Part shown: positions 1-64,000 of the stretch, piece by piece
How positions within the stretch are numbered: the first letter of the stretch is position 1
Layout of the letters: every line of letters begins with the position of its first letter
From: a virus
IMG/VR virus record: IMGVR_UViG_3300029429_000001
Coordinates: 1-64,000 of that record
Direction: 5' to 3' (one strand)
DNA length: 64,000 nt
Made by a program: the position numbers and the translations under genes
Notes under the pieces: model-generated
The model's database searches: none
What the model was told of the DNA's origin: nothing
The model's input: the letters and a program-made list of their open reading frames with translations, nothing else

Positions 1-334
1 CCCTCAGGTTAACGTGATACTGCGCTTTAATTGGCCACTCGCACTCTTCATCCGATTCGATATGGATCAAGCCTGAGTCCACATAGGCAGGCCAGGGGGA
101 ACCGGTCCGATCGATCGCCAGGATAAAATCACGCTCAGAAAAAGACACGGCGAATCCATTAGCCGCGTCACTTTCAACGATCAAAACACTTTGCAGTGCT
201 CCTACCCTGGATTGGAACTCGCCCAAGGCCTTGTATAAAAGTCCCTTTAACAAAGTATCGCCGTCTTCACCATCGATGAGCAGCAACGGGGTAATTAGCC
301 CCTTTGCTGAATCTAATAACTCACTGGGAGTCAT
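1..334 (-). CDS. pmgC: P1 PmgC-like head-tail adaptor (3' end beyond window)
   Basis: Not in the ORF track. ATG at 334 overlaps the bplB stop (TGATG); MTPSELLDSAKGLITPLL...LLYKALGEFQSRVG resembles the P1 PmgC N-terminus; synteny. Confidence 0.65.
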   Translation of the reverse strand, partial: MTPSELLDSAKGLITPLLLIDGEDGDTLLKGLLYKALGEFQSRVGALQSVLIVESDAANGFAVSFSERDFILAIDRTGSPWPAYVDSGLIHIESDEECEWPIKAQYHVNLR

Positions 335-807
335 CAGACTTTTTCACACCAGCTGTAAGTGATCACGATACTGCGTAATGCTGCAGTGCCGGCACCACCT
401 GTATCAAGATCTCCAGCGTCAGCTTTAAGAATGCAGTGCAGCATCTCGAAGCCTTTTTCTTCGTATCCTTCACCTTTACGGATCAAACGAACTTTGACGT
501 ATGTGCGGCTATTGATCAGCTCCCACAATTTATCTTCAACACGGCCGTCGCGTAATTCGACAATGCCGGCTGTAATCTCGCCGTTGCGTTTGATAGGTCC
601 ATACTGGTGATAAGTAAGGCCATGGGCGCCGATATCTTCTAACGGCTCACCACGGCTTATTTCAGGCAGCTGAGCAGTACGAATTAAGGGGGCGAATTGC
701 TCCATCCCTTCAATAAGCATCTCAAAATCTGCCTGAGTCGCACGCTCTCCCATTGCGACGTTACTATTGAAAGCCTGGGTTAGCAGGCTTACGTTTGCTT
801 CAGCCAT
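334..807 (-). CDS. bplB: Tail tube protein (P1 BplB-like)
   Basis: GER..ADF, LIRTAQLPEISR..EDIGAHG..HQYGPIKRNGEI and C-terminal ITYSW motifs match P1 BplB. Confidence 0.85.
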   Translation of the reverse strand: MAEANVSLLTQAFNSNVAMGERATQADFEMLIEGMEQFAPLIRTAQLPEISRGEPLEDIGAHGLTYHQYGPIKRNGEITAGIVELRDGRVEDKLWELINSRTYVKVRLIRKGEGYEEKGFEMLHCILKADAGDLDTGGAGTAALRSIVITYSWCEKV

Positions 808-828
808 GAACGGCTCCTTTTACTACTG

Positions 829-1476
829 TTACCCGAAAGTGGATTCGATATCGCGCTCGTTTAAGGCGGTATCAGATTGAATGCTGAGCGTTACGGTCGC
901 GTGCAACATGTGGCCGCCGATATCGACAGGACCCGAGAGGGGAACGGAAACCGATTCCAGTTTGCATTTGTCATAGAGAACATTTGTTCCTATGTTTAGC
1001 ATCACCGAACCTGGTGGACTCCCGAATTTGAAGGTCTCGCCCTCGCTCTCAGAAAGCTCTCCAGGGGCGCGCTCGTTAAGGTTGGCCGAGGCCATCTTTT
1101 CAAGCGCAATAATCGCTTTTGTCACTTCCTCCCGGGCGTCCTTCATGGCCACTAATTCGATTACCAGGGGATATGAATGAGGCTGTTGCCCCTTCCATAC
1201 TTGCTGGCTATTAAAAGTGGTCACGGTGGTCACATCTAAATGGGTTTGAGCCAGTGCGGCTGCAGCTGAATAATCCGTTCCATCGGCGTTGGCACCTTCA
1301 AAAGGTGAATCCCAATTACTCTGCAGCTCGCGACTTGTACCCTCGGCAATCAAACCAACCACACAGACTTCACCAGCCATCACCCAAGCCTTCACATAGC
1401 GTGAAGTTTTTTCATCCTTGAACCCCACCACAGTAGGTGGGAGCTTGTTGTAAATTATGGTGGTTTGCTTTGCCAT
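829..1476 (-). CDS. pmgG: Tail tube initiator/baseplate protein (P1 PmgG-like)
   Basis: VGLIAEG..QSNWDSPF motif; position between gp21-like and bplB. Confidence 0.65.
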   Translation of the reverse strand: MAKQTTIIYNKLPPTVVGFKDEKTSRYVKAWVMAGEVCVVGLIAEGTSRELQSNWDSPFEGANADGTDYSAAAALAQTHLDVTTVTTFNSQQVWKGQQPHSYPLVIELVAMKDAREEVTKAIIALEKMASANLNERAPGELSESEGETFKFGSPPGSVMLNIGTNVLYDKCKLESVSVPLSGPVDIGGHMLHATVTLSIQSDTALNERDIESTFG

Positions 1477-1483
1477 GGCTTAT

Positions 1484-2194
1484 TTAGATGCCCCGTGCTT
1501 TGCGCATTTTCATCGACTTAGCACGTTTCATTTTCGCCTTGGACGTATTCGACTTACGGCGTGCCTTTTTAAGGCCTGCCTTTTGAGCGCTGGATAAGCG
1601 CTTCTTTTTAAGTGGTTTACGAACCATTTTGAACTTGCCGTTAACGACTCGCTTAACCTTGGCCGCATCGAGAATGATTCCCTCCTCTAGGTTTTCAGCT
1701 ACCGCAAAGCGACAGATCAAACCAGCGTCATCAAGTACCTGGGAATCCATCCCCTTGGATAAAGCAGCGCCCATAGCAGCGCCTTTTTTATCGTCTTCAC
1801 CTTCGATGAATTCTTTAATCTGATCTTTATCGGCACCAAGCTCAGCAAACGCCTCGCAAGTGGCCTCGATCATATCGTTGTAAATATCCTCCTCATCCTC
1901 GGACACTTCACCATCACCATCCACATCGGCAGCGCCTTGCATAAGAGCGTCGATCGCAGAAAAACTGTAATCATCGCCCTCAATAAAGGTTAAAGCTGCA
2001 GCCATGGCCATGCTGCGAACAGAGGCAGAACCAAAGTCCTCAGCAGCGGCATCTAAAATCTCCTCAGAGATAACAACCGGGTCCACTTCACCTTCACCGC
2101 CAGTAGAAGAGTCCAGAATGGGCTCCTCTACAACAGGCTTAGGCTTCAGAAAAACACGGCTGCGTTGCTGCAGGTCTCCTGAAATTACACTCAT
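1484..2194 (-). CDS. P1 gp21-like protein (acidic body, very basic C-terminus; probable prohead core protein)
   Basis: KKKRLSSAQKAGLKKARRK tail as in P1 gp21; synteny after sheath; four [IV]LD motifs. Confidence 0.8.
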   Translation of the reverse strand: MSVISGDLQQRSRVFLKPKPVVEEPILDSSTGGEGEVDPVVISEEILDAAAEDFGSASVRSMAMAAALTFIEGDDYSFSAIDALMQGAADVDGDGEVSEDEEDIYNDMIEATCEAFAELGADKDQIKEFIEGEDDKKGAAMGAALSKGMDSQVLDDAGLICRFAVAENLEEGIILDAAKVKRVVNGKFKMVRKPLKKKRLSSAQKAGLKKARRKSNTSKAKMKRAKSMKMRKARGI

Positions 2195-2203
2195 TTAATT
2201 ACC

Positions 2204-3754
2204 TTACTTAGCCTGGCGAAATTGCACGCCCATTCGTCGCGTTGTACCGCCAACTTTGGAGTGAATTGCAATGTGGAAATAATCACTCTCGGGATGAGTG
2301 ATAATGATCTCGTATGGCACATCCAGGGAGTTAGGCTGGACCAAAGATTTAGAATCGAAGTAACGCTGAATAACGTCTTTCGCCAAGTCTTGCAGTGCCT
2401 TTAAAGTATTACCTTCAGGTGCAAAACGCTGGCTATCGATAGCTGAAGTCATGTCATAAGCCATGGCAGCGATTACCGCGCCGGTAGCTTCAAACTTGAA
2501 ATCGTCATCTTTAGGGGACATAGATAGGCAATCATTTACATAAATGCCTTGTGCCGTAGTGTTTAGGCGAGCATTGAAAAGCTCGTCGGGTGTTGCCTTG
2601 CCTGCGAAATGCAACGGTTTAACACCGCCACGACCAACCCGGCCACGTTCTTTACCTGCAGGTACAAACAACCATCCAGCGACGGAAGCTGCAGAGGTAG
2701 GAAGCGCAACACATTTAGCCTTGTTTGCAGTTTGGGCACCTGAAAGGCCCCACAAAGATTGACCGCCATAAACGGCATCATTGGCAAAATAAGGGTAATG
2801 ATAGGCACGGGATAACCAGCCCACAGGGGCATTGGCAGCTAGCCAAATAATGGCATCGGCTTCGGTTTTATACGGGGGCGCATCGAAACGGAATTCAGCC
2901 AGGCGCGCATCACAGATATCTTGAGCTTTCTGCAGAACAGTCGCTTCATAAATACCGGCAGCAAAACCCGCACGCCATGCAAGATCACCAGAATCAAGCA
3001 GCTCCCAAGCCGTAACATAATCAGCTGCAACCAGGTCGGTAATAGTACCGCCAGTGCCGCCAATAAAGTTGGACTCAAGAATGCCAAGCTCCAGCAGATT
3101 AACCGCGGGATCGACAATACATTCGTATCCGTAGCCGTTGTCAGAAAGAATACTCGGCAGGTATTTAGCCAGGCCTCGATCATCTTTTGCGTCAACTTCA
3201 GTACTGGCTGAGATTGTTTTGCCAATTTGCACGTCACTGGTACCAGAGGTATCCATGAACGCCAGGTCAAACGTCTTAGCTGCAGCGTCAACATTTGAAA
3301 TCAAAACCTTAACGTCTGTAGAAGCGTCGCCATTGGTTGGCCAAATAGTTAACCAGGAACTAGCCGGCTCAGTCGGGTCCGTGCCGAATGCTACAGCCGC
3401 AGTAACCACAGCCTCATCGTCGCCATCACTATCAGTGATAAACGAGGTCACTGGGTAACGTGCATCAGCAGGCGCTACACGCACTAGATCAACGTACAAA
3501 GAACCGTTTAAGGCGTCGGCTACATGGCGCAATCCTTCGGCATGTTCACCCTCGCGCATGTGCAATGGTTTGCCACAGATAGCCTCGAAGTCATCAGCAG
3601 TCACTCGGAACGGGCGACCAACTGGACCACGGGACATAACCGCCACAGCTGCAGACGGAACAGCAGAACCGGAACCGCTTGAAGTAGGCGAGGCAGTCGG
3701 TTTAAAAACCGTAATGCCTGGACCTTGGGTTAGTGTTGTATTGAAATCAGACAT
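2204..3754 (-). CDS. Tail sheath protein (P1 gp22-like)
   Basis: 516 aa; RGPVGRP, FIGGTGG, PAGKERG sheath motifs; follows capsid gene. Confidence 0.85.
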   Translation of the reverse strand: MSDFNTTLTQGPGITVFKPTASPTSSGSGSAVPSAAVAVMSRGPVGRPFRVTADDFEAICGKPLHMREGEHAEGLRHVADALNGSLYVDLVRVAPADARYPVTSFITDSDGDDEAVVTAAVAFGTDPTEPASSWLTIWPTNGDASTDVKVLISNVDAAAKTFDLAFMDTSGTSDVQIGKTISASTEVDAKDDRGLAKYLPSILSDNGYGYECIVDPAVNLLELGILESNFIGGTGGTITDLVAADYVTAWELLDSGDLAWRAGFAAGIYEATVLQKAQDICDARLAEFRFDAPPYKTEADAIIWLAANAPVGWLSRAYHYPYFANDAVYGGQSLWGLSGAQTANKAKCVALPTSAASVAGWLFVPAGKERGRVGRGGVKPLHFAGKATPDELFNARLNTTAQGIYVNDCLSMSPKDDDFKFEATGAVIAAMAYDMTSAIDSQRFAPEGNTLKALQDLAKDVIQRYFDSKSLVQPNSLDVPYEIIITHPESDYFHIAIHSKVGGTTRRMGVQFRQAK

Positions 3755-4050
3755 TATTCCTTAATCTCCTCAACACTCAGGTATTTCTTGGCATCGATAT
3801 CGTCTGCTAGAAGCGCATACTCGGCCTCAGTCAGATCAACAAAACCACCAGGAGAAATACTGCGGCCAATACCAGTACCCGTTACAGGCTTACGCCCGGT
3901 AGAGTTATTGCTCACACGGAAACCCGCCAGCACAGTACCGAACTCAGCAGTTTCAGCCGCTTGAGCCAGGGCAATTTGCTCTTGCTTTTCAGCTGCAGGC
4001 TTGCCGGCTGCTTTTTTATCAACTGCCTTTTTTTCAGTCGCTTTAGTCAT
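3754..4050 (-). CDS. Hypothetical protein between capsid and sheath
   Basis: Probable start MTKATEKK at 4050 with GGTGA RBS. Confidence 0.6.
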   Translation of the reverse strand: MTKATEKKAVDKKAAGKPAAEKQEQIALAQAAETAEFGTVLAGFRVSNNSTGRKPVTGTGIGRSISPGGFVDLTEAEYALLADDIDAKKYLSVEEIKE

Positions 4051-4108
4051 CTCTTCACCTAATAATGAAACTTGAATCCCCCTCCAGGGAGGGGGCACAG
4101 CTGGCGGA

Positions 4109-5674
4109 TTACTGCTCGCCAGTAGTGGTCAAGTTGAAGGTGATTAGAGAAACGAAATCGCGACCCTTGTACGGGTGCATATCGCGCACGGCTAGCTCGT
4201 ACAAAGTGTTTTCGTTGCGAAGATTTTTGTATGCAACAACGTGTTTCATCGCGATTGCTGGGATAGCGTCGCCAACGATCAAACCTGAATCGCCGTGATC
4301 GGTGCCCTTGGCAACCATCATCATCTCCATTTCACCCATTTGCGGCGCGAACTTCACGGTGTAACGACCGAATAAACGACCAACAACGTGTGGCTGTGCG
4401 ATTTCTACATAGTTAGCAACCATTGTGAATTCGCCGGCAGGAAGGATCTCAAGGAAGTTCTTGATAGCGCGACCAACATAAAGAGACTTACCGCCTGCTT
4501 TTTTGTTGTTCTTGATCTGCTCAGAGCTAACCTTGGCTAGGAATGAACGCAGAGTACGCATGTGCTCAACGGTAGAGTCAGCGCCAGATACAGGCGGCTT
4601 AAGGCCCCAAGTCCACTGGTCACGGGCAAATTTACGCATTAGGTAAATGTTGCGGCGATCTTTTTCAGCAGCCATGATGTTGGCAGCAGCGGCGATGTTC
4701 ATTGTGTCTTGGTTAAGACCCAATTCGCGTTGTAACTGCATACGCGCCTGGATAGTAGTAGAGCTCGCCAATACAGCTTCGTGCGGGCGCACAATGTAAG
4801 ACGTAACCTGGTGATCAACTAAAGGAATAATTTCCTCGTTGTTTTCTACCAAGATATCCGCTTTAACTTCAACCTTAAGGCCACTAGCAACAATGCCGGC
4901 GCCACTTAAAGTAACGGTGATATCGCCTGAAACGAAATTTTGAGACAGAGTGATATTGCCGCCGCCATGTGGACGAATAACATCGCCTTGGCCGCCGTCA
5001 AGATCGTGAACAAGCAATTCACCATCGATATAAACCATGGTGCGATGTGGTTTAATTTTGTTACCAAAGCTGGCTACAAAAGAGACTGCAGATCCATCGG
5101 TGGTACCAGCAAGTTTGATCTGGTCCATAGTGGAATATTGACCGGAGAAAAACTCATCGATCACGTCGCCTGCATTCAGATCACCAAAAGTGCTGCCGGC
5201 AACACGTTCAACGCGGAAAATTTCCGACTTGTCGAAGCCTGCAGGAATGTAAGTAACGTCATCACCAGTGATCTGGTTAAGAGTTTGTGGCAACTGTAGA
5301 GAAATCATGTGATCACGGAAGGGAATGCCGTCCGTAGAGTTCAACGTGCTATCCAGGATAGGGTTGTTGGTATCCATCACATTGGCAATAGAGTTAGCAA
5401 CAGAGGCTAGCAATTCCTGAGGAGGCTCAGTGCCGTTATCCAAAACGTAGTTACGGATAGCGTTAGCGCCAATGCGAGCGGCATGCTCACCGTTTTCACC
5501 CATCTGTGAAAAGATACCATGGCTAACAGCCTTGGAAATATTGCCTTCAACTTCGGCGCTATCAGTGATCAGGGTGCCATCGTCGTTTTGCTGAGAGTCT
5601 AGGACGGTCTCAGAAATGGTACCTGCCAACTCCGCAATTTTCTTTTTGCGTGCGTTGTATTCTTCTTGGCTCAT
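4109..5674 (-). CDS. Major capsid protein (P1 gp23-like)
   Basis: 521 aa; EIFRVERVAGSTFGD, QYSTMDQ, QRELGL, GDAIPA motifs; GGAGA RBS; late promoter upstream. Confidence 0.9.
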   Translation of the reverse strand: MSQEEYNARKKKIAELAGTISETVLDSQQNDDGTLITDSAEVEGNISKAVSHGIFSQMGENGEHAARIGANAIRNYVLDNGTEPPQELLASVANSIANVMDTNNPILDSTLNSTDGIPFRDHMISLQLPQTLNQITGDDVTYIPAGFDKSEIFRVERVAGSTFGDLNAGDVIDEFFSGQYSTMDQIKLAGTTDGSAVSFVASFGNKIKPHRTMVYIDGELLVHDLDGGQGDVIRPHGGGNITLSQNFVSGDITVTLSGAGIVASGLKVEVKADILVENNEEIIPLVDHQVTSYIVRPHEAVLASSTTIQARMQLQRELGLNQDTMNIAAAANIMAAEKDRRNIYLMRKFARDQWTWGLKPPVSGADSTVEHMRTLRSFLAKVSSEQIKNNKKAGGKSLYVGRAIKNFLEILPAGEFTMVANYVEIAQPHVVGRLFGRYTVKFAPQMGEMEMMMVAKGTDHGDSGLIVGDAIPAIAMKHVVAYKNLRNENTLYELAVRDMHPYKGRDFVSLITFNLTTTGEQ

Positions 5675-5722
5675 TGTGCGTTTTCTCCGGCTATTATTAA
5701 CGAATTCGTGTTACCGATCGCT

Positions 5723-5772
5723 AAATTAACCGAAGCGCAAGCGCTATTTTGTACCGTCGAATGTGTGTTATT
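5723..5772 (-). promoter_or_regulatory. Late promoter (capsid/tail operon): AATAACACACATTCG-N29-TAATTT
   Basis: Same box and spacing at four late operons. Confidence 0.75.
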
Positions 5773-5779
5773 TTTGAGC

Positions 5780-5803
5780 AAAAAAAAGGGGCGAAAAGCC
5801 CTC
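5780..5803 (-). terminator. Rho-independent terminator of baseplate operon
   Basis: GGGC-TTTTC-GCCC hairpin followed by T-run on minus strand. Confidence 0.75.
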
Positions 5804-5861
5804 TTAATAAAATACCCAGATAATGATAAAAACCCCTATTTTTATAGAGTTAAACCCTCCC

Positions 5862-6746
5862 CTAGCCGCTCTTAAGTTTGAATGTGGTGAACTTGCTAGC
5901 CAGCTCAGCCAGGGAGGCGGCAATAATAACCGTCACGGTACCCGACACATACAAAGTTGGGTCAGTACCAGGTAACACACTATCCAACGTATCCGGATCT
6001 GTTTGAGGCTTAGTCATCCGGGCATACCAATCGCCACTTATAACGGCCTCAGGCTCAGCTATAAAGTTGTAAACTCCATTGCCGGCAAGCGAATCAATGA
6101 AATCCTGCAGATCATCGATCTCAGCTTGTACATCCGTTAGTGCGGTATCCAGATCTGCCAGGCTCGACTCGGCCTGCTCTTTTTTCTGCAGGGCCGCGGT
6201 AATGCTGCCGCTCATCTCAGCACCCAGCGACGGGAAAATATCCCCCAGGGTCACTGAGGTCCATTGGTTATCCGGAACGGGAATGGCGGCCGGTATGCTT
6301 GGGACACTGGCTGGCGGTTTAAGAGCGCTTAATGATGGGACCTTAATGAAGGCCTTAATCTCGCCCACAACTTTAGTGGTGGCGCTGGTAATCGCGTCCT
6401 TAGCTTCCTGAGCTTTGTTAATATCCGAGGCCACCGCCAGGTTAACAATCACTGCAGAGTAATCGCCTGGATTGCGAGGGGGCGCGCCGGCCGTATTCAA
6501 TATTCGAGAACTCCAGGACCCTTGCTCCGGAGGCAGCGTTAAATGATAAATGCCCGAGCTCGCAGCGTCCTCAGTGACAGAATCCACCAGCTTAAGAGCA
6601 TCGTCAGCCTCGCCAATGGAATCACTAAGGCGCGTCTTTTGCGCAGCCAGGGCAGCAATCTCGCCTTTAAGAGCATCTAGTTTTTTGTTTGTTTCTGCTA
6701 TCACGCCGGAAAAGGAATCGCTTAGCGTTTTACTACTCCAGCTCAT
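5862..6746 (-). CDS. Hypothetical baseplate-operon protein with internal duplication
   Basis: Probable start MSWSSKT (ATGA overlap with upstream gene); two similar halves. Confidence 0.65.
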   Translation of the reverse strand: MSWSSKTLSDSFSGVIAETNKKLDALKGEIAALAAQKTRLSDSIGEADDALKLVDSVTEDAASSGIYHLTLPPEQGSWSSRILNTAGAPPRNPGDYSAVIVNLAVASDINKAQEAKDAITSATTKVVGEIKAFIKVPSLSALKPPASVPSIPAAIPVPDNQWTSVTLGDIFPSLGAEMSGSITAALQKKEQAESSLADLDTALTDVQAEIDDLQDFIDSLAGNGVYNFIAEPEAVISGDWYARMTKPQTDPDTLDSVLPGTDPTLYVSGTVTVIIAASLAELASKFTTFKLKSG

Positions 6747-7228
6747 GCGATCGGCTCCGGGAATGGTGTGGGTACCGCAAGTGGTGGCATCGCCTCTATC
6801 ACGGTCCACACCAGGGACTTAACCACGCTTTCTATATTGGTTATGAATTCCAGGTATAGCGGTTCTTTGGCCACATCACCGATTGACGCTTGAATGGCGC
6901 CCTTGAATGCCGATACTTTGGCCGCGGCATCATTCACCACAGACACGGGGGCGCCACCATGGGAGCCATCCCCCACCAGGGCCACAGCTGCCCAGTAATC
7001 AGCATAACCTTGGGCCATCGCATCGATACTGGAAGTAGCCGACGTGACAGAGCGCAGAGCGCCTTCCAGCGCACCAACATCACCACCAGTATTAACCGCC
7101 CCAATCACCAAACCCTCTTTACCATAAGCGTCATAAGCCGCGGCAAATTCAGCCGGAAAATCTATGTTCCCCAGGTTAGGCAATAACGCCCCTATCTTTG
7201 CCGCGCATCCGGCCGGATCTAATGCCAT
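6743..7228 (-). CDS. Hypothetical spike-associated protein
   Basis: Translationally coupled directly downstream of the spike gene. Confidence 0.55.
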   Translation of the reverse strand: MALDPAGCAAKIGALLPNLGNIDFPAEFAAAYDAYGKEGLVIGAVNTGGDVGALEGALRSVTSATSSIDAMAQGYADYWAAVALVGDGSHGGAPVSVVNDAAAKVSAFKGAIQASIGDVAKEPLYLEFITNIESVVKSLVWTVIEAMPPLAVPTPFPEPIA

Positions 7229-8046
7229 TATTGTGTCCTGTTTTTAATCGAGTAGACGTTACCGCCTAGCAGTACTGCCGCAAAATCCACGGGACCATCA
7301 GAGGCCACCATAGGAGACGTGGGCGCGCCTAAATTGCCAATGTGTTTATGGTTTTCAAATATGGTTTTGAACATCTCAAAAAAAGCCGCCAGCATATCGC
7401 CTAGCACCATGGGCTCCAGGCCTTCTTTGCCCAGGTCGATCTTGGTACCGTGCACCTCGACCTCTTTTGCCGATTCGATTAGGGTTTTCTCTACCGAGCT
7501 CATGAACTGCTCTTTCTCGGAGTGATTAACCACCTGGCCCTCTTCGGTAATTTCAAAAGCGGTACCGGTACCACGATTAGTTACCCGGTATGCCCCGTCG
7601 CGCTCCATCTCGACAGTAAGGCCGCCAATGGTAATCACCCTTGCCTGGTTTGGTTCTTTGGCTGCCGGCTTAGGCTGCAGATCCGTTCGTTTGTGCTCAA
7701 GCTTTTCATCACCACCAAAAACATCATGTGGGACCAGGGGAATTTCATCAGGCGCAGCGTGCATGGCGCCTTTAATTCTCGGCCGCCTGGTATCAACTTC
7801 ACCATGGGACATAAACGGGAAATCAACCCACACCCAGTCTTCTATTTGAACTGGCGTAAAATCCCCCTCGTTTAATCTAAACCCAACAGGCAGCAAGTAA
7901 GTTGCCCACGGTAATAAATCCGGATCGGCGCCGGCTAATAGCTCAGGGATTTCCACCTGGACCATCAAAAATTTATCGGTACCGCCCACGGCCGTCACTC
8001 GAGCGATGTAATCAATGCCACGCTGGACCGCTATTATATTACTCAC
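7228..8046 (-). CDS. Baseplate central spike (P1 gp5/GpV-like)
   Basis: LPWATYLLP, WVWVDFP..DTRRPRI OB-fold motifs; apex HKH (ENHKHIGNLGAPT). Confidence 0.85.
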   Translation of the reverse strand: MSNIIAVQRGIDYIARVTAVGGTDKFLMVQVEIPELLAGADPDLLPWATYLLPVGFRLNEGDFTPVQIEDWVWVDFPFMSHGEVDTRRPRIKGAMHAAPDEIPLVPHDVFGGDEKLEHKRTDLQPKPAAKEPNQARVITIGGLTVEMERDGAYRVTNRGTGTAFEITEEGQVVNHSEKEQFMSSVEKTLIESAKEVEVHGTKIDLGKEGLEPMVLGDMLAAFFEMFKTIFENHKHIGNLGAPTSPMVASDGPVDFAAVLLGGNVYSIKNRTQ

Positions 8047-9028
8047 CAGGAACGCTCTCTTTTAAAGTGATTATGCGCTGGCTGTATTGACTGCCCTTTA
8101 CATGGTGCGCAACGGTACCCACCAGAACTGAAGTAGGCAGGGATTCATCTATGGGCGCGTCCGAATCACTCGGCCGATGCCATTCTGTGCTTAAGCGATC
8201 GCTAGGTTTAAGATCCGGGTTTGGCGCCGCTCGACTGGAGAACTCCAGGTCTTGTAAAAAGGTCCGATTAACCGCGGCTAAACTGGCCTCAGTTACCAGG
8301 CCAGTCATTAATGGCCGGCCGGTACCCGACTCCATAAAACCAGTGACCATATCCCAACCCATAGCCCGACGCTGGACCACCTCGCCGGCAACAGCAGAAT
8401 GACCGTGCACCACCAGCTCAGTAATAGACTCGGGTTTGAGCGCTTTGTTGTGGTAATACGTTGCCACCGGTTCAGCCGCCAGCAGATCATCAAAAGTTTT
8501 CAGGTACCAGATCCCCCGGCAATAGAATATCCGGGCGCCATTTTCGGCCGCTAATTTTCTTAGCAGTCGGCTAGGACGCATACCATCAAGTAGGTGATAA
8601 CCTGGACCCTCAGGGAGCGCAGAAGCCTCTAAGGTTTGAGCCTTTGTGATCGTATTGATCGTGTCCCCGGGAGGTGCTGGCGGATATATAACGCAGCCCT
8701 GAGAATGCCGCTTGATTATGGATACAGCCTCAGCAAGGCATTGGAGCCTAAGCGCACCATCACCAACCGCGTTTAGCTTTTCAATGATGAAAGTTTCTTC
8801 TAAAAATGTTTTATCGCGATCGCCTGGATCGGCAATAACCAAAGACAAAACCCCGTCATGTTCTTTAAATTTCCCTTTATCCCTGAGAATGCCGCCCATA
8901 TCGTGAAACGAGATAATTAACTTAGGACCCGACAGGTCCATGCTCTCAATGTAAGTGGCCTCGTTAACCCACTCCGGGGGAATGTTTATCTCATTGTATT
9001 TAATGCTTTGTATGAGCGCGTAATTCAT
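8039..9028 (-). CDS. Baseplate hub (P1 gp6-like)
   Basis: YIESMDLSGPKL, YHLLDGMRPSRLLR, IDESLP motifs; precedes spike. Confidence 0.75.
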   Translation of the reverse strand: MNYALIQSIKYNEINIPPEWVNEATYIESMDLSGPKLIISFHDMGGILRDKGKFKEHDGVLSLVIADPGDRDKTFLEETFIIEKLNAVGDGALRLQCLAEAVSIIKRHSQGCVIYPPAPPGDTINTITKAQTLEASALPEGPGYHLLDGMRPSRLLRKLAAENGARIFYCRGIWYLKTFDDLLAAEPVATYYHNKALKPESITELVVHGHSAVAGEVVQRRAMGWDMVTGFMESGTGRPLMTGLVTEASLAAVNRTFLQDLEFSSRAAPNPDLKPSDRLSTEWHRPSDSDAPIDESLPTSVLVGTVAHHVKGSQYSQRIITLKESVPGE

Positions 9029-9693
9029 CAGTCCACCTGCAAAATATCAAAACCGATTCGGATATCTTCAGGCGCATCAATTATGTGGCCATACAGACAC
9101 GGAACGTGCACGGTCACATCCGCACGCAAACCAAAAATCTTTTGCTCGGGCATGCTGATATCTGCAGCAAACAAACTCTTAGGATCAATTAAAAACCCTG
9201 TGGCCGTATGCTCTTTATCACCGACCATTAATTTCATAGGAATGTGGTGGTGGTTTTCTCTTTTGTTTGCCACATAAAAATGCCAACCCATCATGAGAGT
9301 TTCCACCGCCTCGCGATCGGTTGCGATGGCATAGATGGCATAGCTCATTTCTAACCAGGTAACACTAATTTTGGCATGAGAAAGCGCCGCCTCATTGAAT
9401 GTTTGAAGGCCTTGCACATTAACGGCCTCACTTGGGTCCAGGGTAGTGATTCCCCGGGCACGGCTATAAGCCATAACAGGCAAACGCTTACTGGTACCCT
9501 TGGACGCGGAGAGCTCCTTAAGAAATGCAGGCAGGTCGGCAGCCTCGGGCATGCGATACACAAACCCGGATGAATTCCTGCCCTTGAGACCATCTAGGCT
9601 TTCGTTTGAGGGGTTACTGATAGCGCGGACAGACTCCAGCACCATCTGCCCCATGCCGTAATCAGCAGAGGCTAGCGATGGGATAGAATTCAT
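9028..9693 (-). CDS. Tail terminator/stabiliser (P1 gp24-like)
   Basis: LPVMAYSR motif, size, synteny 7-24-6-5. Confidence 0.6.
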   Translation of the reverse strand: MNSIPSLASADYGMGQMVLESVRAISNPSNESLDGLKGRNSSGFVYRMPEAADLPAFLKELSASKGTSKRLPVMAYSRARGITTLDPSEAVNVQGLQTFNEAALSHAKISVTWLEMSYAIYAIATDREAVETLMMGWHFYVANKRENHHHIPMKLMVGDKEHTATGFLIDPKSLFAADISMPEQKIFGLRADVTVHVPCLYGHIIDAPEDIRIGFDILQVD

Positions 9694-12170
9694 GCCGCTA
9701 TATCGCCAATTATAAGAATATCGACGTAATTAGCGTAAGAGCCGCCAAGGGCAATCTGTGCCGCTGTTGTGGTTGACGGGAATATCGACCAGGTTTCCTG
9801 GTTCCCCACATAACTATGGCGATGATTTAGAAAGCACGAATAACCGGTAGAGGCGAACGGGTGCGCAGCAAAATTAATAGTCTGCACGCTATTGTAATTA
9901 GACTTAGAATCGTAATATCGCCCAACTAAAACCTGCATCTTGAGGACTGGAAACTTAATTTGTGTCCATAGAAATGATCTATCTGTGGTGGGAATTAGAT
10001 TGTGACTCTTATCAACAGTTACAATGCCACCCAACATTAAGGCAAGCGTATCAAAGTCTGGCAGGTCAGTAAGCTTCTCAAATAAAGCAGCAGCCATTAG
10101 GCCAGGGGCAGTGTCTTTCGCTAATTCAGTACTGGCCACATCCGATGGCAATCCCGCCACCTTGCTAAAATGCGCTTTAGACATTTGGCCGCTTAGAGCT
10201 GCGGTAGCCGATCGATTGGGCGCGTAACGAGTATCCAGGTCCGTGTTATTGCGCACCTGGTGAGTACCCGCTCCCTCAGTTAAAATTCGGCGCCATCCTG
10301 GATTATAAGTAGATCCATTATCAACCCGGATAAACTGGCTGTTTAATGTGTGATCATCCGCGGCGCTGTTTGTAGTGGGAGTAGTCACGGTCAAAGTATG
10401 ATTAGCTTTACTGCCATAAACTTCGACCAGGCAGCCGGCTAAATCAACGCTATAACTACCCATATTTAAAGTATCGTTACCGCCATAACTCCAGCTGCCA
10501 CGGTTCACCCAGTGCCCATTAACAAAAGCACCCATAGAGTCCAATAGCTCAATAAATTCCTCAGTATCTATGGTCCTGCGGGCTGCAGTTTTTCCTGCCT
10601 CAATATCGGCTGCAGAAAGCTGCTCAATAAATGCCACGCCATCGATATCACCAGGGCCAGATCCAGCCCAAGGCAATCCAGCCAAAAGGCTAGCCGCTTC
10701 TTTTTCAAAATCCCCTTTTTCGGTCGTGCTTTTCCAGTCTGATTTTTTGAATGTCGCAGCATTGGCAGGCATGCCCTTAAGCCATCGATAGCTTTTGTGA
10801 GGCGCCGCCTCTACCGTCGTAGCGTTGGTGCCATCCAACAACGTAGCTTCTTGAATTCTCATTAAGACAGCTGAGCCCAGAGAGCCATAACTGAATGTTT
10901 TAACGCGGTATCTATCACCCGAGGTGGGCAACTTGCCGGTACTACTCAATACAGCAATAGGGGCCGTTACCGTGTCCGGGTCCGTAGACTCAGGCACTAG
11001 CTCATTGCCCCCGGCTGCCAGATCCGCCGCCAGGTCGGAGTCATTAGGATCTATAAGGGAGGCCGGGAAATTATTAGCCGGCATGCCATTAAGGGCGGCC
11101 GCTGTTTTGGCTTTTGTAGCAAGTCCGGAGGTGGTCGAACTCTTAGCCGTCTTGGCCTCAGATTCAATGCCCAGGTAACGCTCTTTTAATGGCTGGTTTT
11201 TCTCGGCTATCTCGCCTGTTGAACCCATCGCCACATCACCGAATTTTATCAGTGCTTTTTCCGTAGCATATCCGCCAGCTGCAGGGGCGAACGCTTTAAC
11301 CCAGCCCACTTGGGAATCGTTGTGGCTATCGAACGCCTGGTATTCAACGAAAAATTTACTATCAGCTGAGCCGGTATAATTTAGGTCAATTCGTAGCTCG
11401 ACCGATCCGCCAGCAGTCACGCCAATACGCAAAGCTTTTGCCGGAAAATCATCACTCACAGAAACTAAATTGATTCGCGCCTTGCCGGTATCACTATGCA
11501 CGGCCGTAAATTCAAGCGCACCGCCCGTCACGCTCTCCAGGAGAGTAAAACGCCCCATTAGAGCACCTGAGCCATAGGCGATAGTGTAAGTGCTATCCAG
11601 GGCGCCATCGGGCAGCCCGAACGATTCGCTAATCTGATTCGTGCCCAGGTCAATTTTTCTGGCAAGGACAATATCACTGGCCTGGATGGAGCCGGCGCCA
11701 GAATCGATATTGATTGTCGCCAGTACAACCCGGCCGGTATGCGCAGGAAGCGCCACAAGGCTAGACACAACAGAAATGCTGGTGGTTGTTTGCTCGGACA
11801 CATCCAGAACATCACTCACCTTGTAAAACACATTTAATACGACGTAGTTGGTGGCGCCCTTGGCGATAGAGAATTTTTTATAAAGTCCCTTGGGCATGCG
11901 AGCGGTTAACGCCGGCTTAATCGCTGGTTTAGTCGGGTCGTACACTTCCATCAGTGCGACGTTATCGCCGGCTGAGCCAACTTTAACGGCAAACGCCCCG
12001 CCATCGGTATCAACAGACACATCAAAGCCGCGATAAACTCCCTCAGGTAAAATTCCAGCGAACTTACTATTTAAGGACTGGCTGGCGTATTTTTCTTGAT
12101 AGGCCAGGTCCACGCGCAGATCATCGATTGGTTGCTGCGGCCAATTGCTTACATAAACTTGTGAGGACAC
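9690..12170 (-). CDS. Tail fibre protein (P1 gpS-like N-terminus)
   Basis: DLAYQEKYASQSLNSKFAGILPEGVYRGF resembles the gpS N-terminus; EEFIELLDSMGAF..GSWSY..LAGCLVEV fibre domain. Confidence 0.8.
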   Translation of the reverse strand: MSSQVYVSNWPQQPIDDLRVDLAYQEKYASQSLNSKFAGILPEGVYRGFDVSVDTDGGAFAVKVGSAGDNVALMEVYDPTKPAIKPALTARMPKGLYKKFSIAKGATNYVVLNVFYKVSDVLDVSEQTTTSISVVSSLVALPAHTGRVVLATINIDSGAGSIQASDIVLARKIDLGTNQISESFGLPDGALDSTYTIAYGSGALMGRFTLLESVTGGALEFTAVHSDTGKARINLVSVSDDFPAKALRIGVTAGGSVELRIDLNYTGSADSKFFVEYQAFDSHNDSQVGWVKAFAPAAGGYATEKALIKFGDVAMGSTGEIAEKNQPLKERYLGIESEAKTAKSSTTSGLATKAKTAAALNGMPANNFPASLIDPNDSDLAADLAAGGNELVPESTDPDTVTAPIAVLSSTGKLPTSGDRYRVKTFSYGSLGSAVLMRIQEATLLDGTNATTVEAAPHKSYRWLKGMPANAATFKKSDWKSTTEKGDFEKEAASLLAGLPWAGSGPGDIDGVAFIEQLSAADIEAGKTAARRTIDTEEFIELLDSMGAFVNGHWVNRGSWSYGGNDTLNMGSYSVDLAGCLVEVYGSKANHTLTVTTPTTNSAADDHTLNSQFIRVDNGSTYNPGWRRILTEGAGTHQVRNNTDLDTRYAPNRSATAALSGQMSKAHFSKVAGLPSDVASTELAKDTAPGLMAAALFEKLTDLPDFDTLALMLGGIVTVDKSHNLIPTTDRSFLWTQIKFPVLKMQVLVGRYYDSKSNYNSVQTINFAAHPFASTGYSCFLNHRHSYVGNQETWSIFPSTTTAAQIALGGSYANYVDILIIGDIAA

Positions 12171-12173
12171 TAC

Positions 12174-12737
12174 TTATTCTCCAAAAACAAAACCATTACC
12201 AGACACCGGCTCGACCACATCCACGACGGGATCGCCAGTTATCTGCTCTATTTCTTGATCAATTACTTGCTCCAGGGCTTCATTCGTATCTCTGTACGGT
12301 ATGAGCTGATAGATGGCGCCGCCTTTTGAGTTGCGCCCTATCCCTTGAGATTCCATAACAATAAAAATTTGCTCTTTAACGTCATCACCATCCAATTCAA
12401 AAACAGTGACAATGCTTTGCTCGGGTACCTGCTCAGATAGCAGGACCAAAAGTGGCTCATCCATCTCCCCGGAGAGACCCGTGCCCGAGGACAATTGCAG
12501 TTTTGCTTTTTGGTCTTGGGTTATTTCCAGCATTTTTATCTGTGCCGGCACGTCAAAATCGACGGCCTGGTCGTTGTAATCCAAGTTGCCCACGCCGGAG
12601 TCATCCGGAGATTTTGGCTTGTCATCAAAGATTGCCCGGGAACACAAAACCGGTACCGCACGCGGATGCACGGCCAATAGTTTCTGCATATCCGCTAGCA
12701 TGCGCTCTGCCATGGCGGTTCTATTTACTGCAATCAA
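12174..12737 (-). CDS. P1 gp7-like head/tail completion protein
   Basis: Synteny after gp25-like; VPEQSI motif; size. Confidence 0.55.
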   Translation of the reverse strand: MIAVNRTAMAERMLADMQKLLAVHPRAVPVLCSRAIFDDKPKSPDDSGVGNLDYNDQAVDFDVPAQIKMLEITQDQKAKLQLSSGTGLSGEMDEPLLVLLSEQVPEQSIVTVFELDGDDVKEQIFIVMESQGIGRNSKGGAIYQLIPYRDTNEALEQVIDQEIEQITGDPVVDVVEPVSGNGFVFGE

Positions 12738-13937
12738 TTATTTAATCCCCTTGGCTAGTTCTTTGGCTTTTGCCAGTGTTATGCCGCTCTTCTTAGCAAA
12801 GAAACGAATGGCCTGGCTTCTTTGCCCGCCGTACTCTTTGGCACTATCGAGCTCGCGTTTAAGGCCTATTTTTAAAGTGTCATTGCCAGTTTTGCCGCCT
12901 GGCTTTGGCTTATTAATTTGTTTTTCTAGCGCTATACGGGCAGACACCTTTTGTTTTTCCAGGGCACGCTCAGCCTTCCGGAGTTGTGCCACCACATCCG
13001 CTTTTTGCTTCTTGAGCTCAGCAATGTATTCCAGGTCTTTTTTCTGGCTGGCGGTTTTCTTCTTGTACGTTTTAGCCGCGGCCTGCAGTTTTTTAAGCTG
13101 GTCCTGGTATTTGGTTTGATCGATTGCCCGGGGCCGGGCTTTGGAGACTTGCTCCATATCTTTTTTAGTAAGCGCTTTGTGTTTTGTGTCACCCAGGAAT
13201 CCAGTAGCGCCCGCCTGCTCTGCCATTTTCTTTTCCAAGAACTTAGCCAGGGTCGGAGTTAAAAGGACCTTCAGGGTTTTTAATTGGTGCTTACAACACA
13301 TGCCCACCAACTTGGGGTTACGGATTTTCGGGAAATCTTTCTCGAATGGTTTTAAAGCGACTTTTGCTGCAGTGGCCACATACCGGAACCAGTATTGATA
13401 TCGCCCGCAGGTACAATCGATGGACACGCGCCCGCGTAGGGACCGGCGCACGGCATCTTTATAGTCGGCATGACTAATTAGGTTATCGTTCCACTCCTCC
13501 AGGCGTACTCGCACACCATAAGAAGCCGGCGCCCCTGGACTGGTACCCGAGGAAGGCACGTTGAAATGCAAGGTGGCGCCATTAATCGCGATCATTGTGG
13601 ATGATCTAATTTGCGCATTGGATCGCTCGATATCATCCGCCAGCGAGGAGGCTAGCAATTGAACAATGGGCGCGCCTTGGGTCGGGCTCCATGATTTCTG
13701 CACCCGCTGTCTGGCATGGCCAAACATCTGGATATCTTCGAGAGTGAACTGGTGGCCCTTTTCATTGGTCCCCCAGGTAACAGCATCGAACGGATCGATC
13801 TCACCCTTGAGCAAGGCACGGCGCATTTGCTCCGGGTTTAAGGTCCCGAAAGCAGACTGCCTGGCAATGCGTTGTTTCTTACGCTCAGCTGCTATTGCCT
13901 TACTTATTGAGGCTGAGGAAAATTTACCAGCTGCCAT
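12738..13937 (-). CDS. P1 gp25-like protein with SWIM Zn finger
   Basis: DCTCGRYQYWFRY, FPKIRNP, CCKH motifs; probable start MAAGKFS. Confidence 0.8.
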   Translation of the reverse strand: MAAGKFSSASISKAIAAERKKQRIARQSAFGTLNPEQMRRALLKGEIDPFDAVTWGTNEKGHQFTLEDIQMFGHARQRVQKSWSPTQGAPIVQLLASSLADDIERSNAQIRSSTMIAINGATLHFNVPSSGTSPGAPASYGVRVRLEEWNDNLISHADYKDAVRRSLRGRVSIDCTCGRYQYWFRYVATAAKVALKPFEKDFPKIRNPKLVGMCCKHQLKTLKVLLTPTLAKFLEKKMAEQAGATGFLGDTKHKALTKKDMEQVSKARPRAIDQTKYQDQLKKLQAAAKTYKKKTASQKKDLEYIAELKKQKADVVAQLRKAERALEKQKVSARIALEKQINKPKPGGKTGNDTLKIGLKRELDSAKEYGGQRSQAIRFFAKKSGITLAKAKELAKGIK

Positions 13938-14233
13938 TATTGATCCTGGTAAAAGCGGATGCGCTGGCGTAACCAAGCGGCCGGAGGTAATGGGATCTGG
14001 GAGCCTATCTCGATGGGTATTTCAGCATTATCAATACCGGCAGCTGCCAGCACGATCTGAGTGGCCTGCTCTGTGCCGTAGTGGCGATACGCGATCAAGT
14101 CGGGGCGGTAGGCCTCCTCTTCTAATACCTCGTAACGTGGCCACTCCTCTTGCGGCTCACGGATTTCTTTCACCAGACGCCCACGGGCCAGTGAATCCTC
14201 AATATTAAAAGGCGATAAGCGGTGAACGGCCAT
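13937..14233 (-). CDS. Baseplate wedge protein (P1 gp26-like, LysM-like)
   Basis: YRPDLIAYRHYG, PLPPAAWLRQRIR. Confidence 0.8.
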   Translation of the reverse strand: MAVHRLSPFNIEDSLARGRLVKEIREPQEEWPRYEVLEEEAYRPDLIAYRHYGTEQATQIVLAAAGIDNAEIPIEIGSQIPLPPAAWLRQRIRFYQDQ

Positions 14234-14913
14234 TAGTCAGACACCAGCGCACTGATATCAACAACATGATCGGTACGCCCCAATAAGCCCTTTAGAGCGC
14301 CAGGCGTTGAATACTGGTCCCCGTCCATGCTGCCGTATTCATCCTCCAGGGCGCCGAATAACTCATCGGCAAACCCCTTATCTCTTAACACAATGCCGCC
14401 AGCTGCCAGGGTAGTAAGCATTAAGCAGCGCTGGGCACCGGTCAGACTTGCTTCAAGGTCATATTTCGGCCGACCCTTATCGTCATAATCGACGTTAATA
14501 CCTGCAGAGTTAGGACGCAGCGCGCTTGAGATGGTTTTGCCAGTGAATACCAGGGCGCCTAAAATCGTATAGGTCTCGCCTCCCGATTTCTGGGTAGTCG
14601 TGTCCCCCATACTGGCCAGGCCCATGTATTGATCCATGGCTATGTTTTGGTAGGTACGGCCGTCGTGCGGGTCCGGGGCGCCAAGGTCAACAGAGAAGTA
14701 ATCTGGGAATAGGTTTAGACGATCCTCAATAATGATCGTCATATCGAGCTCGGCAGCTTCGGCCAGCTTCTTTTTTGCCTTTACCTTCCAGTCGCGAAAA
14801 ATACCGGTAATGGTCCCAATCTTAAGAAATATCAGTTCTTCATTGCGCACCACACCAGTGGCATAGGTGATTTTATCGCCTGAGGTACTGAGTACAAAAA
14901 TGGGATTGGACAT
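14233..14913 (-). CDS. mat: Probable P1 Mat-like maturation control protein
   Basis: DGRT..IAMDQY and VDYDDKGRPKY resemble recalled P1 Mat motifs; first gene of a late operon. Confidence 0.5.
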   Translation of the reverse strand: MSNPIFVLSTSGDKITYATGVVRNEELIFLKIGTITGIFRDWKVKAKKKLAEAAELDMTIIIEDRLNLFPDYFSVDLGAPDPHDGRTYQNIAMDQYMGLASMGDTTTQKSGGETYTILGALVFTGKTISSALRPNSAGINVDYDDKGRPKYDLEASLTGAQRCLMLTTLAAGGIVLRDKGFADELFGALEDEYGSMDGDQYSTPGALKGLLGRTDHVVDISALVSD

Positions 14914-14943
14914 TGGGGCATTGCCAAATAATGAATTAAGGCA

Positions 14944-14993
14944 ATGATAGGGAGGGGAGCCGGTTCAAAGTGAACCGGCGAAAGTGTGTTATT
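14944..14993 (-). promoter_or_regulatory. Late promoter (baseplate operon): AATAACACACTTTCG-N29-TATCAT
   Basis: Shared box plus fixed spacing. Confidence 0.75.
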
Positions 14994-15002
14994 TATTATC
15001 GG

Positions 15003-15317
15003 TTAATGAACCTCGTTTTCTACCGTTGCCGGCGCCACTCCGGTCTCGAATAAAACCTGAATTGCTTGGGCGCTTTCCAGGCTGGTATCAATGCAGATAT
15101 TCCCATCATTGGGCAATTGGATAGTTAGCCTGGTACGGTTAGGCTCCAGCTCCATGATACTAATCTCTGGCACGCCCTCTCCCAGGTTGATCAAGCACGA
15201 TCGCAATGTCATGCCGCGCATGTTGAACGCAACATGAGCCACACACCTAACGCCTTCGGCCTCGAACTTGACCACTTCCGGCAGGGGTATTCCTTGATTT
15301 TTCTCGCTCATTTTCAT
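15003..15317 (-). CDS. Hypothetical protein
   Basis: AAGGA RBS; co-oriented operon. Confidence 0.55.
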   Translation of the reverse strand: MKMSEKNQGIPLPEVVKFEAEGVRCVAHVAFNMRGMTLRSCLINLGEGVPEISIMELEPNRTRLTIQLPNDGNICIDTSLESAQAIQVLFETGVAPATVENEVH

Positions 15318-15326
15318 TTCCTTTTA

Positions 15327-15797
15327 TTAAACGATTGATCTAACAGCCCCAGTTAGGGGGATTTCAAACAAGACATTATCCGGGCTTTCCACCTGGTTCA
15401 CGTCCTTAAGAATTAACAGCTTATCGGTAGCCACAGAATAACCGGCTTCCGGGTACTCTTCATATACACCATCCATGAGAGTGGCCAGGCGGGTAGACGC
15501 TGATTTAGCTTTAACCGCCAGCCCTTTCGACAATCCTTTATTAACGCCCTTGCCTAGTTCAATGATGGCGCCCTGTAGCTTACGCTCGGACCCGTACTGC
15601 CGGCCATTGCCCATGTACGCGATCAAGTCGCCATCGATCTTTAACCAGGCCTCGCGATTGTCCCAGGTCAGGGTATAGGGTCCGGTTTTAAACCGCCCAT
15701 TCTTACCGGCCGGAGACATTAACCGGAACAACCGCGTGAACTCCCTATCAAAAGCGAGCGTTAGTGGTCGTTCCCTTGACGCTTGATTGACCGTCAT
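15327..15797 (-). CDS. Hypothetical protein
   Basis: 156 aa co-oriented ORF. Confidence 0.55.
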   Translation of the reverse strand: MTVNQASRERPLTLAFDREFTRLFRLMSPAGKNGRFKTGPYTLTWDNREAWLKIDGDLIAYMGNGRQYGSERKLQGAIIELGKGVNKGLSKGLAVKAKSASTRLATLMDGVYEEYPEAGYSVATDKLLILKDVNQVESPDNVLFEIPLTGAVRSIV

Positions 15798-15841
15798 TAT
15801 TTTTATTTTCCATGATTAAATTCAATTATTGCTGGCGGCTG

Positions 15842-16093
15842 TTATATCCATGTTTCCACTATTACAGGGTCATCACCTGGTTCACGACTTAACCTAACAG
15901 GCACAACCCCGAATCTGAGCGCGTCCTCTTTGATCCAGGCAATCACGCCCCCTTTGGTCTCACTATGAGCGGCATCATTGGTAGAGCCTGAAATACCATT
16001 CATTACCACAAACCGGCGCGCCACAAACCGACCAGGGAAATCGGCCGGATTAAAATAGATCGTCCACATACTTAAAATTTTGTTCTTAATCAC
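15842..16093 (-). CDS. Conserved phage hypothetical protein
   Basis: WTIY.NP.DFPG.FVARR / DDPVIVETWI motif. Confidence 0.6.
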   Translation of the reverse strand: MIKNKILSMWTIYFNPADFPGRFVARRFVVMNGISGSTNDAAHSETKGGVIAWIKEDALRFGVVPVRLSREPGDDPVIVETWI

Positions 16094-16562
16094 TGCTTTT
16101 GTTTCTCTTTAATAATGCTGGGAGCTCACACAATATTTCTTGCCTGCAGAACTCATGGTCATAACCTGTTTGCCAGGGGAATAGACCGGCCCTGTCAGGC
16201 CATACAATTTGAAATGCTTGGTAATCATCATTACCCCAGTACAGGCCTGCCTGAGCGGCATGGGTTGCCTTAGCCTCAGCCGTTACCGGCAAGATCCAGG
16301 ATGGCAGGTCCGATATATCCGTGTCGCGTTTGCCTTCCTGGTATTCATCACCAACAAAACCAATATGATTGATTGCCACATTGATAATATTGCACCGGTT
16401 ATCATCGCGAAGCCCACTAATGAAAAATTCACAGCCGCCAGCCATCGCACTGGCGCCTATCGAATAAGAGTAAGTGGGTATCGTGCCAACAGGATCGAAA
16501 ACATTTTGAATGGTAAAACCTGCAGTCTCGATCTGCTTAATCATTCCAGGGTGTAGGTTCAT
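16086..16562 (-). CDS. DUF4262-like protein
   Basis: YSYSIG and QIVWPDRAGLFPW motifs. Confidence 0.7.
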   Translation of the reverse strand: MNLHPGMIKQIETAGFTIQNVFDPVGTIPTYSYSIGASAMAGGCEFFISGLRDDNRCNIINVAINHIGFVGDEYQEGKRDTDISDLPSWILPVTAEAKATHAAQAGLYWGNDDYQAFQIVWPDRAGLFPWQTGYDHEFCRQEILCELPALLKRNKSSD

Positions 16563-16759
16563 CGGTCGGCCTCGTTTTCAGGTATGCAACCAGGGCAATA
16601 ATCATTAGTTTCACTGCCGCCCTGGTAACACAGCCAGTCATTATCAACCGCCTCGTCGCGTATCTCTTCGGGAGTCTCGCCAATTTGGGTGCCGTCCGGC
16701 GCAACAAATAAACCGCCACAGCCAGAGCACGTTAAATAGAATTGTTCTTGAACTGGCAT
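16559..16759 (-). CDS. Small Zn-ribbon protein
   Basis: CSGC...CPGC. Confidence 0.55.
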   Translation of the reverse strand: MPVQEQFYLTCSGCGGLFVAPDGTQIGETPEEIRDEAVDNDWLCYQGGSETNDYCPGCIPENEADR

Positions 16760-17475
16760 TACTCATCACCTGAAATTATTTTATCTATCGCCTGGTATTG
16801 CTCCAGGGTAAATGTCCTGCCGCCAACTACAGCAAAGGTTTTGCGCATCTTTTCCTTGAGCATCCCATAGGTTTGCTTTTCAATGTATGCCGCTTCATCG
16901 ACAAGGTATGCCGCCTCATCTCGATACAAGGTCCAGGCGCCATTGCCCCTCTTATGCTCCAGCGTCTCAATAAGAAAAAGGCAATTACTGAAATCATCGC
17001 CATCAACTTTAATAGAAAAATTCCGATAGCCAACATGATCAACAGTGCACAGCCCGCTAGTCCTTTTTTTACGCTTGATACCCATGAACCAAAGCGAGTC
17101 ACCTGGCTTTAATTTTCCATCGTCAACCGACTTACCTATAAGCCCACTTATCGCGTCGGTATTGTAAAATTTTGCATGAAAATCAGATCCGCCCGGCCTT
17201 GCTTCCCTGTGCCACTCATAGTAAATATCACCGACACGAAACGAGATAAACTCGACACTATCGATCTGCATTTCTAAATTCATACCATAGGCTTTACGCA
17301 AGAACATAGACGCCGCCTTCTGCCCAAGCTTTTGATTTTCTCCCTCTCCTACCGGGAACTCCTTGGCCACTCTATTACCAGGATCAACAGTCACACCAAG
17401 CGCATTAACTCGACAATTCAACGATCTACCGGCCACTTGATCGGACCTGGAGGGGCGGGCCTTAACGACATTCAT
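16759..17475 (-). CDS. Hypothetical protein
   Basis: 238 aa, overlapping stop/start coupling. Confidence 0.55.
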   Translation of the reverse strand: MNVVKARPSRSDQVAGRSLNCRVNALGVTVDPGNRVAKEFPVGEGENQKLGQKAASMFLRKAYGMNLEMQIDSVEFISFRVGDIYYEWHREARPGGSDFHAKFYNTDAISGLIGKSVDDGKLKPGDSLWFMGIKRKKRTSGLCTVDHVGYRNFSIKVDGDDFSNCLFLIETLEHKRGNGAWTLYRDEAAYLVDEAAYIEKQTYGMLKEKMRKTFAVVGGRTFTLEQYQAIDKIISGDE

Positions 17476-17801
17476 GCAGCCACCAGCCCATTCAATTCAA
17501 CCAGCCTTTCCATGGTCACACAGGACACACCATGGCGATTGGCCACGACTTTAGTTTGCTTGGCGCTCAATTCAGACTCGCTTATTTCATCCTGCACAAA
17601 GAACCTGGCCTCTTCGATGGTATTGCACACACCTGTAGCCAGATAAATAGCGGCATCGCTTTCACTGTCCAGGGGAACATCAATAGAAACATGGTATTGA
17701 TCAAAGCCATGCTTAGTCATGACGATATCCCAACCCTTAAAAGTGGCCACGGCCGTTCCGAATTCTTCTATTGCTGATTTTTTTAAATCTACTAACGCCA
17801 T
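17472..17801 (-). CDS. Hypothetical acidic protein
   Basis: AGG RBS; operon context. Confidence 0.55.
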   Translation of the reverse strand: MALVDLKKSAIEEFGTAVATFKGWDIVMTKHGFDQYHVSIDVPLDSESDAAIYLATGVCNTIEEARFFVQDEISESELSAKQTKVVANRHGVSCVTMERLVELNGLVAA

Positions 17802-17805
17802 TTTT

Positions 17806-18036
17806 CTACCTTAACAACCAGCGCAGAGAATATTCCCACTGCGGATTGTTTTTCCTAAATTCAATGTCGCGAATAACTCGGGTCATGTGGTTATCTTTAA
17901 TCCCGAGGGTTTTAGCTAGTTCGCTCTGTGTAAGGCCTTTTTCTTTAATTAAGACCTTGATATCCCCTGGAGCCATAAACGTCTCTTGCCCGTTTAATAG
18001 GTCCAGGGTATCGCCGTCGTTAAGCTGCTTTGCCAT
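17806..18036 (-). CDS. XRE-family HTH regulator (Aca-like)
   Basis: KGLTQSELAKTLGIKDNHMTRVI HTH. Confidence 0.75.
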   Translation of the reverse strand: MAKQLNDGDTLDLLNGQETFMAPGDIKVLIKEKGLTQSELAKTLGIKDNHMTRVIRDIEFRKNNPQWEYSLRWLLR

Positions 18037-18250
18037 TTGACTTAGTTTTTCCAGTTTTAAGGCAAACCTCTTCAGGATTCCCCTTGGCCCACACCTGAAC
18101 TTTTACCACCTGGCCGCCCTTCTTACGCTGGATAAGATCTTTTTCGATCGCATCCCACTTTCCGGAGTTGCGCATTTCGATAAAAGTAGTGAGTGCAATT
18201 TTGATAGCAAAAACGCCATCTTTTAATGTTTGTGTCATCGCTCTGTGCAT
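18020..18250 (-). CDS. Small hypothetical protein, first gene of HTH-controlled operon
   Basis: GGAGG RBS before ATG at 18250. Confidence 0.6.
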   Translation of the reverse strand: MHRAMTQTLKDGVFAIKIALTTFIEMRNSGKWDAIEKDLIQRKKGGQVVKVQVWAKGNPEEVCLKTGKTKSNGKAA

Positions 18251-18282
18251 AATCAAACCTCCGTTAAAAGTGAGATGCACGG

Positions 18283-18336
18283 CTATAATCACCCTCCAGG
18301 GTGAAACTGTCAACTACTTTTCACCCTCCAGGGTGA
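18283..18336 (-). promoter_or_regulatory. Sigma70 promoter with two identical palindromic operators TCACCCTCCAGGGTGA
   Basis: Copies at 18289-18304 and 18321-18336 flank TTGACA; TTGACA-17-GATTAT. Confidence 0.75.
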
Positions 18337-18343
18337 TTTTATC

Positions 18344-18568
18344 TTGATTAACCATAAGCGACCTTATAAGCTCCTGGGCATACCACAAAAAAAGATAATG
18401 ATAATGCGCAAAGAAATTTTGCTTTACTCGCTGGTGGCTATACAGGCACGCCTAGGCTCGCTTGAGCACTCTTTAGAGGGGAGATCCGCCAGCGAATTTG
18501 AAACACTGCAGCTGGCGAAATTAAAAAAGGCTGAGGAAATACTCATTGCCGATATGAAACAAGCTTAA
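18344..18568 (+). CDS. Small hypothetical protein (divergent)
   Basis: Helical ORF filling the gap; start uncertain. Confidence 0.4.
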   Translation: MINHKRPYKLLGIPQKKIMIMRKEILLYSLVAIQARLGSLEHSLEGRSASEFETLQLAKLKKAEEILIADMKQA

Positions 18569-18870
18569 GCAAACTGGTATATATAATTAAGAACCCAGCC
18601 AACTATTACACCTAGCCAGAATTGCGCCTGGCTGGGTTTTCTACGCTCCATTGGGGGCGCTTCCTCTTCAGGTTCATCCTCCTCCAGCTCATCAATGGGC
18701 AAGATAAGATCCACCGCCTTTTTACAGGTCCAGTCGCTACAGTTTCCCGTCACGATCGGCTCGGCCAATTCAACCCCCTCCAGGGCCGCCAGGTTTACCC
18801 GGTTTAACTTATTACAGTAAGGGCATGCCCACTGCCCACGCTCAGATACTTTTGTCTGCTTCCTAATCAC
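18565..18870 (-). CDS. Zn-ribbon protein with C-terminal TM helix
   Basis: CPYC, CSDWTC; hydrophobic C-terminus. Confidence 0.55.
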   Translation of the reverse strand: MIRKQTKVSERGQWACPYCNKLNRVNLAALEGVELAEPIVTGNCSDWTCKKAVDLILPIDELEEDEPEEEAPPMERRKPSQAQFWLGVIVGWVLNYIYQFA

Positions 18871-19076
18871 CCGTGATTCCCCTTATAGATTTTTATTAGC
18901 TCTTCAGGCATATCCCCTAAGGTCTCCCACTGCCCCTCATCGGTTAAGTAGGTGCCTTCCCTCATATTGATCAAGGTCACAGGGTCCTGCTCCTTTACAA
19001 TGCTATCCACGATAGCCTGGGGCAAAACCGAGGACCTGAAAAACTCCTGGTCCTCAGTGATAATCAAATAACTCAT
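18867..19076 (-). CDS. Hypothetical protein
   Basis: Coupled ORF. Confidence 0.5.
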   Translation of the reverse strand: MSYLIITEDQEFFRSSVLPQAIVDSIVKEQDPVTLINMREGTYLTDEGQWETLGDMPEELIKIYKGNHG

Positions 19077-19297
19077 GAAATTGTTCGCTCCTGTAATCTA
19101 TCCAAAAACGCAGCAAGAGCGACGTAATTTCTTTTACGCTTGCTTTGTATAATGTCGCAGGTAAAGGTCCCGCTTTTCCCTTCCTCCATGAGCGCCAGGC
19201 GATCAGTTGTCCTGCTTAGTCTGTCCGTATCATAGTAAACAGGAAATAAGAAAGCCGGCTTAAGTCTGCCGGCTCCTGCCTTGCGGTTAAAAGTCAT
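19073..19297 (-). CDS. Hypothetical protein
   Basis: Coupled ORF. Confidence 0.45.
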   Translation of the reverse strand: MTFNRKAGAGRLKPAFLFPVYYDTDRLSRTTDRLALMEEGKSGTFTCDIIQSKRKRNYVALAAFLDRLQERTIS

Positions 19298-19301
19298 TTA
19301 G

Positions 19302-19838
19302 TTAAGCCGCCAGCAAGTCGGATTTAGTATATTTATGGCCGAAGTAATGAACGCCCTGGTAGCTATACCAGGCACGGAATTTCCACATGCCTTTCTCTAT
19401 ACAGATCTGCTGCATAGCTCTATCAAAATCGTTTTTACAGTTGCGGGGGAGTATTCCCATACGCATTAGCTGATAGCCCAGATCATGAAATAAGGACCCG
19501 TCCATCCATGTTTTTGTGTGGAAAACCGGACCGCTCGGACCGTCCCACGCATAGCCAGGCTCAATGACCACCAAGATATGGCCAGCATCCAGAACGTATA
19601 CAGTGAAATACTTATTCGCGATCAGTAAGCCCTCAGGCATGCCGGTCTTAATCTTCAGTGTGCGAACCCGTGTTTCCTCTACCACATAGCCAAAATCACT
19701 TAGGCGCCTTTTTTTGTAATACAGAGATGAATCATTAGCCGCCTCGATGTATGGCCGGGGTATATCGAGCGGCGCCTCCCTTAAACTTGCTATTTTAAGC
19801 GCTAGCGCCGAGTCATCGTTATTTTTACGTTTGAGCAC
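19302..19838 (-). CDS. DUF1353-like phage protein
   Basis: PGYAWDGPS, SLFHDLGYQ, YQGVHYFG motifs. Confidence 0.65.
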   Translation of the reverse strand: MLKRKNNDDSALALKIASLREAPLDIPRPYIEAANDSSLYYKKRRLSDFGYVVEETRVRTLKIKTGMPEGLLIANKYFTVYVLDAGHILVVIEPGYAWDGPSGPVFHTKTWMDGSLFHDLGYQLMRMGILPRNCKNDFDRAMQQICIEKGMWKFRAWYSYQGVHYFGHKYTKSDLLAA

Positions 19839-19925
19839 CGTTATGCCCTCCAGTAATAATCCGCCAGCACGGCGGAAAAGAAATTGCCTTGCGGCAAGAT
19901 TAAACGCACAAGTGCGTAATTGAAA

Positions 19926-20408
19926 TTAATCTAATTCGGGGGTTTGGAATACGTCCAGGGATTTCCTATGAGCCATCAGCCATTCGGCGCCCATACGATC
20001 TTTAATGTGTTTCAGGATGGCCGATAGCGCTGGCGGCTCCACGTCGGGTATTTCATGCTCAATGCCTACCATCGCACCACGGGCCTTGATTGCCTGGTTA
20101 TACGCCACCCAGTAACCTAAGCGACGTATAGGGAACGCCTTACTATCACGCTCGTTATTCGCATAGTCGGCACGCTGAGCCATAAAGGAATATTGCGCCG
20201 CTCGCTTTGCATCCGGTTTGCGGATAAACAGAATTATTCCAGAAAAGCCGGTCACGGTAACATCACGGCCTACCAGGATAGGAGGTAAAGGGATCTGGAC
20301 ACCACCTACCGTCACACCGTTAACATTGTTAGTCCGGGCAACCGCTTTGCAGAGATCCACATAAAAATTAGACAGCGAGGATTCGCGTCTTACTACAGAG
20401 TTTGTCAT
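19926..20408 (-). CDS. Hypothetical protein
   Basis: GGAG RBS and hairpin motif before ATG 20408. Confidence 0.55.
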   Translation of the reverse strand: MTNSVVRRESSLSNFYVDLCKAVARTNNVNGVTVGGVQIPLPPILVGRDVTVTGFSGIILFIRKPDAKRAAQYSFMAQRADYANNERDSKAFPIRRLGYWVAYNQAIKARGAMVGIEHEIPDVEPPALSAILKHIKDRMGAEWLMAHRKSLDVFQTPELD

Positions 20409-20475
20409 CTTATTTACTCCAGGGCCGTTAATCCCCGTACTACAGTTAAGTGCGCATTCTAGCACTATTAATAAA

Positions 20476-20727
20476 TCAGCCCGCTTTCAATCTACTAGCC
20501 GCTATAAACTCATTGGCCGGTATTCCTGCCCCGTGCACATTGGCGGGCAGCTGGGGCCGTATACGCTCAAGCCTAAGTGTGAACTGCCCCCTGCAACCCA
20601 CGCACTGGAACGTAAGACATATCCGCTTCATACGGACCAATACATTACATTCCTGGCAGTAAGGCCGATAAGTCTCATCGCCTTTAATTCTAGCCGCCAG
20701 CTGCTCGCGTAAATCAGGATTATTCAC
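20476..20727 (-). CDS. Small Zn-ribbon protein
   Basis: CQEC...CVGC. Confidence 0.5.
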   Translation of the reverse strand: MNNPDLREQLAARIKGDETYRPYCQECNVLVRMKRICLTFQCVGCRGQFTLRLERIRPQLPANVHGAGIPANEFIAASRLKAG

Positions 20728-20902
20728 CCTCTACCGCCACACCATAACTATTATCAGGATGCACATAGTTAAAAGGTTTCTCGCAGGCTTCACATTGGCT
20801 CTCATGTTTTCCCCCGTCATCAAGAACATGATCTACCGAATTGATATCACCACAATCCGGGCACGCTGCCTCGATCACTGTATAGGACAATACTGTTTTC
20901 AC
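20720..20902 (-). CDS. Small Zn-ribbon protein
   Basis: CPDC...CEAC; GGAG RBS. Confidence 0.55.
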   Translation of the reverse strand: MKTVLSYTVIEAACPDCGDINSVDHVLDDGGKHESQCEACEKPFNYVHPDNSYGVAVEGE

Positions 20903-21124
20903 TACTTACTCCAGGCCCCGTTAAGGCCGTTTAATGCTCTTGATTAGTCCATGCGTTTGTTGATTAGTCCACGACGCAGGATTTCTAAATTTAATATTTG
21001 AAGATCTCAATAATCACAGTTCCCAGCAAAGCCAGTAGTGCGATACCTCCAATCGATAACGGGCCGCCCGAATCCTTCACATATCTAATTGCTGGCGGCT
21101 CAGGTGGCTCAGGTATATGGGCCA

Positions 21125-21403
21125 TTATTCCATGCCCTCGGCTGCCATGTTAGCAGCGAGCTCATTAACAGACTTGTTCAAGGCCTCTATATGCTCCTTA
21201 CCGGTACCTGCATGCTCTGCCATGACCAATGCCGTATGAATACGCACGTTTAGGTCTAAGAGGTGCTGGCGGTACTTAGAGCGGTACTTACTCTCAGCTG
21301 AATCCTTCACCATTTTAGCGGTAGCCAGGGTCGCTGCCAATGCAGAGAATATAACCAGGACCCAAACACCCAGCACGGGACCAAAAAACTCAATGATGAG
21401 CAT
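21125..21403 (-). CDS. Membrane-anchored hypothetical protein
   Basis: N-terminal TM; probable start MLIIEFF. Confidence 0.5.
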   Translation of the reverse strand: MLIIEFFGPVLGVWVLVIFSALAATLATAKMVKDSAESKYRSKYRQHLLDLNVRIHTALVMAEHAGTGKEHIEALNKSVNELAANMAAEGME

Positions 21404-21599
21404 TTTTAAGATCCTCTCTAATTTGCTTGGCCAATAGCTCAAGCATTTCAGGAAGCTCAGCCGTGCGCTCAGGGCTTGCCTGGCAACTAAACCCGCTCCC
21501 ATGTATGCCATCGATCACAACTATCACCGCGCCGGCCGCATTGGTTGCCTCGCGTAACACTGTGCACGCATCGTCGTATTTACCTTTACCTTCAGCCAT
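21390..21599 (-). CDS. Conserved phage hypothetical protein
   Basis: GKYDD.CT..RE...A..VIV.V..G..GSGFS.Q motif. Confidence 0.6.
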   Translation of the reverse strand: MAEGKGKYDDACTVLREATNAAGAVIVVIDGIHGSGFSCQASPERTAELPEMLELLAKQIREDLKNAHH

Positions 21600-22000
21600 T
21601 AGCTAGTCACCTCAATTGCCCTTCTCTTAAGCAGAAAATCATTAAACGCCATCCGGTTTAATAGATTCGCTTCATAGCACCAGCCCACCACCTCAGATAC
21701 AACCTTATCGGCCGCGCCCTGGTAGCGGGCTTTAACAAAGTATTCCCCATCATAATAACCAGGTACCAACATACCCAAGTGGGTCATCATAAGAACAGGA
21801 TCACCCACCGATGGCTTGCCCTGCTCGGGATTTCTAAAGCAACTAAGGTTTAATCCGCACTCTCTTTGTTCCTGAGATATAAGCCTTAGCTTTCGGGCTT
21901 GCTCCCTAATTCTTGAGGAGAAATACAGCGATATAAATACCATGATAAGGACCAAAATATTCACTGCCAGGCTAGCCCATTGGTTAAATTCTAATTCCAT
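21599..22000 (-). CDS. Membrane-anchored hypothetical protein
   Basis: N-terminal TM. Confidence 0.5.
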   Translation of the reverse strand: MELEFNQWASLAVNILVLIMVFISLYFSSRIREQARKLRLISQEQRECGLNLSCFRNPEQGKPSVGDPVLMMTHLGMLVPGYYDGEYFVKARYQGAADKVVSEVVGWCYEANLLNRMAFNDFLLKRRAIEVTS

Positions 22001-22587
22001 TACTTATCACGCCTTAAACCATTCGCAGTTAAATAGGTTTCCAGATCCGCCAGCTGCTCATCGGTACCCACAAGAAAACCCGCCTTATCATAGCCAGCTA
22101 CCCTGGATACAAACTCCAGCAACGGACCGCTCTTGCAAAGTGCCCCCGGTACCTGCTCACTCATACCCAACAGGAAGTAAGCAAACGCACCGACCTCCTG
22201 AGGGCCTATGAACGCAAGCACGCCATTAATACTTAGATAACGGCAGTCAGCATCGCTGGCGGATGCCCTAAGGCTAAACAAAAGCTCCAGGGCAATAGTA
22301 AGCGGCTCGCCCACCTGGCCATTAGAATCAGAAATCGTTTTACCTGCCTTATAGGATTTTTCGGCAAACATGATCACGCTTAATGCGTGCATGATATCCG
22401 GCAGGCTTGTGTCTGCCAGGTGCGGCCAGCCCTTAAACTTATCGTGCATTACAACCGCCAGCACATCACTAAAACCACCGGGGCTCAGGTCATCATAGCG
22501 CGTGAAAAAACCCTTATTTTCTAGGGTATTTCTGATTTTAGTGGCCATATCCAATGGTGTAGCCTCACTCATTTTTAGATCTCTCAA
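22000..22587 (-). CDS. Hypothetical protein
   Basis: 195 aa coupled ORF. Confidence 0.55.
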   Translation of the reverse strand: MRDLKMSEATPLDMATKIRNTLENKGFFTRYDDLSPGGFSDVLAVVMHDKFKGWPHLADTSLPDIMHALSVIMFAEKSYKAGKTISDSNGQVGEPLTIALELLFSLRASASDADCRYLSINGVLAFIGPQEVGAFAYFLLGMSEQVPGALCKSGPLLEFVSRVAGYDKAGFLVGTDEQLADLETYLTANGLRRDK

Positions 22588-22751
22588 TTCGTATGTGGTT
22601 AATGCGCAAACCCATCAAGGCAGCACCAAAAATAAACAAAGCAACACAGCCCATAACCTCGAACCATTCACATTCACCCCATCGGATAGACCCGGCCCAT
22701 ACAGCCAGCCCCATCAACATCACCGCGCAAATAAGGTCCTGCCTAATAGCA

Positions 22752-23123
22752 CTATTCAATTTCTGCTTTCTCCAATCTCGCCAGCTCTCTAATCTGCATT
22801 TCTTTTTGTACGCGGCGCATTGCGATTTCTTCATCAGTAAACAGGGCGCCAAGGATCTCGCCGCCATCTATATGGCCTTTACCGTAGGCCTCGAATATTG
22901 AAAGGTCGATCGATAACGTGCCTATACGGTACCCGGCGTAAACGCAGAAAAGGAGAAATACACCTATGGCCAGTTGAACCACAAGATCGGCTGTAACCCC
23001 AAGCCCGGCATCGATACTGGCCATCATAAGCGCGCCATTCCAGCCTATCTGCCCCCCAGCCAGAAACAAGCTAACGATCATTAGCGAGCAAGAGTTCCAC
23101 AGAGAAAATTTAACTTTATTCAT
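22752..23123 (-). CDS. Membrane protein
   Basis: Two TM segments; GGAG RBS. Confidence 0.55.
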   Translation of the reverse strand: MNKVKFSLWNSCSLMIVSLFLAGGQIGWNGALMMASIDAGLGVTADLVVQLAIGVFLLFCVYAGYRIGTLSIDLSIFEAYGKGHIDGGEILGALFTDEEIAMRRVQKEMQIRELARLEKAEIE

Positions 23124-23437
23124 TACTCCTCCCTTGGCGGATGATTAAATATAGGAACGTCGGATATCTCAGGTCCCTTCCAGGGCTCACTAGCAGCGTA
23201 ATCAATCTTATCCGCTACTTTGACCAAGGCAGTAAGTCGCGCAGTGTGCACCTCATCATTGTCAGTATCTTCAGAATAAAACATGAGCATAACCTCTTTT
23301 CTAATCTGCTTAAGCTCATCAAGCCGCTTTGCCTGGTACTGATCAGCAAGCATGGCGCTATTGCGATTAACAACCCATACCGACACAACAGCAACGACTA
23401 CCCATGCAATCATCTGCACTATAAATTGCGCTTCCAT
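23123..23437 (-). CDS. Membrane-anchored hypothetical protein
   Basis: N-terminal TM; GGAG RBS. Confidence 0.55.
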   Translation of the reverse strand: MEAQFIVQMIAWVVVAVVSVWVVNRNSAMLADQYQAKRLDELKQIRKEVMLMFYSEDTDNDEVHTARLTALVKVADKIDYAASEPWKGPEISDVPIFNHPPREE

Positions 23438-23577
23438 AACCTAACTCCCAACCTTTTTAACTGCAGAAACTATTAATTTATTCACCAACTCAAAAGCTTC
23501 TTTATGAATTGGTTCCCTGGCATTCCACAGCAAAGCCGCCAGCTCTGGTGGCTGCTCTTCGTGATATTCAAATAAAT

Positions 23578-24216
23578 CTACCATTGGCCTACATCCACTC
23601 CGATCACGTTATCCATATAGGCTTCTTCGACTTTTTCCTGGGTAATACCTATGTATTCCAGGGTTTCCGAAGGTGCACTATGATTAAAAAGTTTTTGCAG
23701 GGTATGAATATCAATCCCGCCATTATATGCGTTATACCCGAAGGTCTTACGCATGCTGTGAGTCGAGAAACGATAAGGAAGGTCCAGGCGCTCCCGCACT
23801 TCCCTAAATAATTTGCCCACATAAGAGGCACTAATAGGACCCTTCTTAGCGGCCGTTAAGTTACTCACTCCCTCAAACAAAAAAACCGCTTCCGGGTTTA
23901 AATTTTTCAGGCGATCAAGGGCCTCCATGGCCCCGGTGTTAAGTACCAGGCGCTTATGCTTTTTGGTTTTGATTTCTTTTATTTCAACGTAACCAATGCG
24001 CTTGCCTTTTACTTCGACCTCTCGGATATCGCCAAACGTAAGCCTTAATAAGTCACTGATTCTTAACGCGCAATTACAGCCGATCAAGAACAGCTCAGCA
24101 TCCCTAAACCGCCCCATACCTCGAAGCTTGTTATAGATCATCTTGAGGTCAATAAGATCTTTAACGGGGGAGGCTTTACCTCCTCGCTGCCGGACGGTAT
24201 CGGTCATCCTAATCAC
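23578..24216 (-). CDS. Tyrosine recombinase/resolvase (catalytic domain only)
   Basis: ALRISDLL (R), KEIKTKK (K), HSMRKT (HxxR), LFNHS..TLEYIG (H, Y). Confidence 0.9.
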   Translation of the reverse strand: MIRMTDTVRQRGGKASPVKDLIDLKMIYNKLRGMGRFRDAELFLIGCNCALRISDLLRLTFGDIREVEVKGKRIGYVEIKEIKTKKHKRLVLNTGAMEALDRLKNLNPEAVFLFEGVSNLTAAKKGPISASYVGKLFREVRERLDLPYRFSTHSMRKTFGYNAYNGGIDIHTLQKLFNHSAPSETLEYIGITQEKVEEAYMDNVIGVDVGQW

Positions 24217-24613
24217 CTTTTTCGTTATTGTTTTGTGCGATGGAATTCATTAATTGCTGGCGGTTATCACCTGCAGCTGGGACCTGGTTATATTTACCCA
24301 TGGCGTGATCCATCATGACGCCGGCAAACATTCTAATGACAAACTTTTGCAGGGCTTCACGATTTTCTGGAGTGTCATTATCAGGCTCATAATCAAACGC
24401 ATTAGCCTCAAATAGATCCTGCAGCTCAATTAAGGACTTATCCAACGGGAATCCGTCGAAACACTCCTCAAGAACCTCTTCAATCCACGCCACATAACCA
24501 GGCATGGCCATCACTTCAAACGCTTCCTGGCGTGAATTCTCACACTCGCTTTTAAACGCGGCAAACCAATCTGAAGTGGAAATTTTTAGTAGTTCGATTT
24601 TAATAATATTCAC
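24209..24613 (-). CDS. Hypothetical acidic protein
   Basis: Overlaps resolvase start. Confidence 0.55.
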   Translation of the reverse strand: MNIIKIELLKISTSDWFAAFKSECENSRQEAFEVMAMPGYVAWIEEVLEECFDGFPLDKSLIELQDLFEANAFDYEPDNDTPENREALQKFVIRMFAGVMMDHAMGKYNQVPAAGDNRQQLMNSIAQNNNEKGD

Positions 24614-24661
24614 AATAAACCCTATTTTTATAGACTAAAACGCATTACCGGAAGCGGCTAT

Positions 24662-24946
24662 TTACTTGTAATTGGCCTTGGCCACTTCAGTTAATAGGTC
24701 GAGATAATCGCGAGTCAGAGTGTCGCATTCAATCTGGGCAGCGATCACAGCTTTAAAGGATTTTTGCATCTTGGCTTTATTGTTGCCCTCGAAAAAACCG
24801 CAACTGGAAATAGAGAAGGCGTACTTAGCGTATTTGGAGCCGGAGTTTTTGTAGCGCTTAACTGTAGCGAATACAACCGAGTGGCCTGCATGGTTCTTGG
24901 CCAATTTCATAGCCGAGGAAGCTTGAGTGTTTATTGATCTGTTCAT
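24662..24946 (-). CDS. Hypothetical protein
   Basis: ORF; may extend to an ATG near 24972 if an A5 run is A6. Confidence 0.55.
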   Translation of the reverse strand: MNRSINTQASSAMKLAKNHAGHSVVFATVKRYKNSGSKYAKYAFSISSCGFFEGNNKAKMQKSFKAVIAAQIECDTLTRDYLDLLTEVAKANYK

Positions 24947-25059
24947 TTTTGCGTCATCTTATAAGTTTTCATAATCCGGCCCCGTTAATGGCGTTTTATG
25001 AAAAATGAGTGATATGGAACAAAAGGAATCCTACTCCTTAAATGCCAGCTTTACAAGGG

Positions 25060-25127
25060 TTTTAAGGACTAGGAGGTTAGAACGGGTATGATTTCCAGTA
25101 AACATGGGGCCTCCCTAGTCCTTAAAA
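25060..25127. repeat. 14-bp inverted repeat TTTTAAGGACTAGG...CCTAGTCCTTAAAA
   Basis: Seen directly, upstream of the resolvase operon. Confidence 0.7.
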
Positions 25128-25696
25128 GACGGGAGTATGAACCAGATCTGCATTAGCTTGAAATCTGTAATAACGGCAGGGAATATACCCGCGCATTTCT
25201 CCCAGCGCACGAATAGATCAATAATTAATCAGAGGTAGTAAATCGACCAAAAGAGGACGATATGCGCCAAAACCAGAACATTTACTCAATGTAGGTTTAT
25301 ACCTTATTACCATGTAAGAGATATCTTACAAAACATTGACTGCCCGGTTAACTTACAAGCAGTCAACACATGCGATGTAAATATATGTAACTGGCGCCAC
25401 CTAATATGAAAGTACCAGCCAAAAAGCGTCAATATATTGACACTGGCCTGTTGTAAATGGATTTAACTGTTTCAATTGGCATTGCGTATTGACTGACCAA
25501 TAAACAACCAAAATCCACGCAATGAGAATCAGTTCACTCTTTTTATGGAATTGTTACAAAAAAAGAACATTTAGCAGGGTAAAGGCACATTAAGACTATT
25601 GATAAACAGCGCTTTGCCACATAGAATAAATAACACATCTAAAGGTGTTCTTTTTATAACTTAAGGTTATAAGGGGGAAAACTGATAGATAGACAC

Positions 25697-25740
25697 AAAA
25701 AAAGGCGACCATAGATCGTGAAATCTATTAGCCGCCTTTC
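25697..25740 (-). terminator. Terminator-like long hairpin with T-run
   Basis: AAAGGCGGCTAATAGAT..ATCTATGGTCGCCTTTTTTT on minus strand. Confidence 0.6.
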
Positions 25741-26115
25741 CTGAGGGATGAGCGTTACTGATTACCAACCAGTAACACCAACCGGAGGGGATTCGCTAGA
25801 AACAAGAGATATGCCGTCTCGAGTTTATTTGAATCGACCTATATAGCCCTATGCAAAAGAACTAAATCTCAGCAATCAAACAGAAAACCAGTAATGCCTA
25901 AATGCTGAGGGCCTGTAATCTACTAGCAATCATTGGCTATTACTAGCCAGATTGTCCTGTTATTGCCGTTTTTTCGTCAAAATCCCACCGTAAATGAAAA
26001 AAACCTTACATTTTACGCAAGCGCTTTCATTTGCTGACCAACTGGTCAGTATTTAACCGTATCCACTTAACGCACACAATCTAGTTGTGCAATGCCCTTA
26101 ATAGTCAAAACGATC

Positions 26116-27648
26116 TTACAGGTTGGCATACTCACCATAGTCACCAAACGCTCCTCCAGAATCCGCCAGCAACTCTTGCGATATCTCAGTGTCACCTACC
26201 GGGATAAAGTCGCACATCCATAAGAAAGCGTAAGTGTCGAATATATCAGGCGACTTGATACCCTTCTTTGCCATCTCTGGTTTGGGCATCATTTGTAGCT
26301 GCAGGCCATCGCCATTATCCACATACTTAAACGGCAGATTAATAAACTGGTTAGTTAGTTTGGTCACTTGCTGGCGGGTCCCATGGAAAAGCTGGATATT
26401 GCCATGCCTTAGGGCGTCTCTAACCATGCAGGAGGCGTAAGCACGTTTATTAAAGTACTTGGCTCGACCACTCTTAGCATGGACCTTGGCGCCCCAGCTG
26501 ATCGGCACCACGTTAGGAATATTATGGCGCTCGAGTTCAATGATCATCTCGCCACCCATGGCGCCCTTATCCACTCCCACCGTCACATTCTGGTAGTTGG
26601 GAATGTACTCCTCTACCAGTATCCTGGCGAAATCTACCGCCCCCACATCGCCGGCCATTTCCTTAGTCAGGACGGTCTGGACTATCCGGGTCTCACCGTA
26701 TCCGGATACCCTGGCAATGGTGAGCACACAACTATCCCGGTGATTACCACCCGCCACATCGCACGCGAATATGTACCCCCAGTCTTCCTCATGATCTACC
26801 TTGGCTTTGAGCCCGGCCTCTACCAGGGACCTCGATATCAGGTTGCCATCTTGATCATCGGCAAACTCGCCCCTAACCCTAATCTTGTATTCAACAGAAT
26901 CCCGGCCGCCAAACTCCAGATACTTACCGGTTATAAATGAGTTAGTCACGTTGGGGCTGTCTTCAGAATTCATGACAAAAGTTTGATAGGTACCATCCGC
27001 CCGCTTGCCGGTACCCGTATGTGCCAGGTCATGATGGCTACGATAAAATAAGCCTTCATTCCTGGTGGGCTGGCTAAGCAATAGCAGCCGGTTATCGTAC
27101 TCTGTGAGCGTGCCGGTTATCTTGTCAAAGGCAGCATCACCAAGGCCACTCGCCTCATCGACGATATACATCATGTGTGCCGCGTGTTCACCCGCCAGCG
27201 CTTCCTCTTGCCCTACCCGATAACCCTTGATCGCTACCGACCACTCCAGCTTGGCCTCATTACAATAAAAGGACGTATCTGTCAGGGTGAAATAATCCCC
27301 TAACCAGGGGAAACGAATGAGCGCCAATTTCCAATATTTAGAGAGGTTTTTGAATACGCCTATGACCACCTGCTGAACTTTGTTGGCAGTAATACAGACG
27401 CGAGAGTCTATGTACGAGGTTATGAAATTTAGAATTAAGACGGCGGTTATCGATGACTTACCGGTCCCGGTACCCGAGCGCACAGATACCCGGTTCCCCT
27501 GGATATCCATAGCCCCTAGCAATTCCTTTTGCTGCCAGGAGGGCACCACCATGCAAACCTCTTCAGCAAACAAAGCTGAGCGGTCACGATAGCGCACCAC
27601 AAAATCATGCCACCTGGGGTCCTTTCTTATGGATACTCGGGCTGCCAT
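26116..27648 (-). CDS. pacB: Terminase large subunit (P1 PacB-like)
   Basis: Walker A SGTGTGKS, EALAGEHA, Walker B IVDEASG, DVAGG nuclease, KSPDIFD. Confidence 0.92.
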   Translation of the reverse strand: MAARVSIRKDPRWHDFVVRYRDRSALFAEEVCMVVPSWQQKELLGAMDIQGNRVSVRSGTGTGKSSITAVLILNFITSYIDSRVCITANKVQQVVIGVFKNLSKYWKLALIRFPWLGDYFTLTDTSFYCNEAKLEWSVAIKGYRVGQEEALAGEHAAHMMYIVDEASGLGDAAFDKITGTLTEYDNRLLLLSQPTRNEGLFYRSHHDLAHTGTGKRADGTYQTFVMNSEDSPNVTNSFITGKYLEFGGRDSVEYKIRVRGEFADDQDGNLISRSLVEAGLKAKVDHEEDWGYIFACDVAGGNHRDSCVLTIARVSGYGETRIVQTVLTKEMAGDVGAVDFARILVEEYIPNYQNVTVGVDKGAMGGEMIIELERHNIPNVVPISWGAKVHAKSGRAKYFNKRAYASCMVRDALRHGNIQLFHGTRQQVTKLTNQFINLPFKYVDNGDGLQLQMMPKPEMAKKGIKSPDIFDTYAFLWMCDFIPVGDTEISQELLADSGGAFGDYGEYANL

Positions 27649-29060
27649 TAATTGGCGTCCTCTTCATCCGTGCCGATATCCTCGCCCCGCATCATTTGCT
27701 CAATGATCTCAGCACGGCCGGCCATGTTTTTCTCAGAGCGGGCCGTATCCTTGGTCCTGGCCTCAGCTACCAATCTATCCAGCTCCTCCTCATTGGCCCC
27801 TTCACCGTCTCCGGCGCCACCTGCATTATCGATCTCAGAGCGCATGGCTATCTCAATAATTTTGGGCACATCCACACCCACGCGAGCCAGGCTAAGCGCA
27901 ACTTCTTTGGCAGTTATGTTCCCCGCCTCATACTCAAGTAAATAATGGTCCGTAAACTCCAGGACCTCAGCACGCGGTATGTGGCCATCAGATTGGTGCT
28001 GCTGGCGGATTAGGTTTAACAGCCTGGCCATCAAGCGATTGGCTATCTCTGTGTAGTCCCGCACGACGTACTTGCGAATATCCTTAAGGCCTTCCCCACT
28101 TATGCCGTCCTCATGACTATCAAGCTCTCGTATGCGATCCGCCAGGGGAGTGGACACACTGACCGTTTCCGTTACCGGCTTGCCATCGGCATCGAACGAG
28201 TGGCGCTCTACCGATGACTCCTCAAAACCAAACCGCCCCTTGGGTCCATCCATTAGATCCCGTTGCATAGCCGCCAGCTCATAAGCGCGTTTAAGCTCTA
28301 TCCTGGTCATGGCTATTTCAGGGGTAAGGTCCAGGCCTCCCGCCTCCGGGTTATCAAATAAATCCTGTTCATCGTCATCTAAATACTGTGAATAAATGCC
28401 GTGAATTGTGGCGTTTTTATTGCCCGATAATGGACCCGCTAAACCACCATGAACTCGGCACCGACCCTCTCCAAAATGAGAGGTTCCCCAGCCTGCCTGT
28501 TTACGGCATCTGGCCCCCAATCGGTTGCGAGCTCCACAGTGAATATCCGGATCATACTCAATGACTTCCCGGGCGCTTTTTTCGCACTTCTCGGGCTCAT
28601 TCTCGGGAATAGCTCCATGGGATCGTTTCGGAGAGCCTGCTTTTTCGCACTTCTCGATAGCTTTAGACTGCGACTTTTGATCTTTAGTGACAGTCTTAGT
28701 ACCAGGCTTAGAGGCTATACCTGGTGTAGCTTTCGAGGTTTTACCAGTGTTCTTAGTTGGCTGTGTATTCGCACTATTCGCACTATTATTTTGAGCTTTT
28801 TTAGAATTCGCACTTTTAGCAGTAGATTTAGTGGTGGTTTTCGCACTCTTTTTCGCACTCTTTTTAGGTTTCTTAACCTTAAAGTTTGCCTCAATTAATA
28901 CCTTTGCACGCTTAAGGGTAATATGGCGTTTAGCACTCCCCCACGCGCCCTCCTCAAGCTTGGAATCGACCCATTCTTGCGGCTTAATTTTTGTACTCTC
29001 ATGGGCCTTAGCAAAATCATGTAAAAGCTTGGCCCAATCCTCGGCATTACGTCTCGCCAT
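27648..29060 (-). CDS. pacA: Terminase small subunit (PacA-like) with HGG Zn-ribbon
   Basis: Upstream of pacB; CGARNR..C..RCRVHGG, GNKNATIHGIYS. Confidence 0.75.
   Translation of the reverse strand: MARRNAEDWAKLLHDFAKAHESTKIKPQEWVDSKLEEGAWGSAKRHITLKRAKVLIEANFKVKKPKKSAKKSAKTTTKSTAKSANSKKAQNNSANSANTQPTKNTGKTSKATPGIASKPGTKTVTKDQKSQSKAIEKCEKAGSPKRSHGAIPENEPEKCEKSAREVIEYDPDIHCGARNRLGARCRKQAGWGTSHFGEGRCRVHGGLAGPLSGNKNATIHGIYSQYLDDDEQDLFDNPEAGGLDLTPEIAMTRIELKRAYELAAMQRDLMDGPKGRFGFEESSVERHSFDADGKPVTETVSVSTPLADRIRELDSHEDGISGEGLKDIRKYVVRDYTEIANRLMARLLNLIRQQHQSDGHIPRAEVLEFTDHYLLEYEAGNITAKEVALSLARVGVDVPKIIEIAMRSEIDNAGGAGDGEGANEEELDRLVAEARTKDTARSEKNMAGRAEIIEQMMRGEDIGTDEEDAN
28581..28859. repeat. Seven TTCGCACT octamers in the 5' part of pacA (candidate pac site)
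   Basis: Copies at 28581, 28644, 28768, 28777, 28807, 28840, 28852, in two reading frames. Confidence 0.6.
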
Positions 29061-29064
29061 TCAA

Positions 29065-29640
29065 TCAGCCCTTATTTAATTTTTTATAAACTTCTAACTG
29101 GGCAGCAACACGATCATGTTCTTTGTCTAACGCCCTATACTGGTTTTGCCATTCATTGATAACGGTCTTAAATACTTTCTCCTGGGCTTCATACTTGGCT
29201 ATACGCTCGGTTAACTTCCTAACCTCAAGGTCCAGGGAGTCCCGTTGTTTCCTTAGGCGATCAACAATGTCGTTGAATTTCTCTTTTTGATTGCTCATCT
29301 CCTTAAGCAAGGCGGTTTCCGAGGCTTCTAGCGCATCCTGGAACTGTGCCTTGTTACGATCGATCGAGATCTGCATATTGCTAATTAAACGGGTTTGGAT
29401 ATCGAAGGCATCGGATGTGGCCCTGTTTGAGGTCTCTGCCATCCTCCCCCTGTAATCAAACAAACCCATCACGAACTTACCGGCGAATATCAACAAGGCA
29501 GTGATAACAACACCCACCAGCGTCTCCACTGGATTATTCGCTGCCATGTTAGTCAGGCTTATGACCTGGGCTTTGTGCTGGGTAACTTGATTGGCGAGGC
29601 CTTGAGAGATCTCTACTGATTCAACGGGCAATGGCGGCAT
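29065..29640 (-). CDS. TM + coiled-coil protein in lysis cassette
   Basis: Single TM followed by heptads. Confidence 0.55.
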   Translation of the reverse strand: MPPLPVESVEISQGLANQVTQHKAQVISLTNMAANNPVETLVGVVITALLIFAGKFVMGLFDYRGRMAETSNRATSDAFDIQTRLISNMQISIDRNKAQFQDALEASETALLKEMSNQKEKFNDIVDRLRKQRDSLDLEVRKLTERIAKYEAQEKVFKTVINEWQNQYRALDKEHDRVAAQLEVYKKLNKG

Positions 29641-30151
29641 GAGTGCGCTCCACATATTCGAGAGCGATAGCCTTATCGGCATTGCAATCATCCAAGGCGC
29701 CTTCCAGCTCCAAGGTGTAAATTAAATGAGTCTGGTTTGGGACCAGGGCGGTACCGGAGTCGGTTTCAAGTACTCCAGGGGCGGATCGATCGGCACATAC
29801 TTTGTCACCGGTTTGCATACCTTGTTTACCGAGCAAGCACTCAGCAGCACTAGGCAAAGTATTGCTATACCATTTTTCATCATGATTACCTTTTGCAGAT
29901 TGCAGCTTCTTGGTTAGTTCGGATTCCCGGGCTTTACTATCTGCAGCGCTCTTACTGGATAGGTCCCGTTCGATTTCAATTTGTGCCTGGTAGGATTCGA
30001 CACTGGCCTGCAGGTCTTCATTGGCAAGCACTAGGCCGGCGTTATCAGATACATGGCCGGCGATCGTTTGCTGTTGGCTCTCAAACAGCGAGTACAGGCC
30101 GTAAGCCATACCCGCCAGCATAAGAACCAGGACTAATACAAAACGGATCAT
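29621..30151 (-). CDS. Rz-like i-spanin (carries an o-spanin-like C-terminus in this assembly)
   Basis: N-terminal TM, coiled coil, downstream of endolysin. Confidence 0.7.
   Translation of the reverse strand: MIRFVLVLVLMLAGMAYGLYSLFESQQQTIAGHVSDNAGLVLANEDLQASVESYQAQIEIERDLSSKSAADSKARESELTKKLQSAKGNHDEKWYSNTLPSAAECLLGKQGMQTGDKVCADRSAPGVLETDSGTALVPNQTHLIYTLELEGALDDCNADKAIALEYVERTHAAIAR
29722..29883 (-). CDS. Rz1-like o-spanin lipoprotein, apparently frameshifted
   Basis: Embedded ORF MMKNGIAILCLVLLSAC (lipobox) then Pro-rich; not in ORF track. Confidence 0.7.
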   Translation of the reverse strand: MMKNGIAILCLVLLSACSVNKVCKPVTKYVPIDPPLEYLKPTPVPPWSQTRLI

Positions 30152-30744
30152 TAGCCCTGCCCCTTCAACAACAGGTAAAAGCCACTAATGCCCTTAACGT
30201 AGTTAATGGTTTCAACACTATGAAAACCGGTTATCTCAGGGAGGCATTTGATAATGCAGGCATACAGTGAGGGCATACCGCACTGCTTTTGAGCCTTAAG
30301 GAGGTTGCCGGCTCCAGCGTTGTAAGATGCAAGGCCTAGGGCTTTACGATCGCTGGCGGGTCTTGGGCTGGTCCAGAAAGACTCCCGGCCGGCCTGGTAG
30401 AATGCCGCAGCCATGATGTTGGCGGTCGGGTCGAATGGATCTATATGGCAGATAAGTAACGGCTGACAGATATCGGCCCACGTTGCCGGCATGATCTGGC
30501 CTAAGCCCCGGGCCCCAACAGGCGATACAGCACCAGGTTTAAGCCGGCTTTCCTGTATCAATTGTGCCTTTAACCAATCGCAGTCCTGGCCAATAAGAAA
30601 ACGGCGCGACTGCTTACAGATCTCAGCATCATATTTGTCTGTGTATCCGCCAGCACTGGCCTTGATCGATATCGCCAGGCTTAGCATCATGGCCAGGAGA
30701 ATGGCCAGCACAAACCAAGCGACGGTATCAGACTTGATCCTCAT
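30151..30744 (-). CDS. Endolysin, SLT lytic transglycosylase with N-terminal signal/anchor
   Basis: QES, VSPVGARGLGQIMPATW, ASYNAGAGN, ETINYV. Confidence 0.9.
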   Translation of the reverse strand: MRIKSDTVAWFVLAILLAMMLSLAISIKASAGGYTDKYDAEICKQSRRFLIGQDCDWLKAQLIQESRLKPGAVSPVGARGLGQIMPATWADICQPLLICHIDPFDPTANIMAAAFYQAGRESFWTSPRPASDRKALGLASYNAGAGNLLKAQKQCGMPSLYACIIKCLPEITGFHSVETINYVKGISGFYLLLKGQG

Positions 30745-30753
30745 GCCTATCCC

Positions 30754-31029
30754 CTATGACGAACTGAGCAGGAAGGCAGCAAATATCAAGATCGCCGGAT
30801 AGCGTATGCAGTAGTAATACCCCAGCACTCGCATTGGCTGGTAATGGCTTTGGTCGTTAGCCTTGGCCTTTGTGATTACGATTTCACGCCAGGCGTTAAA
30901 CCCACCATCCGATCGCTTATCCATCCAGCTCAATAGGAAGTGGATACCCATAGAGGCCACCAGGAACAAGGTGAGCTTAATCAGCATTGAGATAAGCGCG
31001 GTCGAAGTCATAAGCTCAAGATTAAGCAT
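30754..31029 (-). CDS. Putative holin
   Basis: Small 2-TM protein immediately upstream of endolysin. Confidence 0.6.
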   Translation of the reverse strand: MLNLELMTSTALISMLIKLTLFLVASMGIHFLLSWMDKRSDGGFNAWREIVITKAKANDQSHYQPMRVLGYYYCIRYPAILIFAAFLLSSS

Positions 31030-31561
31030 GGTCAGCACTCCCCAATACATCCGCATAGGCAGCGATGGCGGGCTCTGCTTTGTAGTAGCAAGGGGATTTC
31101 AGGACCTTGCCTTTCTTATAGAATTTTTGGCCGATCGTTTGATCTTTAGCAGAGATGAATACAATTAAACCGCTATTGGCCTGGACCTGTTCAGTCTTAA
31201 TGCCACGCCCGGAGAAATGAACAAGGGCTTGCTCCACTTCCGCCGCACTGGCGCAAAATTTAGAGTCATTGGAATCACAAACCAGGTCCATCACCACATC
31301 AGGATCAAACCCTAGACGGCGCATGGCCTCAGCTGAGGTAAAAATAAGATCCGCCAGCTCTTTTACTGCAGCAACAGTATCAACACGCAAGGCGTCGGTT
31401 TCAGTTGTGGTCTCCACAAACTCTTCAGATACAAAGGCCATTTGAGTGGCTAAGGCCGCAAGATCAGGGGTGCCAAGGGGTTTGTGGCTGTTTCCCGCGT
31501 CCTCATTCCATTGAACCGCTCTAGCTAAAGTAGATGGTGCGTGCGCTTGGTTGGTGTGCAT
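31022..31561 (-). CDS. MazG-like NTP pyrophosphohydrolase
   Basis: EEFVE, ELADL, SNDSK, GKVLKSP motifs. Confidence 0.8.
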   Translation of the reverse strand: MHTNQAHAPSTLARAVQWNEDAGNSHKPLGTPDLAALATQMAFVSEEFVETTTETDALRVDTVAAVKELADLIFTSAEAMRRLGFDPDVVMDLVCDSNDSKFCASAAEVEQALVHFSGRGIKTEQVQANSGLIVFISAKDQTIGQKFYKKGKVLKSPCYYKAEPAIAAYADVLGSADHA

Positions 31562-31641
31562 TCAGTGCCCTTAGAATCTTGTAATTATTACAATGTTAGG
31601 TAACATTGGCCCCGTTCGCGCCTCAGCGAACTACAAGCCGC

Positions 31642-31691
31642 ACGCTATCACAGATCGTTTTCGCAAAAACAACAGGCGAATGTGTGTTATT
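31642..31691 (-). promoter_or_regulatory. Late promoter (lysis/packaging operon): AATAACACACATTCG-N29-TAGCGT
   Basis: Shared box plus fixed spacing. Confidence 0.75.
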
Positions 31692-31868
31692 ACTGAGGCA
31701 TGCACAAGGTGCACATAATTACTGAATTGCAGGCATGAAAAAGGCCGCACTAAGCGACCTTTTTTAATGAAATACTGTAACTGTCTCCCCCTGGGTTAAC
31801 GGCCCTAGGGAGAATCAAGTGTGAACTGGAGCGCGATAATCGATGACTAGAACCGCAAGAGAACAAAC

Positions 31869-32171
31869 ATGACCCATAACCGAATGTTACGGCAGCCCAG
31901 CAATGGTACCCAGCATGGTCCACAAGATCAAACCCGCCACATCAATAACGCATATCTAATTGCCTACATGGCAAAGTTAAACTTCACTGCTGAGCGCATG
32001 GCCGATATCGCGATGTGTTCCCAAAGCTCAATAGAAGGCTATCGATCGAGTCCAGGCACTAGCCGGTACCAGGTACTAAAAAATAAGAACCTGGTCTTTA
32101 TCGATACCATGATCATAGCTGGCAGATTCGCTACCAAAGAACGCCTGGCAGAAATTAAGGCCGGCGCATGA
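31869..32171 (+). CDS. HTH transcriptional regulator
   Basis: FTAERMADIAMCSQSSIEGYRS HTH-like. Confidence 0.6.
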   Translation: MTHNRMLRQPSNGTQHGPQDQTRHINNAYLIAYMAKLNFTAERMADIAMCSQSSIEGYRSSPGTSRYQVLKNKNLVFIDTMIIAGRFATKERLAEIKAGA

Positions 32172-32554
32172 ATGACCACGCCAGCATCGATATCATAGGC
32201 CTCACAATGGGGGGCGACGCTATGATCATGATCACGGACTTAGGCCTAGATGATCATCTAACCGCCATGGATGATATAGAAAATATTATCCCTCAAGCGA
32301 TCGACGGTTTACCCGATGGCCTGCCTGGCGTGATTTTGATCGCTGTAAAAACCAGCCTTGGCATCTGGCACGGCATTAGGACTGACAAAAATTATGACTT
32401 CCTGGGCTTTGTGGACCTGCTAGCTCAGCCACCAGGCGGCTTATCCAATCACCAGCTTGGCCACTTCCTATTTTCACAGCAAAAAATGCTTGAGATTGCA
32501 TGCCGGGCAAACGAGGAAAACTCAGACATAAGCCCGGATCGAGTACTTCACTAA
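32168..32554 (+). CDS. Hypothetical protein
   Basis: ATGA coupling. Confidence 0.55.
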   Translation: MNDHASIDIIGLTMGGDAMIMITDLGLDDHLTAMDDIENIIPQAIDGLPDGLPGVILIAVKTSLGIWHGIRTDKNYDFLGFVDLLAQPPGGLSNHQLGHFLFSQQKMLEIACRANEENSDISPDRVLH

Positions 32555-32555
32555 C

Positions 32556-32801
32556 ATGTACGAATCCACAACCTCTCAAGTCAGGAAAGAAAAGGTAAAG
32601 AAAATCTGCCTTATGGAACCTGAGGAAATTGAGGAGACGGTGGCATACAGATTGGGAATAGTCAGATCCGCCCAAGGTGGCAAGCTCCATCCCCGTCCTG
32701 AGCGTATGACCAAATTCATGTTTAGCCTTTTTAGGTGCGGCTATCTCGATGAAGAAATGGCCAAAAACGAGATTAAACAGCGCAGAAAATCGCGCCACTA
32801 G
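32556..32801 (+). CDS. Hypothetical protein
   Basis: Operon context. Confidence 0.45.
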   Translation: MYESTTSQVRKEKVKKICLMEPEEIEETVAYRLGIVRSAQGGKLHPRPERMTKFMFSLFRCGYLDEEMAKNEIKQRRKSRH

Positions 32802-32810
32802 GTAATAACC

Positions 32811-33089
32811 ATGAGTCAATCGGATCGACAAAAAGCCCTGGATCGACAGGCGGCCCTGAAGGTCATTAAAAAACCCATCAAGTGCACTGAGGATATCGTG
32901 TCGATCGCCAAGCGAGAGGGCGCCTTTGTGGTCCTGAAGAAAGAGCGGCAGCTAGTGGAATGGGCCATGAAAGCAGTCAAGCGAGGCGTGCTCAAACAGA
33001 TTGCCCATCGTAGTTATGGGGACCATATACGTTTTGAGCCCGAATTCACCACCACCGATACAGGGGGTAAAAATTATGCCTGGTATTAA
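32811..33089 (+). CDS. Hypothetical protein
   Basis: AGGT RBS. Confidence 0.5.
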   Translation: MSQSDRQKALDRQAALKVIKKPIKCTEDIVSIAKREGAFVVLKKERQLVEWAMKAVKRGVLKQIAHRSYGDHIRFEPEFTTTDTGGKNYAWY

Positions 33090-33408
33090 TCCCCTAGCGA
33101 TCGGCCTAAGCGACGATGAGATTTTTATCCTGGGCAGGCCTAATTATTCCTGTGCGAGGATCGCGCAGATACTTATCGCCGCCGATATGTACAAAAACAA
33201 AGAGCGCCGGGCAGAATACGAGCAAGCTGTATTTATTCACTGGTCACAAAAGCTATTGAAAAAGCACGGTAAGAATTGGCGCAAAGAGGCATCGATAATT
33301 ATAGAGCAGTGCGAAAACAGAATTGAAGCCAAGCGCCAGGTGGCAGAAAAGAAATCGCTCCAGGCAGAAAAAAGCCCGGCACCAGGCCAGGCTAACCAAA
33401 CTCACTAA
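33076..33408 (+). CDS. Conserved phage hypothetical protein
   Basis: ILGRPN..C..IAQ.L / AE.EQA..IHW motif. Confidence 0.6.
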   Translation: MPGINPLAIGLSDDEIFILGRPNYSCARIAQILIAADMYKNKERRAEYEQAVFIHWSQKLLKKHGKNWRKEASIIIEQCENRIEAKRQVAEKKSLQAEKSPAPGQANQTH

Positions 33409-33752
33409 ACCGGCTGCAATTCCCGGGGGAGCTCCGACAGGGGTACTCCCCTATTGTATTCATCACCAGGGGAATACTGTTCCGCCCATAGTGGACCCTT
33501 CCTAACAATAAAATCCTCGGGCTCATTCATAAGCGCGTCAAACACGTTATAAGCCCCTTTAGCCTCGGCAAGGGTACCAAAGCAATAGCGATAGCTGTAA
33601 CCGCCCTTGGTGATCCCCACAATAAGCCCTATCGTATAGGCAAAGCGGTATAAGCAGCATAAATGGCCATCCACCACCTTAAAATCGTAATACCCCCACT
33701 TAGAGTGGAACTCCAGCTCTTCAGCTGGTACGTCTTCAATCCCCTGGTACAT
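33405..33752 (-). CDS. Conserved phage hypothetical protein
   Basis: FAYTIGLIVG...YSYRYCF motif. Confidence 0.6.
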   Translation of the reverse strand: MYQGIEDVPAEELEFHSKWGYYDFKVVDGHLCCLYRFAYTIGLIVGITKGGYSYRYCFGTLAEAKGAYNVFDALMNEPEDFIVRKGPLWAEQYSPGDEYNRGVPLSELPRELQPV

Positions 33753-33951
33753 CAGCTTTAAACCCGTTGTAAGTTTTGGATTTCTCTATGCAGCCGGCAT
33801 TGTCATTACAATAGCGCACGTTTTCTAAAAGCATGCCTACAGGCAATCCATTCTCAGCACTGCGATCATGAGTGACCACACCGATTTTATTGTCTGGTCG
33901 AGTGACCCCGCAGAGATGGCACGTCCAGGTCATAGTGCTAGGATCAAACAT
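33736..33951 (-). CDS. Small Cys-rich protein
   Basis: WTCHLCG..RPD..I, NVRYCND..C. Confidence 0.55.
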   Translation of the reverse strand: MFDPSTMTWTCHLCGVTRPDNKIGVVTHDRSAENGLPVGMLLENVRYCNDNAGCIEKSKTYNGFKADVPGD

Positions 33952-34168
33952 CGCTAATACCCAGCCCCCAAAATAAGAACTGAAACGCGACACCGGTACC
34001 CAAAATGGCACAGATCCAGAATACCGGGTTAAACAGAAAACTATCGGCACGCTTCAAATTGAGATCGCGCACCACCTCTATCACTGCCATGTGTTCATCC
34101 CACAGGATTTCAATCTCTTCAGCAGTGGCACCCTCGGGTATTTTTGGTGCTGGCGGGTATTTTTTCAT
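33944..34168 (-). CDS. Small protein with C-terminal TM
   Basis: Coupled ORF. Confidence 0.5.
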   Translation of the reverse strand: MKKYPPAPKIPEGATAEEIEILWDEHMAVIEVVRDLNLKRADSFLFNPVFWICAILGTGVAFQFLFWGLGISDV

Positions 34169-34239
34169 TCTTCGATCTCATGTGGTGATACCAAAAAACC
34201 GCAATAAAGCGGTTTAGTGTTTTACATTAACGGTATGCG

Positions 34240-34476
34240 TTAGCCTTGAAAGTCTTGAATATAGGACCGGTACCACTTGCGACAAATAGCCTCAAAGTCG
34301 GCTTGAATGTCACCAGCATAAGATAACGTGCTGCCCATAGTTCCGCCGCCGCTGCATATTTGCTTGCCTAGCGTGCCTGGAGCGCCGTTTAGATCGGCGT
34401 ATATATATTCGCTTCCAGGGCGGGAAAACGTGATTTTCTTATCAAGTTTTTTGCTGGAAATAATTAGATCATCCAT
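34240..34476 (-). CDS. Conserved small phage protein
   Basis: GTLGKQICSGGG.MGSTL..FEA.CRKWYR motif. Confidence 0.6.
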   Translation of the reverse strand: MDDLIISSKKLDKKITFSRPGSEYIYADLNGAPGTLGKQICSGGGTMGSTLSYAGDIQADFEAICRKWYRSYIQDFQG

Positions 34477-34480
34477 GTTA

Positions 34481-34801
34481 CTAATCCTCTTTAGGTTTGT
34501 TTTGGTACCTGGTTTTTATCACAACTGGCGTCAATACGACCGCAAAGCCCCCTCCACGAAATACCCTCTCAAGCGTATCGGATTGGGGAGCGTATGCCCT
34601 GCCACTTTCAGCCGGCGTAAGATCTTTTATACGGGCAATTGTGGTAGCAGACAACCCGGTCATATCGGACAACTGGGTATCTTTAGCATCCATATTATTC
34701 AACATATCGGAGGCGATCTCCTTAAATCCTCGGGTCGAATTTCCGCCAGCGTTAAGATTCATTTTCTTGTTAAACGCAGCTGTAAAAGGATTACTTGCCA
34801 T
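34481..34801 (-). CDS. HTH protein
   Basis: DTQLSDMTGLSATTIARIK. Confidence 0.6.
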   Translation of the reverse strand: MASNPFTAAFNKKMNLNAGGNSTRGFKEIASDMLNNMDAKDTQLSDMTGLSATTIARIKDLTPAESGRAYAPQSDTLERVFRGGGFAVVLTPVVIKTRYQNKPKED

Positions 34802-35249
34802 TTTTTAGCTCCTCTTCTTGCGCGTCCAGCTGGGCAAGGTAAACCCCTATAGTCGTGTGAACATTCCGCAGGACTTGAATGTGTTCCGCGCCGGCTTTCA
34901 TGATTGACGATATCACTTCGACTGCCATCGCATTCTGAGTGGTCATCTTAATTGCGGGCGCTTTAGTAGTGGCCGGCAATGAACTAGCCAATGACGCTTC
35001 GATTTCTGGCACGGTCTCGACAGTATCACGGTGACTATTGAGCCATTTTTTACCGCTGGCGGTTAGCGCGTAAACAAAACCGTCATGACCTTTCACCTTT
35101 TTTTTGCTCGCATGTTTTGCGCCAAACAATCGATACAGTAATGCAGAGGTAGGAATACCCTTGGCGGTAAAACCAGATTTTTCGCGCAATTCAGGGGAGG
35201 TGCACGGGCCGTGCTGTTCTAATAATGCTGCCATCGATACTAATTTCAT
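34791..35249 (-). CDS. Winged-helix protein
   Basis: HGPCTSPELREK..LYRL..FVYALTASG. Confidence 0.6.
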   Translation of the reverse strand: MKLVSMAALLEQHGPCTSPELREKSGFTAKGIPTSALLYRLFGAKHASKKKVKGHDGFVYALTASGKKWLNSHRDTVETVPEIEASLASSLPATTKAPAIKMTTQNAMAVEVISSIMKAGAEHIQVLRNVHTTIGVYLAQLDAQEEELKNGK

Positions 35250-35296
35250 TTTGTTTTGTCTTTTCTAATAAGTTGTTAATTGAAAATTGAAAATTG

Positions 35297-35491
35297 CTAA
35301 GCTTCGGCTTGGGCTGCAGCCTTTAGTGCTACAGCACCCGCCAGCATGCAATCAAACTTTGGGCGATCATCTATAAACCAATCGTGTAGCGTTCTAACCC
35401 TCACTGTTGAAATCTCAGCCATCTCAGCCAGGCTTTTAAGCCCAGCCTCCTTAGCAATATCAGCTGGACCCTTTTGTCCACTATTCGCCAT
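35297..35491 (-). CDS. Small stand-alone HTH protein (Aca-like)
   Basis: AKEAGLKSLAEMAEISTVRVRTLHDW. Confidence 0.65.
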   Translation of the reverse strand: MANSGQKGPADIAKEAGLKSLAEMAEISTVRVRTLHDWFIDDRPKFDCMLAGAVALKAAAQAEA

Positions 35492-35861
35492 TATTCGATT
35501 CCTTCAATAACGTCATAAATTTAGATTCCACATACTCAATGTACCCGTCATCCTCAGTTGAACTAATCGGCAACTTAAGAGCAGTAACCAGATCAAAAAT
35601 AAATACCACTTGCTCATCGTGAGCTTTCCAGGCCTGGGCATTGGCCAAGGTAAGTATGGGCTGCAGGGATGCCAAGATTTTCTCTAAGCTGGATTCCACA
35701 AATTCAACCAGGGCCGTAGCACTATCCGCGTTATCCAAAGAGCACGGCACGTTTTGACCCGTGATTAGATTGACGGCAAAAACGAATTTCTCATCGTCTT
35801 TTTCGTATTCCCAAGCATTGGCCATTGTCAGTGCGGGCTGTATTTGGTTTTTATAGGTCAT
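35481..35861 (-). CDS. Acidic protein made of two ~60-aa repeats
   Basis: IQPALTMANAW..FVES / LQPILTLANAQAW..YVES; AAGGAG RBS. Confidence 0.6.
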   Translation of the reverse strand: MTYKNQIQPALTMANAWEYEKDDEKFVFAVNLITGQNVPCSLDNADSATALVEFVESSLEKILASLQPILTLANAQAWKAHDEQVVFIFDLVTALKLPISSTEDDGYIEYVESKFMTLLKESNNGE

Positions 35862-35903
35862 GGTAAAACTCCTTTTAGTGGGGCCGGAGCCCCTGGTGAC
35901 AGG

Positions 35904-36350
35904 TTACTTGCGTTTGGCAGCTATAGATTGGCATCGCTTGCAGTAACCATCACCGCCTTGGGGTTCTATGTCGGCCCCCGTCTCCTTGAAGCTTGGCAAT
36001 GAAACGCCGCACAGAGTTACCTCATCACAATCGTATTCCATGATATGCGACTTAGAAAAATTGATTGGGCGACTGTTTTCATCAAAGAAATTCCAGCCAA
36101 CGCTACAAAAATCAGGCTTATCAATTTTTTCAACTTCGGGCGCAGAGTCGAAAACAGGATCATTAGTCACCTTCATTTCTTCTAAAAGCCACCCAGGCAG
36201 GTTAGGCGTCTGTTCATTGGGAGTAATACTGATAACGGTCTTGTCATCGTTTTCCAAGTAGCCAGTTAATTGGCCCTGGTCTAAAACCGTTGCTGTGTAA
36301 GTGTGGTCAGTGTACTTAATATCCACATACAAATTAGGCGTGCTATTCAT
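35904..36350 (-). CDS. Acidic protein with C-terminal Zn finger
   Basis: Start MNSTPNL with GGAG RBS; H..LCG..CKRC. Confidence 0.6.
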   Translation of the reverse strand: MNSTPNLYVDIKYTDHTYTATVLDQGQLTGYLENDDKTVISITPNEQTPNLPGWLLEEMKVTNDPVFDSAPEVEKIDKPDFCSVGWNFFDENSRPINFSKSHIMEYDCDEVTLCGVSLPSFKETGADIEPQGGDGYCKRCQSIAAKRK

Positions 36351-36399
36351 CGTTTTTGCTCCATTAGTGCCAGGGCCGTTAACCCTGTCCATGGATCTA

Positions 36400-36461
36400 A
36401 ATATACGCGGTATTTGCATATTTACAAGCTTTTCATGATATTTATGTGCATATGCTGCACA
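36400..36461 (-). promoter_or_regulatory. Promoter TTGTAA-16-TATATT with operator TGTGCA-N5-TGCACA (36445-36461)
   Basis: Perfect operator copy downstream of a terminator. Confidence 0.7.
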
Positions 36462-36623
36462 CACACACTTTAGCCAGGCACAAAAAAGGGCCTCCAAAGA
36501 GACCCTATAAAAAATAGAAGGTATAAAAAATAGAGGGTATAACCGACAAGCCCTCCCCTTCACAATTTGGGCAGCCGTACCGGTCCCCCTCGTTATCATG
36601 CTCGTAGTCACAGAATGGGCAGA

Positions 36624-36941
36624 TCATCGCCTGGATACCTTCCAGATATCGCCCTGGAGCTCATCAATCGTCATCATGAGCTCATGCTTTTTATCCCACA
36701 ATTTGTTGCCCATCTGCTCTTTAAGCAAAGCCATTAGCTTTTTCTCTTCAACTGCAAGCGGGCCAATGACCTCAGATAATTTCTCGTAGTCATCTTTATG
36801 AGCATCCCGGGCTTCCAGGGCTTTTTTGTGAAGCTCACCAATTTCGGCAGCCGGCGATCGCGCTATCTTTTCTTCTAAAACCGCCAGCTTTTTTTTAAGC
36901 CTGGCGATCTCTTTATTAATCAGATCTAACGTGGCGCTCAT
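36624..36941 (-). CDS. Coiled-coil hypothetical protein
   Basis: Coupled ORF. Confidence 0.5.
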   Translation of the reverse strand: MSATLDLINKEIARLKKKLAVLEEKIARSPAAEIGELHKKALEARDAHKDDYEKLSEVIGPLAVEEKKLMALLKEQMGNKLWDKKHELMMTIDELQGDIWKVSRR

Positions 36942-37303
36942 TGGCCGCTCACGACGCTAACCCCATCGACAACCTGGTTCCAGTACAGCTGCCTATATAA
37001 ATTTTCGGCGGTAATGGCAACTTCATCCTCGCCATATTCAAGCACCATATCGCCATAATGAACCTCAAAAACAAGAGGCATGGCATGGCCAATAATGCTA
37101 ACCACTTTCCCTTGTTTTACATTGGGCTTAAATACGATCGAGGCAGAATAAAAAGCAGCCTCATGCTGTAGCATCTCACCACGCTCAAGCGTGAAATTAG
37201 CAGCGTCGCCACCAAGTGCATTATTTATGGCAACCATCAGCAACTCGTCGTATTGCTCCGGAGTGCGATTGGCTAGCTCTTCATCAACTGGGAATTCAGA
37301 CAT
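36938..37303 (-). CDS. Acidic hypothetical protein
   Basis: GAGG RBS. Confidence 0.55.
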   Translation of the reverse strand: MSEFPVDEELANRTPEQYDELLMVAINNALGGDAANFTLERGEMLQHEAAFYSASIVFKPNVKQGKVVSIIGHAMPLVFEVHYGDMVLEYGEDEVAITAENLYRQLYWNQVVDGVSVVSGQ

Positions 37304-37748
37304 TAATTAATACCTCGCTTTCATTGCGGCGATTGAAATATGCAAACACCTCACTGGCATCAATAACCAGAGTGGCAATTCCGCGCCGGCCATCCAGGGT
37401 GAATTTCTCAGCCACCTTGCGATCCAGGGTCCAGGAGATAGACGTGTCCAGTTCTTCGACCGTGTTATAGGCGCGGTAAATAGTCAGATTACCTTTAAGC
37501 CGGCGCCAGGCTTTACGCTCGCTGCCTTTCATAATCTTGTGGGAGTTTTTACGATCGGAACGTAACAGGCGCAGCCATAAATCTTGCTGCAGGACCGTGC
37601 CACCGAATTTCCAGAGCGAGCCTAGGGTATTCCAGTAAGTAGAATCATCCTGCAGGTAGCGGTGCTTTTGAAAAAAGTACTGAGCCATCTCATGATCTTC
37701 GAGTTCAAGCATCGCATCTATAAATTTAGAGTCGTTTTGATTCGCCAT
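37296..37748 (-). CDS. Hypothetical protein, ADP-ribosyltransferase-like R-S-E pattern
   Basis: IYRA / ISWT / ESEV. Confidence 0.5.
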   Translation of the reverse strand: MANQNDSKFIDAMLELEDHEMAQYFFQKHRYLQDDSTYWNTLGSLWKFGGTVLQQDLWLRLLRSDRKNSHKIMKGSERKAWRRLKGNLTIYRAYNTVEELDTSISWTLDRKVAEKFTLDGRRGIATLVIDASEVFAYFNRRNESEVLINV

Positions 37749-37840
37749 TTAGGTACCGCCGTAATCGCCTGAGGGATCTAATACGCACTTGAATGCGCGC
37801 TATTGTTTTGGATCGTCGCTTTTGCTTTACCCGGGACACG

Positions 37841-38065
37841 CTACCACTCGGTAGGCTGGGAAACGGCCCGCGTCATCCAACTAAGGCCTTGCTGCAGATT
37901 AGTTTTGGCCAGGCTAACTGCGCCCTGGTCGAGACCGCTAAGACTTTCCAGCATCTCAATATGAGCCTTTAATGATTTCCCCAGTTCTTTACCTGAGTTC
38001 ATTAGATCTATTTGTTTTTGACTAAGATCACCATAGCCACTTATTTGCTTATGCTGGTTATCCAT
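37841..38065 (-). CDS. acb2: Acb2-family anti-CBASS cyclic-nucleotide sponge
   Basis: MDNQHKQISGYGDLSQKQIDLMN..KELG and AKTNLQQG..RAVSQP closely match Acb2 ([23 protein letters not shown]..KELG). Confidence 0.85.
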   Translation of the reverse strand: MDNQHKQISGYGDLSQKQIDLMNSGKELGKSLKAHIEMLESLSGLDQGAVSLAKTNLQQGLSWMTRAVSQPTEW

Positions 38066-38554
38066 TGTCACTCCAAAAAAAAGGCCCTAAGGCCATTTAA
38101 TTATGTATTTGGTTGGCCTTCTCTTTCACCACTGGCGAAGGCCTCACCAGCTAAGACTGCCATCCAAATAACAGCCCTAATTAGTACTGCCCATACAGGC
38201 AGCTAGAAATACCGCGGCTAGGTCATTTTTAAGGGAACAAATAAAACCCAACGTGAATGCCCACACGCTCTAACGAGGCCCAATTGTAGGAAAGCCTCTA
38301 TAACAAGAATTCTTTAAAATTCGTTACCGGTTACGCTGTCCGGACACTGGCAATGGCAGAGTATAAAAATACCCTCAAATCCAACCAGTCGATTTATCAG
38401 GCTAATAACTTGCCCTTACTCACAGCCTTTTTAAGGACCGCTACAGGACTTCCCCCGTGGCCAACATTTTATTTTCATAACACTAAACATCAGTACAATT
38501 GAGTTTAAGTTATTGCCAGTTAGTGACTGGCAGCACATACCTACAAGGGTATTC

Positions 38555-38628
38555 TGGAGCGGCAAGCGGGAATCGAACCCGCGTCATCAGCTTGGAAGGC
38601 TGAGGTTCTGCCATTGGACCATTGCCGC
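38555..38628 (-). tRNA. tRNA-Gly(TCC)
   Basis: 74-nt cloverleaf: GCGGCAA/TTGCCGC acceptor, CTTCCAA anticodon loop, GGTTCGATTCC T-arm, encoded CCA. Confidence 0.92.
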
Positions 38629-38715
38629 AAATTCTATTTTTTCATAATGCGATTTATTAAATCGTCGGTAGCCTGCCGTGCTGCTTTCTCCACCTGGGCT
38701 TCACGCTTTTTCTCT

Positions 38716-39000
38716 TTAATTCTCGACCTGCCTAGGAAACCCGACCGGTATTGCTTTTCTGGCTTCATCATTGTTTTTCTTCTTAACGTACTTACGCATT
38801 TCGCCCTGCAGGTAAGTATTTGCATGGCCCCGCCTGTCCGGATTTTCTTTATCTAAATAAATCAGTTCGTACCTGGCCGAAACTTCGGCTTTACGCTCCA
38901 GGGGTATGGCCGACATTCGACCTAAAACAAATTTTTTGTCACTGTCTTTGCCCCTGGAATGGTAGAACCTGGGGTAGTCCGTATGCCGCTCTTTAGCCAC
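38716..39000 (-). CDS. Basic hypothetical protein
   Basis: Operon context. Confidence 0.5.
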   Translation of the reverse strand: MAKERHTDYPRFYHSRGKDSDKKFVLGRMSAIPLERKAEVSARYELIYLDKENPDRRGHANTYLQGEMRKYVKKKNNDEARKAIPVGFPRQVEN

Positions 39001-39186
39001 TTAAAACGGATGCCAATGAACCACTGCCGCGAAATGTGCCAGGCTCGCAAGCTGCGCCGGCAAGTGCCAGCCCCGGCGCCCTTCCGGAAACATATTCGTT
39101 AATCCGCAAAATCCGATAAGGGTGAAAACCAACCACATCGAAAAACCGAGCCAAAATCCCCACCCTATACCCTGTAAAGCTTCCAT
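39001..39186 (-). CDS. Small membrane protein
   Basis: GAGG RBS; hydrophobic. Confidence 0.5.
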   Translation of the reverse strand: MEALQGIGWGFWLGFSMWLVFTLIGFCGLTNMFPEGRRGWHLPAQLASLAHFAAVVHWHPF

Positions 39187-39220
39187 CTTTCAAACCTCTA
39201 AATGCGAATGATTCTCATTC

Positions 39221-39811
39221 TCAAAACGGAATATCATCATCAAAATCATCAAACGAATTGCTTGGCTGGGCTTGTGGTGCGGCCTGTGGCGCTGCCGGTG
39301 CCTGCTGAGTGTGGCGCGGCTGCTGCTGTGGCGCCTGCTGAGGCTGAGCATATTGCTGGGCCGGTTGCTGTCGCTGAGCAGGTTGCTGATACGCTGGCTG
39401 CTGCTGAGGTGCGGCTGGTTGCTGATAAGCCGGCTGCTGTTGCGGCGCCTGGTACCCGCCCTGGTTATCGGCAGGACGGCTATCAAGCATGGTCATTTCA
39501 TTAGCGATGATTTTAGTGCTGTATCGCTTAATGCCGTCTTTTTCGTATTCGTCGGTGCGCAGCTTGCCTTCGATGTAACACTTGCTGCCTTTTTTCAGGT
39601 ACTCGCCAATGATCTCAGCCAGGCGGCCAAACGCTTCTACGCGGTGCCATTCGGTTTTATCTACCTGTTGGCCTGTGTTCTTATCTTTATAGCCCTCATC
39701 AGTTGCCAGGCTCATGCTGACTACCGCGTTACCATTGGGCAGAAATCGCATTTCAGGATCACGGCCCAATGTGCCGATCAAAATCATTTTATTAATAGAC
39801 CCTCGGGCCAT
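39221..39811 (-). CDS. ssb: Single-stranded DNA-binding protein
   Basis: [31 protein letters not shown] linker, DFDDDIPF tail. Confidence 0.97.
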
Positions 39812-40293
39812 AATCACTCTCCTCAAAAATTAAAACGGGTTGACGGCCGTATTAATGGCCTCCCGGCCTCCTGTGTTAAGCCGGTCGGTTCCGTCAACCC
39901 ATAGCAATGAACTCAAACCCCAGGCTAATTTCTTCAGCCTCTCACCCTAGGTAGCGGGTGATTCAATTTGTTTTCAGGTCCGAACCCATTGCTATGGATT
40001 GAAATGAATTGGCCGCATCAATCCCAAACACAGGCCCCCCGCTGAAAACCTGTAAGGGCCGGCCAACTCATAAAGGAGAATTATTGGGCGGTCGGCGGTT
40101 TGGGTCGGTTGTGGTTGCCGGTACCCTGTGAGAGGTAGGCCCGGATTATTCACGGTTGACTCAGATTGCAATTGCCAAAAACTCTCGTTTATAAGCCCTA
40201 AGCTGCCACTAGCAATAGCTCAGGTAATTCATTCATTTATCTATTCTCATCGATCAGCCCAACTAGACAGATCGCGTCATTCTACAGGATAAA

Positions 40294-40354
40294 AATACCG
40301 ATTAAACCTCTAAATAGTATTGATATGGTATTAAAACGATATCTTTTTGATACT
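40294..40354. repeat. 11-bp-periodic RRTAYY array 1
   Basis: Units at 40294, 40316, 40327, 40338, 40349. Confidence 0.7.
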
Positions 40355-40358
40355 TTTG

Positions 40359-40982
40359 TCAGTTAACCGATTTCATGACTGAGCCCGATCTTTCAACGTC
40401 ATCACAGCAAGCAAATAGCACATTACCTATTGAGGGGTGCATGAGCCTGGCGACTCGATCGAGCACTTCGAGTTTAATCTCGCTGGAGAATTCACCTGCC
40501 GGTACCGGCATCATGACGCTCTCAAATTTCTTGAGCGCTGCCTCTAAATCTGCCGGGATCAAACTAACCTCAGAGCTATTTTGCTTGGACATATCGACTT
40601 CCTTTTTAGCTGGTTCTGAAGTCTTGAATGCGACCTCTCTTGGCCGGACTGTACTCTTAATAATTACCGGTGCCGGCGCGGCCTTTTTAGGCTGCACTTT
40701 CTTGGCTGGCTGTACTTTTTTGATTGGCTGTTTTTTCTTTGCCGGCGCGATCTTGGCTGGCGGCTCTTTCGGACCTGGACCTATGGGATTGGTACTCAGT
40801 ACTTCACCCAGGATATAAACCCTGCCGACTTTCATTAATTTCCCCTCATGAACAAGGGTCCTAATGGTCATGCTGACTTCTTCACGGGATTCGGTCATAT
40901 CCGTGCTTTCGTAAATACCCAGGGATGCCAGGCCCAAACTGGATTCTTTAACCGCGGCTATAATTTCTTCATCTAGGGTCAT
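40359..40982 (-). CDS. Hypothetical protein, N-terminal winged helix
   Basis: wHTH-like N-terminus, K/P linker. Confidence 0.55.
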   Translation of the reverse strand: MTLDEEIIAAVKESSLGLASLGIYESTDMTESREEVSMTIRTLVHEGKLMKVGRVYILGEVLSTNPIGPGPKEPPAKIAPAKKKQPIKKVQPAKKVQPKKAAPAPVIIKSTVRPREVAFKTSEPAKKEVDMSKQNSSEVSLIPADLEAALKKFESVMMPVPAGEFSSEIKLEVLDRVARLMHPSIGNVLFACCDDVERSGSVMKSVN

Positions 40983-41626
40983 GGATTCACCTGGCACAAT
41001 TCCAGGGGATCTGTGCCCAGGCGCAAACCTTTAACGGCCGTCCGGATCTCATCAAACATCAACTGAAACGATTCTCTAGGCTTGCCCTCTTCATTGTGTA
41101 CATCTATGAAAACAACATCAGGATAATCATCTGGGTTAATGTAATACCGGGAATCCTTAGCGCGCTTTTCGGTTGCCTCATACGAGTAGCCGTCCCGAAA
41201 CACTCGGACCACGATCACGCTATTACCCGGCGCCTTATTGGCTACCACTGCCAGCTCTTCATTAAATCCAAGATCACTATAAGCGGCGCCATTAACCGCC
41301 CTCATGGATTCCCTGCAAACAGACTCAGCAAAGTAGCCTTGGCCAAAATTGGGTTTAATGAATGTTTCTGCAATCAAGATCTGCAGGCTGCGGCAGCTAT
41401 GGCCGAGCAATTGAGGTCTAACTAATTCTTTATCTTCACGGTACCACTCCTCCCACTGCCCCTGACCTAAGCCAGTAAGTGCCAGGCAGAGATTAATTAC
41501 CTGCGCCTTGAATTCAAAAGCACTGGCATGAGTGGCATCCACCAGCATGGCGACCAAAGTATCTTTGCCGGCACTAGGGGGCGCATTAAATGCGATATGG
41601 ATTCCAGCGAGGCTAAACGGTTTCAT
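40979..41626 (-). CDS. Deoxynucleoside monophosphate kinase-like
   Basis: NAPPSAGKDT, RSLQI..AE..KP.FG, SDLGF.EE, DSR. Confidence 0.8.
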   Translation of the reverse strand: MKPFSLAGIHIAFNAPPSAGKDTLVAMLVDATHASAFEFKAQVINLCLALTGLGQGQWEEWYREDKELVRPQLLGHSCRSLQILIAETFIKPNFGQGYFAESVCRESMRAVNGAAYSDLGFNEELAVVANKAPGNSVIVVRVFRDGYSYEATEKRAKDSRYYINPDDYPDVVFIDVHNEEGKPRESFQLMFDEIRTAVKGLRLGTDPLELCQVNP

Positions 41627-42515
41627 TTTTAGCCATCGACGCCGCTAGGGCTTTATCCAGGCCGCCCATTGAGGTAGTTAGATCGTTTAAGAATTGCGAG
41701 ATCCAGGCGAGAAATACGCCGAATTCATGGTAAAAACGGGACTCTTGATCTTCACCAGGCAGGCTATCGTCATCGCCAATAGACTTGATCGATTTCATTA
41801 CCAGGTCACTATCCAGCTTAAACGTGACCATTTCACGCCAGCTAACCTTGGCGCTCTGCACTAAAAAGCCGTCATCTAAGGCCTGTCTAACCAGGTCGGA
41901 TTTAACCTCAATGTCACTAGATGAAAACTTACCGCCCTCTTCATCCTCAAAAGCCAATTGGTTAATCATTTCAAAATCAGGGGGAGTCTCATCAGATAAC
42001 CAGTGTGTCATCTCATGGGCTGGATCTCGCTCAGTTCTGGGCAGGCTGACAGCCAGGGAGCCCAGTGTTTCGCGTAAATAAGCTGTTATGTCATCCGCCA
42101 GCACTCCGGAGGAACACATAACCAACAGGCGGCCGTCGCGATTCATGATCACAACGGGAACAATCGTATTTTTTACCCAGGACTGGGGCAGTAACTCAAG
42201 AATAAGCTCTTCTTTCATTTGCATTCGCAGCTTGCGGCTAGGCTTAAACCCTTCCCGCTCTTCAAAAGCTTCAAGTTTTTCCTGCAGAAAATCACTAACA
42301 ACACTGGCGGGCAATAAGCGCTTTTGCTGCTTAAACATGATCAACTGGCAGTTACTTTGCTCAATAACAAAGCTAGAACCAGGTAACGGCGGTACCCAGC
42401 CTTGAGACACTTGCTGGGTTTTTTCGCAGGGAGCGAATTTTTTAGATTCTATTTTTTCTTCTGGTAAAACTATCTGTCCCTTGGACACATACCAGATACA
42501 ACTTTTCGCCTGCAT
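41613..42515 (-). CDS. rdgC: Recombination-associated protein RdgC (P1 HrdC-like)
   Basis: FAPC..SQGWVPP, RLLPASVV, LLPQSW, LRETLGSL. Confidence 0.9.
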   Translation of the reverse strand: MQAKSCIWYVSKGQIVLPEEKIESKKFAPCEKTQQVSQGWVPPLPGSSFVIEQSNCQLIMFKQQKRLLPASVVSDFLQEKLEAFEEREGFKPSRKLRMQMKEELILELLPQSWVKNTIVPVVIMNRDGRLLVMCSSGVLADDITAYLRETLGSLAVSLPRTERDPAHEMTHWLSDETPPDFEMINQLAFEDEEGGKFSSSDIEVKSDLVRQALDDGFLVQSAKVSWREMVTFKLDSDLVMKSIKSIGDDDSLPGEDQESRFYHEFGVFLAWISQFLNDLTTSMGGLDKALAASMAKNETV

Positions 42516-42662
42516 TGCCGTTACTCTGCAAAATTCATTAATACCCAATGGACCATCTAATCCATCGGATCACGCACTAAAGCGCATAGGTGGTTAGCTC
42601 AGATCGGTTTTCACCACAAAAAAAGATCTTACTGCTGGGTATGAGCTAACCCCTATGAACTC

Positions 42663-43001
42663 TCACCTGGTTTGTTTTACCAGGGACAAAACTATTACAA
42701 CCGCCAGCATCAAGCTTGCTGACACCTCATGGTGGTTTGCTGCCCCATGATGGAATAACGCCATCGCCACCAGGCAGATAAAACCCTTACCCATGATCGT
42801 TGAAGACTTAGCCGGCAGATTAAATTCAAAGCGCCCTTTCAAAAGCCCTTCAACCACGCCAAACAATATAACCGCACATAGCAATGAGAGGCCTGCTGGC
42901 CAATGGACAATGAGCAGACTTAAGACAATGACGCCAAAAACCGCCATGAGTACCGCTGCCGGGTCTTCAAAGCTCCCCGAAAACCTGTTTAACCATTTCA
43001 T
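42663..43001 (-). CDS. Multi-pass membrane protein
   Basis: About four TM segments. Confidence 0.55.
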   Translation of the reverse strand: MKWLNRFSGSFEDPAAVLMAVFGVIVLSLLIVHWPAGLSLLCAVILFGVVEGLLKGRFEFNLPAKSSTIMGKGFICLVAMALFHHGAANHHEVSASLMLAVVIVLSLVKQTR

Positions 43002-43037
43002 TTACTGAGCCTCAAAATAGATAACGGTATAAGTACC

Positions 43038-43535
43038 TTAAATCCTTATCCAGCCTCGGGCGATCAATGCGGCCTCCAGCTGCGGGTATATCAGGCCTTT
43101 CGTGACCATATCGGAATCTGCACGCATCAGGGCTATACCAGCCATCACAGCGTGATTACCCTTCTCACAGTCCCGTTGATAGCCATCAGGCGTTAAGTGC
43201 CCGCTAATCGCCGTAGAACCGTCTTTACGCTTTTGCCCATGGTTTCTAGTGCCACCATCGACTTCGAGCGCCAGCCTGTAATCAGGCCAGTAAAAATCTA
43301 GTCTCCATTTCCGAGTATCATGAAACTTAAACTCGGAAATCGGACCAGGGAGGTTTAAGGCCCTCAGATCCCTAAGGAACCGAAGTTCAAGAGGTGATCT
43401 GGTTTTTTTATTTAGCCTAGGGTGTTTGGCAGTTCCGTTTTTTGAACCTGAAACATTGCGGTGCTTCGATTCTGGAATTTTGACTTTGCCTGAAGAGATG
43501 AGCATATCCAGCTCAGCTTGCTTCAATCGAGTCAT
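43038..43535 (-). CDS. PD-(D/E)XK endonuclease (DUF559-like)
   Basis: EFKFHDTRKWRLDF..ALEVDGG..RDCEK.N. Confidence 0.8.
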   Translation of the reverse strand: MTRLKQAELDMLISSGKVKIPESKHRNVSGSKNGTAKHPRLNKKTRSPLELRFLRDLRALNLPGPISEFKFHDTRKWRLDFYWPDYRLALEVDGGTRNHGQKRKDGSTAISGHLTPDGYQRDCEKGNHAVMAGIALMRADSDMVTKGLIYPQLEAALIARGWIRI

Positions 43536-43564
43536 GCCTTAAACCTCATTGGTCGATTTGAGAA

Positions 43565-43593
43565 GCATACCGGAAGTGTGCATGTGTTGCACA
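43565..43593 (-). promoter_or_regulatory. Operator TGTGCA-N5-TGCACA (43577-43593) overlapping early promoter
   Basis: Perfect palindrome; -10 TATGCT downstream on minus strand. Confidence 0.7.
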
Positions 43594-43754
43594 CGGTCTA
43601 TTTGACAGGAATTGTATTTATTGATTACTGATTATTTTATATACATTGAAACTTGCGAAGGGGTTGAGGCAAGGGGAGGGTTAAAATTTAGGACTAAAAA
43701 GGATTAAAAAGGAGGGGATTACGCTAAAATGGCTACAGGCCCCGTGGTTACTGG

Positions 43755-44112
43755 GTGTATAACTTTCAATCCTACCGCAAAGCATCCACCTTTCCTACCG
43801 CAAAACTACTGGATAGCCTACTCCAAAACATCCAGCAAACCTACCGCGTAGCATTCACTGTATGTATAACCCGAGCAGTTACGCACAGCTTAATCACAAT
43901 GTTCTCCACAGAAAATGGGGGTAACTGGCTAATATTCATATCCTGGTGCCAGTTATCCACGCTAAATCCAGCAAACCTACCGCAAAGCATCTAGGCAATT
44001 TGGTTATATACAGTAGTTTTTTGATCAATAAACACTCCCCTACCGCAAAACATCCAGCAAACCTACCGCAAAACATCCTGCATTTTGGCGGTTACTAACA
44101 GGTTTATGCACA
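43755..44112. other. Iteron-type plasmid replication origin
   Basis: 17-bp iterons CCTACCGCAAAACATCC at 43771, 43794, 43817, 43840, 43976, 44039, 44062 (23-bp period within clusters); DnaA-box-like TTCTCCACA, TTATCCACG, TTATATACA, TTATGCACA. Confidence 0.88.
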
Positions 44113-44408
44113 AACAAAAGACTAAAAAACCTTTAAGTAAATGTCATATAACACATTAAAGGAGGCTTAAAGCGTCAAATAATAGGGTCGGTTTATAGCT
44201 GAATTAGGGATTTCAGTGGCACACTGAGGTCGTCTATTCTGCTCTAAATCGATCAAACAACCGATAGGGCGTTAGGCTAAACTACTACTTTAGTGCTGGA
44301 TTATGACTTTGCAGTATAAGACTTAAGAAGAGCATACCCTGCAGGCCCCTAAACATAGGGGGGCTTGTGCTGGAATTCGTAGTAAGACCATCAGGAATGG
44401 AGCGTCGC

Positions 44409-44560
44409 ACTATCAATAAGTTGATAGTGGCACTACACCCGCTCGAAGGGGGACTATCAAAAAGTTGATAACGCCACTACGAAACCTCGATACGGGACTA
44501 TCAATAAGTTGATAGTCCCGAGCTAATATATTAACCTGCCATTATCAGTTAATTGATAAT
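44409..44560. repeat. Four 20-bp palindromes ACTATCAATAAGTTGATAGT at exact 44-bp spacing
   Basis: 44409, 44453, 44497, 44541 (last degenerate); upstream of RepL-type gene. Confidence 0.8.
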
Positions 44561-44572
44561 GAGACGCTTAAT

Positions 44573-45130
44573 ATGTCAACGACAACCCCAAGACATGAAA
44601 TAAACCCCTTTCTAGTGGGAATGGACGTAACCGTAGGGTCCTCACAGGTTAGAATCTCCACTCTTGGTAAAGATGATAACATCATGATTAACCAGTCCAC
44701 AGGAGAGGTCACAGGCACTCACATAGTGGCGAGAAAGAAGATAGACAAGACTAAATTTGTTAAAACCTTCGCAGATTACATTTCTTTTACATTCGACTTA
44801 ACAAAAGCAGGCAATAAGGCCTTGCGAGTAGTCATGTGGGCCATTAAAGAGAACGCGATAGGAAAGGACCAGGTTGTTCTAGATAAGTACACTCATGAAG
44901 CTTTCATGAGCCACCACAGCGACCAAGAACCGCCGTTAGTCCTGAGTAAGCCTACATTTGGGCGGGGGCTTGGTGAATTAGAAAAAGCCAAGATTATCGC
45001 AAAAGCTAAACGCATTGGAACTTACTTTATTAATCCAAACTGCATATTTAATGGCGATCGTGTGGCGTTCACAACGATCCTAGAAAACAGCAATAGTGAC
45101 GATACCCAATCACAAGGATCACTGATATAG
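44573..45130 (+). CDS. Small-plasmid-type replication protein (RepL/RepA winged-helix family)
   Basis: NPF, INQSTGEV.GTH, FVK.F, TF.RGL.ELEKAKII, YFINPNCIFNGDR. Confidence 0.85.
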   Translation: MSTTTPRHEINPFLVGMDVTVGSSQVRISTLGKDDNIMINQSTGEVTGTHIVARKKIDKTKFVKTFADYISFTFDLTKAGNKALRVVMWAIKENAIGKDQVVLDKYTHEAFMSHHSDQEPPLVLSKPTFGRGLGELEKAKIIAKAKRIGTYFINPNCIFNGDRVAFTTILENSNSDDTQSQGSLI

Positions 45131-45172
45131 CTGCATGTGGCGGGCTTATTAGGCCGTAACCCGCCCTGCATT

Positions 45173-45220
45173 CCTACCGCAAAACATCCAGCCCCAAAGC
45201 ATTCCTACCGCAAAACATCC
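45173..45220. repeat. Two further perfect iterons
   Basis: CCTACCGCAAAACATCC at 45173 and 45204. Confidence 0.85.
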
Positions 45221-45269
45221 AGGGCATAATCGCCAGGCAAAAAAATAGAGGCTTAAAGCCTCTTATTTA

Positions 45270-46403
45270 CTACGCGAACTGTATCTCATCGGTTTCTGGC
45301 TCCATGGCCTTATCTGGCTTAGGTAACTTGCCTGGACTCCATTTCTTGGCTTTCTTCATTTCCTTAAGCCCCCTGGCATCGTCTAGCCAGTGTTTCGTCT
45401 TAACCCTGCCTGTAAAGTCTTTATGAGCCCATACAGTGACGATTCGATCTTCTATCTTGGTGCGACCGCCTAGGCCACTAACCTTAGCCGTTTTATTTTC
45501 GATATTGTATGCGCGGATAACATTGTTTTTCTTAAGGTCCTCCAGGGCCATTTTCAACTTACCCCAACTCTTGCTCGGGTTTTTTTCATAAAACCCAATA
45601 CAGCTGTTTTCAAGATATTTCCTGGCCGCAAAATTGTATTGAGTTTTATGGCCGGCCTGGCGGAATTTATAACTTAGGGTCTTTATCAGGTCTATTGCTA
45701 GATCTTCATTGAGCTTGCCCTGCAGCTCAATGTCATGAGCACAGTAATCACCTAGTGCAATGTCGCGAGCAAACGCCCAGTGAAATTCGCAATAACTTTT
45801 TGATTCCCGATCAGCCCTGTACATTTGTGCTGTGATCAGAGTTAGGTTGCTAATGCGCGTATTAACATTGGAGTGCGTAGCAGCATCAGAATTTTGAGCC
45901 ATCATAGGCAGGTCAATCGAGCTTCTAGCCAGTGTGTTTAGGGACTCTCGGATCTGCGCTACAGAATATTTCGTATCGAATATGTCCATAATCACGGTCC
46001 TAATTCCCTGGAGCGTAAAGGTAACGCCGATCTGGAGTTTATCCTTTTTCGGTACTGCGGCGCCTTGAGATGCCAGGTAGGCCAGAGCATCCTCCACCCT
46101 ATCCTCTCGTATGCTGGGGTTGCGGATTACATCTGATTTAACGGAGACGCCATTAACCATCTTTGTAATAGGTATTATCGCCGCACTCACACTGTATTCA
46201 ATAGGACCATCAGGGCCCTTAAATTCACGGTATTGAATATGATTGCCATTGGCACGGCGAAAAACGCGCTTAGTTAACTGGCTATACATGCCCGTTATAT
46301 TGGTCAGGCTATCTGCTTTTTCTTCAGCCAGCCCTAGGTTGGTGAAAATATTTAGCTGGCGCTCAAAATCATCAACCACAACTGGCAGATTATTACCCGG
46401 CAT
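45270..46403 (-). CDS. Plasmid replication initiator (RepA-like)
   Basis: PSIREDRVEDAL..LA, GVTFTL, YS..QIRESL..L motifs; adjacent to iterons. Confidence 0.75.
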   Translation of the reverse strand: MPGNNLPVVVDDFERQLNIFTNLGLAEEKADSLTNITGMYSQLTKRVFRRANGNHIQYREFKGPDGPIEYSVSAAIIPITKMVNGVSVKSDVIRNPSIREDRVEDALAYLASQGAAVPKKDKLQIGVTFTLQGIRTVIMDIFDTKYSVAQIRESLNTLARSSIDLPMMAQNSDAATHSNVNTRISNLTLITAQMYRADRESKSYCEFHWAFARDIALGDYCAHDIELQGKLNEDLAIDLIKTLSYKFRQAGHKTQYNFAARKYLENSCIGFYEKNPSKSWGKLKMALEDLKKNNVIRAYNIENKTAKVSGLGGRTKIEDRIVTVWAHKDFTGRVKTKHWLDDARGLKEMKKAKKWSPGKLPKPDKAMEPETDEIQFA

Positions 46404-46962
46404 CCTTAAACTCCTTTATTGATTCTGGTGGCGCCAATAGGCAAGTGGTTTCAAGTACAGAGAAGCCGGCCATGCGCAGCATCTTTTCCCATAGAAGGAA
46501 TTGAATACCTGGACCATGATTTTTAAAATAGTTATAGAAGACACGACGGCGAAAACCAGTTTTTAAAGCAAGTTGAATAACTGGGATTTCTTCTCCTTCC
46601 GGAGTCAAAAGCATTTCTTTAAGCGCTCTTACTTGGTGGCCGGTAGGTGGCGCCCAAACAGATCCAGACTCCATAAGAGTCGTATCCGGATTACACCAGA
46701 TAGAAAAACGTCGTTGCTTGTTTTTTTCACGGAAATAAAGAGGGGTATTTTTAACTTCCCCCTGGATATTCAATAGAGCGTCGGGCACTTCAGGGTGATT
46801 CGACTTAACGATTAAACGGCAGGGATCGATTTCTGAAGAGGCTAGCGCATATCGTAAATAGCGCTTTTCGGCTTTTACAGGGTCACTTGTTTCAACGAGA
46901 GCGTGTTTTACTCCTGGTGACTCAAGGTATTCTTTGTATATTTCTATGTTGTTGTTATTCAA
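46393..46962 (-). CDS. Regulator with KorC-like C-terminal HTH
   Basis: W.PPTG.QVR.L...LA..TG..RR.F..Y...I.F..W..L...AG resembles IncP KorC. Confidence 0.6.
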   Translation of the reverse strand: MNNNNIEIYKEYLESPGVKHALVETSDPVKAEKRYLRYALASSEIDPCRLIVKSNHPEVPDALLNIQGEVKNTPLYFREKNKQRRFSIWCNPDTTLMESGSVWAPPTGHQVRALKEMLLTPEGEEIPVIQLALKTGFRRRVFYNYFKNHGPGIQFLLWEKMLRMAGFSVLETTCLLAPPESIKEFKDAG

Positions 46963-46998
46963 TGTCTAAACTCCGGCATGAGTTTTATAGCGGTTTGC

Positions 46999-47027
46999 AG
47001 GGTACTCTATGTGCAACAGGTGCACAA
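46999..47027 (-). promoter_or_regulatory. Promoter TTGTGC-17-TACCCT with operator TGTGCA-N5-TGCACA (47010-47026)
   Basis: Perfect palindrome upstream of the regulator-rep operon. Confidence 0.7.
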
Positions 47028-47049
47028 TAAAGCCCCTTAATTAACAGCC

Positions 47050-47589
47050 CTAATCTAGGACCATCTCCTTGTCTGATGGCGGCTCACCATCTAATCCATC
47101 TATCGCTTGATCCACTTTCTCTTTATCACAATGAGACAATTGCTCTTTCACAGAGTGCATTTGCTTGTTGTTTATATAGAGAGAGTCGAAAGTTTTGTTT
47201 CTTTTATTGATCAAGTGCTTTTGAAGAAACACCAGGGCAATTGTTCTTAGGTCCTCTCGCTCTTCCAGGTCAGGGAAAAATTTATTCCTCGATATGGACA
47301 GATAGGCCCGTGATGGGCTGTTTTCTTCTCGCTTAGCCGATTCACCATCAACCGTAACCCATAGGCGATTATTACGTTTTTTTAGAAATCTATGTATCAG
47401 CTGGCGAGCGTAAGAGTGGTTAGGCTGATTTTTACGATTCAAAATACCGTAACTAACAGCCAAGTCTTTAACCGACACTTCAGTATGATGAAGGTATATG
47501 TAGGACATTATCTTGCTTGTATCTTCATCGTAAGATCGATTCACACGATTCCTATTTTCGTCTATTGAATTAATTACATCGTCACTCAT
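47050..47589 (-). CDS. Hypothetical DNA-binding protein
   Basis: Basic, HTH-like VSVKDLA; GGAG RBS. Confidence 0.55.
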   Translation of the reverse strand: MSDDVINSIDENRNRVNRSYDEDTSKIMSYIYLHHTEVSVKDLAVSYGILNRKNQPNHSYARQLIHRFLKKRNNRLWVTVDGESAKREENSPSRAYLSISRNKFFPDLEEREDLRTIALVFLQKHLINKRNKTFDSLYINNKQMHSVKEQLSHCDKEKVDQAIDGLDGEPPSDKEMVLD

Positions 47590-47618
47590 TAAACTTTGCT
47601 CCAGGGCCCGTTAAGCCC

Positions 47619-48155
47619 TTAACTTCCCATCGCCAGTGCCAGGTATCCGACCCGGACGCGGTGAGTCTTACAATACTGGGCAAATTCCTTAACAACCCCT
47701 CTAAATCTACCTCCGGCATGCTCGGAGTGATCCAAGTACTTCCTGCTTTTTATCCCACAATATGTACAAAGCCAGTCCCGGGAATAAGCTTCCCAGCGTC
47801 GAGATAGTGGCAATTTAGAATGAACGGCAAAGCTTTCGCCCTGCTCAATATCAACCCCTTTGGCCCCTGCCTTAGCTTGTAAAAACTGATGAAACGCGGC
47901 ATCTCTACACATTTGACCTGCTGTAGCGGTATAAGCACCACCAACAACATCGCCGTCATAATTAGCCAGCATCAAGCTCGCCTCTATGATCATTTTTCGA
48001 GAGTCTTTAGCATCGCCTAACATTTTGGCCGTCTCTTCAGTCACCTGAAACGATGCCCGGTAAGTTATGCCGTTAGCGTTGCTTACCGATATTTTTGGTC
48101 GGTAAAGGGCGACGGTAATGGGGCTGCCAATGCTATCTAGCGGGTTTGCGCTCAT
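47619..48155 (-). CDS. Conserved phage hypothetical protein
   Basis: MCRD..F..FL, CGIKSRK.LD motif. Confidence 0.6.
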   Translation of the reverse strand: MSANPLDSIGSPITVALYRPKISVSNANGITYRASFQVTEETAKMLGDAKDSRKMIIEASLMLANYDGDVVGGAYTATAGQMCRDAAFHQFLQAKAGAKGVDIEQGESFAVHSKLPLSRRWEAYSRDWLCTYCGIKSRKYLDHSEHAGGRFRGVVKEFAQYCKTHRVRVGYLALAMGS

Positions 48156-48213
48156 ACGTTTACATTACTCGCTTTTGAGTGTGCATTCATTACACACCTC
48201 ATTGTGTGAATGT

Positions 48214-48519
48214 TCAAGCTTTAACCGTCAATATCTCATCTGAGATGCCATCTAATACAGCCTGGCCCAGGTCGGTTATACGGTACTTCTTTGCTACCCG
48301 GCCCCTACCGCCTACAGGTGGCGTGCCGGTCTCTAAAATTTCCTCAAACTTTAACAGCCTTTTAAAAGCGTCGTCGCGAGATTCCCTACTCATACCTGCA
48401 TTAGATAGCCGCTTTGTTATTGCCGATAGATTACACTCGGCATCCATTAACATGTACAGAATGTTAAAATCTACTTTGTTTACAGGCTTTTTTGGATTTC
48501 GCTTTGCTTTAGAAACCAA
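48214..48519 (-). CDS. Winged-helix regulator (divergent from rec operon)
   Basis: GRGRVAKKYRITDLG wing motif. Confidence 0.65.
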   Translation of the reverse strand: MVSKAKRNPKKPVNKVDFNILYMLMDAECNLSAITKRLSNAGMSRESRDDAFKRLLKFEEILETGTPPVGGRGRVAKKYRITDLGQAVLDGISDEILTVKA

Positions 48520-48710
48520 TTTCCGCCCCCTTATACTGGTGAGTGAAAAGCAAGGTAGTTGCTTTTCCTGGCGGCAATTCTACCAGAAAGAAATAAGAAA
48601 GAAATAAGAAAGAAACAAGAAAAAACACAGGATTAATACTTGATATGCGTGCGACCCTAGATTAGGATTCGCATATTCGGATTAACGGACGAATAACAAA
48701 ATAGGACAAA

Positions 48711-49874
48711 ATGATGACTATTGAATACCCCCAGGCCTCAATCTCTGAGGTGTGCACCAGGTTCACAGATCTTGGCATTGAGATTAAACCCGCTTACCGC
48801 TTTGCCGGTGGCCGCCCTCTTCCCAATTGGCTTAACAATGAAGGCCGCGCAATTCCAGGTATTTACTACGGCCTACCTAATGACTCCTATCACAAGATTG
48901 AAGGCCTGAGCTCATCAATGCTCAAGACGTTCGTGCTGGATTCAGAGGCGCACTATGATGCCAAGTACAACAAGCCAGATATCTATCATCTAAACCAGGA
49001 TGAAAAGCGCCCGGACCATTTCACGGCAGGTGATCTTATTCACGCCCTTATTCTGGAGCCCTGGAGCGTCTTAAAACGCTATTACCGTGATCACACTAAA
49101 TCAGAATTCCCTGGTGCCCTGGTTACTGACCCGCAAATAAAAGCAGCATTAAAGGAGGCCGGCGAACCACAAACAATAGGCGGCGAGAAAAAAGCCGATC
49201 GCATTGCACGCCTAATGGATATCAATCCAGATACGGTTGTATGGGATTGGGAGCTGCAAAAGCTGGCGGATGCCAACGAGGGTAAAACCGCTATTAAGGG
49301 CGGTATATGGGATTGCGCCCACCTGGCTTACAAAGCATTCCTGGAACGCCAGGAGGCTACCGATTGGATCGATCACGCTAATGGCCTGTCTGAGCTATCC
49401 ATAATCGCAGAGTGCCCACACACAGGCATGATAGTGCGCTGCCGTCCTGACTTTACTCTTTTGCTACCGGTCATGGATAACCTCAGGTATCCGCCTTTAA
49501 TGGTTGACGTTAAGAGTGCCAACTCAGCTAGCCCGGAAAAATTCGCACGCTCCATTGGCGATTTTGGCTATCACCTGCAGCAGGCTTTTTATGAATACGT
49601 TTTTAAGCTGGCCACTGGTACCGCTCCTTTTGATTTTGGTTTTGTGGTGGCTGAATTTGAAAAGGCCTCGATTGTCGAGACCATAAAAATAGACAAGGCC
49701 ACCATGAAACTTACCAGGGCCAGTCTTATTCCTGCGCTTAAAAAATTAAAGCACTGCTACGACGTTAATCAATGGGCAGGCTATACATCCGGAGGCGTAA
49801 CAGAATTAAGCGTCGCACCATGGGCATTAAAACGCTTACCGGTAGATATGACTGAGCTAGAGGCCGTGGCATGA
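48711..49874 (+). CDS. RecE/ExoVIII-like PD-(D/E)XK exonuclease
   Basis: PGIY..ND.YH...SSS.LK, RCRPD, VDVKS, YHLQQAFY. Confidence 0.88.
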   Translation: MMTIEYPQASISEVCTRFTDLGIEIKPAYRFAGGRPLPNWLNNEGRAIPGIYYGLPNDSYHKIEGLSSSMLKTFVLDSEAHYDAKYNKPDIYHLNQDEKRPDHFTAGDLIHALILEPWSVLKRYYRDHTKSEFPGALVTDPQIKAALKEAGEPQTIGGEKKADRIARLMDINPDTVVWDWELQKLADANEGKTAIKGGIWDCAHLAYKAFLERQEATDWIDHANGLSELSIIAECPHTGMIVRCRPDFTLLLPVMDNLRYPPLMVDVKSANSASPEKFARSIGDFGYHLQQAFYEYVFKLATGTAPFDFGFVVAEFEKASIVETIKIDKATMKLTRASLIPALKKLKHCYDVNQWAGYTSGGVTELSVAPWALKRLPVDMTELEAVA

Positions 49875-50830
49875 GTTATATGCAGCCGGCCGTCATAACC
49901 AAGGAAGTAGCTGAGCAAAACATACTTACTTCATTTCAGACGATCGATAATGCCAAGGGACAATTTGAGCTGGTGGCTAATGCTTATGGCCAAATGGCTT
50001 TTGCTCATGAAGCTGAATTCGCCAAGCAAATAATCCAGCGCTCTTATACTGGGGTACCCAACAAAGACAAGTTTTCACTTGTTTGTTGTACCCAGCAAAG
50101 CATCTATAACGCCGTTGCCCAGGTAGCGGATCTGGGTTTAAGCCTAAACCCAAAACTGGACCACGCTTATCTATTGCCCAGGCGTAACACTCACACTGGC
50201 GACCTGGAGTGCACCCTGGAGCCGTCTTATAAAGGTTTGATCCACCTGGCAATAGAAGGCGGCGCCATTAGCCATGTGACCGCCACCGTCGTTAACAAGG
50301 CGGATGTAGACAGCGGGGCGTTTGTATATAACGGCCCCAGTGCTGAGGCTGTTTTTAAAGGTATTGATCCATTCAATCCGCCCACTGAAGCCGGTATTTA
50401 TGGCGCCATCTGTACGGCTCACCTTATCGGCGGGGGAGTGATCACCACCATCATGAATAGGGCCGACATTAACCAGGCCCGAGAAGGCGCAAACAATAGT
50501 AAAGCTTGGAAAATTTGGTTTTCAGAGATGGCCATTAAATCCTGCATACGCCGGGCATCAAAGTTATGGCCAAAGCCTACCAGGGACACTCGCTTTATTG
50601 GCGCCATCGATGCCCTCAATAAATTAGATAATGCTGAGCACTTCCAAACGGCCGCTAATGAGCCGGTAATTATGCAAGACGTGACCACGCCAGCCATCGC
50701 CAGCACAAGTGATACAGCCCAGGACCGGCCGGCAGTAATGAACCTTGAGGACCTAACCAAGCGCCTAGCTCAAAATAAAAGAAACAGAGCAAACCCTGAA
50801 AAAACTATTTACGTGAACACTGCAATTTAA
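49871..50830 (+). CDS. recT: RecT single-strand annealing protein
   Basis: LGLSLNP..HAYLLPR, SYKGL, EMAIKS.IRRASKLWP. Confidence 0.9.
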   Translation: MSYMQPAVITKEVAEQNILTSFQTIDNAKGQFELVANAYGQMAFAHEAEFAKQIIQRSYTGVPNKDKFSLVCCTQQSIYNAVAQVADLGLSLNPKLDHAYLLPRRNTHTGDLECTLEPSYKGLIHLAIEGGAISHVTATVVNKADVDSGAFVYNGPSAEAVFKGIDPFNPPTEAGIYGAICTAHLIGGGVITTIMNRADINQAREGANNSKAWKIWFSEMAIKSCIRRASKLWPKPTRDTRFIGAIDALNKLDNAEHFQTAANEPVIMQDVTTPAIASTSDTAQDRPAVMNLEDLTKRLAQNKRNRANPEKTIYVNTAI

Positions 50831-50843
50831 CGGAGCGCAGACG

Positions 50844-52862
50844 ATGACATTTTTTGATCCAGAGCAATACAAAGCAGATCAGTTTTTAGTGATGACGGCA
50901 TTTAATAAAATGCTGGCCGGCACTGAAGATTTTCCCATTGAATTTACGGACCCGGACGGCAATGAAACACTGGCATACATTGGCCAGGGCAAAGCCTATC
51001 AAGCCGGCGAGCTTGCTGGTTTTTGTGCTGAGCTTAAGGCGCTGGACCCTGAAACAGGGGAGGTATTAAGCCTGCCGGTTGATTTTGTAAAGATATGCGA
51101 GGTACCCGAGGTAGCTGAGCCACCAGCCCAGGAAACAAAACAGGCAGCATCTAAAATTGCAGCTGAGCTTGTGACTGCAGCAACAAAGGCAGCGGCCGGC
51201 ACCGTCAAAATTGCAGGGGTTGACCTTACACCCGCCAGCCAACTTAAACGCCCTAAGGCGGCCGCTAAGCCCAAGATTGAACCAGTACAGCCAGAGCCAA
51301 AGAAAGCTAAGCTTGTGGCCGTAGAAGGGCAGGGGACCACCCCCAAAGCCACCCCCAAGGCTGAAGTCGCACCCTTAACGGTTAATGAGCCGCTAGTGCT
51401 GGCGGATATCCCAGCCGAGACCAATGACAGCGACACCAGGCGCATTACCAGCCTTAAAATCACTAACATCATGGGCATAGATGAAATGCTCATACCCTTA
51501 AACGGAGTGGCCACCTTTGTTGAAGGCGGGAACGGGCAGGGTAAAACGTCGGCCCTAAAAGCTGCCCAGGCGGTAATCGGAGGCGGGTACCCTGCAGAGT
51601 TAATCCGTAATGGCGCCGAATCCGGAGAGGTTGTACTGGTAATGGATGATAAATCCACCGTGCGCAAACTCATCTCTCACAAGAAAAGCAGCACCACCAT
51701 CGTTAAAGATGAAGCCGGCAAAAAAATAAACGCTCCTCAGAAATTCCTAAACACGTTATTCGATAGCGTCGCCGTGGACCCGCGGGCGTTTCTTGATTCC
51801 AATGCTAAAAAGCAAGTACAGCTAATGCTCGAAGCCTCGCCTATGAGCCTGACTGTAGAGCAAGCTGCCCAGGTAGCCGAAGTGGCGCCAGAGGTGGATC
51901 TGACAGAGCACCCACTCTACGCCCTGGATTCAGCAATCAAATATATCAATGCCGATCGCACCCAAACCAATGCTGACATTCGATCCCAGGAAGCTTTTAG
52001 AGGCCGGATTAAAGATGGCCTAGCAGAACAAGAGGGCGATACCACTAAGGACCTGGACGGCCTAAACGAGAGTTTGGCCACAGAAAAAGACAAACTAAAT
52101 AAGGTCCACCAGGTTTGCAATGATGATACCAATACCATCAGAGAGGAAGCGGATAAAAACAAGCATGAAATCAGCCTGGAAAACGCCGATGAAATCGAAA
52201 AGCTACAGGACAATAAACGCGAGCTCGAGCAAGAAATAGAATCACTCCAGCAAAGAGCGGCCAACCTGGCTCAAGAGGCGGCGCTCATTCAGGCTAAGTG
52301 CGATAGCAAGGCTAATGAAAATATCCCTCGCCTGGAAGCGATCACGGCCAAAATGGGAACCGACATATCAAACCGCAACGCTGCCGCCATGGTCGAGCAA
52401 AATTCCCTAGAAAATGAAATTGCAGCTATTGAGCGTAACATTCATAACTACAGCCACTATCAACGTAGCCTGGATAATATCGCCGGATATGACGCAGAAA
52501 TTAAGGAATCAAAGGACCTTAAAAATAGCCTGGATAGCCACCTGGAATTGATCCAAAAGATTAAATCAGAGATCTTAAAATCCATCCCCATAGACGGCCT
52601 GGAAGTGACTGAAGAGGGCATATTCCATGGGGGCGTTAAATTCTCTCTACTCAATACAGCCATGAAAGCCAACATCGCGATCAAGGTGGCCGTCATGCGC
52701 CTGGACCAAAACCCGGACGCTGTACGCCTGGTAATAGTGGACGGTCTCGAGTCGATGGATAGCGGTACCATTCACGCACTCATTGACGCTGCAGCCCATC
52801 AAAATGTACAGATATTCGGTGCCAGGACCACAGACAACGAACTAGCCATAACCCACCACTAA
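50844..52862 (+). CDS. SMC/Rad50-like AAA ATPase with coiled coil
   Basis: Walker A GGNGQGKTS, long heptad region, Walker B LVIVDGLE; ~190-aa N-terminal extension. Confidence 0.8.
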   Translation: MTFFDPEQYKADQFLVMTAFNKMLAGTEDFPIEFTDPDGNETLAYIGQGKAYQAGELAGFCAELKALDPETGEVLSLPVDFVKICEVPEVAEPPAQETKQAASKIAAELVTAATKAAAGTVKIAGVDLTPASQLKRPKAAAKPKIEPVQPEPKKAKLVAVEGQGTTPKATPKAEVAPLTVNEPLVLADIPAETNDSDTRRITSLKITNIMGIDEMLIPLNGVATFVEGGNGQGKTSALKAAQAVIGGGYPAELIRNGAESGEVVLVMDDKSTVRKLISHKKSSTTIVKDEAGKKINAPQKFLNTLFDSVAVDPRAFLDSNAKKQVQLMLEASPMSLTVEQAAQVAEVAPEVDLTEHPLYALDSAIKYINADRTQTNADIRSQEAFRGRIKDGLAEQEGDTTKDLDGLNESLATEKDKLNKVHQVCNDDTNTIREEADKNKHEISLENADEIEKLQDNKRELEQEIESLQQRAANLAQEAALIQAKCDSKANENIPRLEAITAKMGTDISNRNAAAMVEQNSLENEIAAIERNIHNYSHYQRSLDNIAGYDAEIKESKDLKNSLDSHLELIQKIKSEILKSIPIDGLEVTEEGIFHGGVKFSLLNTAMKANIAIKVAVMRLDQNPDAVRLVIVDGLESMDSGTIHALIDAAAHQNVQIFGARTTDNELAITHH

Positions 52863-52922
52863 ATACTAATAAAGTATCATTTCGGTATCTTTTCAATACT
52901 TATATAGGGTTGAATAGATATC
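52862..52922. repeat. 11-bp-periodic RRTAYY array 2
   Basis: Units at 52862, 52873, 52884, 52895, 52917. Confidence 0.75.
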
Positions 52923-52998
52923 GAATTGGGGCTTTTACCCTTCTATTTTTCTCCCGTTGCTGTTACCGTTCGCAAATTACTTGATACAGGTTTCCAGC

Positions 52999-53328
52999 AT
53001 GAGCCAAGACGAAAACACCCTACTTCCATGGGAAAGCAACACCCACGATCGCAGTTTTGATGCTGATTCAGGGAAAACGGCTAACGCCGATATTAGCCAA
53101 TATGACATTGAGTGTATTAAGATCCTATCAGCTGCAAAACAGCAAAGTCGTATATCATACATAGCCAATGCGATCAGGCAGAGCATCCAAGCTGATGTGG
53201 ACGCACTGATTGAAAAAATCGGCATGGATGGCGTTAGACGGCATTACTCTCAAATATTGCTTAAAGAAGAAGAAAAACAGGAAAAAAAAGTAGCCAGGGC
53301 CAAAAAGAAAGCCCAGCAGCAACAATAA
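52999..53328 (+). CDS. Putative ribbon-helix-helix DNA-binding protein
   Basis: KTANADIS (strand) QYDIECIKILSAAK (helix) QQSRISYIANAIRQSI (helix). Confidence 0.6.
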   Translation: MSQDENTLLPWESNTHDRSFDADSGKTANADISQYDIECIKILSAAKQQSRISYIANAIRQSIQADVDALIEKIGMDGVRRHYSQILLKEEEKQEKKVARAKKKAQQQQ

Positions 53329-53344
53329 AAAATAAGGGAGCGTC

Positions 53345-54421
53345 ATGACTTATCTAATGCATAGACTTGCAAGCCTAATGACCGTTGCTGGATTGGGTCT
53401 TTGCCTATTCTCGCTATCGCTCTCTGCAATTGTATTCAGCTCAATTAGTAACGAACTCCACTACAAAATTATCTATAGCGGTTCAGCGATTTTGCTGGAG
53501 ATCATAAAGTTCGGCCTAGTCCCCTTTACCTTGTATTTTTATTTTAAAGGCAAGAAAATCGTCGCTGGATTTATTGCGATTGGCTTTATTTGCCTAATGG
53601 CTGTTTCGGTTATTGCCAGCATCGCCGGCCTTAATAAAGGCAGCAATAACATGGATAAAGGGTATCAAGAGGCTATAGCCGCTAAGGCAAGTATCACCGC
53701 CAAGATTACCAGACTGGAAGGCATGATCGACTCGCGAGACAAAGAAATTCTGTTTTACCAGGGCGAGGAAAGGATCAAGTCCGAGGTGGTATCGCGCCGA
53801 GCGGCAAACACCCAAGACTTAGCCGAGATTGACAACTTAATTATAGATCGGGCGGCCATCGTTGTTCCGGATCGGTCAGCCCTACTCCAAGGCATAGATG
53901 CCGTAAGCTCAATGATTAATGTCGAATCCACAGGAGATAGCAAGGCCATAGTGTATGCCGCATTCTCAGCGATTATAGAAATATTTGGTGCTTTAGCGCT
54001 GGCGGTTGGAGAAATTATATTCGCAGCCCGAAAAGAAGAAAAAACCGTCGCAGAAAAAAGGGCCTCAGTCGAGGCCGTTGCTGCAGATGAACGCCGTTAT
54101 TCTCATGAGAAAGAACTGGCACACATTGATAAAGAAAAGGCGGTTGCCATAGCCACAGGTTCAGCAACTCGATCACTAACAGCCACCAGCTCACCAACAG
54201 CCACCAGTTCAGCGCCCACTAAAAAGAAAGCCCAGGTAATCCCCCTGGTAGTTCCTGAGGCACCACCGGAGGTCAAGGGACCTGCAGATAAGATCATAGC
54301 CGAGATAAAACTGGCTATTGAAGAATTCAGAGTAAGCAACCCACCAAAAGCTAGAGAGATAAGCGCCCTAGGGTATCCTTCATCCGTGGCAAGGCAAGCC
54401 GAGCGTTATTTCCAGGGCTAA
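53345..54421 (+). CDS. Membrane protein (3 TM + coiled coil + TM + soluble tail)
   Basis: Hydropathy pattern; GGGAG RBS. Confidence 0.7.
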   Translation: MTYLMHRLASLMTVAGLGLCLFSLSLSAIVFSSISNELHYKIIYSGSAILLEIIKFGLVPFTLYFYFKGKKIVAGFIAIGFICLMAVSVIASIAGLNKGSNNMDKGYQEAIAAKASITAKITRLEGMIDSRDKEILFYQGEERIKSEVVSRRAANTQDLAEIDNLIIDRAAIVVPDRSALLQGIDAVSSMINVESTGDSKAIVYAAFSAIIEIFGALALAVGEIIFAARKEEKTVAEKRASVEAVAADERRYSHEKELAHIDKEKAVAIATGSATRSLTATSSPTATSSAPTKKKAQVIPLVVPEAPPEVKGPADKIIAEIKLAIEEFRVSNPPKAREISALGYPSSVARQAERYFQG

Positions 54422-54531
54422 TCACCCTGTTTTTTTTAATCCAGGTATAGACCTAATAACCCTACAAAATATGTGGGCTGCTGTGTGCACACTCTTTTTC
54501 TTTTAAGTGCGTGTTAATCAGGGGTTTTATG

Positions 54532-54559
54532 AGTATAGCTGTGCAATAAATGCACACAA
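54532..54559 (-). promoter_or_regulatory. Leftward promoter TTGTGT-16-TATACT with operator (54540-54556)
   Basis: Perfect operator between convergent genes. Confidence 0.6.
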
Positions 54560-54562
54560 GAT

Positions 54563-54592
54563 AAAAAAGGGTCTTTATTAGACCCTTTTTTT
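54563..54592. terminator. Bidirectional terminator
   Basis: AAAAAAGGGTCT-TTATT-AGACCCTTTTTT. Confidence 0.85.
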
Positions 54593-54598
54593 ATTTGC

Positions 54599-55627
54599 TT
54601 ATGAGAATTGATTGCTACGCATGTTGGTGCGCTTGTTAAACAGGGCAGGGGAGCTGGCAACCGGCGCCTTACCATTTGCGTCATCAAGGATCACCTCGGG
54701 AGCATCCGCTTCAAACTTAGCGCGTTTAACGCCAGCCTTTTGGATGGTAACGAATAGTCCAGCCATGGCAGTAGGGCAGCCATCCAGGATTAAATCCTTA
54801 GTTTCCTGGTCCAGTCCACCCACACCCAGAGTATTCTCAACGCTATCAAGGATCTGCTGGCGTAAACCTTTTTCCTTTTCAATGGCGCTTTCAAGTACTG
54901 CGATCGCTTCAACCTTTTGAGTTAGCTCATCACGGGCACTGGCGAACTCACGTTCAACACCATCCAGTACAGCCTGGCCAAAAGCGGCAGCCTCTAATTC
55001 AGACTTGTAGGCCTCAGCTTCTTCGATGGCCTGGCCCTGGAACTGGAGTAGGGTAGCAGCACTGTCATCAGAGTTAAGGCCGGCAGCCATTAGGCTATCC
55101 AGGATAAGTTTATCCTGCTCACCATCGGCATCATCCAGGATGTAGCCGCGATTTTCGGCAAACAACGGGTTACGAACATAATCAAAGCCCTTGAAGGAAT
55201 CCAGGATGGTATTCATCCCCTTTTTACCACCGCCACAAGCCCAGCTAAAGCCGCCTACCTTAGAATTGTGCATACCCAAGGCCTTCTTGCCTTCGTCGTT
55301 ATCAAGGATCTGCTGGATGTGTCTCAGGTTGCCCATGGAGTCCAGCTCCAGGGTAGTGGTCACGTTAGACGGTACCGCATCAAAAACACCAACGGCGCCG
55401 CCAACTTTAACTAGGCTCTTTTCTTCAGGATCGAGACCGATAAATTTACGGACACCATGGCCAAAATAACCAACGATTTCGCGCAATTTCAGGCTTTCTT
55501 GCACCTGGTTACTATCAAGGACACGGCGTACATTATCTAAAATGTAATTCCGTTTCTGGCCGGTAAACTGGCGGCCACTATCCAAAATATTAAATTTACA
55601 GTCGATCTCATGCAGTACGGTAGCCAT
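54599..55627 (-). CDS. pro: Prohead protease (P1 Pro-like)
   Basis: GRQFTG..RNY, GYFGHG.R, PSNVT, H.Q.IL, GGFSWA, GFDYV; follows portal. Confidence 0.88.
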   Translation of the reverse strand: MATVLHEIDCKFNILDSGRQFTGQKRNYILDNVRRVLDSNQVQESLKLREIVGYFGHGVRKFIGLDPEEKSLVKVGGAVGVFDAVPSNVTTTLELDSMGNLRHIQQILDNDEGKKALGMHNSKVGGFSWACGGGKKGMNTILDSFKGFDYVRNPLFAENRGYILDDADGEQDKLILDSLMAAGLNSDDSAATLLQFQGQAIEEAEAYKSELEAAAFGQAVLDGVEREFASARDELTQKVEAIAVLESAIEKEKGLRQQILDSVENTLGVGGLDQETKDLILDGCPTAMAGLFVTIQKAGVKRAKFEADAPEVILDDANGKAPVASSPALFNKRTNMRSNQFS

Positions 55628-57333
55628 TAGGCCTCCTCATTTTCTTCGGGTAGGATCTCGGAAAGAATGCCGTATACAGCACTCCTCAAGTGGGGGTCTT
55701 GCTGTGTAAAGGGGGTAGTCGCGGAATCAAAGATAGGCGGCTTGGCTGGGGCGGCAGGGGGGCCACCAGGGGCACCATCACCACCACCATCGCCGGCAGG
55801 TGCACCCTTAGACTTAACGGCCTTATATTCTTCTTCAGTCATGCCCAGGCGCGTCACCAATATATGGCGAACGTATGCGCCCCGGTCCACTTCCTGCCAC
55901 TCAGGGTCCATGGTTTGAACAACTGTAATTTCCATGGTGGCGGAATTTAGTTTCGACTCGAACGCGGCCTGCTCTTCACGTTCAACTGCAGTGGCCGTGC
56001 TATTAAATACAATTTTCCAGGGGAGCTCACCTGGATAGACCTTGCCGGTTTTCTTAAATAAATGGAGCTCAGCTAGCTCGTTCATTGTGTCTGCAGCAAC
56101 AGAGCGAACCGAGTTTGCATAGGCGCCGGCCATTAAGGAGACTTGAAAAAATCCGCCGTCGCCTAATCCGCCAGACAAGTCTTCAGTAAAACCAAATAAA
56201 GCTTTGTCGATTCCCAGAGACGCGGCCAACAAAGACACACGAAAATGCATATCCTCGATGTGCGCAATATCAACAGGGTTAACTTCGGTTTGAATTCCGA
56301 TCTCGCCAGTAACGGGAATAATCACGTTTTCTACACTGGTCCTGGCGCCGGTCTCGTATTCTTTACGCTTGCGCTTGGATTTTTTGGAGCGGAATAGATT
56401 TACTACCTGGCCATAGTATTTAGCGGCTGCAGTGGGCGTCTGGTTCCCCGTGTTAACAGTGATAAAACGCTCTTTGCGGCCTGCTTTCTCCCTGGCGATA
56501 TCCAGCGATCGCATTGCCTTGCGTAATGATATGTACGGCTCATAAACCGTCTCAAATAGGGACCGGCCATAATTCTGGCTTTCGATTGGGTCCTCGTTAT
56601 CCGTGTCATCAGAGCGGATATCGAAGCGTAATTTATCCTTCCAAACTGGCTCCAGTTTTTGGTCTATATCCAGGGATTCCATCTTAAAAGCGATGAATTT
56701 CCAGGGCTCAAAAAGCTGATAGGTGCCATTACTATGGGTTTCAATATCTGTTTTATGCAGATAGCCCACGGTATTGCCGGCCACTTCATATTCTTTTATC
56801 TGGCTGGGGTTGGTATAGAAGTCATTGCGAATAGAAGTGATACCAATGCCGTCTGTAACATTGGGGCGCACATAGCAGACACCGTTTTTAATTGCGGCAT
56901 ACATCCACTTACGAATATTTTTGTTAAATAGTTGCTGCAGGTCTTCACGGAGAATTTTAGCCTCGGGCGTTTCCTTTTCGCCAATAGACTCAAACCTTAG
57001 GATTTCGCCACTCTCAGTCTTAGGCGCCAGGGCGTTATTGAGGTGGTGATTTAAGGCTGTATCAATGATGGGATCTTTCGCCATCATATCGTAGCAGTGG
57101 TACCGGTCCAGGCGATTGTCTGGCAGTAGATACTCGCTAGACAGGTACTCATCAACATCAAAAATGTCTTGAGATACGTTCCGGAATAGTTCGTTTAATA
57201 CATGGTGGGTATTGAAGCCATCGAACGGGGGCAGCTCAGAGGATGCCTGTGACAGGTCCACATCCTTACCAAACCCGTAGCGCCCCCAGAGGGCCTTAGC
57301 CTTACTTGCTTTCTTTTTTTCAGCCATGACCAC
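55627..57333 (-). CDS. prt: Portal protein (P1 Prt-like)
   Basis: LPDNRLDRY..MAKDP.I, ESQNYGRSL, LSGGLGDGGF. Confidence 0.9.
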   Translation of the reverse strand: MVMAEKKKASKAKALWGRYGFGKDVDLSQASSELPPFDGFNTHHVLNELFRNVSQDIFDVDEYLSSEYLLPDNRLDRYHCYDMMAKDPIIDTALNHHLNNALAPKTESGEILRFESIGEKETPEAKILREDLQQLFNKNIRKWMYAAIKNGVCYVRPNVTDGIGITSIRNDFYTNPSQIKEYEVAGNTVGYLHKTDIETHSNGTYQLFEPWKFIAFKMESLDIDQKLEPVWKDKLRFDIRSDDTDNEDPIESQNYGRSLFETVYEPYISLRKAMRSLDIAREKAGRKERFITVNTGNQTPTAAAKYYGQVVNLFRSKKSKRKRKEYETGARTSVENVIIPVTGEIGIQTEVNPVDIAHIEDMHFRVSLLAASLGIDKALFGFTEDLSGGLGDGGFFQVSLMAGAYANSVRSVAADTMNELAELHLFKKTGKVYPGELPWKIVFNSTATAVEREEQAAFESKLNSATMEITVVQTMDPEWQEVDRGAYVRHILVTRLGMTEEEYKAVKSKGAPAGDGGGDGAPGGPPAAPAKPPIFDSATTPFTQQDPHLRSAVYGILSEILPEENEEA

Positions 57334-57356
57334 ACAACTTAATAATAATGCCGGCC

Positions 57357-57406
57357 AGTCTATGGGGTCAGAGGGGAGGGTTTTGTGCCGTCGAATGTGT
57401 GTTATT
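57357..57406 (-). promoter_or_regulatory. Late promoter (portal/protease): AATAACACACATTCG-N29-TAGACT
   Basis: Shared box plus fixed spacing. Confidence 0.75.
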
Positions 57407-57722
57407 GCCCTGGCTGGATTTTTACGTTTTATAGACTAAGCTTTTAGTAGTGACCATTGATTAAGGGAGGTTATAGGGGCGTTTTTTCAGTCGTTGGGGG
57501 ATTGCGGGATAGGGCCGTGCTCCAGAGGCGTAGAATTGCCCCTGGAAGGGTATATCTATTCAATCGATCAATACCCTCCCCTATACATGAATTTCCGATA
57601 AATATCTATACCGGAAATTCAAATTATCGGGATAATAGGGGGGTTGGGTTTGTTTCAGGCATAAAAAAACCGGCACTTGGCCGGTCATTAATCGAACTAT
57701 TAGGAATTACCGAATAGTTGAA

Positions 57723-57959
57723 CTATCCGGAATTTCCGGGCAGTTGGGCTTGCTCCCTTTTAGCCTCCACCAGTTCTACCAGGCGTTTATATTCCACCCG
57801 GTTTAACTGCGGCTTTTCGTACAATTTAAGGCGCTCTTGATCTGCCTTAAGGTCCCTGTTTTCCCGTTGAAGCTCTGCTATTTGTTTCCGATATTTGGCC
57901 AGGGTCCGGCTATATGCGTTGTGCTCGCACGTCCCCTCAGCACATTTTTGTTGGGCCAT
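57723..57959 (-). CDS. Small coiled-coil protein
   Basis: Coupled to ulx; terminator hairpin at ~57663-57685. Confidence 0.5.
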   Translation of the reverse strand: MAQQKCAEGTCEHNAYSRTLAKYRKQIAELQRENRDLKADQERLKLYEKPQLNRVEYKRLVELVEAKREQAQLPGNSG

Positions 57960-58382
57960 TTAGCTCTTCACATAGTCCATCACGGCAATGACAGATTCCA
58001 TCTCACGGTCCTCTAAAATGTAATCGACGGTCTCGCCATTACCTACCGGCAACACATAGCGATTATTGCCAAAATTATTAGGGATACGGTCCAGTGATAT
58101 CAACATGCCGGCCGCCACATAAAGGTAATCATCCGGGTAAAACTCGCCCAAACTACCCTCGTAATTGTCGCCAAATTCATGGCCCATGGCATTAAGCAGC
58201 TCTTTAATTTTCCACCAGTAAGGACCAAAAGATCTATAGCGGGTCGGCTCTTTTTTGAGCTGGGCAGCGATACCATTGGGACCATCCAGGACCAATTTCA
58301 GCCACGCCACCCGGTCCTCATTTGCGCCATCAGCCGCCAGCGCATCGTCAATATCGCCCACGCTTATCGTTTCAAATTTCAT
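57960..58382 (-). CDS. ulx: Ulx-like DarB packaging enhancer
   Basis: YRSFGPYWWKIKELL matches P1 Ulx YRSYGPYW.EIKKLL; directly after darB. Confidence 0.8.
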   Translation of the reverse strand: MKFETISVGDIDDALAADGANEDRVAWLKLVLDGPNGIAAQLKKEPTRYRSFGPYWWKIKELLNAMGHEFGDNYEGSLGEFYPDDYLYVAAGMLISLDRIPNNFGNNRYVLPVGNGETVDYILEDREMESVIAVMDYVKS

Positions 58383-58434
58383 GCTGTTTATCTCTAATAT
58401 TGGGATATCGGCAAAGATACCCTAAAAATTCATT

Positions 58435-58517
58435 AATACCTAATTGGTATCATTTCAATATCAAAACAATACCGAATTAATATCATTTAAGTATCAATTC
58501 GGTATCGTATAGATATT
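58435..58517. repeat. 11-bp-periodic RRTAYY array 3 (8 consecutive units)
   Basis: AATACC, GGTATC, AATATC, AATACC, AATATC, AGTATC, GGTATC, GATATT every 11 bp. Confidence 0.85.
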
Positions 58518-58526
58518 TATAGGGTT

Positions 58527-61500
58527 TTACCTATCCAGTAACTCAAGATAGTATTTAACGTCCGATTCAATGTCGCTGACAGGCGTTAGCGTAATATCCT
58601 CGTTAGGCCTGCCCACAAACTTACTCAAAGTTTTAGGCCAGAAATACAGCCCTGCCCCCTTATGAGAAAGCTTGAACCTGGCGGCGATTTCCTTGCCGTT
58701 GTCACCCCTGGAAATATCTTTCTGTGTGGCCCCTTCCAGCTTGATATATTTCCCGGCCGGGAATTTTTTACCCTTAACAGTTTTCTTATTCCTGCCAGTG
58801 TAATCAAGGTACTCCCATTCCCGAGTAATGATCTCAGCATCAAGTCCATGACGCGCAAAGCCAGCCTTTTGCTCAGCACTCAATACAGCGCCTCCCTCGG
58901 CTGCAAAAGCTTCCTGAGCGGCCTTAGATTTCGCTTCGATCTCTTCACGCTCAACAGCATCAGCCGCCTCTTTAAGTGCCCTGGCTTTTTCAGTCTCAAC
59001 TCGTTCGGCTTCCCTGGCCTCGGCTGCCTCACGGTTTAGTCGTTCCCCCCTGGTAATGGATGCCTGGCTGCGATAGCCGGTCATCAGTCGAGTCTCAATT
59101 CTTTCTATGCCGATCACGATATCGTCGTAGTTGTCATAGCCCTCTTTGTGGACACTTTCAAGATACATGCGCAGAGGCACCTCATAACGCTCAATCATGC
59201 CTTCAGAGCGCCAGTTAACATCCTCAAGAAGCCATTTATAAAGCGCCTCACGATCCACCAGCACTTCATCATCAAGGCCATTAACAAATTCAGTGAAGGC
59301 CTTGTCATATTCGCCGCCAGCCTCGGATATATCCTTAATCTTAAATTCTTCGTTATAGCGAGCCATGTAATTCTCGCCGCCAACATAGGCCTTAAGGAAG
59401 GATAGAAGCTTTGCGTTGTTTGAGCCGGCGCCGAAACTTTCACGGGCCAGTTCCAGGGCTTTAGTCACGATCACGTCGTTACCGGGCTCAGGGAATACCA
59501 CCTTGCCAAAATTTCGCTCATTCAAGGGCATATCATAGTAGGTGCCAAACTGAACAACCCCCTTACCATCAAACAGAAACATGGACCCACTCGAGATGGA
59601 TTCAATATCCCCATACTTAACAAGATCATCCTTTGAAAATTTATTAATGTAGGAATAAATTTCATTGCCGTTTAATTGAGCAATCTCAACCTCAAGCTCA
59701 AGCTCAGGGCTTGCCGCAATCGGTTTCCAGGCTGCAGGCCACTTATTAAACGGTACACTGTAATTTTCGCGTGCATTGCCATTGATCTTATTTGTTACCC
59801 AGTAGTCTCCGGATACACGGCTAATGGAAATGGTCTCCATACCCATATTAATGGAGCCAACGCTATAAACGGCATGGCCATCGAAGTCGTTATCTTTTTG
59901 CTTAAAGGGCACGATCCGTACATAGCAGCCGGCATACAGCGCAAAGTTCATATTTCTAGGGGATATTACCTCCTCAGGGTTATCCAGCACTTCACGGCTA
60001 AATGGCAATACATCCCGGGCTTCTAGCTTAGATTTTTGACTGGCCAGGCGACGCTCTAAACGCCCTCTTTCGCTTTCAATCTTGGCTTTTGCGTCACTGA
60101 CTAGCTTGGTCAATGGCTCATAACGCGGATTATCTTCGGTCATTACTCCCAAGGCTCTCTCGATCTCCTCCAGGGAGCTATAGCCGATCAGCTTGCCATT
60201 GTAATCCCGTCTGGTTGTATAGGGCTTGCTGGCTTCCTGCATCTCGCCTTCAACGGTATACACAATGTTCTTTAGTGCCCGGGCAGTTTTGGATAGACCC
60301 GCCAGCTGGGTTAATGCGCTTTTCTCCTTCATAACCCGGTCTTTTTCGACCTTGATTGCCGTCATCTTATCGAGTCGAGCCTGGTAGGCCTCCTCACCTA
60401 ATGTCAGGCGCATAAGTTCAGCAGATGCCTCGCTCGCAGCGTCCGGGTTTTCCATCTTGGCCTGGTCGCTTTTCATGATCTGGCCAATCCAGTTGGCTTT
60501 CGCTTTGAGAGATCCTAGGCGGTTAATATCCATAGACCCTTTGGCAACATAGTAATAAACGTCAACATGGGACCTGGTATTACCCTGGCGCACGCCACGG
60601 CCGTTCCTTTGCTGGATACTCGCTGGAGTCCAGGGGAGTGTTAGGTGGTGAATGGCGCTAGTGCCTTTCTGCAGGTTTACCCCTACTTCCGCTTTTTGAT
60701 TGGCAATGATGAATTTGAAATCGCCGCGGTTGTAAGAATCTGCAATCGCCTGCAGGTCCTCAGGTTTGCCGGCAGTGGTCGCGTTAATGATGGCAATTTC
60801 AGATTTCTTAAGCGAGGTGCTAGCCAGCAGGACACGCATTAACTTGCCGTGCTCACGTTTTTCCTCAGTGAAAACTATCTGCTTGCCCTTATCGTCAATG
60901 TGCTTTTTGATATTATCAATAAGCCTGGCGTATTTACCTGATATCGGATGCGATACCGTGTCCATCAGCTTGGAAAATTTACCCATCTCCAGGCGTTTAA
61001 CCACCGCGTCTTCAAACTCGTAAGGAAGTACGAATTGAACCAGTTTACCCTTACGCTCTAGCGGTATGGTTTCATCACGCTTAATGCTGACATTAACCTG
61101 CTTTTCTTTTTCCGGGTCGTATCGTTTGCCGGTAATGGACATTGGAATGCCCGTTGATAGCAGATCTTTTACCAGGGCTTCATGCTTGGCCGGGAACCGG
61201 AAAGTCATCTGCTTGTAAAATAAATCTACATCCGTTGTGGCCTGCTCCATCTGCCGCATGATGGAAAAAATAGGCTTGATCGGTAGTGGCTGGCCATCCT
61301 CATCGAAGAGATCTGCATTCTCCGGATCACTCATGGACAGAATGGTTAACTCCAGCTCTTCTCTAAGGGTCGCGTAGATCTCCGTTTGCTCAGGGTCCAG
61401 ATCGACCTCGGGCTGGTGCTCCACGGCCTCAGGTGGATTAATGCCATTATCGAATTTTACTTCTTTTGCGGTTTTCACCACGGCAAAACGATTAAACAGG

Positions 61501-64000
61501 TTTCTCAGGGCGGTTAAGTTTTCAAAACCAACAATGCCTTCTACCGATACCATCTCACCTGATAACTTTTGAACGTCAACGCTGCCCTTGCTGGCGAATA
61601 CCTCAACAAAATCGTCAGGGGTTTTAACGCCCATACGCTCCATTTCGGACATATCTGTAACCAGGGAAAGCGCGTTGTACACTTCGATGGGGCTGTTTGT
61701 GATAGGCGTCGCTGTCAACATCACAGGACCACGGCCGTTATTGCTGTCTTTTAAGTGACCCATCTTTATGGCCATATCGGTGCCGCGTGCACTGGCATCG
61801 GTTGCCGCTAGATATTTAAGCCCGCGTGTTTCTGAGGCTTCATAAATATTCTTATAATTATGCGCTTCATCCACAACGACCGTATCAAAACGTAAATCCT
61901 CGTAATACGGGAATGTGGCATTTTTAGTAGTGCCGTCGTTATCGTATTTCTCCTGCCATTTAGATAATTTTTGAGCTTCTTTGTAATCAAAGCCCGGCTT
62001 ATCTTTATCTTTGGCAGAATCCTTTTTGATTTTCTTGCGTTCTTTTTCGCTATAACCGGCTGCCGACATTAAGTAATCGGTAGCAGATCCATTGGAAAGC
62101 ATTTCGTTTTCAACCATGCCGGCTGTGTACTCACTCATGGTCTCCGGGCGTAATGGGATAAGCCCAAACTGCGGCTGACTCATAACGAAAACTTTTTTAT
62201 TGCTTTGCGTTGCTGCCCACAACTTGGTTTTGATTTCTTCAGGCGTGTCCTCTTTTATAACGTCCTGAAAAATCAGTTTGCCGTTAATCTTTTTCTGCTC
62301 AGGGCTTCCGTCCGGGTTTTTGTTTTCGGTATAGACAGGCTCTTGCTGCACTTCACCGTCATCACCATAAACCGGGCTAATGCCGATAAACTGGTAATGG
62401 TCCAGGGACTTATGAATGGCACGGGCTTCGTGATACCAATTTGCAAGTACGGACTTGGGAACAACAATGGCTGAGCGATTGGAGCGGCCGTTCTGGATAT
62501 TGTATTGAATAAGTGCCAGGGCCGTGAACGTCTTACCCAGGCCAACATCTAGGCCAATAATACCTTTGCCGTCATCCGATATACGGCGCACGGTAGAGTT
62601 TTGAAAACCATGGGGCGCGATATCACCAGATAAGTTTTCCAGGCCTAGTACTGCCTCGGAATAATTAACTGGCATGTGCGTGTTGAACGTCGCGTTGTAT
62701 TGCTCAGCAATCAATCCAGACTCTTCATGCTCTCGCATAAAATCATTAAACTGGGTAATAAGGTCGCTTAACGTGTCGCGATATTCTGCAGCATTGGCGC
62801 CAAGCATTTTGGACCCGCCTTTAATTTTCCGCCACTCACCATCTTTATCAAAAGCGAACCCACGGTTTAAATGCTTGAGTAATTGCTGATCGAATAATTT
62901 AGGGGCGGTACCCGTGTGAGCCCAGCGCTTTGTCTCCTTATCGTAGAAAAACGGATAGCCTGCCAGGTCCATAAACTCTTCAATGTATTTTGGATTGGTC
63001 CACTTGTCGGTAAATTTAAGGTTTACATCCTTGAGCTCAGTGAATGGGCGATTTTTTAGAATGTAATCGCGCTGGTAATTGAACTTGGCTTTTTTCCTCA
63101 TATCGCTTTCATTGCGAATCAAGACATTCAATTGCTGCAGTTTTTTGTACAGGTCTCCGGAGAGGTAATGCTCCATTGTCATCACATTGCCACTAGACGT
63201 TAATGCGATGCCTTCATTATCCAGCAGCTCGCGAATATCCGTCATAGGTGGCAGGCCGTCATACAGGTCTAATACCGTATATGGGCTAACATCCAATTGG
63301 ATCGTTTGAGCTGTCAGGTAATGAATGATCGATACCGGGTCGGTCGAGTCGTAGACAGGTACCGTGCTGCTTTCTACTTCACCGCGCAGTAATGCGTTAT
63401 AGCCGCCGCTCTTTTGAACTGAGGCCTGGTACTGCATCCAGTCGCGTGCATTCGTAGAATTGCGCTTAACTTTGGCCTTGTGCGGGTTGCCGTGCTGGTG
63501 GATCTCTTTTGAAACGATGGCCTGGACAATCTCCAGCTGCTCGCCGTCGTTTTCTCCTTTTTGCATGGCGAATGAATCACGGGCGATTACCTGACCAATC
63601 AATGAACCGCGCCACGCGATTTCCTGAAGGGGTCCATCTACCTCACCACCAAACAAAAACGCCGCGTTAGCTTGTGGGAACTCTCTGAGAAGCATTTTAG
63701 GCCAGGTCTTATTAACCGCCTGCACTTGATCATAAGACAAGGTTAAACAGCCTTCAGGCGTTTTAAGCTGATCTCTAAGCTGGTCCATGGACTCGGCGCC
63801 AAACTTGTACTCATCCAGGGAGTTTAGATCCAAGTTGAAATTAACAGATACCCACTTGCCGTTTTCTAATTCGTGCTGCACTCCGTTGATCGTTTGCGAA
63901 TCGCCTTCAGTGTATTGAGGCAAATTAACCTCGGCACTCTCCAGGGCAGCCCAATCGATACGAGAATCAAATTTAGTGCCCAGTGCTTTACGAATCGCTG
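58527..64000 (-). CDS. darB: DarB-like antirestriction protein (SNF2-like helicase part; 5' end beyond window)
   Basis: DVGLGKT, VDEAHNYKN, LTATPITNSP, QRNGRGVRQGN; frame open to window edge (FDSRIDW). Confidence 0.9.
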   Translation of the reverse strand, partial: AIRKALGTKFDSRIDWAALESAEVNLPQYTEGDSQTINGVQHELENGKWVSVNFNLDLNSLDEYKFGAESMDQLRDQLKTPEGCLTLSYDQVQAVNKTWPKMLLREFPQANAAFLFGGEVDGPLQEIAWRGSLIGQVIARDSFAMQKGENDGEQLEIVQAIVSKEIHQHGNPHKAKVKRNSTNARDWMQYQASVQKSGGYNALLRGEVESSTVPVYDSTDPVSIIHYLTAQTIQLDVSPYTVLDLYDGLPPMTDIRELLDNEGIALTSSGNVMTMEHYLSGDLYKKLQQLNVLIRNESDMRKKAKFNYQRDYILKNRPFTELKDVNLKFTDKWTNPKYIEEFMDLAGYPFFYDKETKRWAHTGTAPKLFDQQLLKHLNRGFAFDKDGEWRKIKGGSKMLGANAAEYRDTLSDLITQFNDFMREHEESGLIAEQYNATFNTHMPVNYSEAVLGLENLSGDIAPHGFQNSTVRRISDDGKGIIGLDVGLGKTFTALALIQYNIQNGRSNRSAIVVPKSVLANWYHEARAIHKSLDHYQFIGISPVYGDDGEVQQEPVYTENKNPDGSPEQKKINGKLIFQDVIKEDTPEEIKTKLWAATQSNKKVFVMSQPQFGLIPLRPETMSEYTAGMVENEMLSNGSATDYLMSAAGYSEKERKKIKKDSAKDKDKPGFDYKEAQKLSKWQEKYDNDGTTKNATFPYYEDLRFDTVVVDEAHNYKNIYEASETRGLKYLAATDASARGTDMAIKMGHLKDSNNGRGPVMLTATPITNSPIEVYNALSLVTDMSEMERMGVKTPDDFVEVFASKGSVDVQKLSGEMVSVEGIVGFENLTALRNLFNRFAVVKTAKEVKFDNGINPPEAVEHQPEVDLDPEQTEIYATLREELELTILSMSDPENADLFDEDGQPLPIKPIFSIMRQMEQATTDVDLFYKQMTFRFPAKHEALVKDLLSTGIPMSITGKRYDPEKEKQVNVSIKRDETIPLERKGKLVQFVLPYEFEDAVVKRLEMGKFSKLMDTVSHPISGKYARLIDNIKKHIDDKGKQIVFTEEKREHGKLMRVLLASTSLKKSEIAIINATTAGKPEDLQAIADSYNRGDFKFIIANQKAEVGVNLQKGTSAIHHLTLPWTPASIQQRNGRGVRQGNTRSHVDVYYYVAKGSMDINRLGSLKAKANWIGQIMKSDQAKMENPDAASEASAELMRLTLGEEAYQARLDKMTAIKVEKDRVMKEKSALTQLAGLSKTARALKNIVYTVEGEMQEASKPYTTRRDYNGKLIGYSSLEEIERALGVMTEDNPRYEPLTKLVSDAKAKIESERGRLERRLASQKSKLEARDVLPFSREVLDNPEEVISPRNMNFALYAGCYVRIVPFKQKDNDFDGHAVYSVGSINMGMETISISRVSGDYWVTNKINGNARENYSVPFNKWPAAWKPIAASPELELEVEIAQLNGNEIYSYINKFSKDDLVKYGDIESISSGSMFLFDGKGVVQFGTYYDMPLNERNFGKVVFPEPGNDVIVTKALELARESFGAGSNNAKLLSFLKAYVGGENYMARYNEEFKIKDISEAGGEYDKAFTEFVNGLDDEVLVDREALYKWLLEDVNWRSEGMIERYEVPLRMYLESVHKEGYDNYDDIVIGIERIETRLMTGYRSQASITRGERLNREAAEAREAERVETEKARALKEAADAVEREEIEAKSKAAQEAFAAEGGAVLSAEQKAGFARHGLDAEIITREWEYLDYTGRNKKTVKGKKFPAGKYIKLEGATQKDISRGDNGKEIAARFKLSHKGAGLYFWPKTLSKFVGRPNEDITLTPVSDIESDVKYYLELLDR

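Follow-up and report, generated by a model that had tools for sequence, protein, structure and literature searches.

Hairpins with a constant UUAACGG loop, which precede the ribosome-binding sites of unrelated non-late phage genes (five at least, perhaps eight), look like one shared translation-control signal

The window analysed here comprises 64,000 nucleotides of the 93,964-bp genome of a phage that is a distant relative of P1. A sequence-only reading of that window had noted that the heptamer TTAACGG recurs in the 5' leaders of presumed early genes, usually as the loop of a short stem, and had given nine coordinates; at each of them, TTAACGG does lie in a 5' leader, in the orientation of the gene that follows. 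The observation was confirmed: at least five, and perhaps eight, of these copies form hairpins that precede ribosome-binding sites, the genes concerned being non-late and unrelated to one another. Five of the hairpins are strong, being G+C-rich with energies of -5.9 to -10.7 kcal/mol, and three are weak. They are given below under their loop coordinates, with their scores in a covariance model (R1).

20420-20437, minus strand: copy 20425, strong, CGGGG-A-UUAACGG-CCCUG (27.4 bits; -5.9 kcal/mol)
20914-20928, minus strand: copy 20918, strong, GGCC-UUAACGG-GGCC (34.1 bits, the top match; -6.7 kcal/mol)
31789-31810, plus strand: copy 31796, strong, CCCUGGG-UUAACGG(C)-CCUAGGG (26.1 bits; -10.7 kcal/mol)
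36371-36387, minus strand: copy 36376, strong, CAGGG-UUAACGG-CCCUG (29.3 bits; -7.9 kcal/mol)
47603-47619, minus strand: copy 47608, strong, AGGGC-UUAACGG-GCCCU (30.8 bits; -8.3 kcal/mol)
18256-18272, minus strand: copy 18261, weak, CACUU-UUAACGG-AGGUU (24.7 bits; -0.9 kcal/mol)
24966-25004, minus strand: copy 24982, weak inner stem GCC/GGC (25.7 bits; -2.6 kcal/mol; z = -2.33)
48674-48695, plus strand: copy 48682, weak, A+U-rich, UAUUCG-GA-UUAACGG-A-CGAAUA (26.8 bits; -3.6 kcal/mol)
50827-50833, plus strand: listed earlier, not a member; stemless and missed by R1

The last of these, 50827, had been offered as a weak member of the family; its stemless TTAACGG is formed by the TAA stop of a RecT-like gene (49871-50830) together with GGAG, and it is a chance occurrence, to be dropped. 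The quoted stems were all recovered: CAGGG/CCCTG (36376), AGGGC/GCCCT (47608), GGCC/GGCC (20918), ACTT/AGGT (18261, with one G.U pair) and TATTCG/CGAATA (48682, around a 10-nt loop). The proteins encoded downstream of the hairpins are mutually unrelated, and the family is therefore not a duplicated gene module; most of the genes are orphans, as are their hairpin-less neighbours. The genes, and two upstream open reading frames (ORFs), are as follows.

18020-18250, minus strand: 76-aa gene, behind copy 18261
19926-20408, minus strand: 160-aa orphan gene, behind copy 20425
20720-20902, minus strand: 60-aa CxxC...CxxC zinc-ribbon gene, behind copy 20918
35904-36350, minus strand: 148-aa orphan gene, behind copy 36376
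47050-47589, minus strand: 179-aa orphan gene, behind copy 47608
48711-49874, plus strand: RecE-like exonuclease gene, behind copy 48682
24943-24972, minus strand: 9-codon upstream ORF MKTYKMTQK, starting 9 nt past the 24982 loop
31843-31872, plus strand: 9-codon upstream ORF MTRTAREQT, behind copy 31796, with a start-stop pair, GTG-TGA, ahead of it at 31819-31824

The TGA of each upstream ORF overlaps the ATG of a main gene (ATGA), which encodes 94 aa behind MKTYKMTQK and 100 aa (from 31869) behind MTRTAREQT; the former overlap suggests translational coupling.

The loop is identical in all eight copies, which were initially gathered by an exact-loop search. When the eight (all from one genome, and three of them weak) were aligned, 72.5% of paired cells were found to pair, as against 48.3 +/- 6.4% in shuffles, none of 500 of which reached 72.5%. 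All five stem pairs vary on both sides with pairing kept, and sliding the 3' partner by one column in either direction lowers pairing to 55-58%; RNAalifold concurs with the covariation, and R1 recovers the eight copies and one other match, antisense within a late gene. The claim of a constant loop on covarying stems is thus borne out by pair counts, covariance model and positional statistics alike, and argues for selection on structure and loop sequence rather than on duplex DNA sequence. In stability the hairpins are not superior to shuffled sequence of their local context (z = -0.2 to -1.0), with the exception of copy 24982 (-2.3). A census of leader hairpins found TTAACG/TAACGG to be the sole loop word recurring at least three times in this genome, and no loop word reached three occurrences in P1 or D6. 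No Rfam family matches the hairpin, and the loop has no conserved partner in cis within +/-150 nt. The motif is absent from P1, D6, 141 loci of relatives and 156 gammaproteobacterial genomes, so that the element is confined, among the genomes searched, to one phage.

The heptamer itself occurs 35 times in the whole genome and 21 times in the window, where 8.16 +/- 2.93 copies are expected (shuffle maximum 15; 0 of 100 shuffles at or above 21); this general excess probably stems in part from codon usage, since the copies without hairpins are mostly intragenic. Of the 35, sense leaders, taken as the 45 nt before the starts of an automatic gene set that omits the likewise leader-borne copies 20918 and 31796, hold seven copies against 0.95 expected (binomial P = 3.7e-5). 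Every hairpin copy is in sense orientation and no more than 45 nt from a start codon, except for one within about 70 nt, and no copy lies in a leader behind the late-promoter motif, in agreement with the earlier impression that late-gene leaders are free of it. A search allowing one mismatch added a single leader candidate, ATAACGG at 19838. Constant loop, covarying stems, sense orientation and restriction to non-late leaders together argue for a recognition site rather than a merely conserved stretch of DNA.

The 3' end of the hairpin is found 0-9 nt upstream of the Shine-Dalgarno sequence. As had been noted, GGAG sits against several copies; it touches or overlaps the 3' arm of 20425, 20918, 47608, 31796 and 18261, and these five continue into A-rich spacers. 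The final stem G of copy 20425 is the first G of its GGAG, with ATG 8 nt further; the 3' arm of copy 20918 is followed by UGGAG and, after 6 nt, GTG; that of copy 47608 adjoins GGAG, with ATG 9 nt on; and in copy 18261 the last two loop bases and the 3' arm make up the site GGAGG, 7 nt before ATG. In copy 31796, which is preceded rather than followed by a terminator-like hairpin, GGGAG lies within or adjoining the 3' arm, ahead of the start-stop pair and then the upstream ORF. The Shine-Dalgarno sequence stands 8-9 nt from the stem in two copies, 36376 (GGAG 9 nt 3' of the hairpin, ATG 8 nt beyond GGAG) and 48682, which begins at approximately +1 of a predicted promoter and is followed by AGGA and ATG. 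The inner stem of copy 24982 tips a 9-bp outer stem (UUUUCAUAA/UUAUGAAAA), which buries the AUG of the upstream ORF.

Six of the eight copies lie 13-39 nt downstream of a sigma-70-like -10 element. The following promoter elements were noted.

18285-18313, minus strand: sigma-70-like promoter TTGACA-17-GATTAT, 17 nt upstream of the 18261 loop
20456-20464, minus strand: extended -10 TGcTAGAAT, 24 nt upstream of the 20425 loop, read from the sequence
25028-25056, minus strand: sigma-70-like promoter TTGTAA-17-TAGGAT, 39 nt upstream of the 24982 loop, read from the sequence and absent from the promoter scan
36400-36427, minus strand: sigma-70-like promoter TTGTAA-16-TATATT, 17 nt upstream of the 36376 loop
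48640-48668, plus strand: sigma-70-like promoter TTGATA-17-TAGGAT, 13 nt upstream of the 48682 loop

The designation of the genes as early is drawn solely from such promoters and from the absence of the late motif. Two operator-like palindromes of sequence TCACCCTGGAGGGTGA, at 18289-18304 and at 18321-18336, flank and overlap the promoter at 18285-18313, and upstream of that at 36400-36427 are found a palindrome, TGTGCA-N5-TGCACA (36445-36461), and a terminator (36487-36506). Copy 47608 has no promoter evident upstream, and is therefore placed between two genes of one operon; it sits in a 29-nt gap, its initial A doubling as the final base of the TAA that ends the upstream gene (47619-48155), which indicates that the hairpin is not bound to the 5' end of a transcript.

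The best explanation appears to be a shared RNA operator, whose loop would be read by one protein or antisense RNA and would gate the binding of ribosomes; it is held tentatively, with slightly less than even confidence. Among the functions offered in the sequence-only reading, translation control by a loop-specific trans factor fits best because the hairpin adjoins the Shine-Dalgarno sequence, and boxB-like antitermination fits poorly. In eukaryotic IRE/IRP regulation and at bacterial CsrA GGA-loop sites, hairpins with a constant loop and a stem that need only pair are carried in the 5' leaders or ribosome-binding sites of many mRNAs, and allow one factor to control them jointly. The loop described here is unrelated to that of the IRE (there is no CAGUGN), and, unlike in CsrA sites, GGA lies outside the loop in the five strong copies. 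A 5-bp stem and a 7-nt loop, whose second base is U and whose sixth is a purine, are proportioned like an anticodon arm, a likeness that the Escherichia coli thrS operator also shows. Like the thrS and T4/RB69 gene 43 operators, in which a protein reads the loop sequence, the element is a short hairpin that lies just before the ribosome-binding site or runs into it; the gene 43 operator, whose loop contains UAAC as does UUAACGG, demonstrates that such a hairpin can serve as a translational operator (PMC3014915). Each of the two operators exists in one copy and serves autogenous control, in which an enzyme represses its own mRNA, whereas five to eight copies precede unrelated genes here; no DNA polymerase or synthetase was found among the early proteins scanned, which lie outside the late third of the genome.

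The scanned early proteins, nearly all of them without a family, yielded no trans factor; a 238-aa protein has a ProQ-C-like match that stays below threshold (20 bits, where the cut-off is 27), and the 60-aa zinc ribbon, which is generic, is the other hint. An antisense RNA would have a precedent in the same phage lineage, in immI of P1, where a small RNA (C4) pairs through its loops with sites (a1b1/a2b2) at the icd ribosome-binding site and blocks translation. The UUAA with which the loop begins fits YUNR, a U-turn motif that occurs in the recognition loops of antisense systems, and suits RNA-RNA recognition of that kind (PMC4485353). C4 targets only its own operon, whereas eight dispersed leaders are concerned here, and no antisense gene was found; the Rfam models C4 (RF01695) and c4-a1b1 (RF03163), which score 68.8 and 51 bits in P1, find no match in this 94-kb genome. 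One region offers a lead only.

34190-34252, minus strand: contains the anti-loop CCGUUAA (34227-34233), with a stop codon 7 nt before it and an intrinsic terminator 11 nt after it

This could be a 3'-UTR-derived antisense RNA; it holds the sole non-coding CCGUUAA that is not merely the opposite strand of a hairpin copy, and has a weak internal promoter near it (34258-34285). About one non-coding CCGUUAA is expected by chance in 7.9 kb, so that the candidate site is no more than chance would supply.

A cis-acting leader module that requires no trans factor, with a hairpin that makes the mRNA more stable and/or prevents upstream structure from involving the ribosome-binding site, and with an identical loop that has spread by copying, would account for the location of six copies near a transcript's 5' end and of all copies directly before the Shine-Dalgarno sequence; RNase E and RppH are impeded by a stem-loop close to the 5' end. 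That explanation is nevertheless unlikely: structure alone does not explain an invariant 7-nt loop when all stem positions have turned over, the flanking sequences bear no trace of recent copying, copy 47608 is promoter-less within its operon, and the 5' single-stranded tails deduced from predicted starts (4-12 nt) are long for 5'-end protection.

The constant loop, the short G+C stem and the GGAG adjoining five 3' arms would also suit a processing site for a hairpin-specific endoribonuclease, Cas6/Csy4-like or, more loosely, resembling T4 RegB, which cleaves GGAG within early-gene ribosome-binding sites (PMC3014915); a cut at the stem base or the adjoining GGAG would turn messages off or separate cistrons. 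We consider this improbable, because the early proteins yielded no nuclease family, the match to the consensus of RegB (GGAGRAYARAA) is only loose, RegB requires no hairpin (structure, in fact, protects from it), and copies 36376 and 48682 are separated from their Shine-Dalgarno sequences. Quite improbable, too, is an element read in DNA, as hairpin or cruciform, by a DNA-binding protein such as a recombinase or transposase, and serving either to mark where exchangeable gene cassettes begin and end or as a promoter-proximal operator. The mostly orphan genes and a tyrosine recombinase gene (23578-24216) in the same region would fit such a role, as would the PeSL cassettes of T4-type phages, promoter and stem-loop modules that can mediate shuffling (PMC4122927) and that likewise combine sigma-70-type promoters with stem-loops between orphan genes, in variable regions and with many repeats per genome (PMC2839356, PMC4122927). 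PeSLs, however, are composite terminator/promoter motifs with conserved stems (G(n)-loop-C(n) and others), whereas here conservation falls on the loop and the stems covary, the opposite of both PeSLs and REP elements, and the hairpin lies past the promoter, against the Shine-Dalgarno sequence and without a U-tract. A DNA site would need neither that placement nor an orientation that always matches the downstream gene; moreover, motif-less relatives also have the recombinase, conserved next to the large-terminase gene, the hairpin is much shorter than an integron attC site, and the hairpin-less neighbours are equally orphan.

A boxB-like nut site, where the nascent hairpin would be bound by an N-type antiterminator that renders RNA polymerase terminator-resistant in each early operon, would suit the position soon after early promoters in several operons and the 5-bp G+C-rich stem with a constant loop, which the lambda element also has in early transcripts. 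It is very improbable: boxB has a GNRA-like pentaloop, a boxA partner and two copies per phage upstream of terminators, whereas the loop here has 7 nt and is not GNRA-like, no boxA-like sequence was read by eye upstream of any copy, copy 31796 is downstream of its terminator-like hairpin, copy 47608 is inside an operon, copies 20918 and 20425, 490 nt apart, would be redundant, and no arginine-rich N-terminus was noticed among eight proteins read. Chance, through TAA stops beside GGAG sites and frequent AAC-GGN codons, accounts for 50827 and possibly 18261, and dinucleotide shuffles understate it for words such as CCTGGAG (34 against 6.9, merely via CTG-GAG codons), but for the family it can hardly be credited, and for the five strong copies it is in effect refuted by G+C-rich complementary arms around one heptamer, all in sense leaders.

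The shared RNA operator would remain the preferred reading. We infer that the element acts as RNA: hairpins formed in the leaders of mRNAs from unrelated non-late genes, five of them at least and eight at most, would constitute a common post-transcriptional operator, in which a 4-7 bp stem of arbitrary sequence displays the invariant UUAACGG loop to a single trans-acting factor, either an RNA-binding protein of phage or host origin or an antisense RNA that contains CCGUUAA. Since the hairpin falls within the region that the 30S subunit must occupy, the bound factor would either block or promote ribosome loading; in two copies, translation beyond the hairpin would begin with the 9-codon ORF coupled to the main gene. 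With downstream proteins unrelated, and with promoters and operator-like sites that differ between copies, the hairpin is the common layer, through which control of ribosome loading may adjust the translation and mRNA lifetime of the entire gene set together.

The word TTAACGG, which a sequence-only reading had placed in leaders as the loop of a short hairpin, is present at every one of the positions claimed, on the strand of the gene that follows. The copies, named by loop position, are these:

20425 (-): CGGGG-a-UUAACGG-CCCUG, stable, G+C-rich; predicted promoter with extended -10 TGcTAGAAT
20918 (-): GGCC-UUAACGG-GGCC, stable, G+C-rich
31796 (+): CCCUGGG-UUAACGG(C)-CCUAGGG, stable, G+C-rich; predicted promoter with extended -10 TGaAATACT
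36376 (-): CAGGG-UUAACGG-CCCUG, stable, G+C-rich; predicted sigma-70-like promoter TTGTAA-16-TATATT
47608 (-): AGGGC-UUAACGG-GCCCU, stable, G+C-rich
18261 (-): weak hairpin, folding at -0.9; predicted sigma-70-like promoter TTGACA-17-GATTAT
24982 (-): weak, with an inner stem of 3 bp capping an outer stem of 9 bp; predicted sigma-70-like promoter TTGTAA-17-TAGGAT
48682 (+): weak, an A+U stem with a 10-nt loop, folding at -3.6; predicted sigma-70-like promoter TTGATA-17-TAGGAT
50827 (+): no stem; the TAA stop of a RecT-like gene, then GGAG

As a statement about hairpins, the earlier list held firmly for the first five copies and weakly for 18261, 24982 and 48682, and failed at the stemless 50827. 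The hairpins are 15-22 nt long, and the five strong ones, folded alone, reach -5.9 to -10.7 kcal/mol; in the minimum-energy folds two U.G pairs lengthen the stem and leave an AAC triloop, the heptamer UUAACGG being the other geometry. Within their local context the hairpins are not unusually stable when compared with shuffles (z = -0.2 to -1.0, and -2.33 for the region of copy 24982), and the case therefore rests on the comparison of the copies and on their position, not on energy. No pairing partner in cis, and no pseudoknot, was found for the loop.

That comparison confirmed the proposal of a constant loop carried on covarying stems. In an ungapped alignment of the eight copies other than 50827, the seven loop columns are the only invariant ones, while both sides change at all five stem pairs, of whose cells 72.5% pair as against 48.3 +/- 6.4% with the 3' letters shuffled, a level reached in none of 500 shuffles. 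The covariation score is 0.61 versus 0.23, and pairing falls to 55-58% when the partner is slid by one column; because three copies (20425, 48682 and 24982) pair in a register shifted by one base, the true pairing figure is higher than 72.5%. A covariance model built from this alignment (R1) recovered the eight copies at 24.7-34.1 bits, together with a single extra match at 82470, antisense and inside a late structural gene, that looks like chance. A census blind to the loop, which collected hairpins of at least 4 bp with at least 3 G-C pairs, lying ahead of a Shine-Dalgarno sequence and of a start that opens an ORF of at least 40 codons, returned 36 sites in the genome, among which TTAACG/TAACGG was the only loop hexamer to recur three times or more; in P1 and D6 the same census found no loop word reaching three. 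Since the flanks of the eight copies are mutually unrelated, the copies are, as judged by alignment, not obviously recent duplicates. Paralogous genes each bringing their own leader were ruled out, as the eight downstream proteins share no mutual similarity, and apart from a RecE-like exonuclease none of these proteins matched a Pfam or PHROG family.

The window contains the word itself 21 times, where 8.16 +/- 2.93 copies would be expected (none of 100 shuffles reached 21), and the whole genome contains it 35 times; the copies outside leaders lie mostly inside genes, and the overall excess is probably due in part to codon usage. The claimed enrichment in sense-strand leaders was upheld, with 7 of the 35 copies lying at most 45 nt upstream of a same-strand start where 0.95 were expected (P = 3.7e-5), in an automatic gene set that leaves out 20918 and 31796, both of them also in leaders. 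CCTGGAG is likewise in excess (34 versus 6.9 expected), owing to codon usage, and the octamer CCCTGGAG was accordingly rejected as a DNA half-site. A search allowing one mismatch added a single leader candidate, ATAACGG at 19838, so that collecting by the exact word did not conceal a crowd of variants.

The hairpins are closely locked to ribosome-binding sites. At 20425, 20918, 47608 and 31796 GGAG follows the 3' arm after 0-1 nt, or has a G in common with it, at 18261 a GGAGG is made from the loop end and the 3' arm, and at 36376 and 48682 the Shine-Dalgarno sequence lies 8-9 nt downstream of the hairpin. In six copies the predicted -10 element ends 13-39 nt before the loop; copy 47608 begins at the last base of the upstream gene's stop codon, with no promoter visible. 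A sigma-54 promoter at TGGCAC (copies 47608 and 36376) was ruled out by an unfitting -12 element. Around these leaders lie further elements:

18289-18304 and 18321-18336: two exact TCACCCTGGAGGGTGA palindromes around the -35 of TTGACA-17-GATTAT at copy 18261, one overlapping the -35 element and the other upstream
17806-18036: gene for a 76-aa Cro/C1-type helix-turn-helix protein, second in the 18261 operon
20940-20951 and 20960-20971 (-): direct repeat TGGACTAATCAA, starts 20 nt apart, just upstream of 20918
24943-24972 (-): nine-codon upstream ORF MKTYKMTQK, behind copy 24982
31819-31824 (+): GTG-TGA start-stop pair, right after the GGGAG of 31796 and before its upstream ORF
31843-31872 (+): nine-codon upstream ORF MTRTAREQT, behind copy 31796
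36445, 43577, 47010 and 54540: TGTGCA-N5-TGCACA palindrome, the first of the four upstream of the hairpin at copy 36376
~48588-48630 (+): purine-only repeat tract of AAGAAAGAAAT-like units, directly upstream of the RecE/RecT-like operon promoter TTGATA-17-TAGGAT

The TCACCCTGGAGGGTGA pair is probably an autoregulated operator pair, to judge from its placement, and would be the third operator type in this phage, while the TGGACTAATCAA repeat might serve as a binding site or represent two weak extended -10 elements. The TGA of each nine-codon ORF overlaps the ATG of a main gene of ~95-100 aa as ATGA, an arrangement that looks like a leader-peptide coupling design. On the strand opposite the purine tract, an extended -10 TGgTAGAAT (about 48575-48583) faces a minus-strand gene at about 48214-48470; its ~85-aa product is likely a helix-turn-helix protein, and this gene is more plausible than the listed 142-aa plus-strand ORF. 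A long hairpin at 25064-25123 (-), with perfect 13-bp arms AAGGACTAGGGAGG...CCTCCTAGTCCTT, sits in an A+T-rich non-coding gap of 1.1 kb between the gene for the large terminase (TerL) and the promoter of copy 24982. A gene resembling tail-fibre-assembly chaperones (19302-19838 (-); phrog_1158, E = 1.6e-13) has small orphan genes for neighbours and is distant from the tail-fibre gene (9690-12170); it comes after a hairpin-led 160-aa gene and two terminator-like hairpins. Elsewhere, 37841-38071 (-) encodes a 76-aa protein with an Acb2/Tad1 hairpin domain (PF24729, E = 2.8e-12), likely a sponge that soaks up cyclic-nucleotide signals and would thereby counter CBASS or Thoeris.

The record whose first 64 kb form the window is 93,964 bp long, is classed as linear and has a CheckV completeness of 95%. 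The window codes for a tail sheath, a portal, a PacB-type TerL, RecE/RecT-like proteins, SSB, RepL and a DarB-like protein of 2,292 aa; with no more than 31-33% identity between its portal and DarB proteins and those of P1 and D6, the phage is, on protein similarity, a distant P1-type myophage, and its lifestyle is probably that of a phage-plasmid. An N4-type hairpin promoter was ruled out, the large ORF at the right end of the window being a DarB-like methylase-helicase and the phage being P1-like. The late-promoter word AACACACWTT is present in seven copies, all of them minus-strand and preceding structural operons. Scans of the window against Rfam release 15, at the gathering threshold and at E<=1, returned only a tRNA-Gly and two irrelevant weak matches, none of them at the hairpins, and the remaining 30 kb of the genome gave no matches.

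Comparisons with other genomes located the element in this phage only. Nucleotide-level relatives were absent from phage and plasmid collections, and the closest TerL homologues, all metagenomic, are 62-64% identical; one of these contigs (L001, TerL 64% identical) has no TTAACGG-loop leader hairpin within the 13.5 kb of it that were read, and 141 loci with TerL homologues yielded neither the motif in leaders nor homologues of the small genes. R1 found no matches in P1 or D6 and was not enriched in 156 gammaproteobacterial genomes, which ruled out a host regulon. Searches of IMG/VR revealed no close relatives of TerL, of the RecE-like gene or of three hairpin-led genes; short blastn queries matched no phage records, a pattern scan of IMG/VR for TTAACGG-N0-2-CCTGGAG gave single matches at chance level only, and a literature search for the heptamer matched only primers. 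An unrelated 60-kb phage contig (L250; G001:C1:10879-10912, IMG/VR 3300025277_000021) carries a perfect 9-bp hairpin, CTCCAGGGC-TTAACG-GCCCTGGAG, just after a stop codon and with an ATG 7 nt downstream; its loop core, 3' arm and ribosome-binding site are the same as those of 20425 and 47608, and this single copy, which is not significant, may be a coincidence. In L010, L011 and other loci, hairpins whose loop is TTAACGG or CTTACGG were rejected as members, since they form the first stem of an unrelated, conserved non-coding element of ~165 nt that ten P1-like plasmids or contigs share, named records of Pantoea and Enterobacter genomes being among them:

L011:6729-6901 (-): ~165-nt element
L010:25-194: ~165-nt element
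L003:2949-3118: ~165-nt element
L004:5694-5869: ~165-nt element
L002, L048 and L084-L087: further copies of the element

This element adjoins tRNA genes and, in L011 (the only locus checked), also STnc100-like RNAs. The stems of its first hairpin covary around a loop reading CUUACGG, CUUACGA or UUAACGG (or the complement, if the other strand is functional); the element matches no Rfam family and does not occur in this phage. All support for the leader element comes from copies within one genome.

The simplest model of the hairpin set would be a translational operator common to a set of non-late genes, in which a factor, protein or RNA, would read the UUAACGG loop and the hairpin would bear on ribosome loading. 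That the loop is invariant while the stems have fully turned over argues for a structure whose loop is read sequence-specifically; the strict sense orientation, together with the fixed position beside the Shine-Dalgarno sequence, points to a reading in RNA and to an influence on ribosome loading; and the differing promoters and operators upstream argue for the hairpin as a common layer above separate transcriptional controls. From these features we infer the operator mechanism, for which a hairpin operator beside the ribosome-binding site of T4 gene 43 provides a precedent (PMC3014915).

Several candidates for the reader were considered. A 238-aa protein (16759-17475 (-)), encoded in the operon headed by hairpin 18261, has a C-terminal half weakly like the phage ProQ C-terminal-like domain (PF24203, 20 bits, below cut-off), and protein-atlas matches, with a score under 0.9, agree with that reading; it is a possible RNA-binding protein and a weak lead, as is, for a trans factor, the generic 60-aa zinc ribbon coded directly behind copy 20918. 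CsrA/RsmA sites present GGA in a hairpin loop, whereas here C or G follows UUAACGG in the five strong copies and ACGGA is found only at 18261, 48682 and 50827. Kissing complexes usually take the form of a 7-nt loop on a 5-bp stem, and a free-standing non-coding CCGUUAA occurs once, at 34227-34233, between a stop codon and a terminator and partly paired in the predicted fold; one such word is the chance expectation for 7.9 kb of non-coding DNA. Neither C4 antisense RNA (RF01695) nor its c4-a1b1 targets (RF03163) were detected in this genome, the P1 control scoring 68.8 and 51 bits. The YUNR motif forms U-turns in recognition loops of antisense systems (PMC4485353), and UUAA stands at loop positions 1-4 in all eight copies, weak evidence from a permissive 4-nt motif.

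Among the alternatives to a shared operator, a stabiliser or insulator acting only in cis would fit the promoter-proximal copies, and is unlikely in that it leaves the invariant loop and the intra-operon copy unexplained. A rather unlikely elaboration of the operator itself is an IRE-like regulon in a temperate phage, in which one loop-specific factor would switch the translation of dispersed operons together. Here an anticodon-arm-shaped hairpin (5-bp stem, 7-nt loop, U at 2, purine at 6) would be set against ribosome-binding sites, forming a layer above at least three distinct systems of transcriptional operators. The factor might be an RNA-binding phage protein of a new kind, an antisense RNA that kisses the loop, or a tRNA-binding enzyme of the host co-opted as a sensor.

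A nuclease site, suggested by the GGAG that adjoins the hairpin, is improbable: no RegB-like family or other nuclease was found among the early proteins, and the RegB context is only loosely matched. Sites of T4 RegB have an unpaired GGAG followed by RAYARAA (PMC3014915), whereas the sequences after GGAG here (UAAAUAA, UAAGUAG, CAAAGUU, CAAAAAC and AAUCAAG) are merely A-rich. A mark for cassette shuffling at the DNA level would suit the orphan genes and is quite improbable given the orientation, the Shine-Dalgarno lock and stems that differ around an unchanging loop. Integron attC sites are imperfect palindromes of 57-141 bp with RYYYAAC...GTTRRRY cores, and REP elements have a conserved stem and a GTAG flank, whereas the present hairpins, at 15-22 nt with variable stems, have no such cores or flanks. 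The PeSLs of T4-type phages conserve the stem sequence, the stem-loop being a terminator paired with an early promoter (PMC4122927), whereas in the present hairpins the loop is constant, all five stem pairs are variable and a U-tract is lacking, which is the reverse arrangement.

The boxB-like antitermination that the sequence-only reading had entertained is very improbable: the loop, heptamer or AAC triloop, is not a GNRA-like pentaloop (GAAAA, GACAA), inspection by eye of the 170 nt that precede each copy showed no GCTCTT(T)A-like boxA, and at least two copies appear wrongly placed, 31796 lying after a terminator-like hairpin and 47608 inside an operon. No N-like protein was recognised, such proteins being short and hard to detect. 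Chance can hardly be the explanation, as it accounts for only 50827 and perhaps 18261.

The hairpin set is a real RNA-type element with five firm and three probable members, apparently undescribed before and so far seen only in this phage. A hairpin operator in a leader is of a known kind; what is unusual is that, in a P1-type phage, a set dispersed over several operons shares one fixed loop. Regulation in P1-type phage-plasmids is thought to be mainly transcriptional, through C1 operators and Lpa late promoters, together with one antisense RNA acting on one operon. If the shared-operator reading is true, a fixed-loop hairpin preceding five to eight unrelated genes would mean a further, post-transcriptional layer of control across the genome, and an RNA tag that is portable and very small (15-22 nt) would, along with its reader, be a potential tool and a handle on a new RNA-binding factor. 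Nearly all of the marked genes are without an assigned function. The regions they lie in also contain genes for anti-defence (Acb2/Tad1-like) and recombination, and a common control signal would be a first clue that the marked genes act simultaneously.

What the first reader, a model, noticed from the sequence alone, without database searches (positions are those of the whole stretch)
40294..58517. Three centromere-like helical-phase arrays plus an RHH and membrane-protein operon: candidate non-canonical segregation system
Palindromic RRTAYY hexamers repeat every 11 bp at 40294-40354, 52862-52922 and 58435-58517 (8 in a row), the geometry expected for cooperative RHH binding as in parC/parH centromeres. 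One array directly precedes an RHH-like gene (52999..53328). Its partner is not a ParA/ParM/TubZ NTPase but a 4-TM coiled-coil protein, and the upstream neighbour is an SMC-like ATPase. P1-type parABS is absent from its usual site. Hypothesis: dispersed centromeres tethered to the membrane through the RHH protein. A conventional NTPase could lie outside the window, or the arrays could simply be operators (each is upstream of a gene).
Basis: partly seen in the sequence, partly recalled or inferred. Interest (0 to 1): 0.8.

Follow-up and report, generated by a model that had tools for sequence, protein, structure and literature searches.

The report
Phased hexamer arrays, RHH–membrane operon
A distant relative of phage P1 carries four real arrays of a six-base word repeated once per DNA turn, next to a conserved operon for a small ribbon-helix-helix protein and a membrane protein with a DNA-binding-like tail; these are probably the arrays' docking proteins, but whether they segregate the phage plasmid or only regulate genes is unproven.

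Summary
RRTAYY hexamers at an exact 11-bp period form three arrays in the window, and a fourth lies at 67047-67129, inside a gene beyond the window. Shuffled sequence gives none.

The window is the first 64 kb of a 94-kb P1-like phage record. The record has an iteron-flanked RepL-type replicon and no ParA, ParB or TubZ match.

The 109-aa gene after array 2 is a real but very divergent RHH protein with a long C-terminal helix. Its partner has four predicted TM segments and a C-terminal domain that resembles winged-HTH folds.

The one retrievable relative (portal 49% identical) keeps the RHH-membrane pair in the same place. It also has shared ~11-bp-phased elements at the same two gene junctions, but with a different word (AAAGGG). 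That pattern suggests a co-evolving phage-encoded binder.

An unrelated group of phage contigs places the same kind of array on both sides of a ParA gene that precedes an RHH gene. So the geometry does occur in a type Ib partition locus.

No binding, tethering or stabilisation is shown. I rate membrane-linked docking at about 0.35, a purely regulatory role at about 0.30, and another binder or an RNA-level role for the rest.

I class this as a new variant of a known kind.

The parts
40294..40354 (.). Array 1: 5 in-phase RRTAYY hexamers (40294, 40316, 40327, 40338, 40349). It starts 5 bp after the stop of the 212-aa gene and lies about 470 bp upstream of ssb.
52862..52922 (.). Array 2: 5 in-phase hexamers (52862, 52873, 52884, 52895, 52917). 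It starts on the stop codon of the SMC-like ATPase gene and ends 77 bp before the RHH start. It contains TATAGGGTT at 52903.
52999..53328 (+). 109-aa RHH protein. Layout: disordered N-tail with the conserved ENTxLPW motif, predicted strand at about 28-33, helix 34-46, long helix 51-108, basic C-end.
53345..54421 (+). 358-aa membrane protein. Layout: 3 TM segments, a roughly 100-aa coiled-coil loop (probably periplasmic), TM4, an S/T/P-rich linker, and a C-terminal domain (about 305-358) resembling winged-HTH folds.
   Evidence: the topology is inferred from the sequence
58396..58517 (.). Array 3: 8 consecutive in-phase hexamers (58435-58517) plus 3 out-of-phase ones (58396, 58404, 58416). It lies between the darB stop (58527) and the ulx-like start (58382), both on the - strand. 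It contains TATAGGGTT at 58518 and a 4-hexamer dyad centred near 58487.
58527..64000 (-). Marker for array 4, which lies beyond the window end and cannot be entered in window coordinates. This span is the in-window part of the darB-like gene. Upstream of it in the same late unit, at record 67047-67129 (L001:3047-3129), array 4 has 5 in-phase hexamers inside the 956-aa InPase-domain gene (record 65414-68284, - strand).
50844..52862 (+). 672-aa SMC/RecF/RecN-type ABC ATPase, last gene of the recE-like, recT, ATPase block. Its stop abuts array 2. A link to the arrays is unproven.
43761..45219 (+). Context, the plasmid-type replicon: 8 co-oriented CCTACCGCAAAAC iterons flank the RepL-like gene (44573-45130). 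Four 20-bp palindromes at 44-bp spacing (44409-44560) sit just upstream of it.

Best explanation
The four arrays are same-face docking sites (one hexamer per helical turn, A+T-rich spacers) for the products of the adjacent two-gene operon. These products are the RHH protein and/or the C-terminal HTH-like domain of the 4-TM protein.

In this model several RHH dimers coat each array cooperatively, as ParG, ParR and TraM do on their sites. The complex is coupled to the inner membrane through the co-transcribed membrane protein. The plasmid prophage would then be held at the membrane at four points around its iteron replicon. That would give anchoring or partition-like inheritance without a phage-encoded NTPase. 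Array 2 would also autoregulate the operon.

Shown: the arrays, the RHH-like fold, the membrane architecture, conserved synteny with a changed DNA word, and the absence of ParA, ParB and TubZ matches.

Inferred: who binds the arrays, the RHH-membrane contact, and the biological outcome.
For: 1. The arrays are non-random and strictly phased. They have A+T-rich spacers like parH (PMC3130281).
2. Array 2 lies directly 5' of the RHH gene, the usual place for an RHH autoregulatory or centromere site.
3. RHH assignment: family members give weak Pfam hits only to RHH-type families (DUF6290, NikA-like, TacA1, PSK_trans_fac). The AF2 model has pLDDT 83.5. Many of the listed Foldseek matches are RHH proteins (CopG rmsd 0.5 over 34 aa, ParG rmsd 1.0 over 38 aa, Arc, TacA).
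4. The C-terminus of the membrane protein matches GntR, MarR, IclR and DUF2637 HTH models at TM 0.5-0.68.
5. Relative L003 keeps darB-ulx-prt-pro, and convergent to them the membrane gene (30% id, E 9e-43), the RHH gene (27% id, E 1e-11) and sbcC-recT-recE. The two junctions that correspond to arrays 2 and 3 share a 25-nt identical core. That core is built of AAAGGG-type units spaced about 10-11 bp apart in dyad arrangement. So position and architecture are kept while the word changes.
6. Array 4 is written through a coding sequence, and arrays 3 and 4 lie inside a late transcription unit. No sigma-70-like promoter scores near any of the three in-window arrays. This fits a structural role better than a classical operator.
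7. An independent set of contigs (L021, L032, L084, L045; L017 likewise on the ParA/RHH matches) has the order array, ParA, array, RHH_1 gene, with the same hexamer type and period.
8. A plasmid-type iteron replicon is present and no ParA, ParB or TubZ matches.
Against: - There is no binding, interaction or stability evidence of any kind.
- RHH support is below significance thresholds (Pfam E 8e-4 to 0.05 in 2 of 8 members; all Foldseek E above 1).
- The HTH call rests on short structural matches to another group's model.
- Only one relative could be examined.
- The arrays abut stop codons, and some fold as long hairpins, so RNA-level roles are possible.
- About 1.6 kb of the source contig (95,562 bp) is missing from the record and could hold a small ParA.
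- The four 44-bp-spaced palindromes beside repL are an alternative centromere candidate.
- An 11-bp phased GATATC-type array is not specific to any one system. In IMG/VR it also occurs inside replication-initiator genes and in front of terminase operons.
Confidence: 0.35

Rival explanations
1. Same binder(s), purely regulatory role. The RHH (or the membrane-bound HTH protein acting like a ToxR/CadC-type membrane-anchored regulator) uses the arrays as operators or transcriptional roadblocks. It would autoregulate its own operon and gate read-through into the ulx/78-aa genes, the ssb side and the 956-aa/darB late unit. No role in DNA inheritance.
For: - Array 2 sits directly upstream of the RHH gene.
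- Arrays sit at junctions between transcription units.
- In P1, ssb is repressor-controlled and ulx-lxc have their own promoters.
- RHH proteins are mostly repressors, and ParG and omega also act as regulators (PMC3130281).
- R388 StbA sites recur in other promoters (PMC3098194).
- Earlier notes of this scan describe dispersed RHH operator regulons in phage-plasmids (leads only).
Against: - No sigma-70-like promoter scores at any of the three in-window arrays.
- Array 1 is about 470 bp from the next gene.
- Array 4 is inside a coding sequence.
- The module shared by arrays 2 and 3 keeps the same genome orientation although the flanking genes are on opposite strands.
- The genome already has two other regulatory motif sets: TGTGCA-N5-TGCACA palindromes and the AACACACWTTCG late-promoter motif.
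Confidence: 0.3
2. The arrays are bound by a different factor, and the RHH-membrane pair is an unrelated accessory module (for example superinfection exclusion, abortive infection or a toxin-antitoxin-like pair). Candidate binders are another phage protein, such as the 212-aa protein with a winged-helix-like N-terminus and a lysine/proline-rich linker encoded right beside array 1, or a host nucleoid or response-regulator-type protein.
For: - Array 1 abuts the 212-aa gene, whose product looks DNA-binding (inference from sequence).
- GATATC-type phased arrays in other phages sit next to quite different proteins, namely initiator genes and ArpU-like regulators.
- Order and spacing (RHH gene first, the second gene starting 16 nt after its stop codon) resemble antitoxin-toxin pairs.
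Against: - In L003 both junction elements changed their word together with the RHH-membrane pair.
- A host factor would not predict a phage-specific word, unless the hosts differ.
- The 212-aa protein has no family hit in any library.
Confidence: 0.2
3. RNA-level elements. The arrays are intercistronic hairpins acting as weak intrinsic terminators or RNase III-type processing sites placed right after stop codons. On this view the hexamer phasing is a by-product of dyad symmetry.
For: - The array 3 region folds at -41.9 kcal/mol (z -6.2) and the array 2 region at z -2.8.
- The L003 equivalents are clean hairpins followed by T-runs (z -4.5 and -3.9).
- All the intergenic arrays start within about 10 bp of a stop codon.
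Against: - Array 1 has no significant fold (z -0.6).
- Array 4 is inside an ORF.
- Hairpins do not require an exact 11-bp register over 8 units with variable spacers.
- The array 3 module is antisense to local transcription, while the array 2 module is sense.
- The stems are A+U-rich.
Confidence: 0.08
4. Partition is conventional or lies elsewhere. A small ParA could be encoded in the roughly 1.6 kb of the source contig missing from the record, or a host ATPase could be used. Alternatively the true centromere is the tandem set of four 20-bp palindromes (ACTATCAATAAGTTGATAGT, 44-bp period, 44409-44560) next to repL.
For: - The source contig is 95,562 bp against a record of 93,964 bp.
- The tandem palindromes beside the replicon resemble F sopC in layout (my own knowledge: sopC is a tandem set of 43-bp repeats, each holding an inverted repeat).
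- In L021-type contigs the same arrays do work next to a ParA gene.
Against: - CheckV rates the record 95% complete.
- No ParB_N or ParA-type domain was found anywhere in it.
- Each palindrome matches the IHF consensus WATCAANNNNTTR on both strands, so they may simply be IHF or operator sites for repL (consensus from my own knowledge).
Confidence: 0.07

Closest known systems
TP228 ParF-ParG with the parH centromere and OF operator (type Ib partition; PMC3130281)
   Same: A small RHH protein with a flexible N-terminal tail. Arrays of short degenerate boxes in mixed orientation, separated by A+T-rich spacers and coated cooperatively. The array sits immediately upstream of the RHH operon and doubles as an operator.
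   Different: ParG boxes are 4 bp on an 8-bp period, against 6 bp on an 11-bp period here. TP228 has the ParF Walker ATPase, and none is found here. TP228 sites are at one locus, here at four dispersed loci. No significant sequence match to ParG.
R1 ParM-ParR-parC (type II partition; reviewed in PMC5016525)
   Same: An RHH adaptor that binds tandem repeats upstream of its operon and wraps DNA into a higher-order scaffold. From my own knowledge, the R1 parC repeats are 11 bp long, the same period as here.
   Different: No actin-like ParM was identified, though the search was inconclusive. parC is a single locus. Here the partner is a membrane protein.
R388 StbA with stbDRs (PMC3098194; bioRxiv 10.1101/2022.04.29.490116)
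   Same: Two sets of five 9-bp repeats spaced by 2 bp give an 11-bp period. Segregation does not need a plasmid-encoded NTPase. Extra copies of the motif occur in other promoters, so one protein serves both stability and regulation.
   Different: StbA is an HTH protein, not an RHH. It has no membrane partner. Its accessory sites outside stbDRs are not sufficient for stability. No homology was tested or seen here.
F-like plasmid TraM with sbmA-C sites and the inner-membrane coupling protein TraD (PMC3159463)
   Same: The protein architecture is an N-terminal RHH followed by a long helical oligomerisation domain. Short motifs are aligned on one face of the helix. The DNA-bound RHH oligomer contacts the cytoplasmic tail of an inner-membrane protein, tethering specific DNA to the membrane.
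   Different: TraM acts in conjugation at oriT. Its motifs are 12 bp apart on underwound DNA. The Pfam scan gave no family hit for the window protein, so TraM does not match. The membrane partner here is not a TraD-type ATPase.
Membrane-anchored DNA-binding proteins of phages and plasmids: phi29 p16.7 (my own knowledge) and SpdB2/DUF2637-type proteins (structural hit; earlier scan notes)
   Same: TM segment(s), a coiled coil and a small C-terminal helical DNA-binding domain, proposed to fix phage or plasmid DNA to the membrane. In the scan's earlier cases, arrays of a short word co-vary with the protein.
   Different: Different topology (4 TM with a probably periplasmic coiled coil) and different hosts. 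No sequence homology was found. Here a separate RHH protein is also encoded.
Phage-plasmid N15 dispersed sopC-type centromeres (Grigoriev and Lobocka 2001 and Ravin and Lane 1999, both listed in the references of PMC5016525; the content is from my own knowledge)
   Same: Several centromere sites scattered over a phage-plasmid genome rather than at one locus.
   Different: N15 sites are single 16-bp palindromes bound by SopB and work with the SopA ATPase. Here the sites are phased hexamer arrays and no Sop/Par proteins are found.

Membership tests
Ribbon-helix-helix (MetJ/Arc/CopG) superfamily | Strand-helix-helix core with a G-x-S/T-type turn before helix 2 | tested here: met
   The AF2 model (pLDDT 83.5) has an extended segment followed by helices 34-46 and 51-108. 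The core superposes on CopG (rmsd 0.5 over 34 aa) and ParG (rmsd 1.0 over 38 aa). The family alignment shows a conserved (K/R)-(L/I)-S-(Q/E)-Y strand and a K-G-(Q/L)-(S/T) turn.
Ribbon-helix-helix (MetJ/Arc/CopG) superfamily | Significant match to an RHH sequence family or solved structure | tested here: inconclusive
   The window protein has no Pfam, PHROG or NCBIfam hit. Two of 8 family members hit DUF6290 (E 8e-4), NikA-like (5e-3) and TacA1 (0.05). All Foldseek E-values are above 1. The PDB profile search found nothing relevant.
Ribbon-helix-helix (MetJ/Arc/CopG) superfamily | Intertwined dimer whose paired strands bind the major groove | not testable with these tools
There is no experimental data.
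Type Ib partition system (ParA/ParF + RHH centromere-binding protein + repeat centromere) | Deviant Walker-A ParA ATPase encoded with the RHH | tested here: not met
   No AAA_31 or CbiA match in the 93,964-bp record, while the controls rang in 14 of 14 genomes. About 1.6 kb of the source contig was not available.
Type Ib partition system (ParA/ParF + RHH centromere-binding protein + repeat centromere) | Array of short repeats next to the RHH operon | tested here: met
   Array 2 ends 77 bp upstream of the RHH start. The same geometry flanks ParA, ahead of the RHH gene, in L021-type contigs.
Type Ib partition system (ParA/ParF + RHH centromere-binding protein + repeat centromere) | Stabilises an unstable replicon; exerts incompatibility | not testable with these tools
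   Needs plasmid-loss assays.
Type II (ParMRC) and type III (TubZRC) partition | Actin-like ParM or tubulin-like TubZ motor | tested here: inconclusive
   Tubulin is absent, with controls ringing in 13 of 14 genomes. StbA_N (ParM) found nothing, but its control rang nowhere. The only unassigned protein of the right size, the 377-aa ORF at 45270-46403, shows no actin phosphate-1 motif by eye.
Type Ia P1/F ParABS | ParB_N-domain centromere-binding protein and large ParA | tested here: not met
   No ParB_N or ParA-type match in the record.
TraM (F-like plasmid relaxosome accessory protein) | Sequence membership of the TraM family; partner TraD coupling ATPase | tested here: not met
   The Pfam scan of the 109-aa protein returned no family. 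The partner has no ATPase domain. The resemblance is architectural only.
Membrane-anchored HTH proteins (DUF2637/SpdB2-like) | N-terminal TM bundle plus C-terminal HTH; Pfam DUF2637 match | tested here: inconclusive
   No Pfam hit. Residues 305-358 match a DUF2637-labelled cluster model at TM 0.68, and GntR, MarR and IclR HTH models at 0.5-0.6. For short stretches these values are weak evidence.

The most novel reading that the evidence does not exclude
A P1-like plasmid prophage that has replaced ParABS by an NTPase-independent, membrane-tethered inheritance device. Four dispersed one-face hexamer arrays would be coated by a TraM/ParR-like RHH protein and clamped to the inner membrane through a 4-TM protein with its own C-terminal winged-HTH. 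On this reading it would be a membrane-attachment form of partition (the idea of the old replicon model) in a Gram-negative phage-plasmid.
Probability: 0.18. Interest if true: 0.85.

Novelty: new variant of a known kind. Interest (0 to 1): 0.55.

Why it matters
Low-copy phage-plasmids are thought to depend on ParA-, ParM- or TubZ-driven partition. P1 itself is the textbook ParABS case.

Suppose the present reading holds: a P1-like element with an iteron replicon, no partition NTPase, and dispersed RHH-type arrays coupled to a membrane-anchored DNA-binding protein. That would add a motor-less, membrane-based route to stable inheritance. It would also give a small, testable module (52862-54421 plus the arrays).

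If the arrays prove to be only operators, they would still define a third regulon in this phage group. They would also be a clear case of a binding word co-evolving with its protein at fixed genome positions.

Tried and rejected
Searches for relatives that found nothing:
- Nucleotide searches of the locus against PLSDB plasmids and GenBank phages: no match.
- tblastn of the RHH protein against phages and of the membrane protein against phages and plasmids: no match.
- The search for related loci with the RHH, the membrane protein, the portal, P0011 or alignments in viral contigs and genome contigs: nothing. One call failed for lack of a conserved stretch. Only the metagenome scan gave a relative, L003.
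- The search for homologous proteins for the RHH and for the membrane-protein alignment returned only the proteins themselves and L003's copy.

The contigs of the closest portal relatives (P0008 at 61% identity, P0011) and of the RHH family members P0128-P0132 could therefore not be read.

Other negative results:
- Rfam: only a tRNA at 38558-38628, and nothing at the arrays.
- The sigma-70 promoter scan found nothing at arrays 1-3.

Ideas rejected:
- The arrays are simple duplicates of one another. The alignment shows only partial similarity between arrays 2 and 3.
- The arrays are iterons of the replicon. The iterons are a different word, CCTACCGCAAAAC, clustered at 43.7-45.2 kb.
- The arrays are late promoters or repressor operators of the main switch. 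Those are separate motifs.
- The 377-aa ORF is a ParM. It has no actin motifs.
- The IMG/VR pattern hits form one family. They are heterogeneous.

Full report
WHAT THE WINDOW IS. The window is the first 64 kb of a 93,964-bp IMG/VR virus record (one contig, CheckV 95% complete). It is a distant P1-like myovirus.
- The portal (55627-57333, - strand) is 31% identical to P1 Prt.
- A giant DarB-like SNF2 protein runs from 58527 to 65405 on the - strand.
- Ulx-, Hdf-, DarA- and DdrA-like proteins are present.
- There are SSB, RdgC and RepL-domain genes.
- Nothing similar at the DNA level exists in GenBank phages or PLSDB plasmids.

THE OBSERVATION. The triple pattern RRTAYY-N5-RRTAYY-N5-RRTAYY occurs 10 times, only at the three stated places. 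One hundred dinucleotide shuffles give none.

Over the whole record, hexamer pair distances peak at 11, 22 and 33 bp (18, 14 and 17 pairs against about 3.3 expected). Four chains of at least four in-phase hexamers exist, against none in 200 local shuffles.

The fourth chain (67047-67129) lies outside the window. It is written through the reading frame of a 956-aa InPase-domain protein.

Spacers are 83% A+T in a 52% A+T genome. The hexamers are degenerate, with GGTATC, AGTATC, AATACC, GATATC and others in both orientations. A longer TTCGGTAT core recurs in arrays 2, 3 and 4, and its reverse complement in array 3 (arrays 1 and 3 carry the shorter TCGGTATY in reverse). Arrays 2 and 3 share a roughly 40-bp module that ends in TATAGGGTT. 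That 9-mer has only these two copies in the genome.

GENE CONTEXT, CORRECTED. The overlapping 212-aa - strand ORF looks real: a winged-helix-like N-terminus and a Lys/Pro-rich linker. Array 1 therefore starts 5 bp after that gene's stop. About 470 bp of non-coding DNA follows before ssb.

Array 2 starts on the stop codon of the 672-aa ATPase gene. Array 3 starts about 10 bp after the darB stop and precedes ulx and a 78-aa gene. In P1, lxc occupies the position after ulx.

Two other motif sets exist:
- A late-promoter word AACACACWTTCG at 5769, 14990, 31688, 57403, 68357 and 77991, with a close variant at 76690, all on the - strand.
- TGTGCA-N5-TGCACA palindromes at 36445, 43577, 47010 and 54540.
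These check two earlier notes from this scan.

Arrays 3 and 4 thus lie inside the late unit that starts at 68357, and prt has its own late promoter. No sigma-70-type promoter scores at arrays 1-3.

THE TWO PROTEINS. The 109-aa protein has no hit in Pfam, PHROGs or NCBIfam. A word-indexed search of 5.8 billion proteins found no homologue. A profile search of 1.84 billion representatives found only about six further small relatives.

Their alignment shows a conserved N-terminal ENTxLPWxDP tail, a (K/R)-(L/I)-S-(Q/E)-Y strand, a K-G-x-S/T turn and amphipathic helices. Individual members give weak hits only to RHH-type families.

With this alignment AF2 gives pLDDT 83.5: an extended segment, helix 34-46, and a long helix 51-108. 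Many of the listed Foldseek matches are RHH proteins (CopG, ParG, Arc, TacA, ParD), all with E above 1.

I accept the protein as an RHH with a TraM-like overall layout: RHH plus a long helix.

The 358-aa protein has three TM segments, a roughly 100-aa coiled-coil loop, a fourth TM segment, a Ser/Thr/Pro linker and a roughly 50-aa C-terminal domain. By the positive-inside rule the coiled coil is probably periplasmic and the C-terminus cytoplasmic; this is my inference.

The Atlas model of residues 305-358 matches GntR, MarR and IclR HTH domains and a DUF2637-labelled membrane protein at TM 0.5-0.68. The whole protein resembles unnamed clusters of Pseudomonadota and viral proteins mislabelled 'SecY'.

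COMPARATIVE EVIDENCE. Only one relative could be fetched: L003, a 16.5-kb JGI contig with a portal 49% identical.

Its order is darB, ulx, prt, pro. Convergent to these are a 338-aa membrane protein (30% identity, E 9e-43), a 116-aa RHH (27%, E 1e-11), then the sbcC-like, recT and recE-like genes.

L003 has no RRTAYY array. Yet the two junctions that correspond to arrays 3 and 2 share a 25-nt identical core. This is the longest repeated word in the contig. The elements consist of AAAGGG(G)-type units spaced 10-11 bp apart, arranged as long dyads: three such units on the left arm at darB|ulx and two at sbcC|RHH, each mirrored by a partly degenerate right arm.

So position and architecture are conserved, and the word has changed along with the two proteins. 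This is the best, though thin, evidence that the binder is phage-encoded and that the adjacent operon is a candidate.

AN INDEPENDENT PRECEDENT. A scan of IMG/VR for five phased hexamers returned 84 loci. Most are ordinary tandem repeats. The rest are heterogeneous:
- Some lie inside replication-initiator genes, like iterons (L016, L052, L020).
- Some lie between an ArpU-like gene and terS (L011, L035, L054).
- One GC-rich group (L021, L032, L084, L045; L017 likewise on its ParA and RHH matches) has the order array, 217-aa ParA (AAA_31/CbiA), array, 93-aa RHH_1 protein.

So GATATC-type hexamers on an 11-bp register do occur as the repeat arrays of a type Ib-like par locus. It also shows that the geometry alone is not diagnostic.

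IS PARTITION EVEN NEEDED? Eight co-oriented CCTACCGCAAAAC iterons flank the RepL-like gene, six upstream and two downstream. Near-matches to the DnaA box lie nearby. Four 20-bp palindromes at exact 44-bp spacing sit just upstream of repL.

This is a plasmid-type replicon, so a plasmid prophage is likely (inference). A tyrosine recombinase is present at 23578-24216.

No AAA_31, CbiA, ParB_N or tubulin match was found, with positive controls. The ParM search was uninformative. The source contig is about 1.6 kb longer than the record, so a small ParA cannot be fully excluded.

MECHANISM AND RIVALS. One hexamer per helical turn puts all sites on one face of the DNA. That is what cooperative RHH coating needs:
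- ParG on parH (PMC3130281).
- ParR on parC (PMC5016525).
- TraM, which binds better when its motifs are 11 bp apart and contacts the inner-membrane protein TraD (PMC3159463).
One-face geometry is also what a DNA lying against a membrane studded with anchored HTH domains would need.

My preferred reading (0.35): the products of the operon dock on the four arrays and couple the element to the membrane, with array 2 also serving autoregulation.

Nearly as likely (0.30): the same proteins act only as regulators or roadblocks. R388 StbA shows that one protein on 11-bp-period repeats can do both jobs without its own NTPase (PMC3098194).

Less likely:
- Another binder, such as the 212-aa protein beside array 1 or a host factor (0.20).
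- RNA-level hairpins (0.08). The array 3 region has z -6.2 but array 1 has z -0.6.
- A conventional or different centromere, such as the 44-bp palindrome block (0.07).

The 672-aa ATPase is an SMC/RecF/RecN-type head in a recE-recT block. I found no evidence that links it to the arrays beyond adjacency.

I therefore could not examine closer relatives, protein-protein contact or expression.

All functional statements are inference. Earlier notes of this scan on other genomes describe dispersed RHH arrays in phage-plasmids with ParA, and membrane-anchored HTH proteins with hexamer arrays. One of those notes led me to test the C-terminal domain. They are leads, not evidence.

VERDICT. This is a new variant of a known kind: an RHH repeat-array system whose partner is a membrane HTH protein instead of an NTPase. 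Interest 0.55.

Noticed in passing
window 43761-45219: Plasmid-type replicon. Eight co-oriented iterons CCTACCGCAAAAC (43771, 43794, 43840, 43976, 44039, 44062, 45173, 45204) flank the RepL-domain gene 44573-45130. Near-matches to the DnaA box lie at about 43901 and 43954.
   Followed up: partly
window 44409-44560: Four 20-bp palindromes ACTATCAATAAGTTGATAGT at exact 44-bp spacing, just upstream of repL and found nowhere else in the record. Each matches the IHF consensus WATCAANNNNTTR on both strands. They could be IHF sites, a repL operator, or a sopC-like centromere.
   Followed up: partly
window 5769, 14990, 31688, 57403 and record 68357, 76690, 77991 (all - strand): Conserved word AACACACWTTCG (76690 is a close variant) ahead of structural and dar gene blocks. 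A similar word (AAACACACATCCCG) precedes the portal gene in relative L003, so it is a likely late-promoter element.
   Followed up: partly
window 36445, 43577, 47010, 54540: Perfect TGTGCA-N5-TGCACA palindromes. Three lie at heads of early - strand operons. The fourth lies between the convergent membrane gene and pro, next to a strong bidirectional terminator (about 54566-54596). Probably operators of the main repressor.
   Followed up: partly
window 39827-40293: About 470 bp of G+C-rich non-coding DNA between array 1 and ssb, with no credible ORF and no Rfam match. It could encode an untranslated RNA or a long leader.
   Followed up: partly
window 40359-40997 (-): A 212-aa protein with a winged-helix-like N-terminus and a histone-H1-like Lys/Pro/Ala-rich linker (PAKKKQPIKKVQPAKKVQPKK). 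It has no hit in Pfam, PHROGs or NCBIfam, and it is encoded right beside array 1.
   Followed up: partly
window 23578-24613 (-): A tyrosine recombinase catalytic domain in a 212-aa ORF, preceded by an overlapping 134-aa ORF. Together they are about the size of Cre. This could be a split or frameshifted recombinase, or two genes.
   Followed up: no
window 38558-38628 (-): A tRNA gene (Rfam 66 bits) in the early region.
   Followed up: no
L021 5443-6519 (also L032, L084, L017, L045): GC-rich phage-like contigs with a P2-A-type Rep carry a compact par locus. Its order is a 5-hexamer CGATATC-type array, parA (217 aa), a second array, then an RHH_1 gene (93 aa). The arrays are 727-730 bp apart.
   Followed up: partly
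window 48585-48625: A short 11-bp-period purine tract (AGAAAGAAATA, about 3 copies) just upstream of the recE-like gene. It is a different word from the RRTAYY arrays.
   Followed up: no
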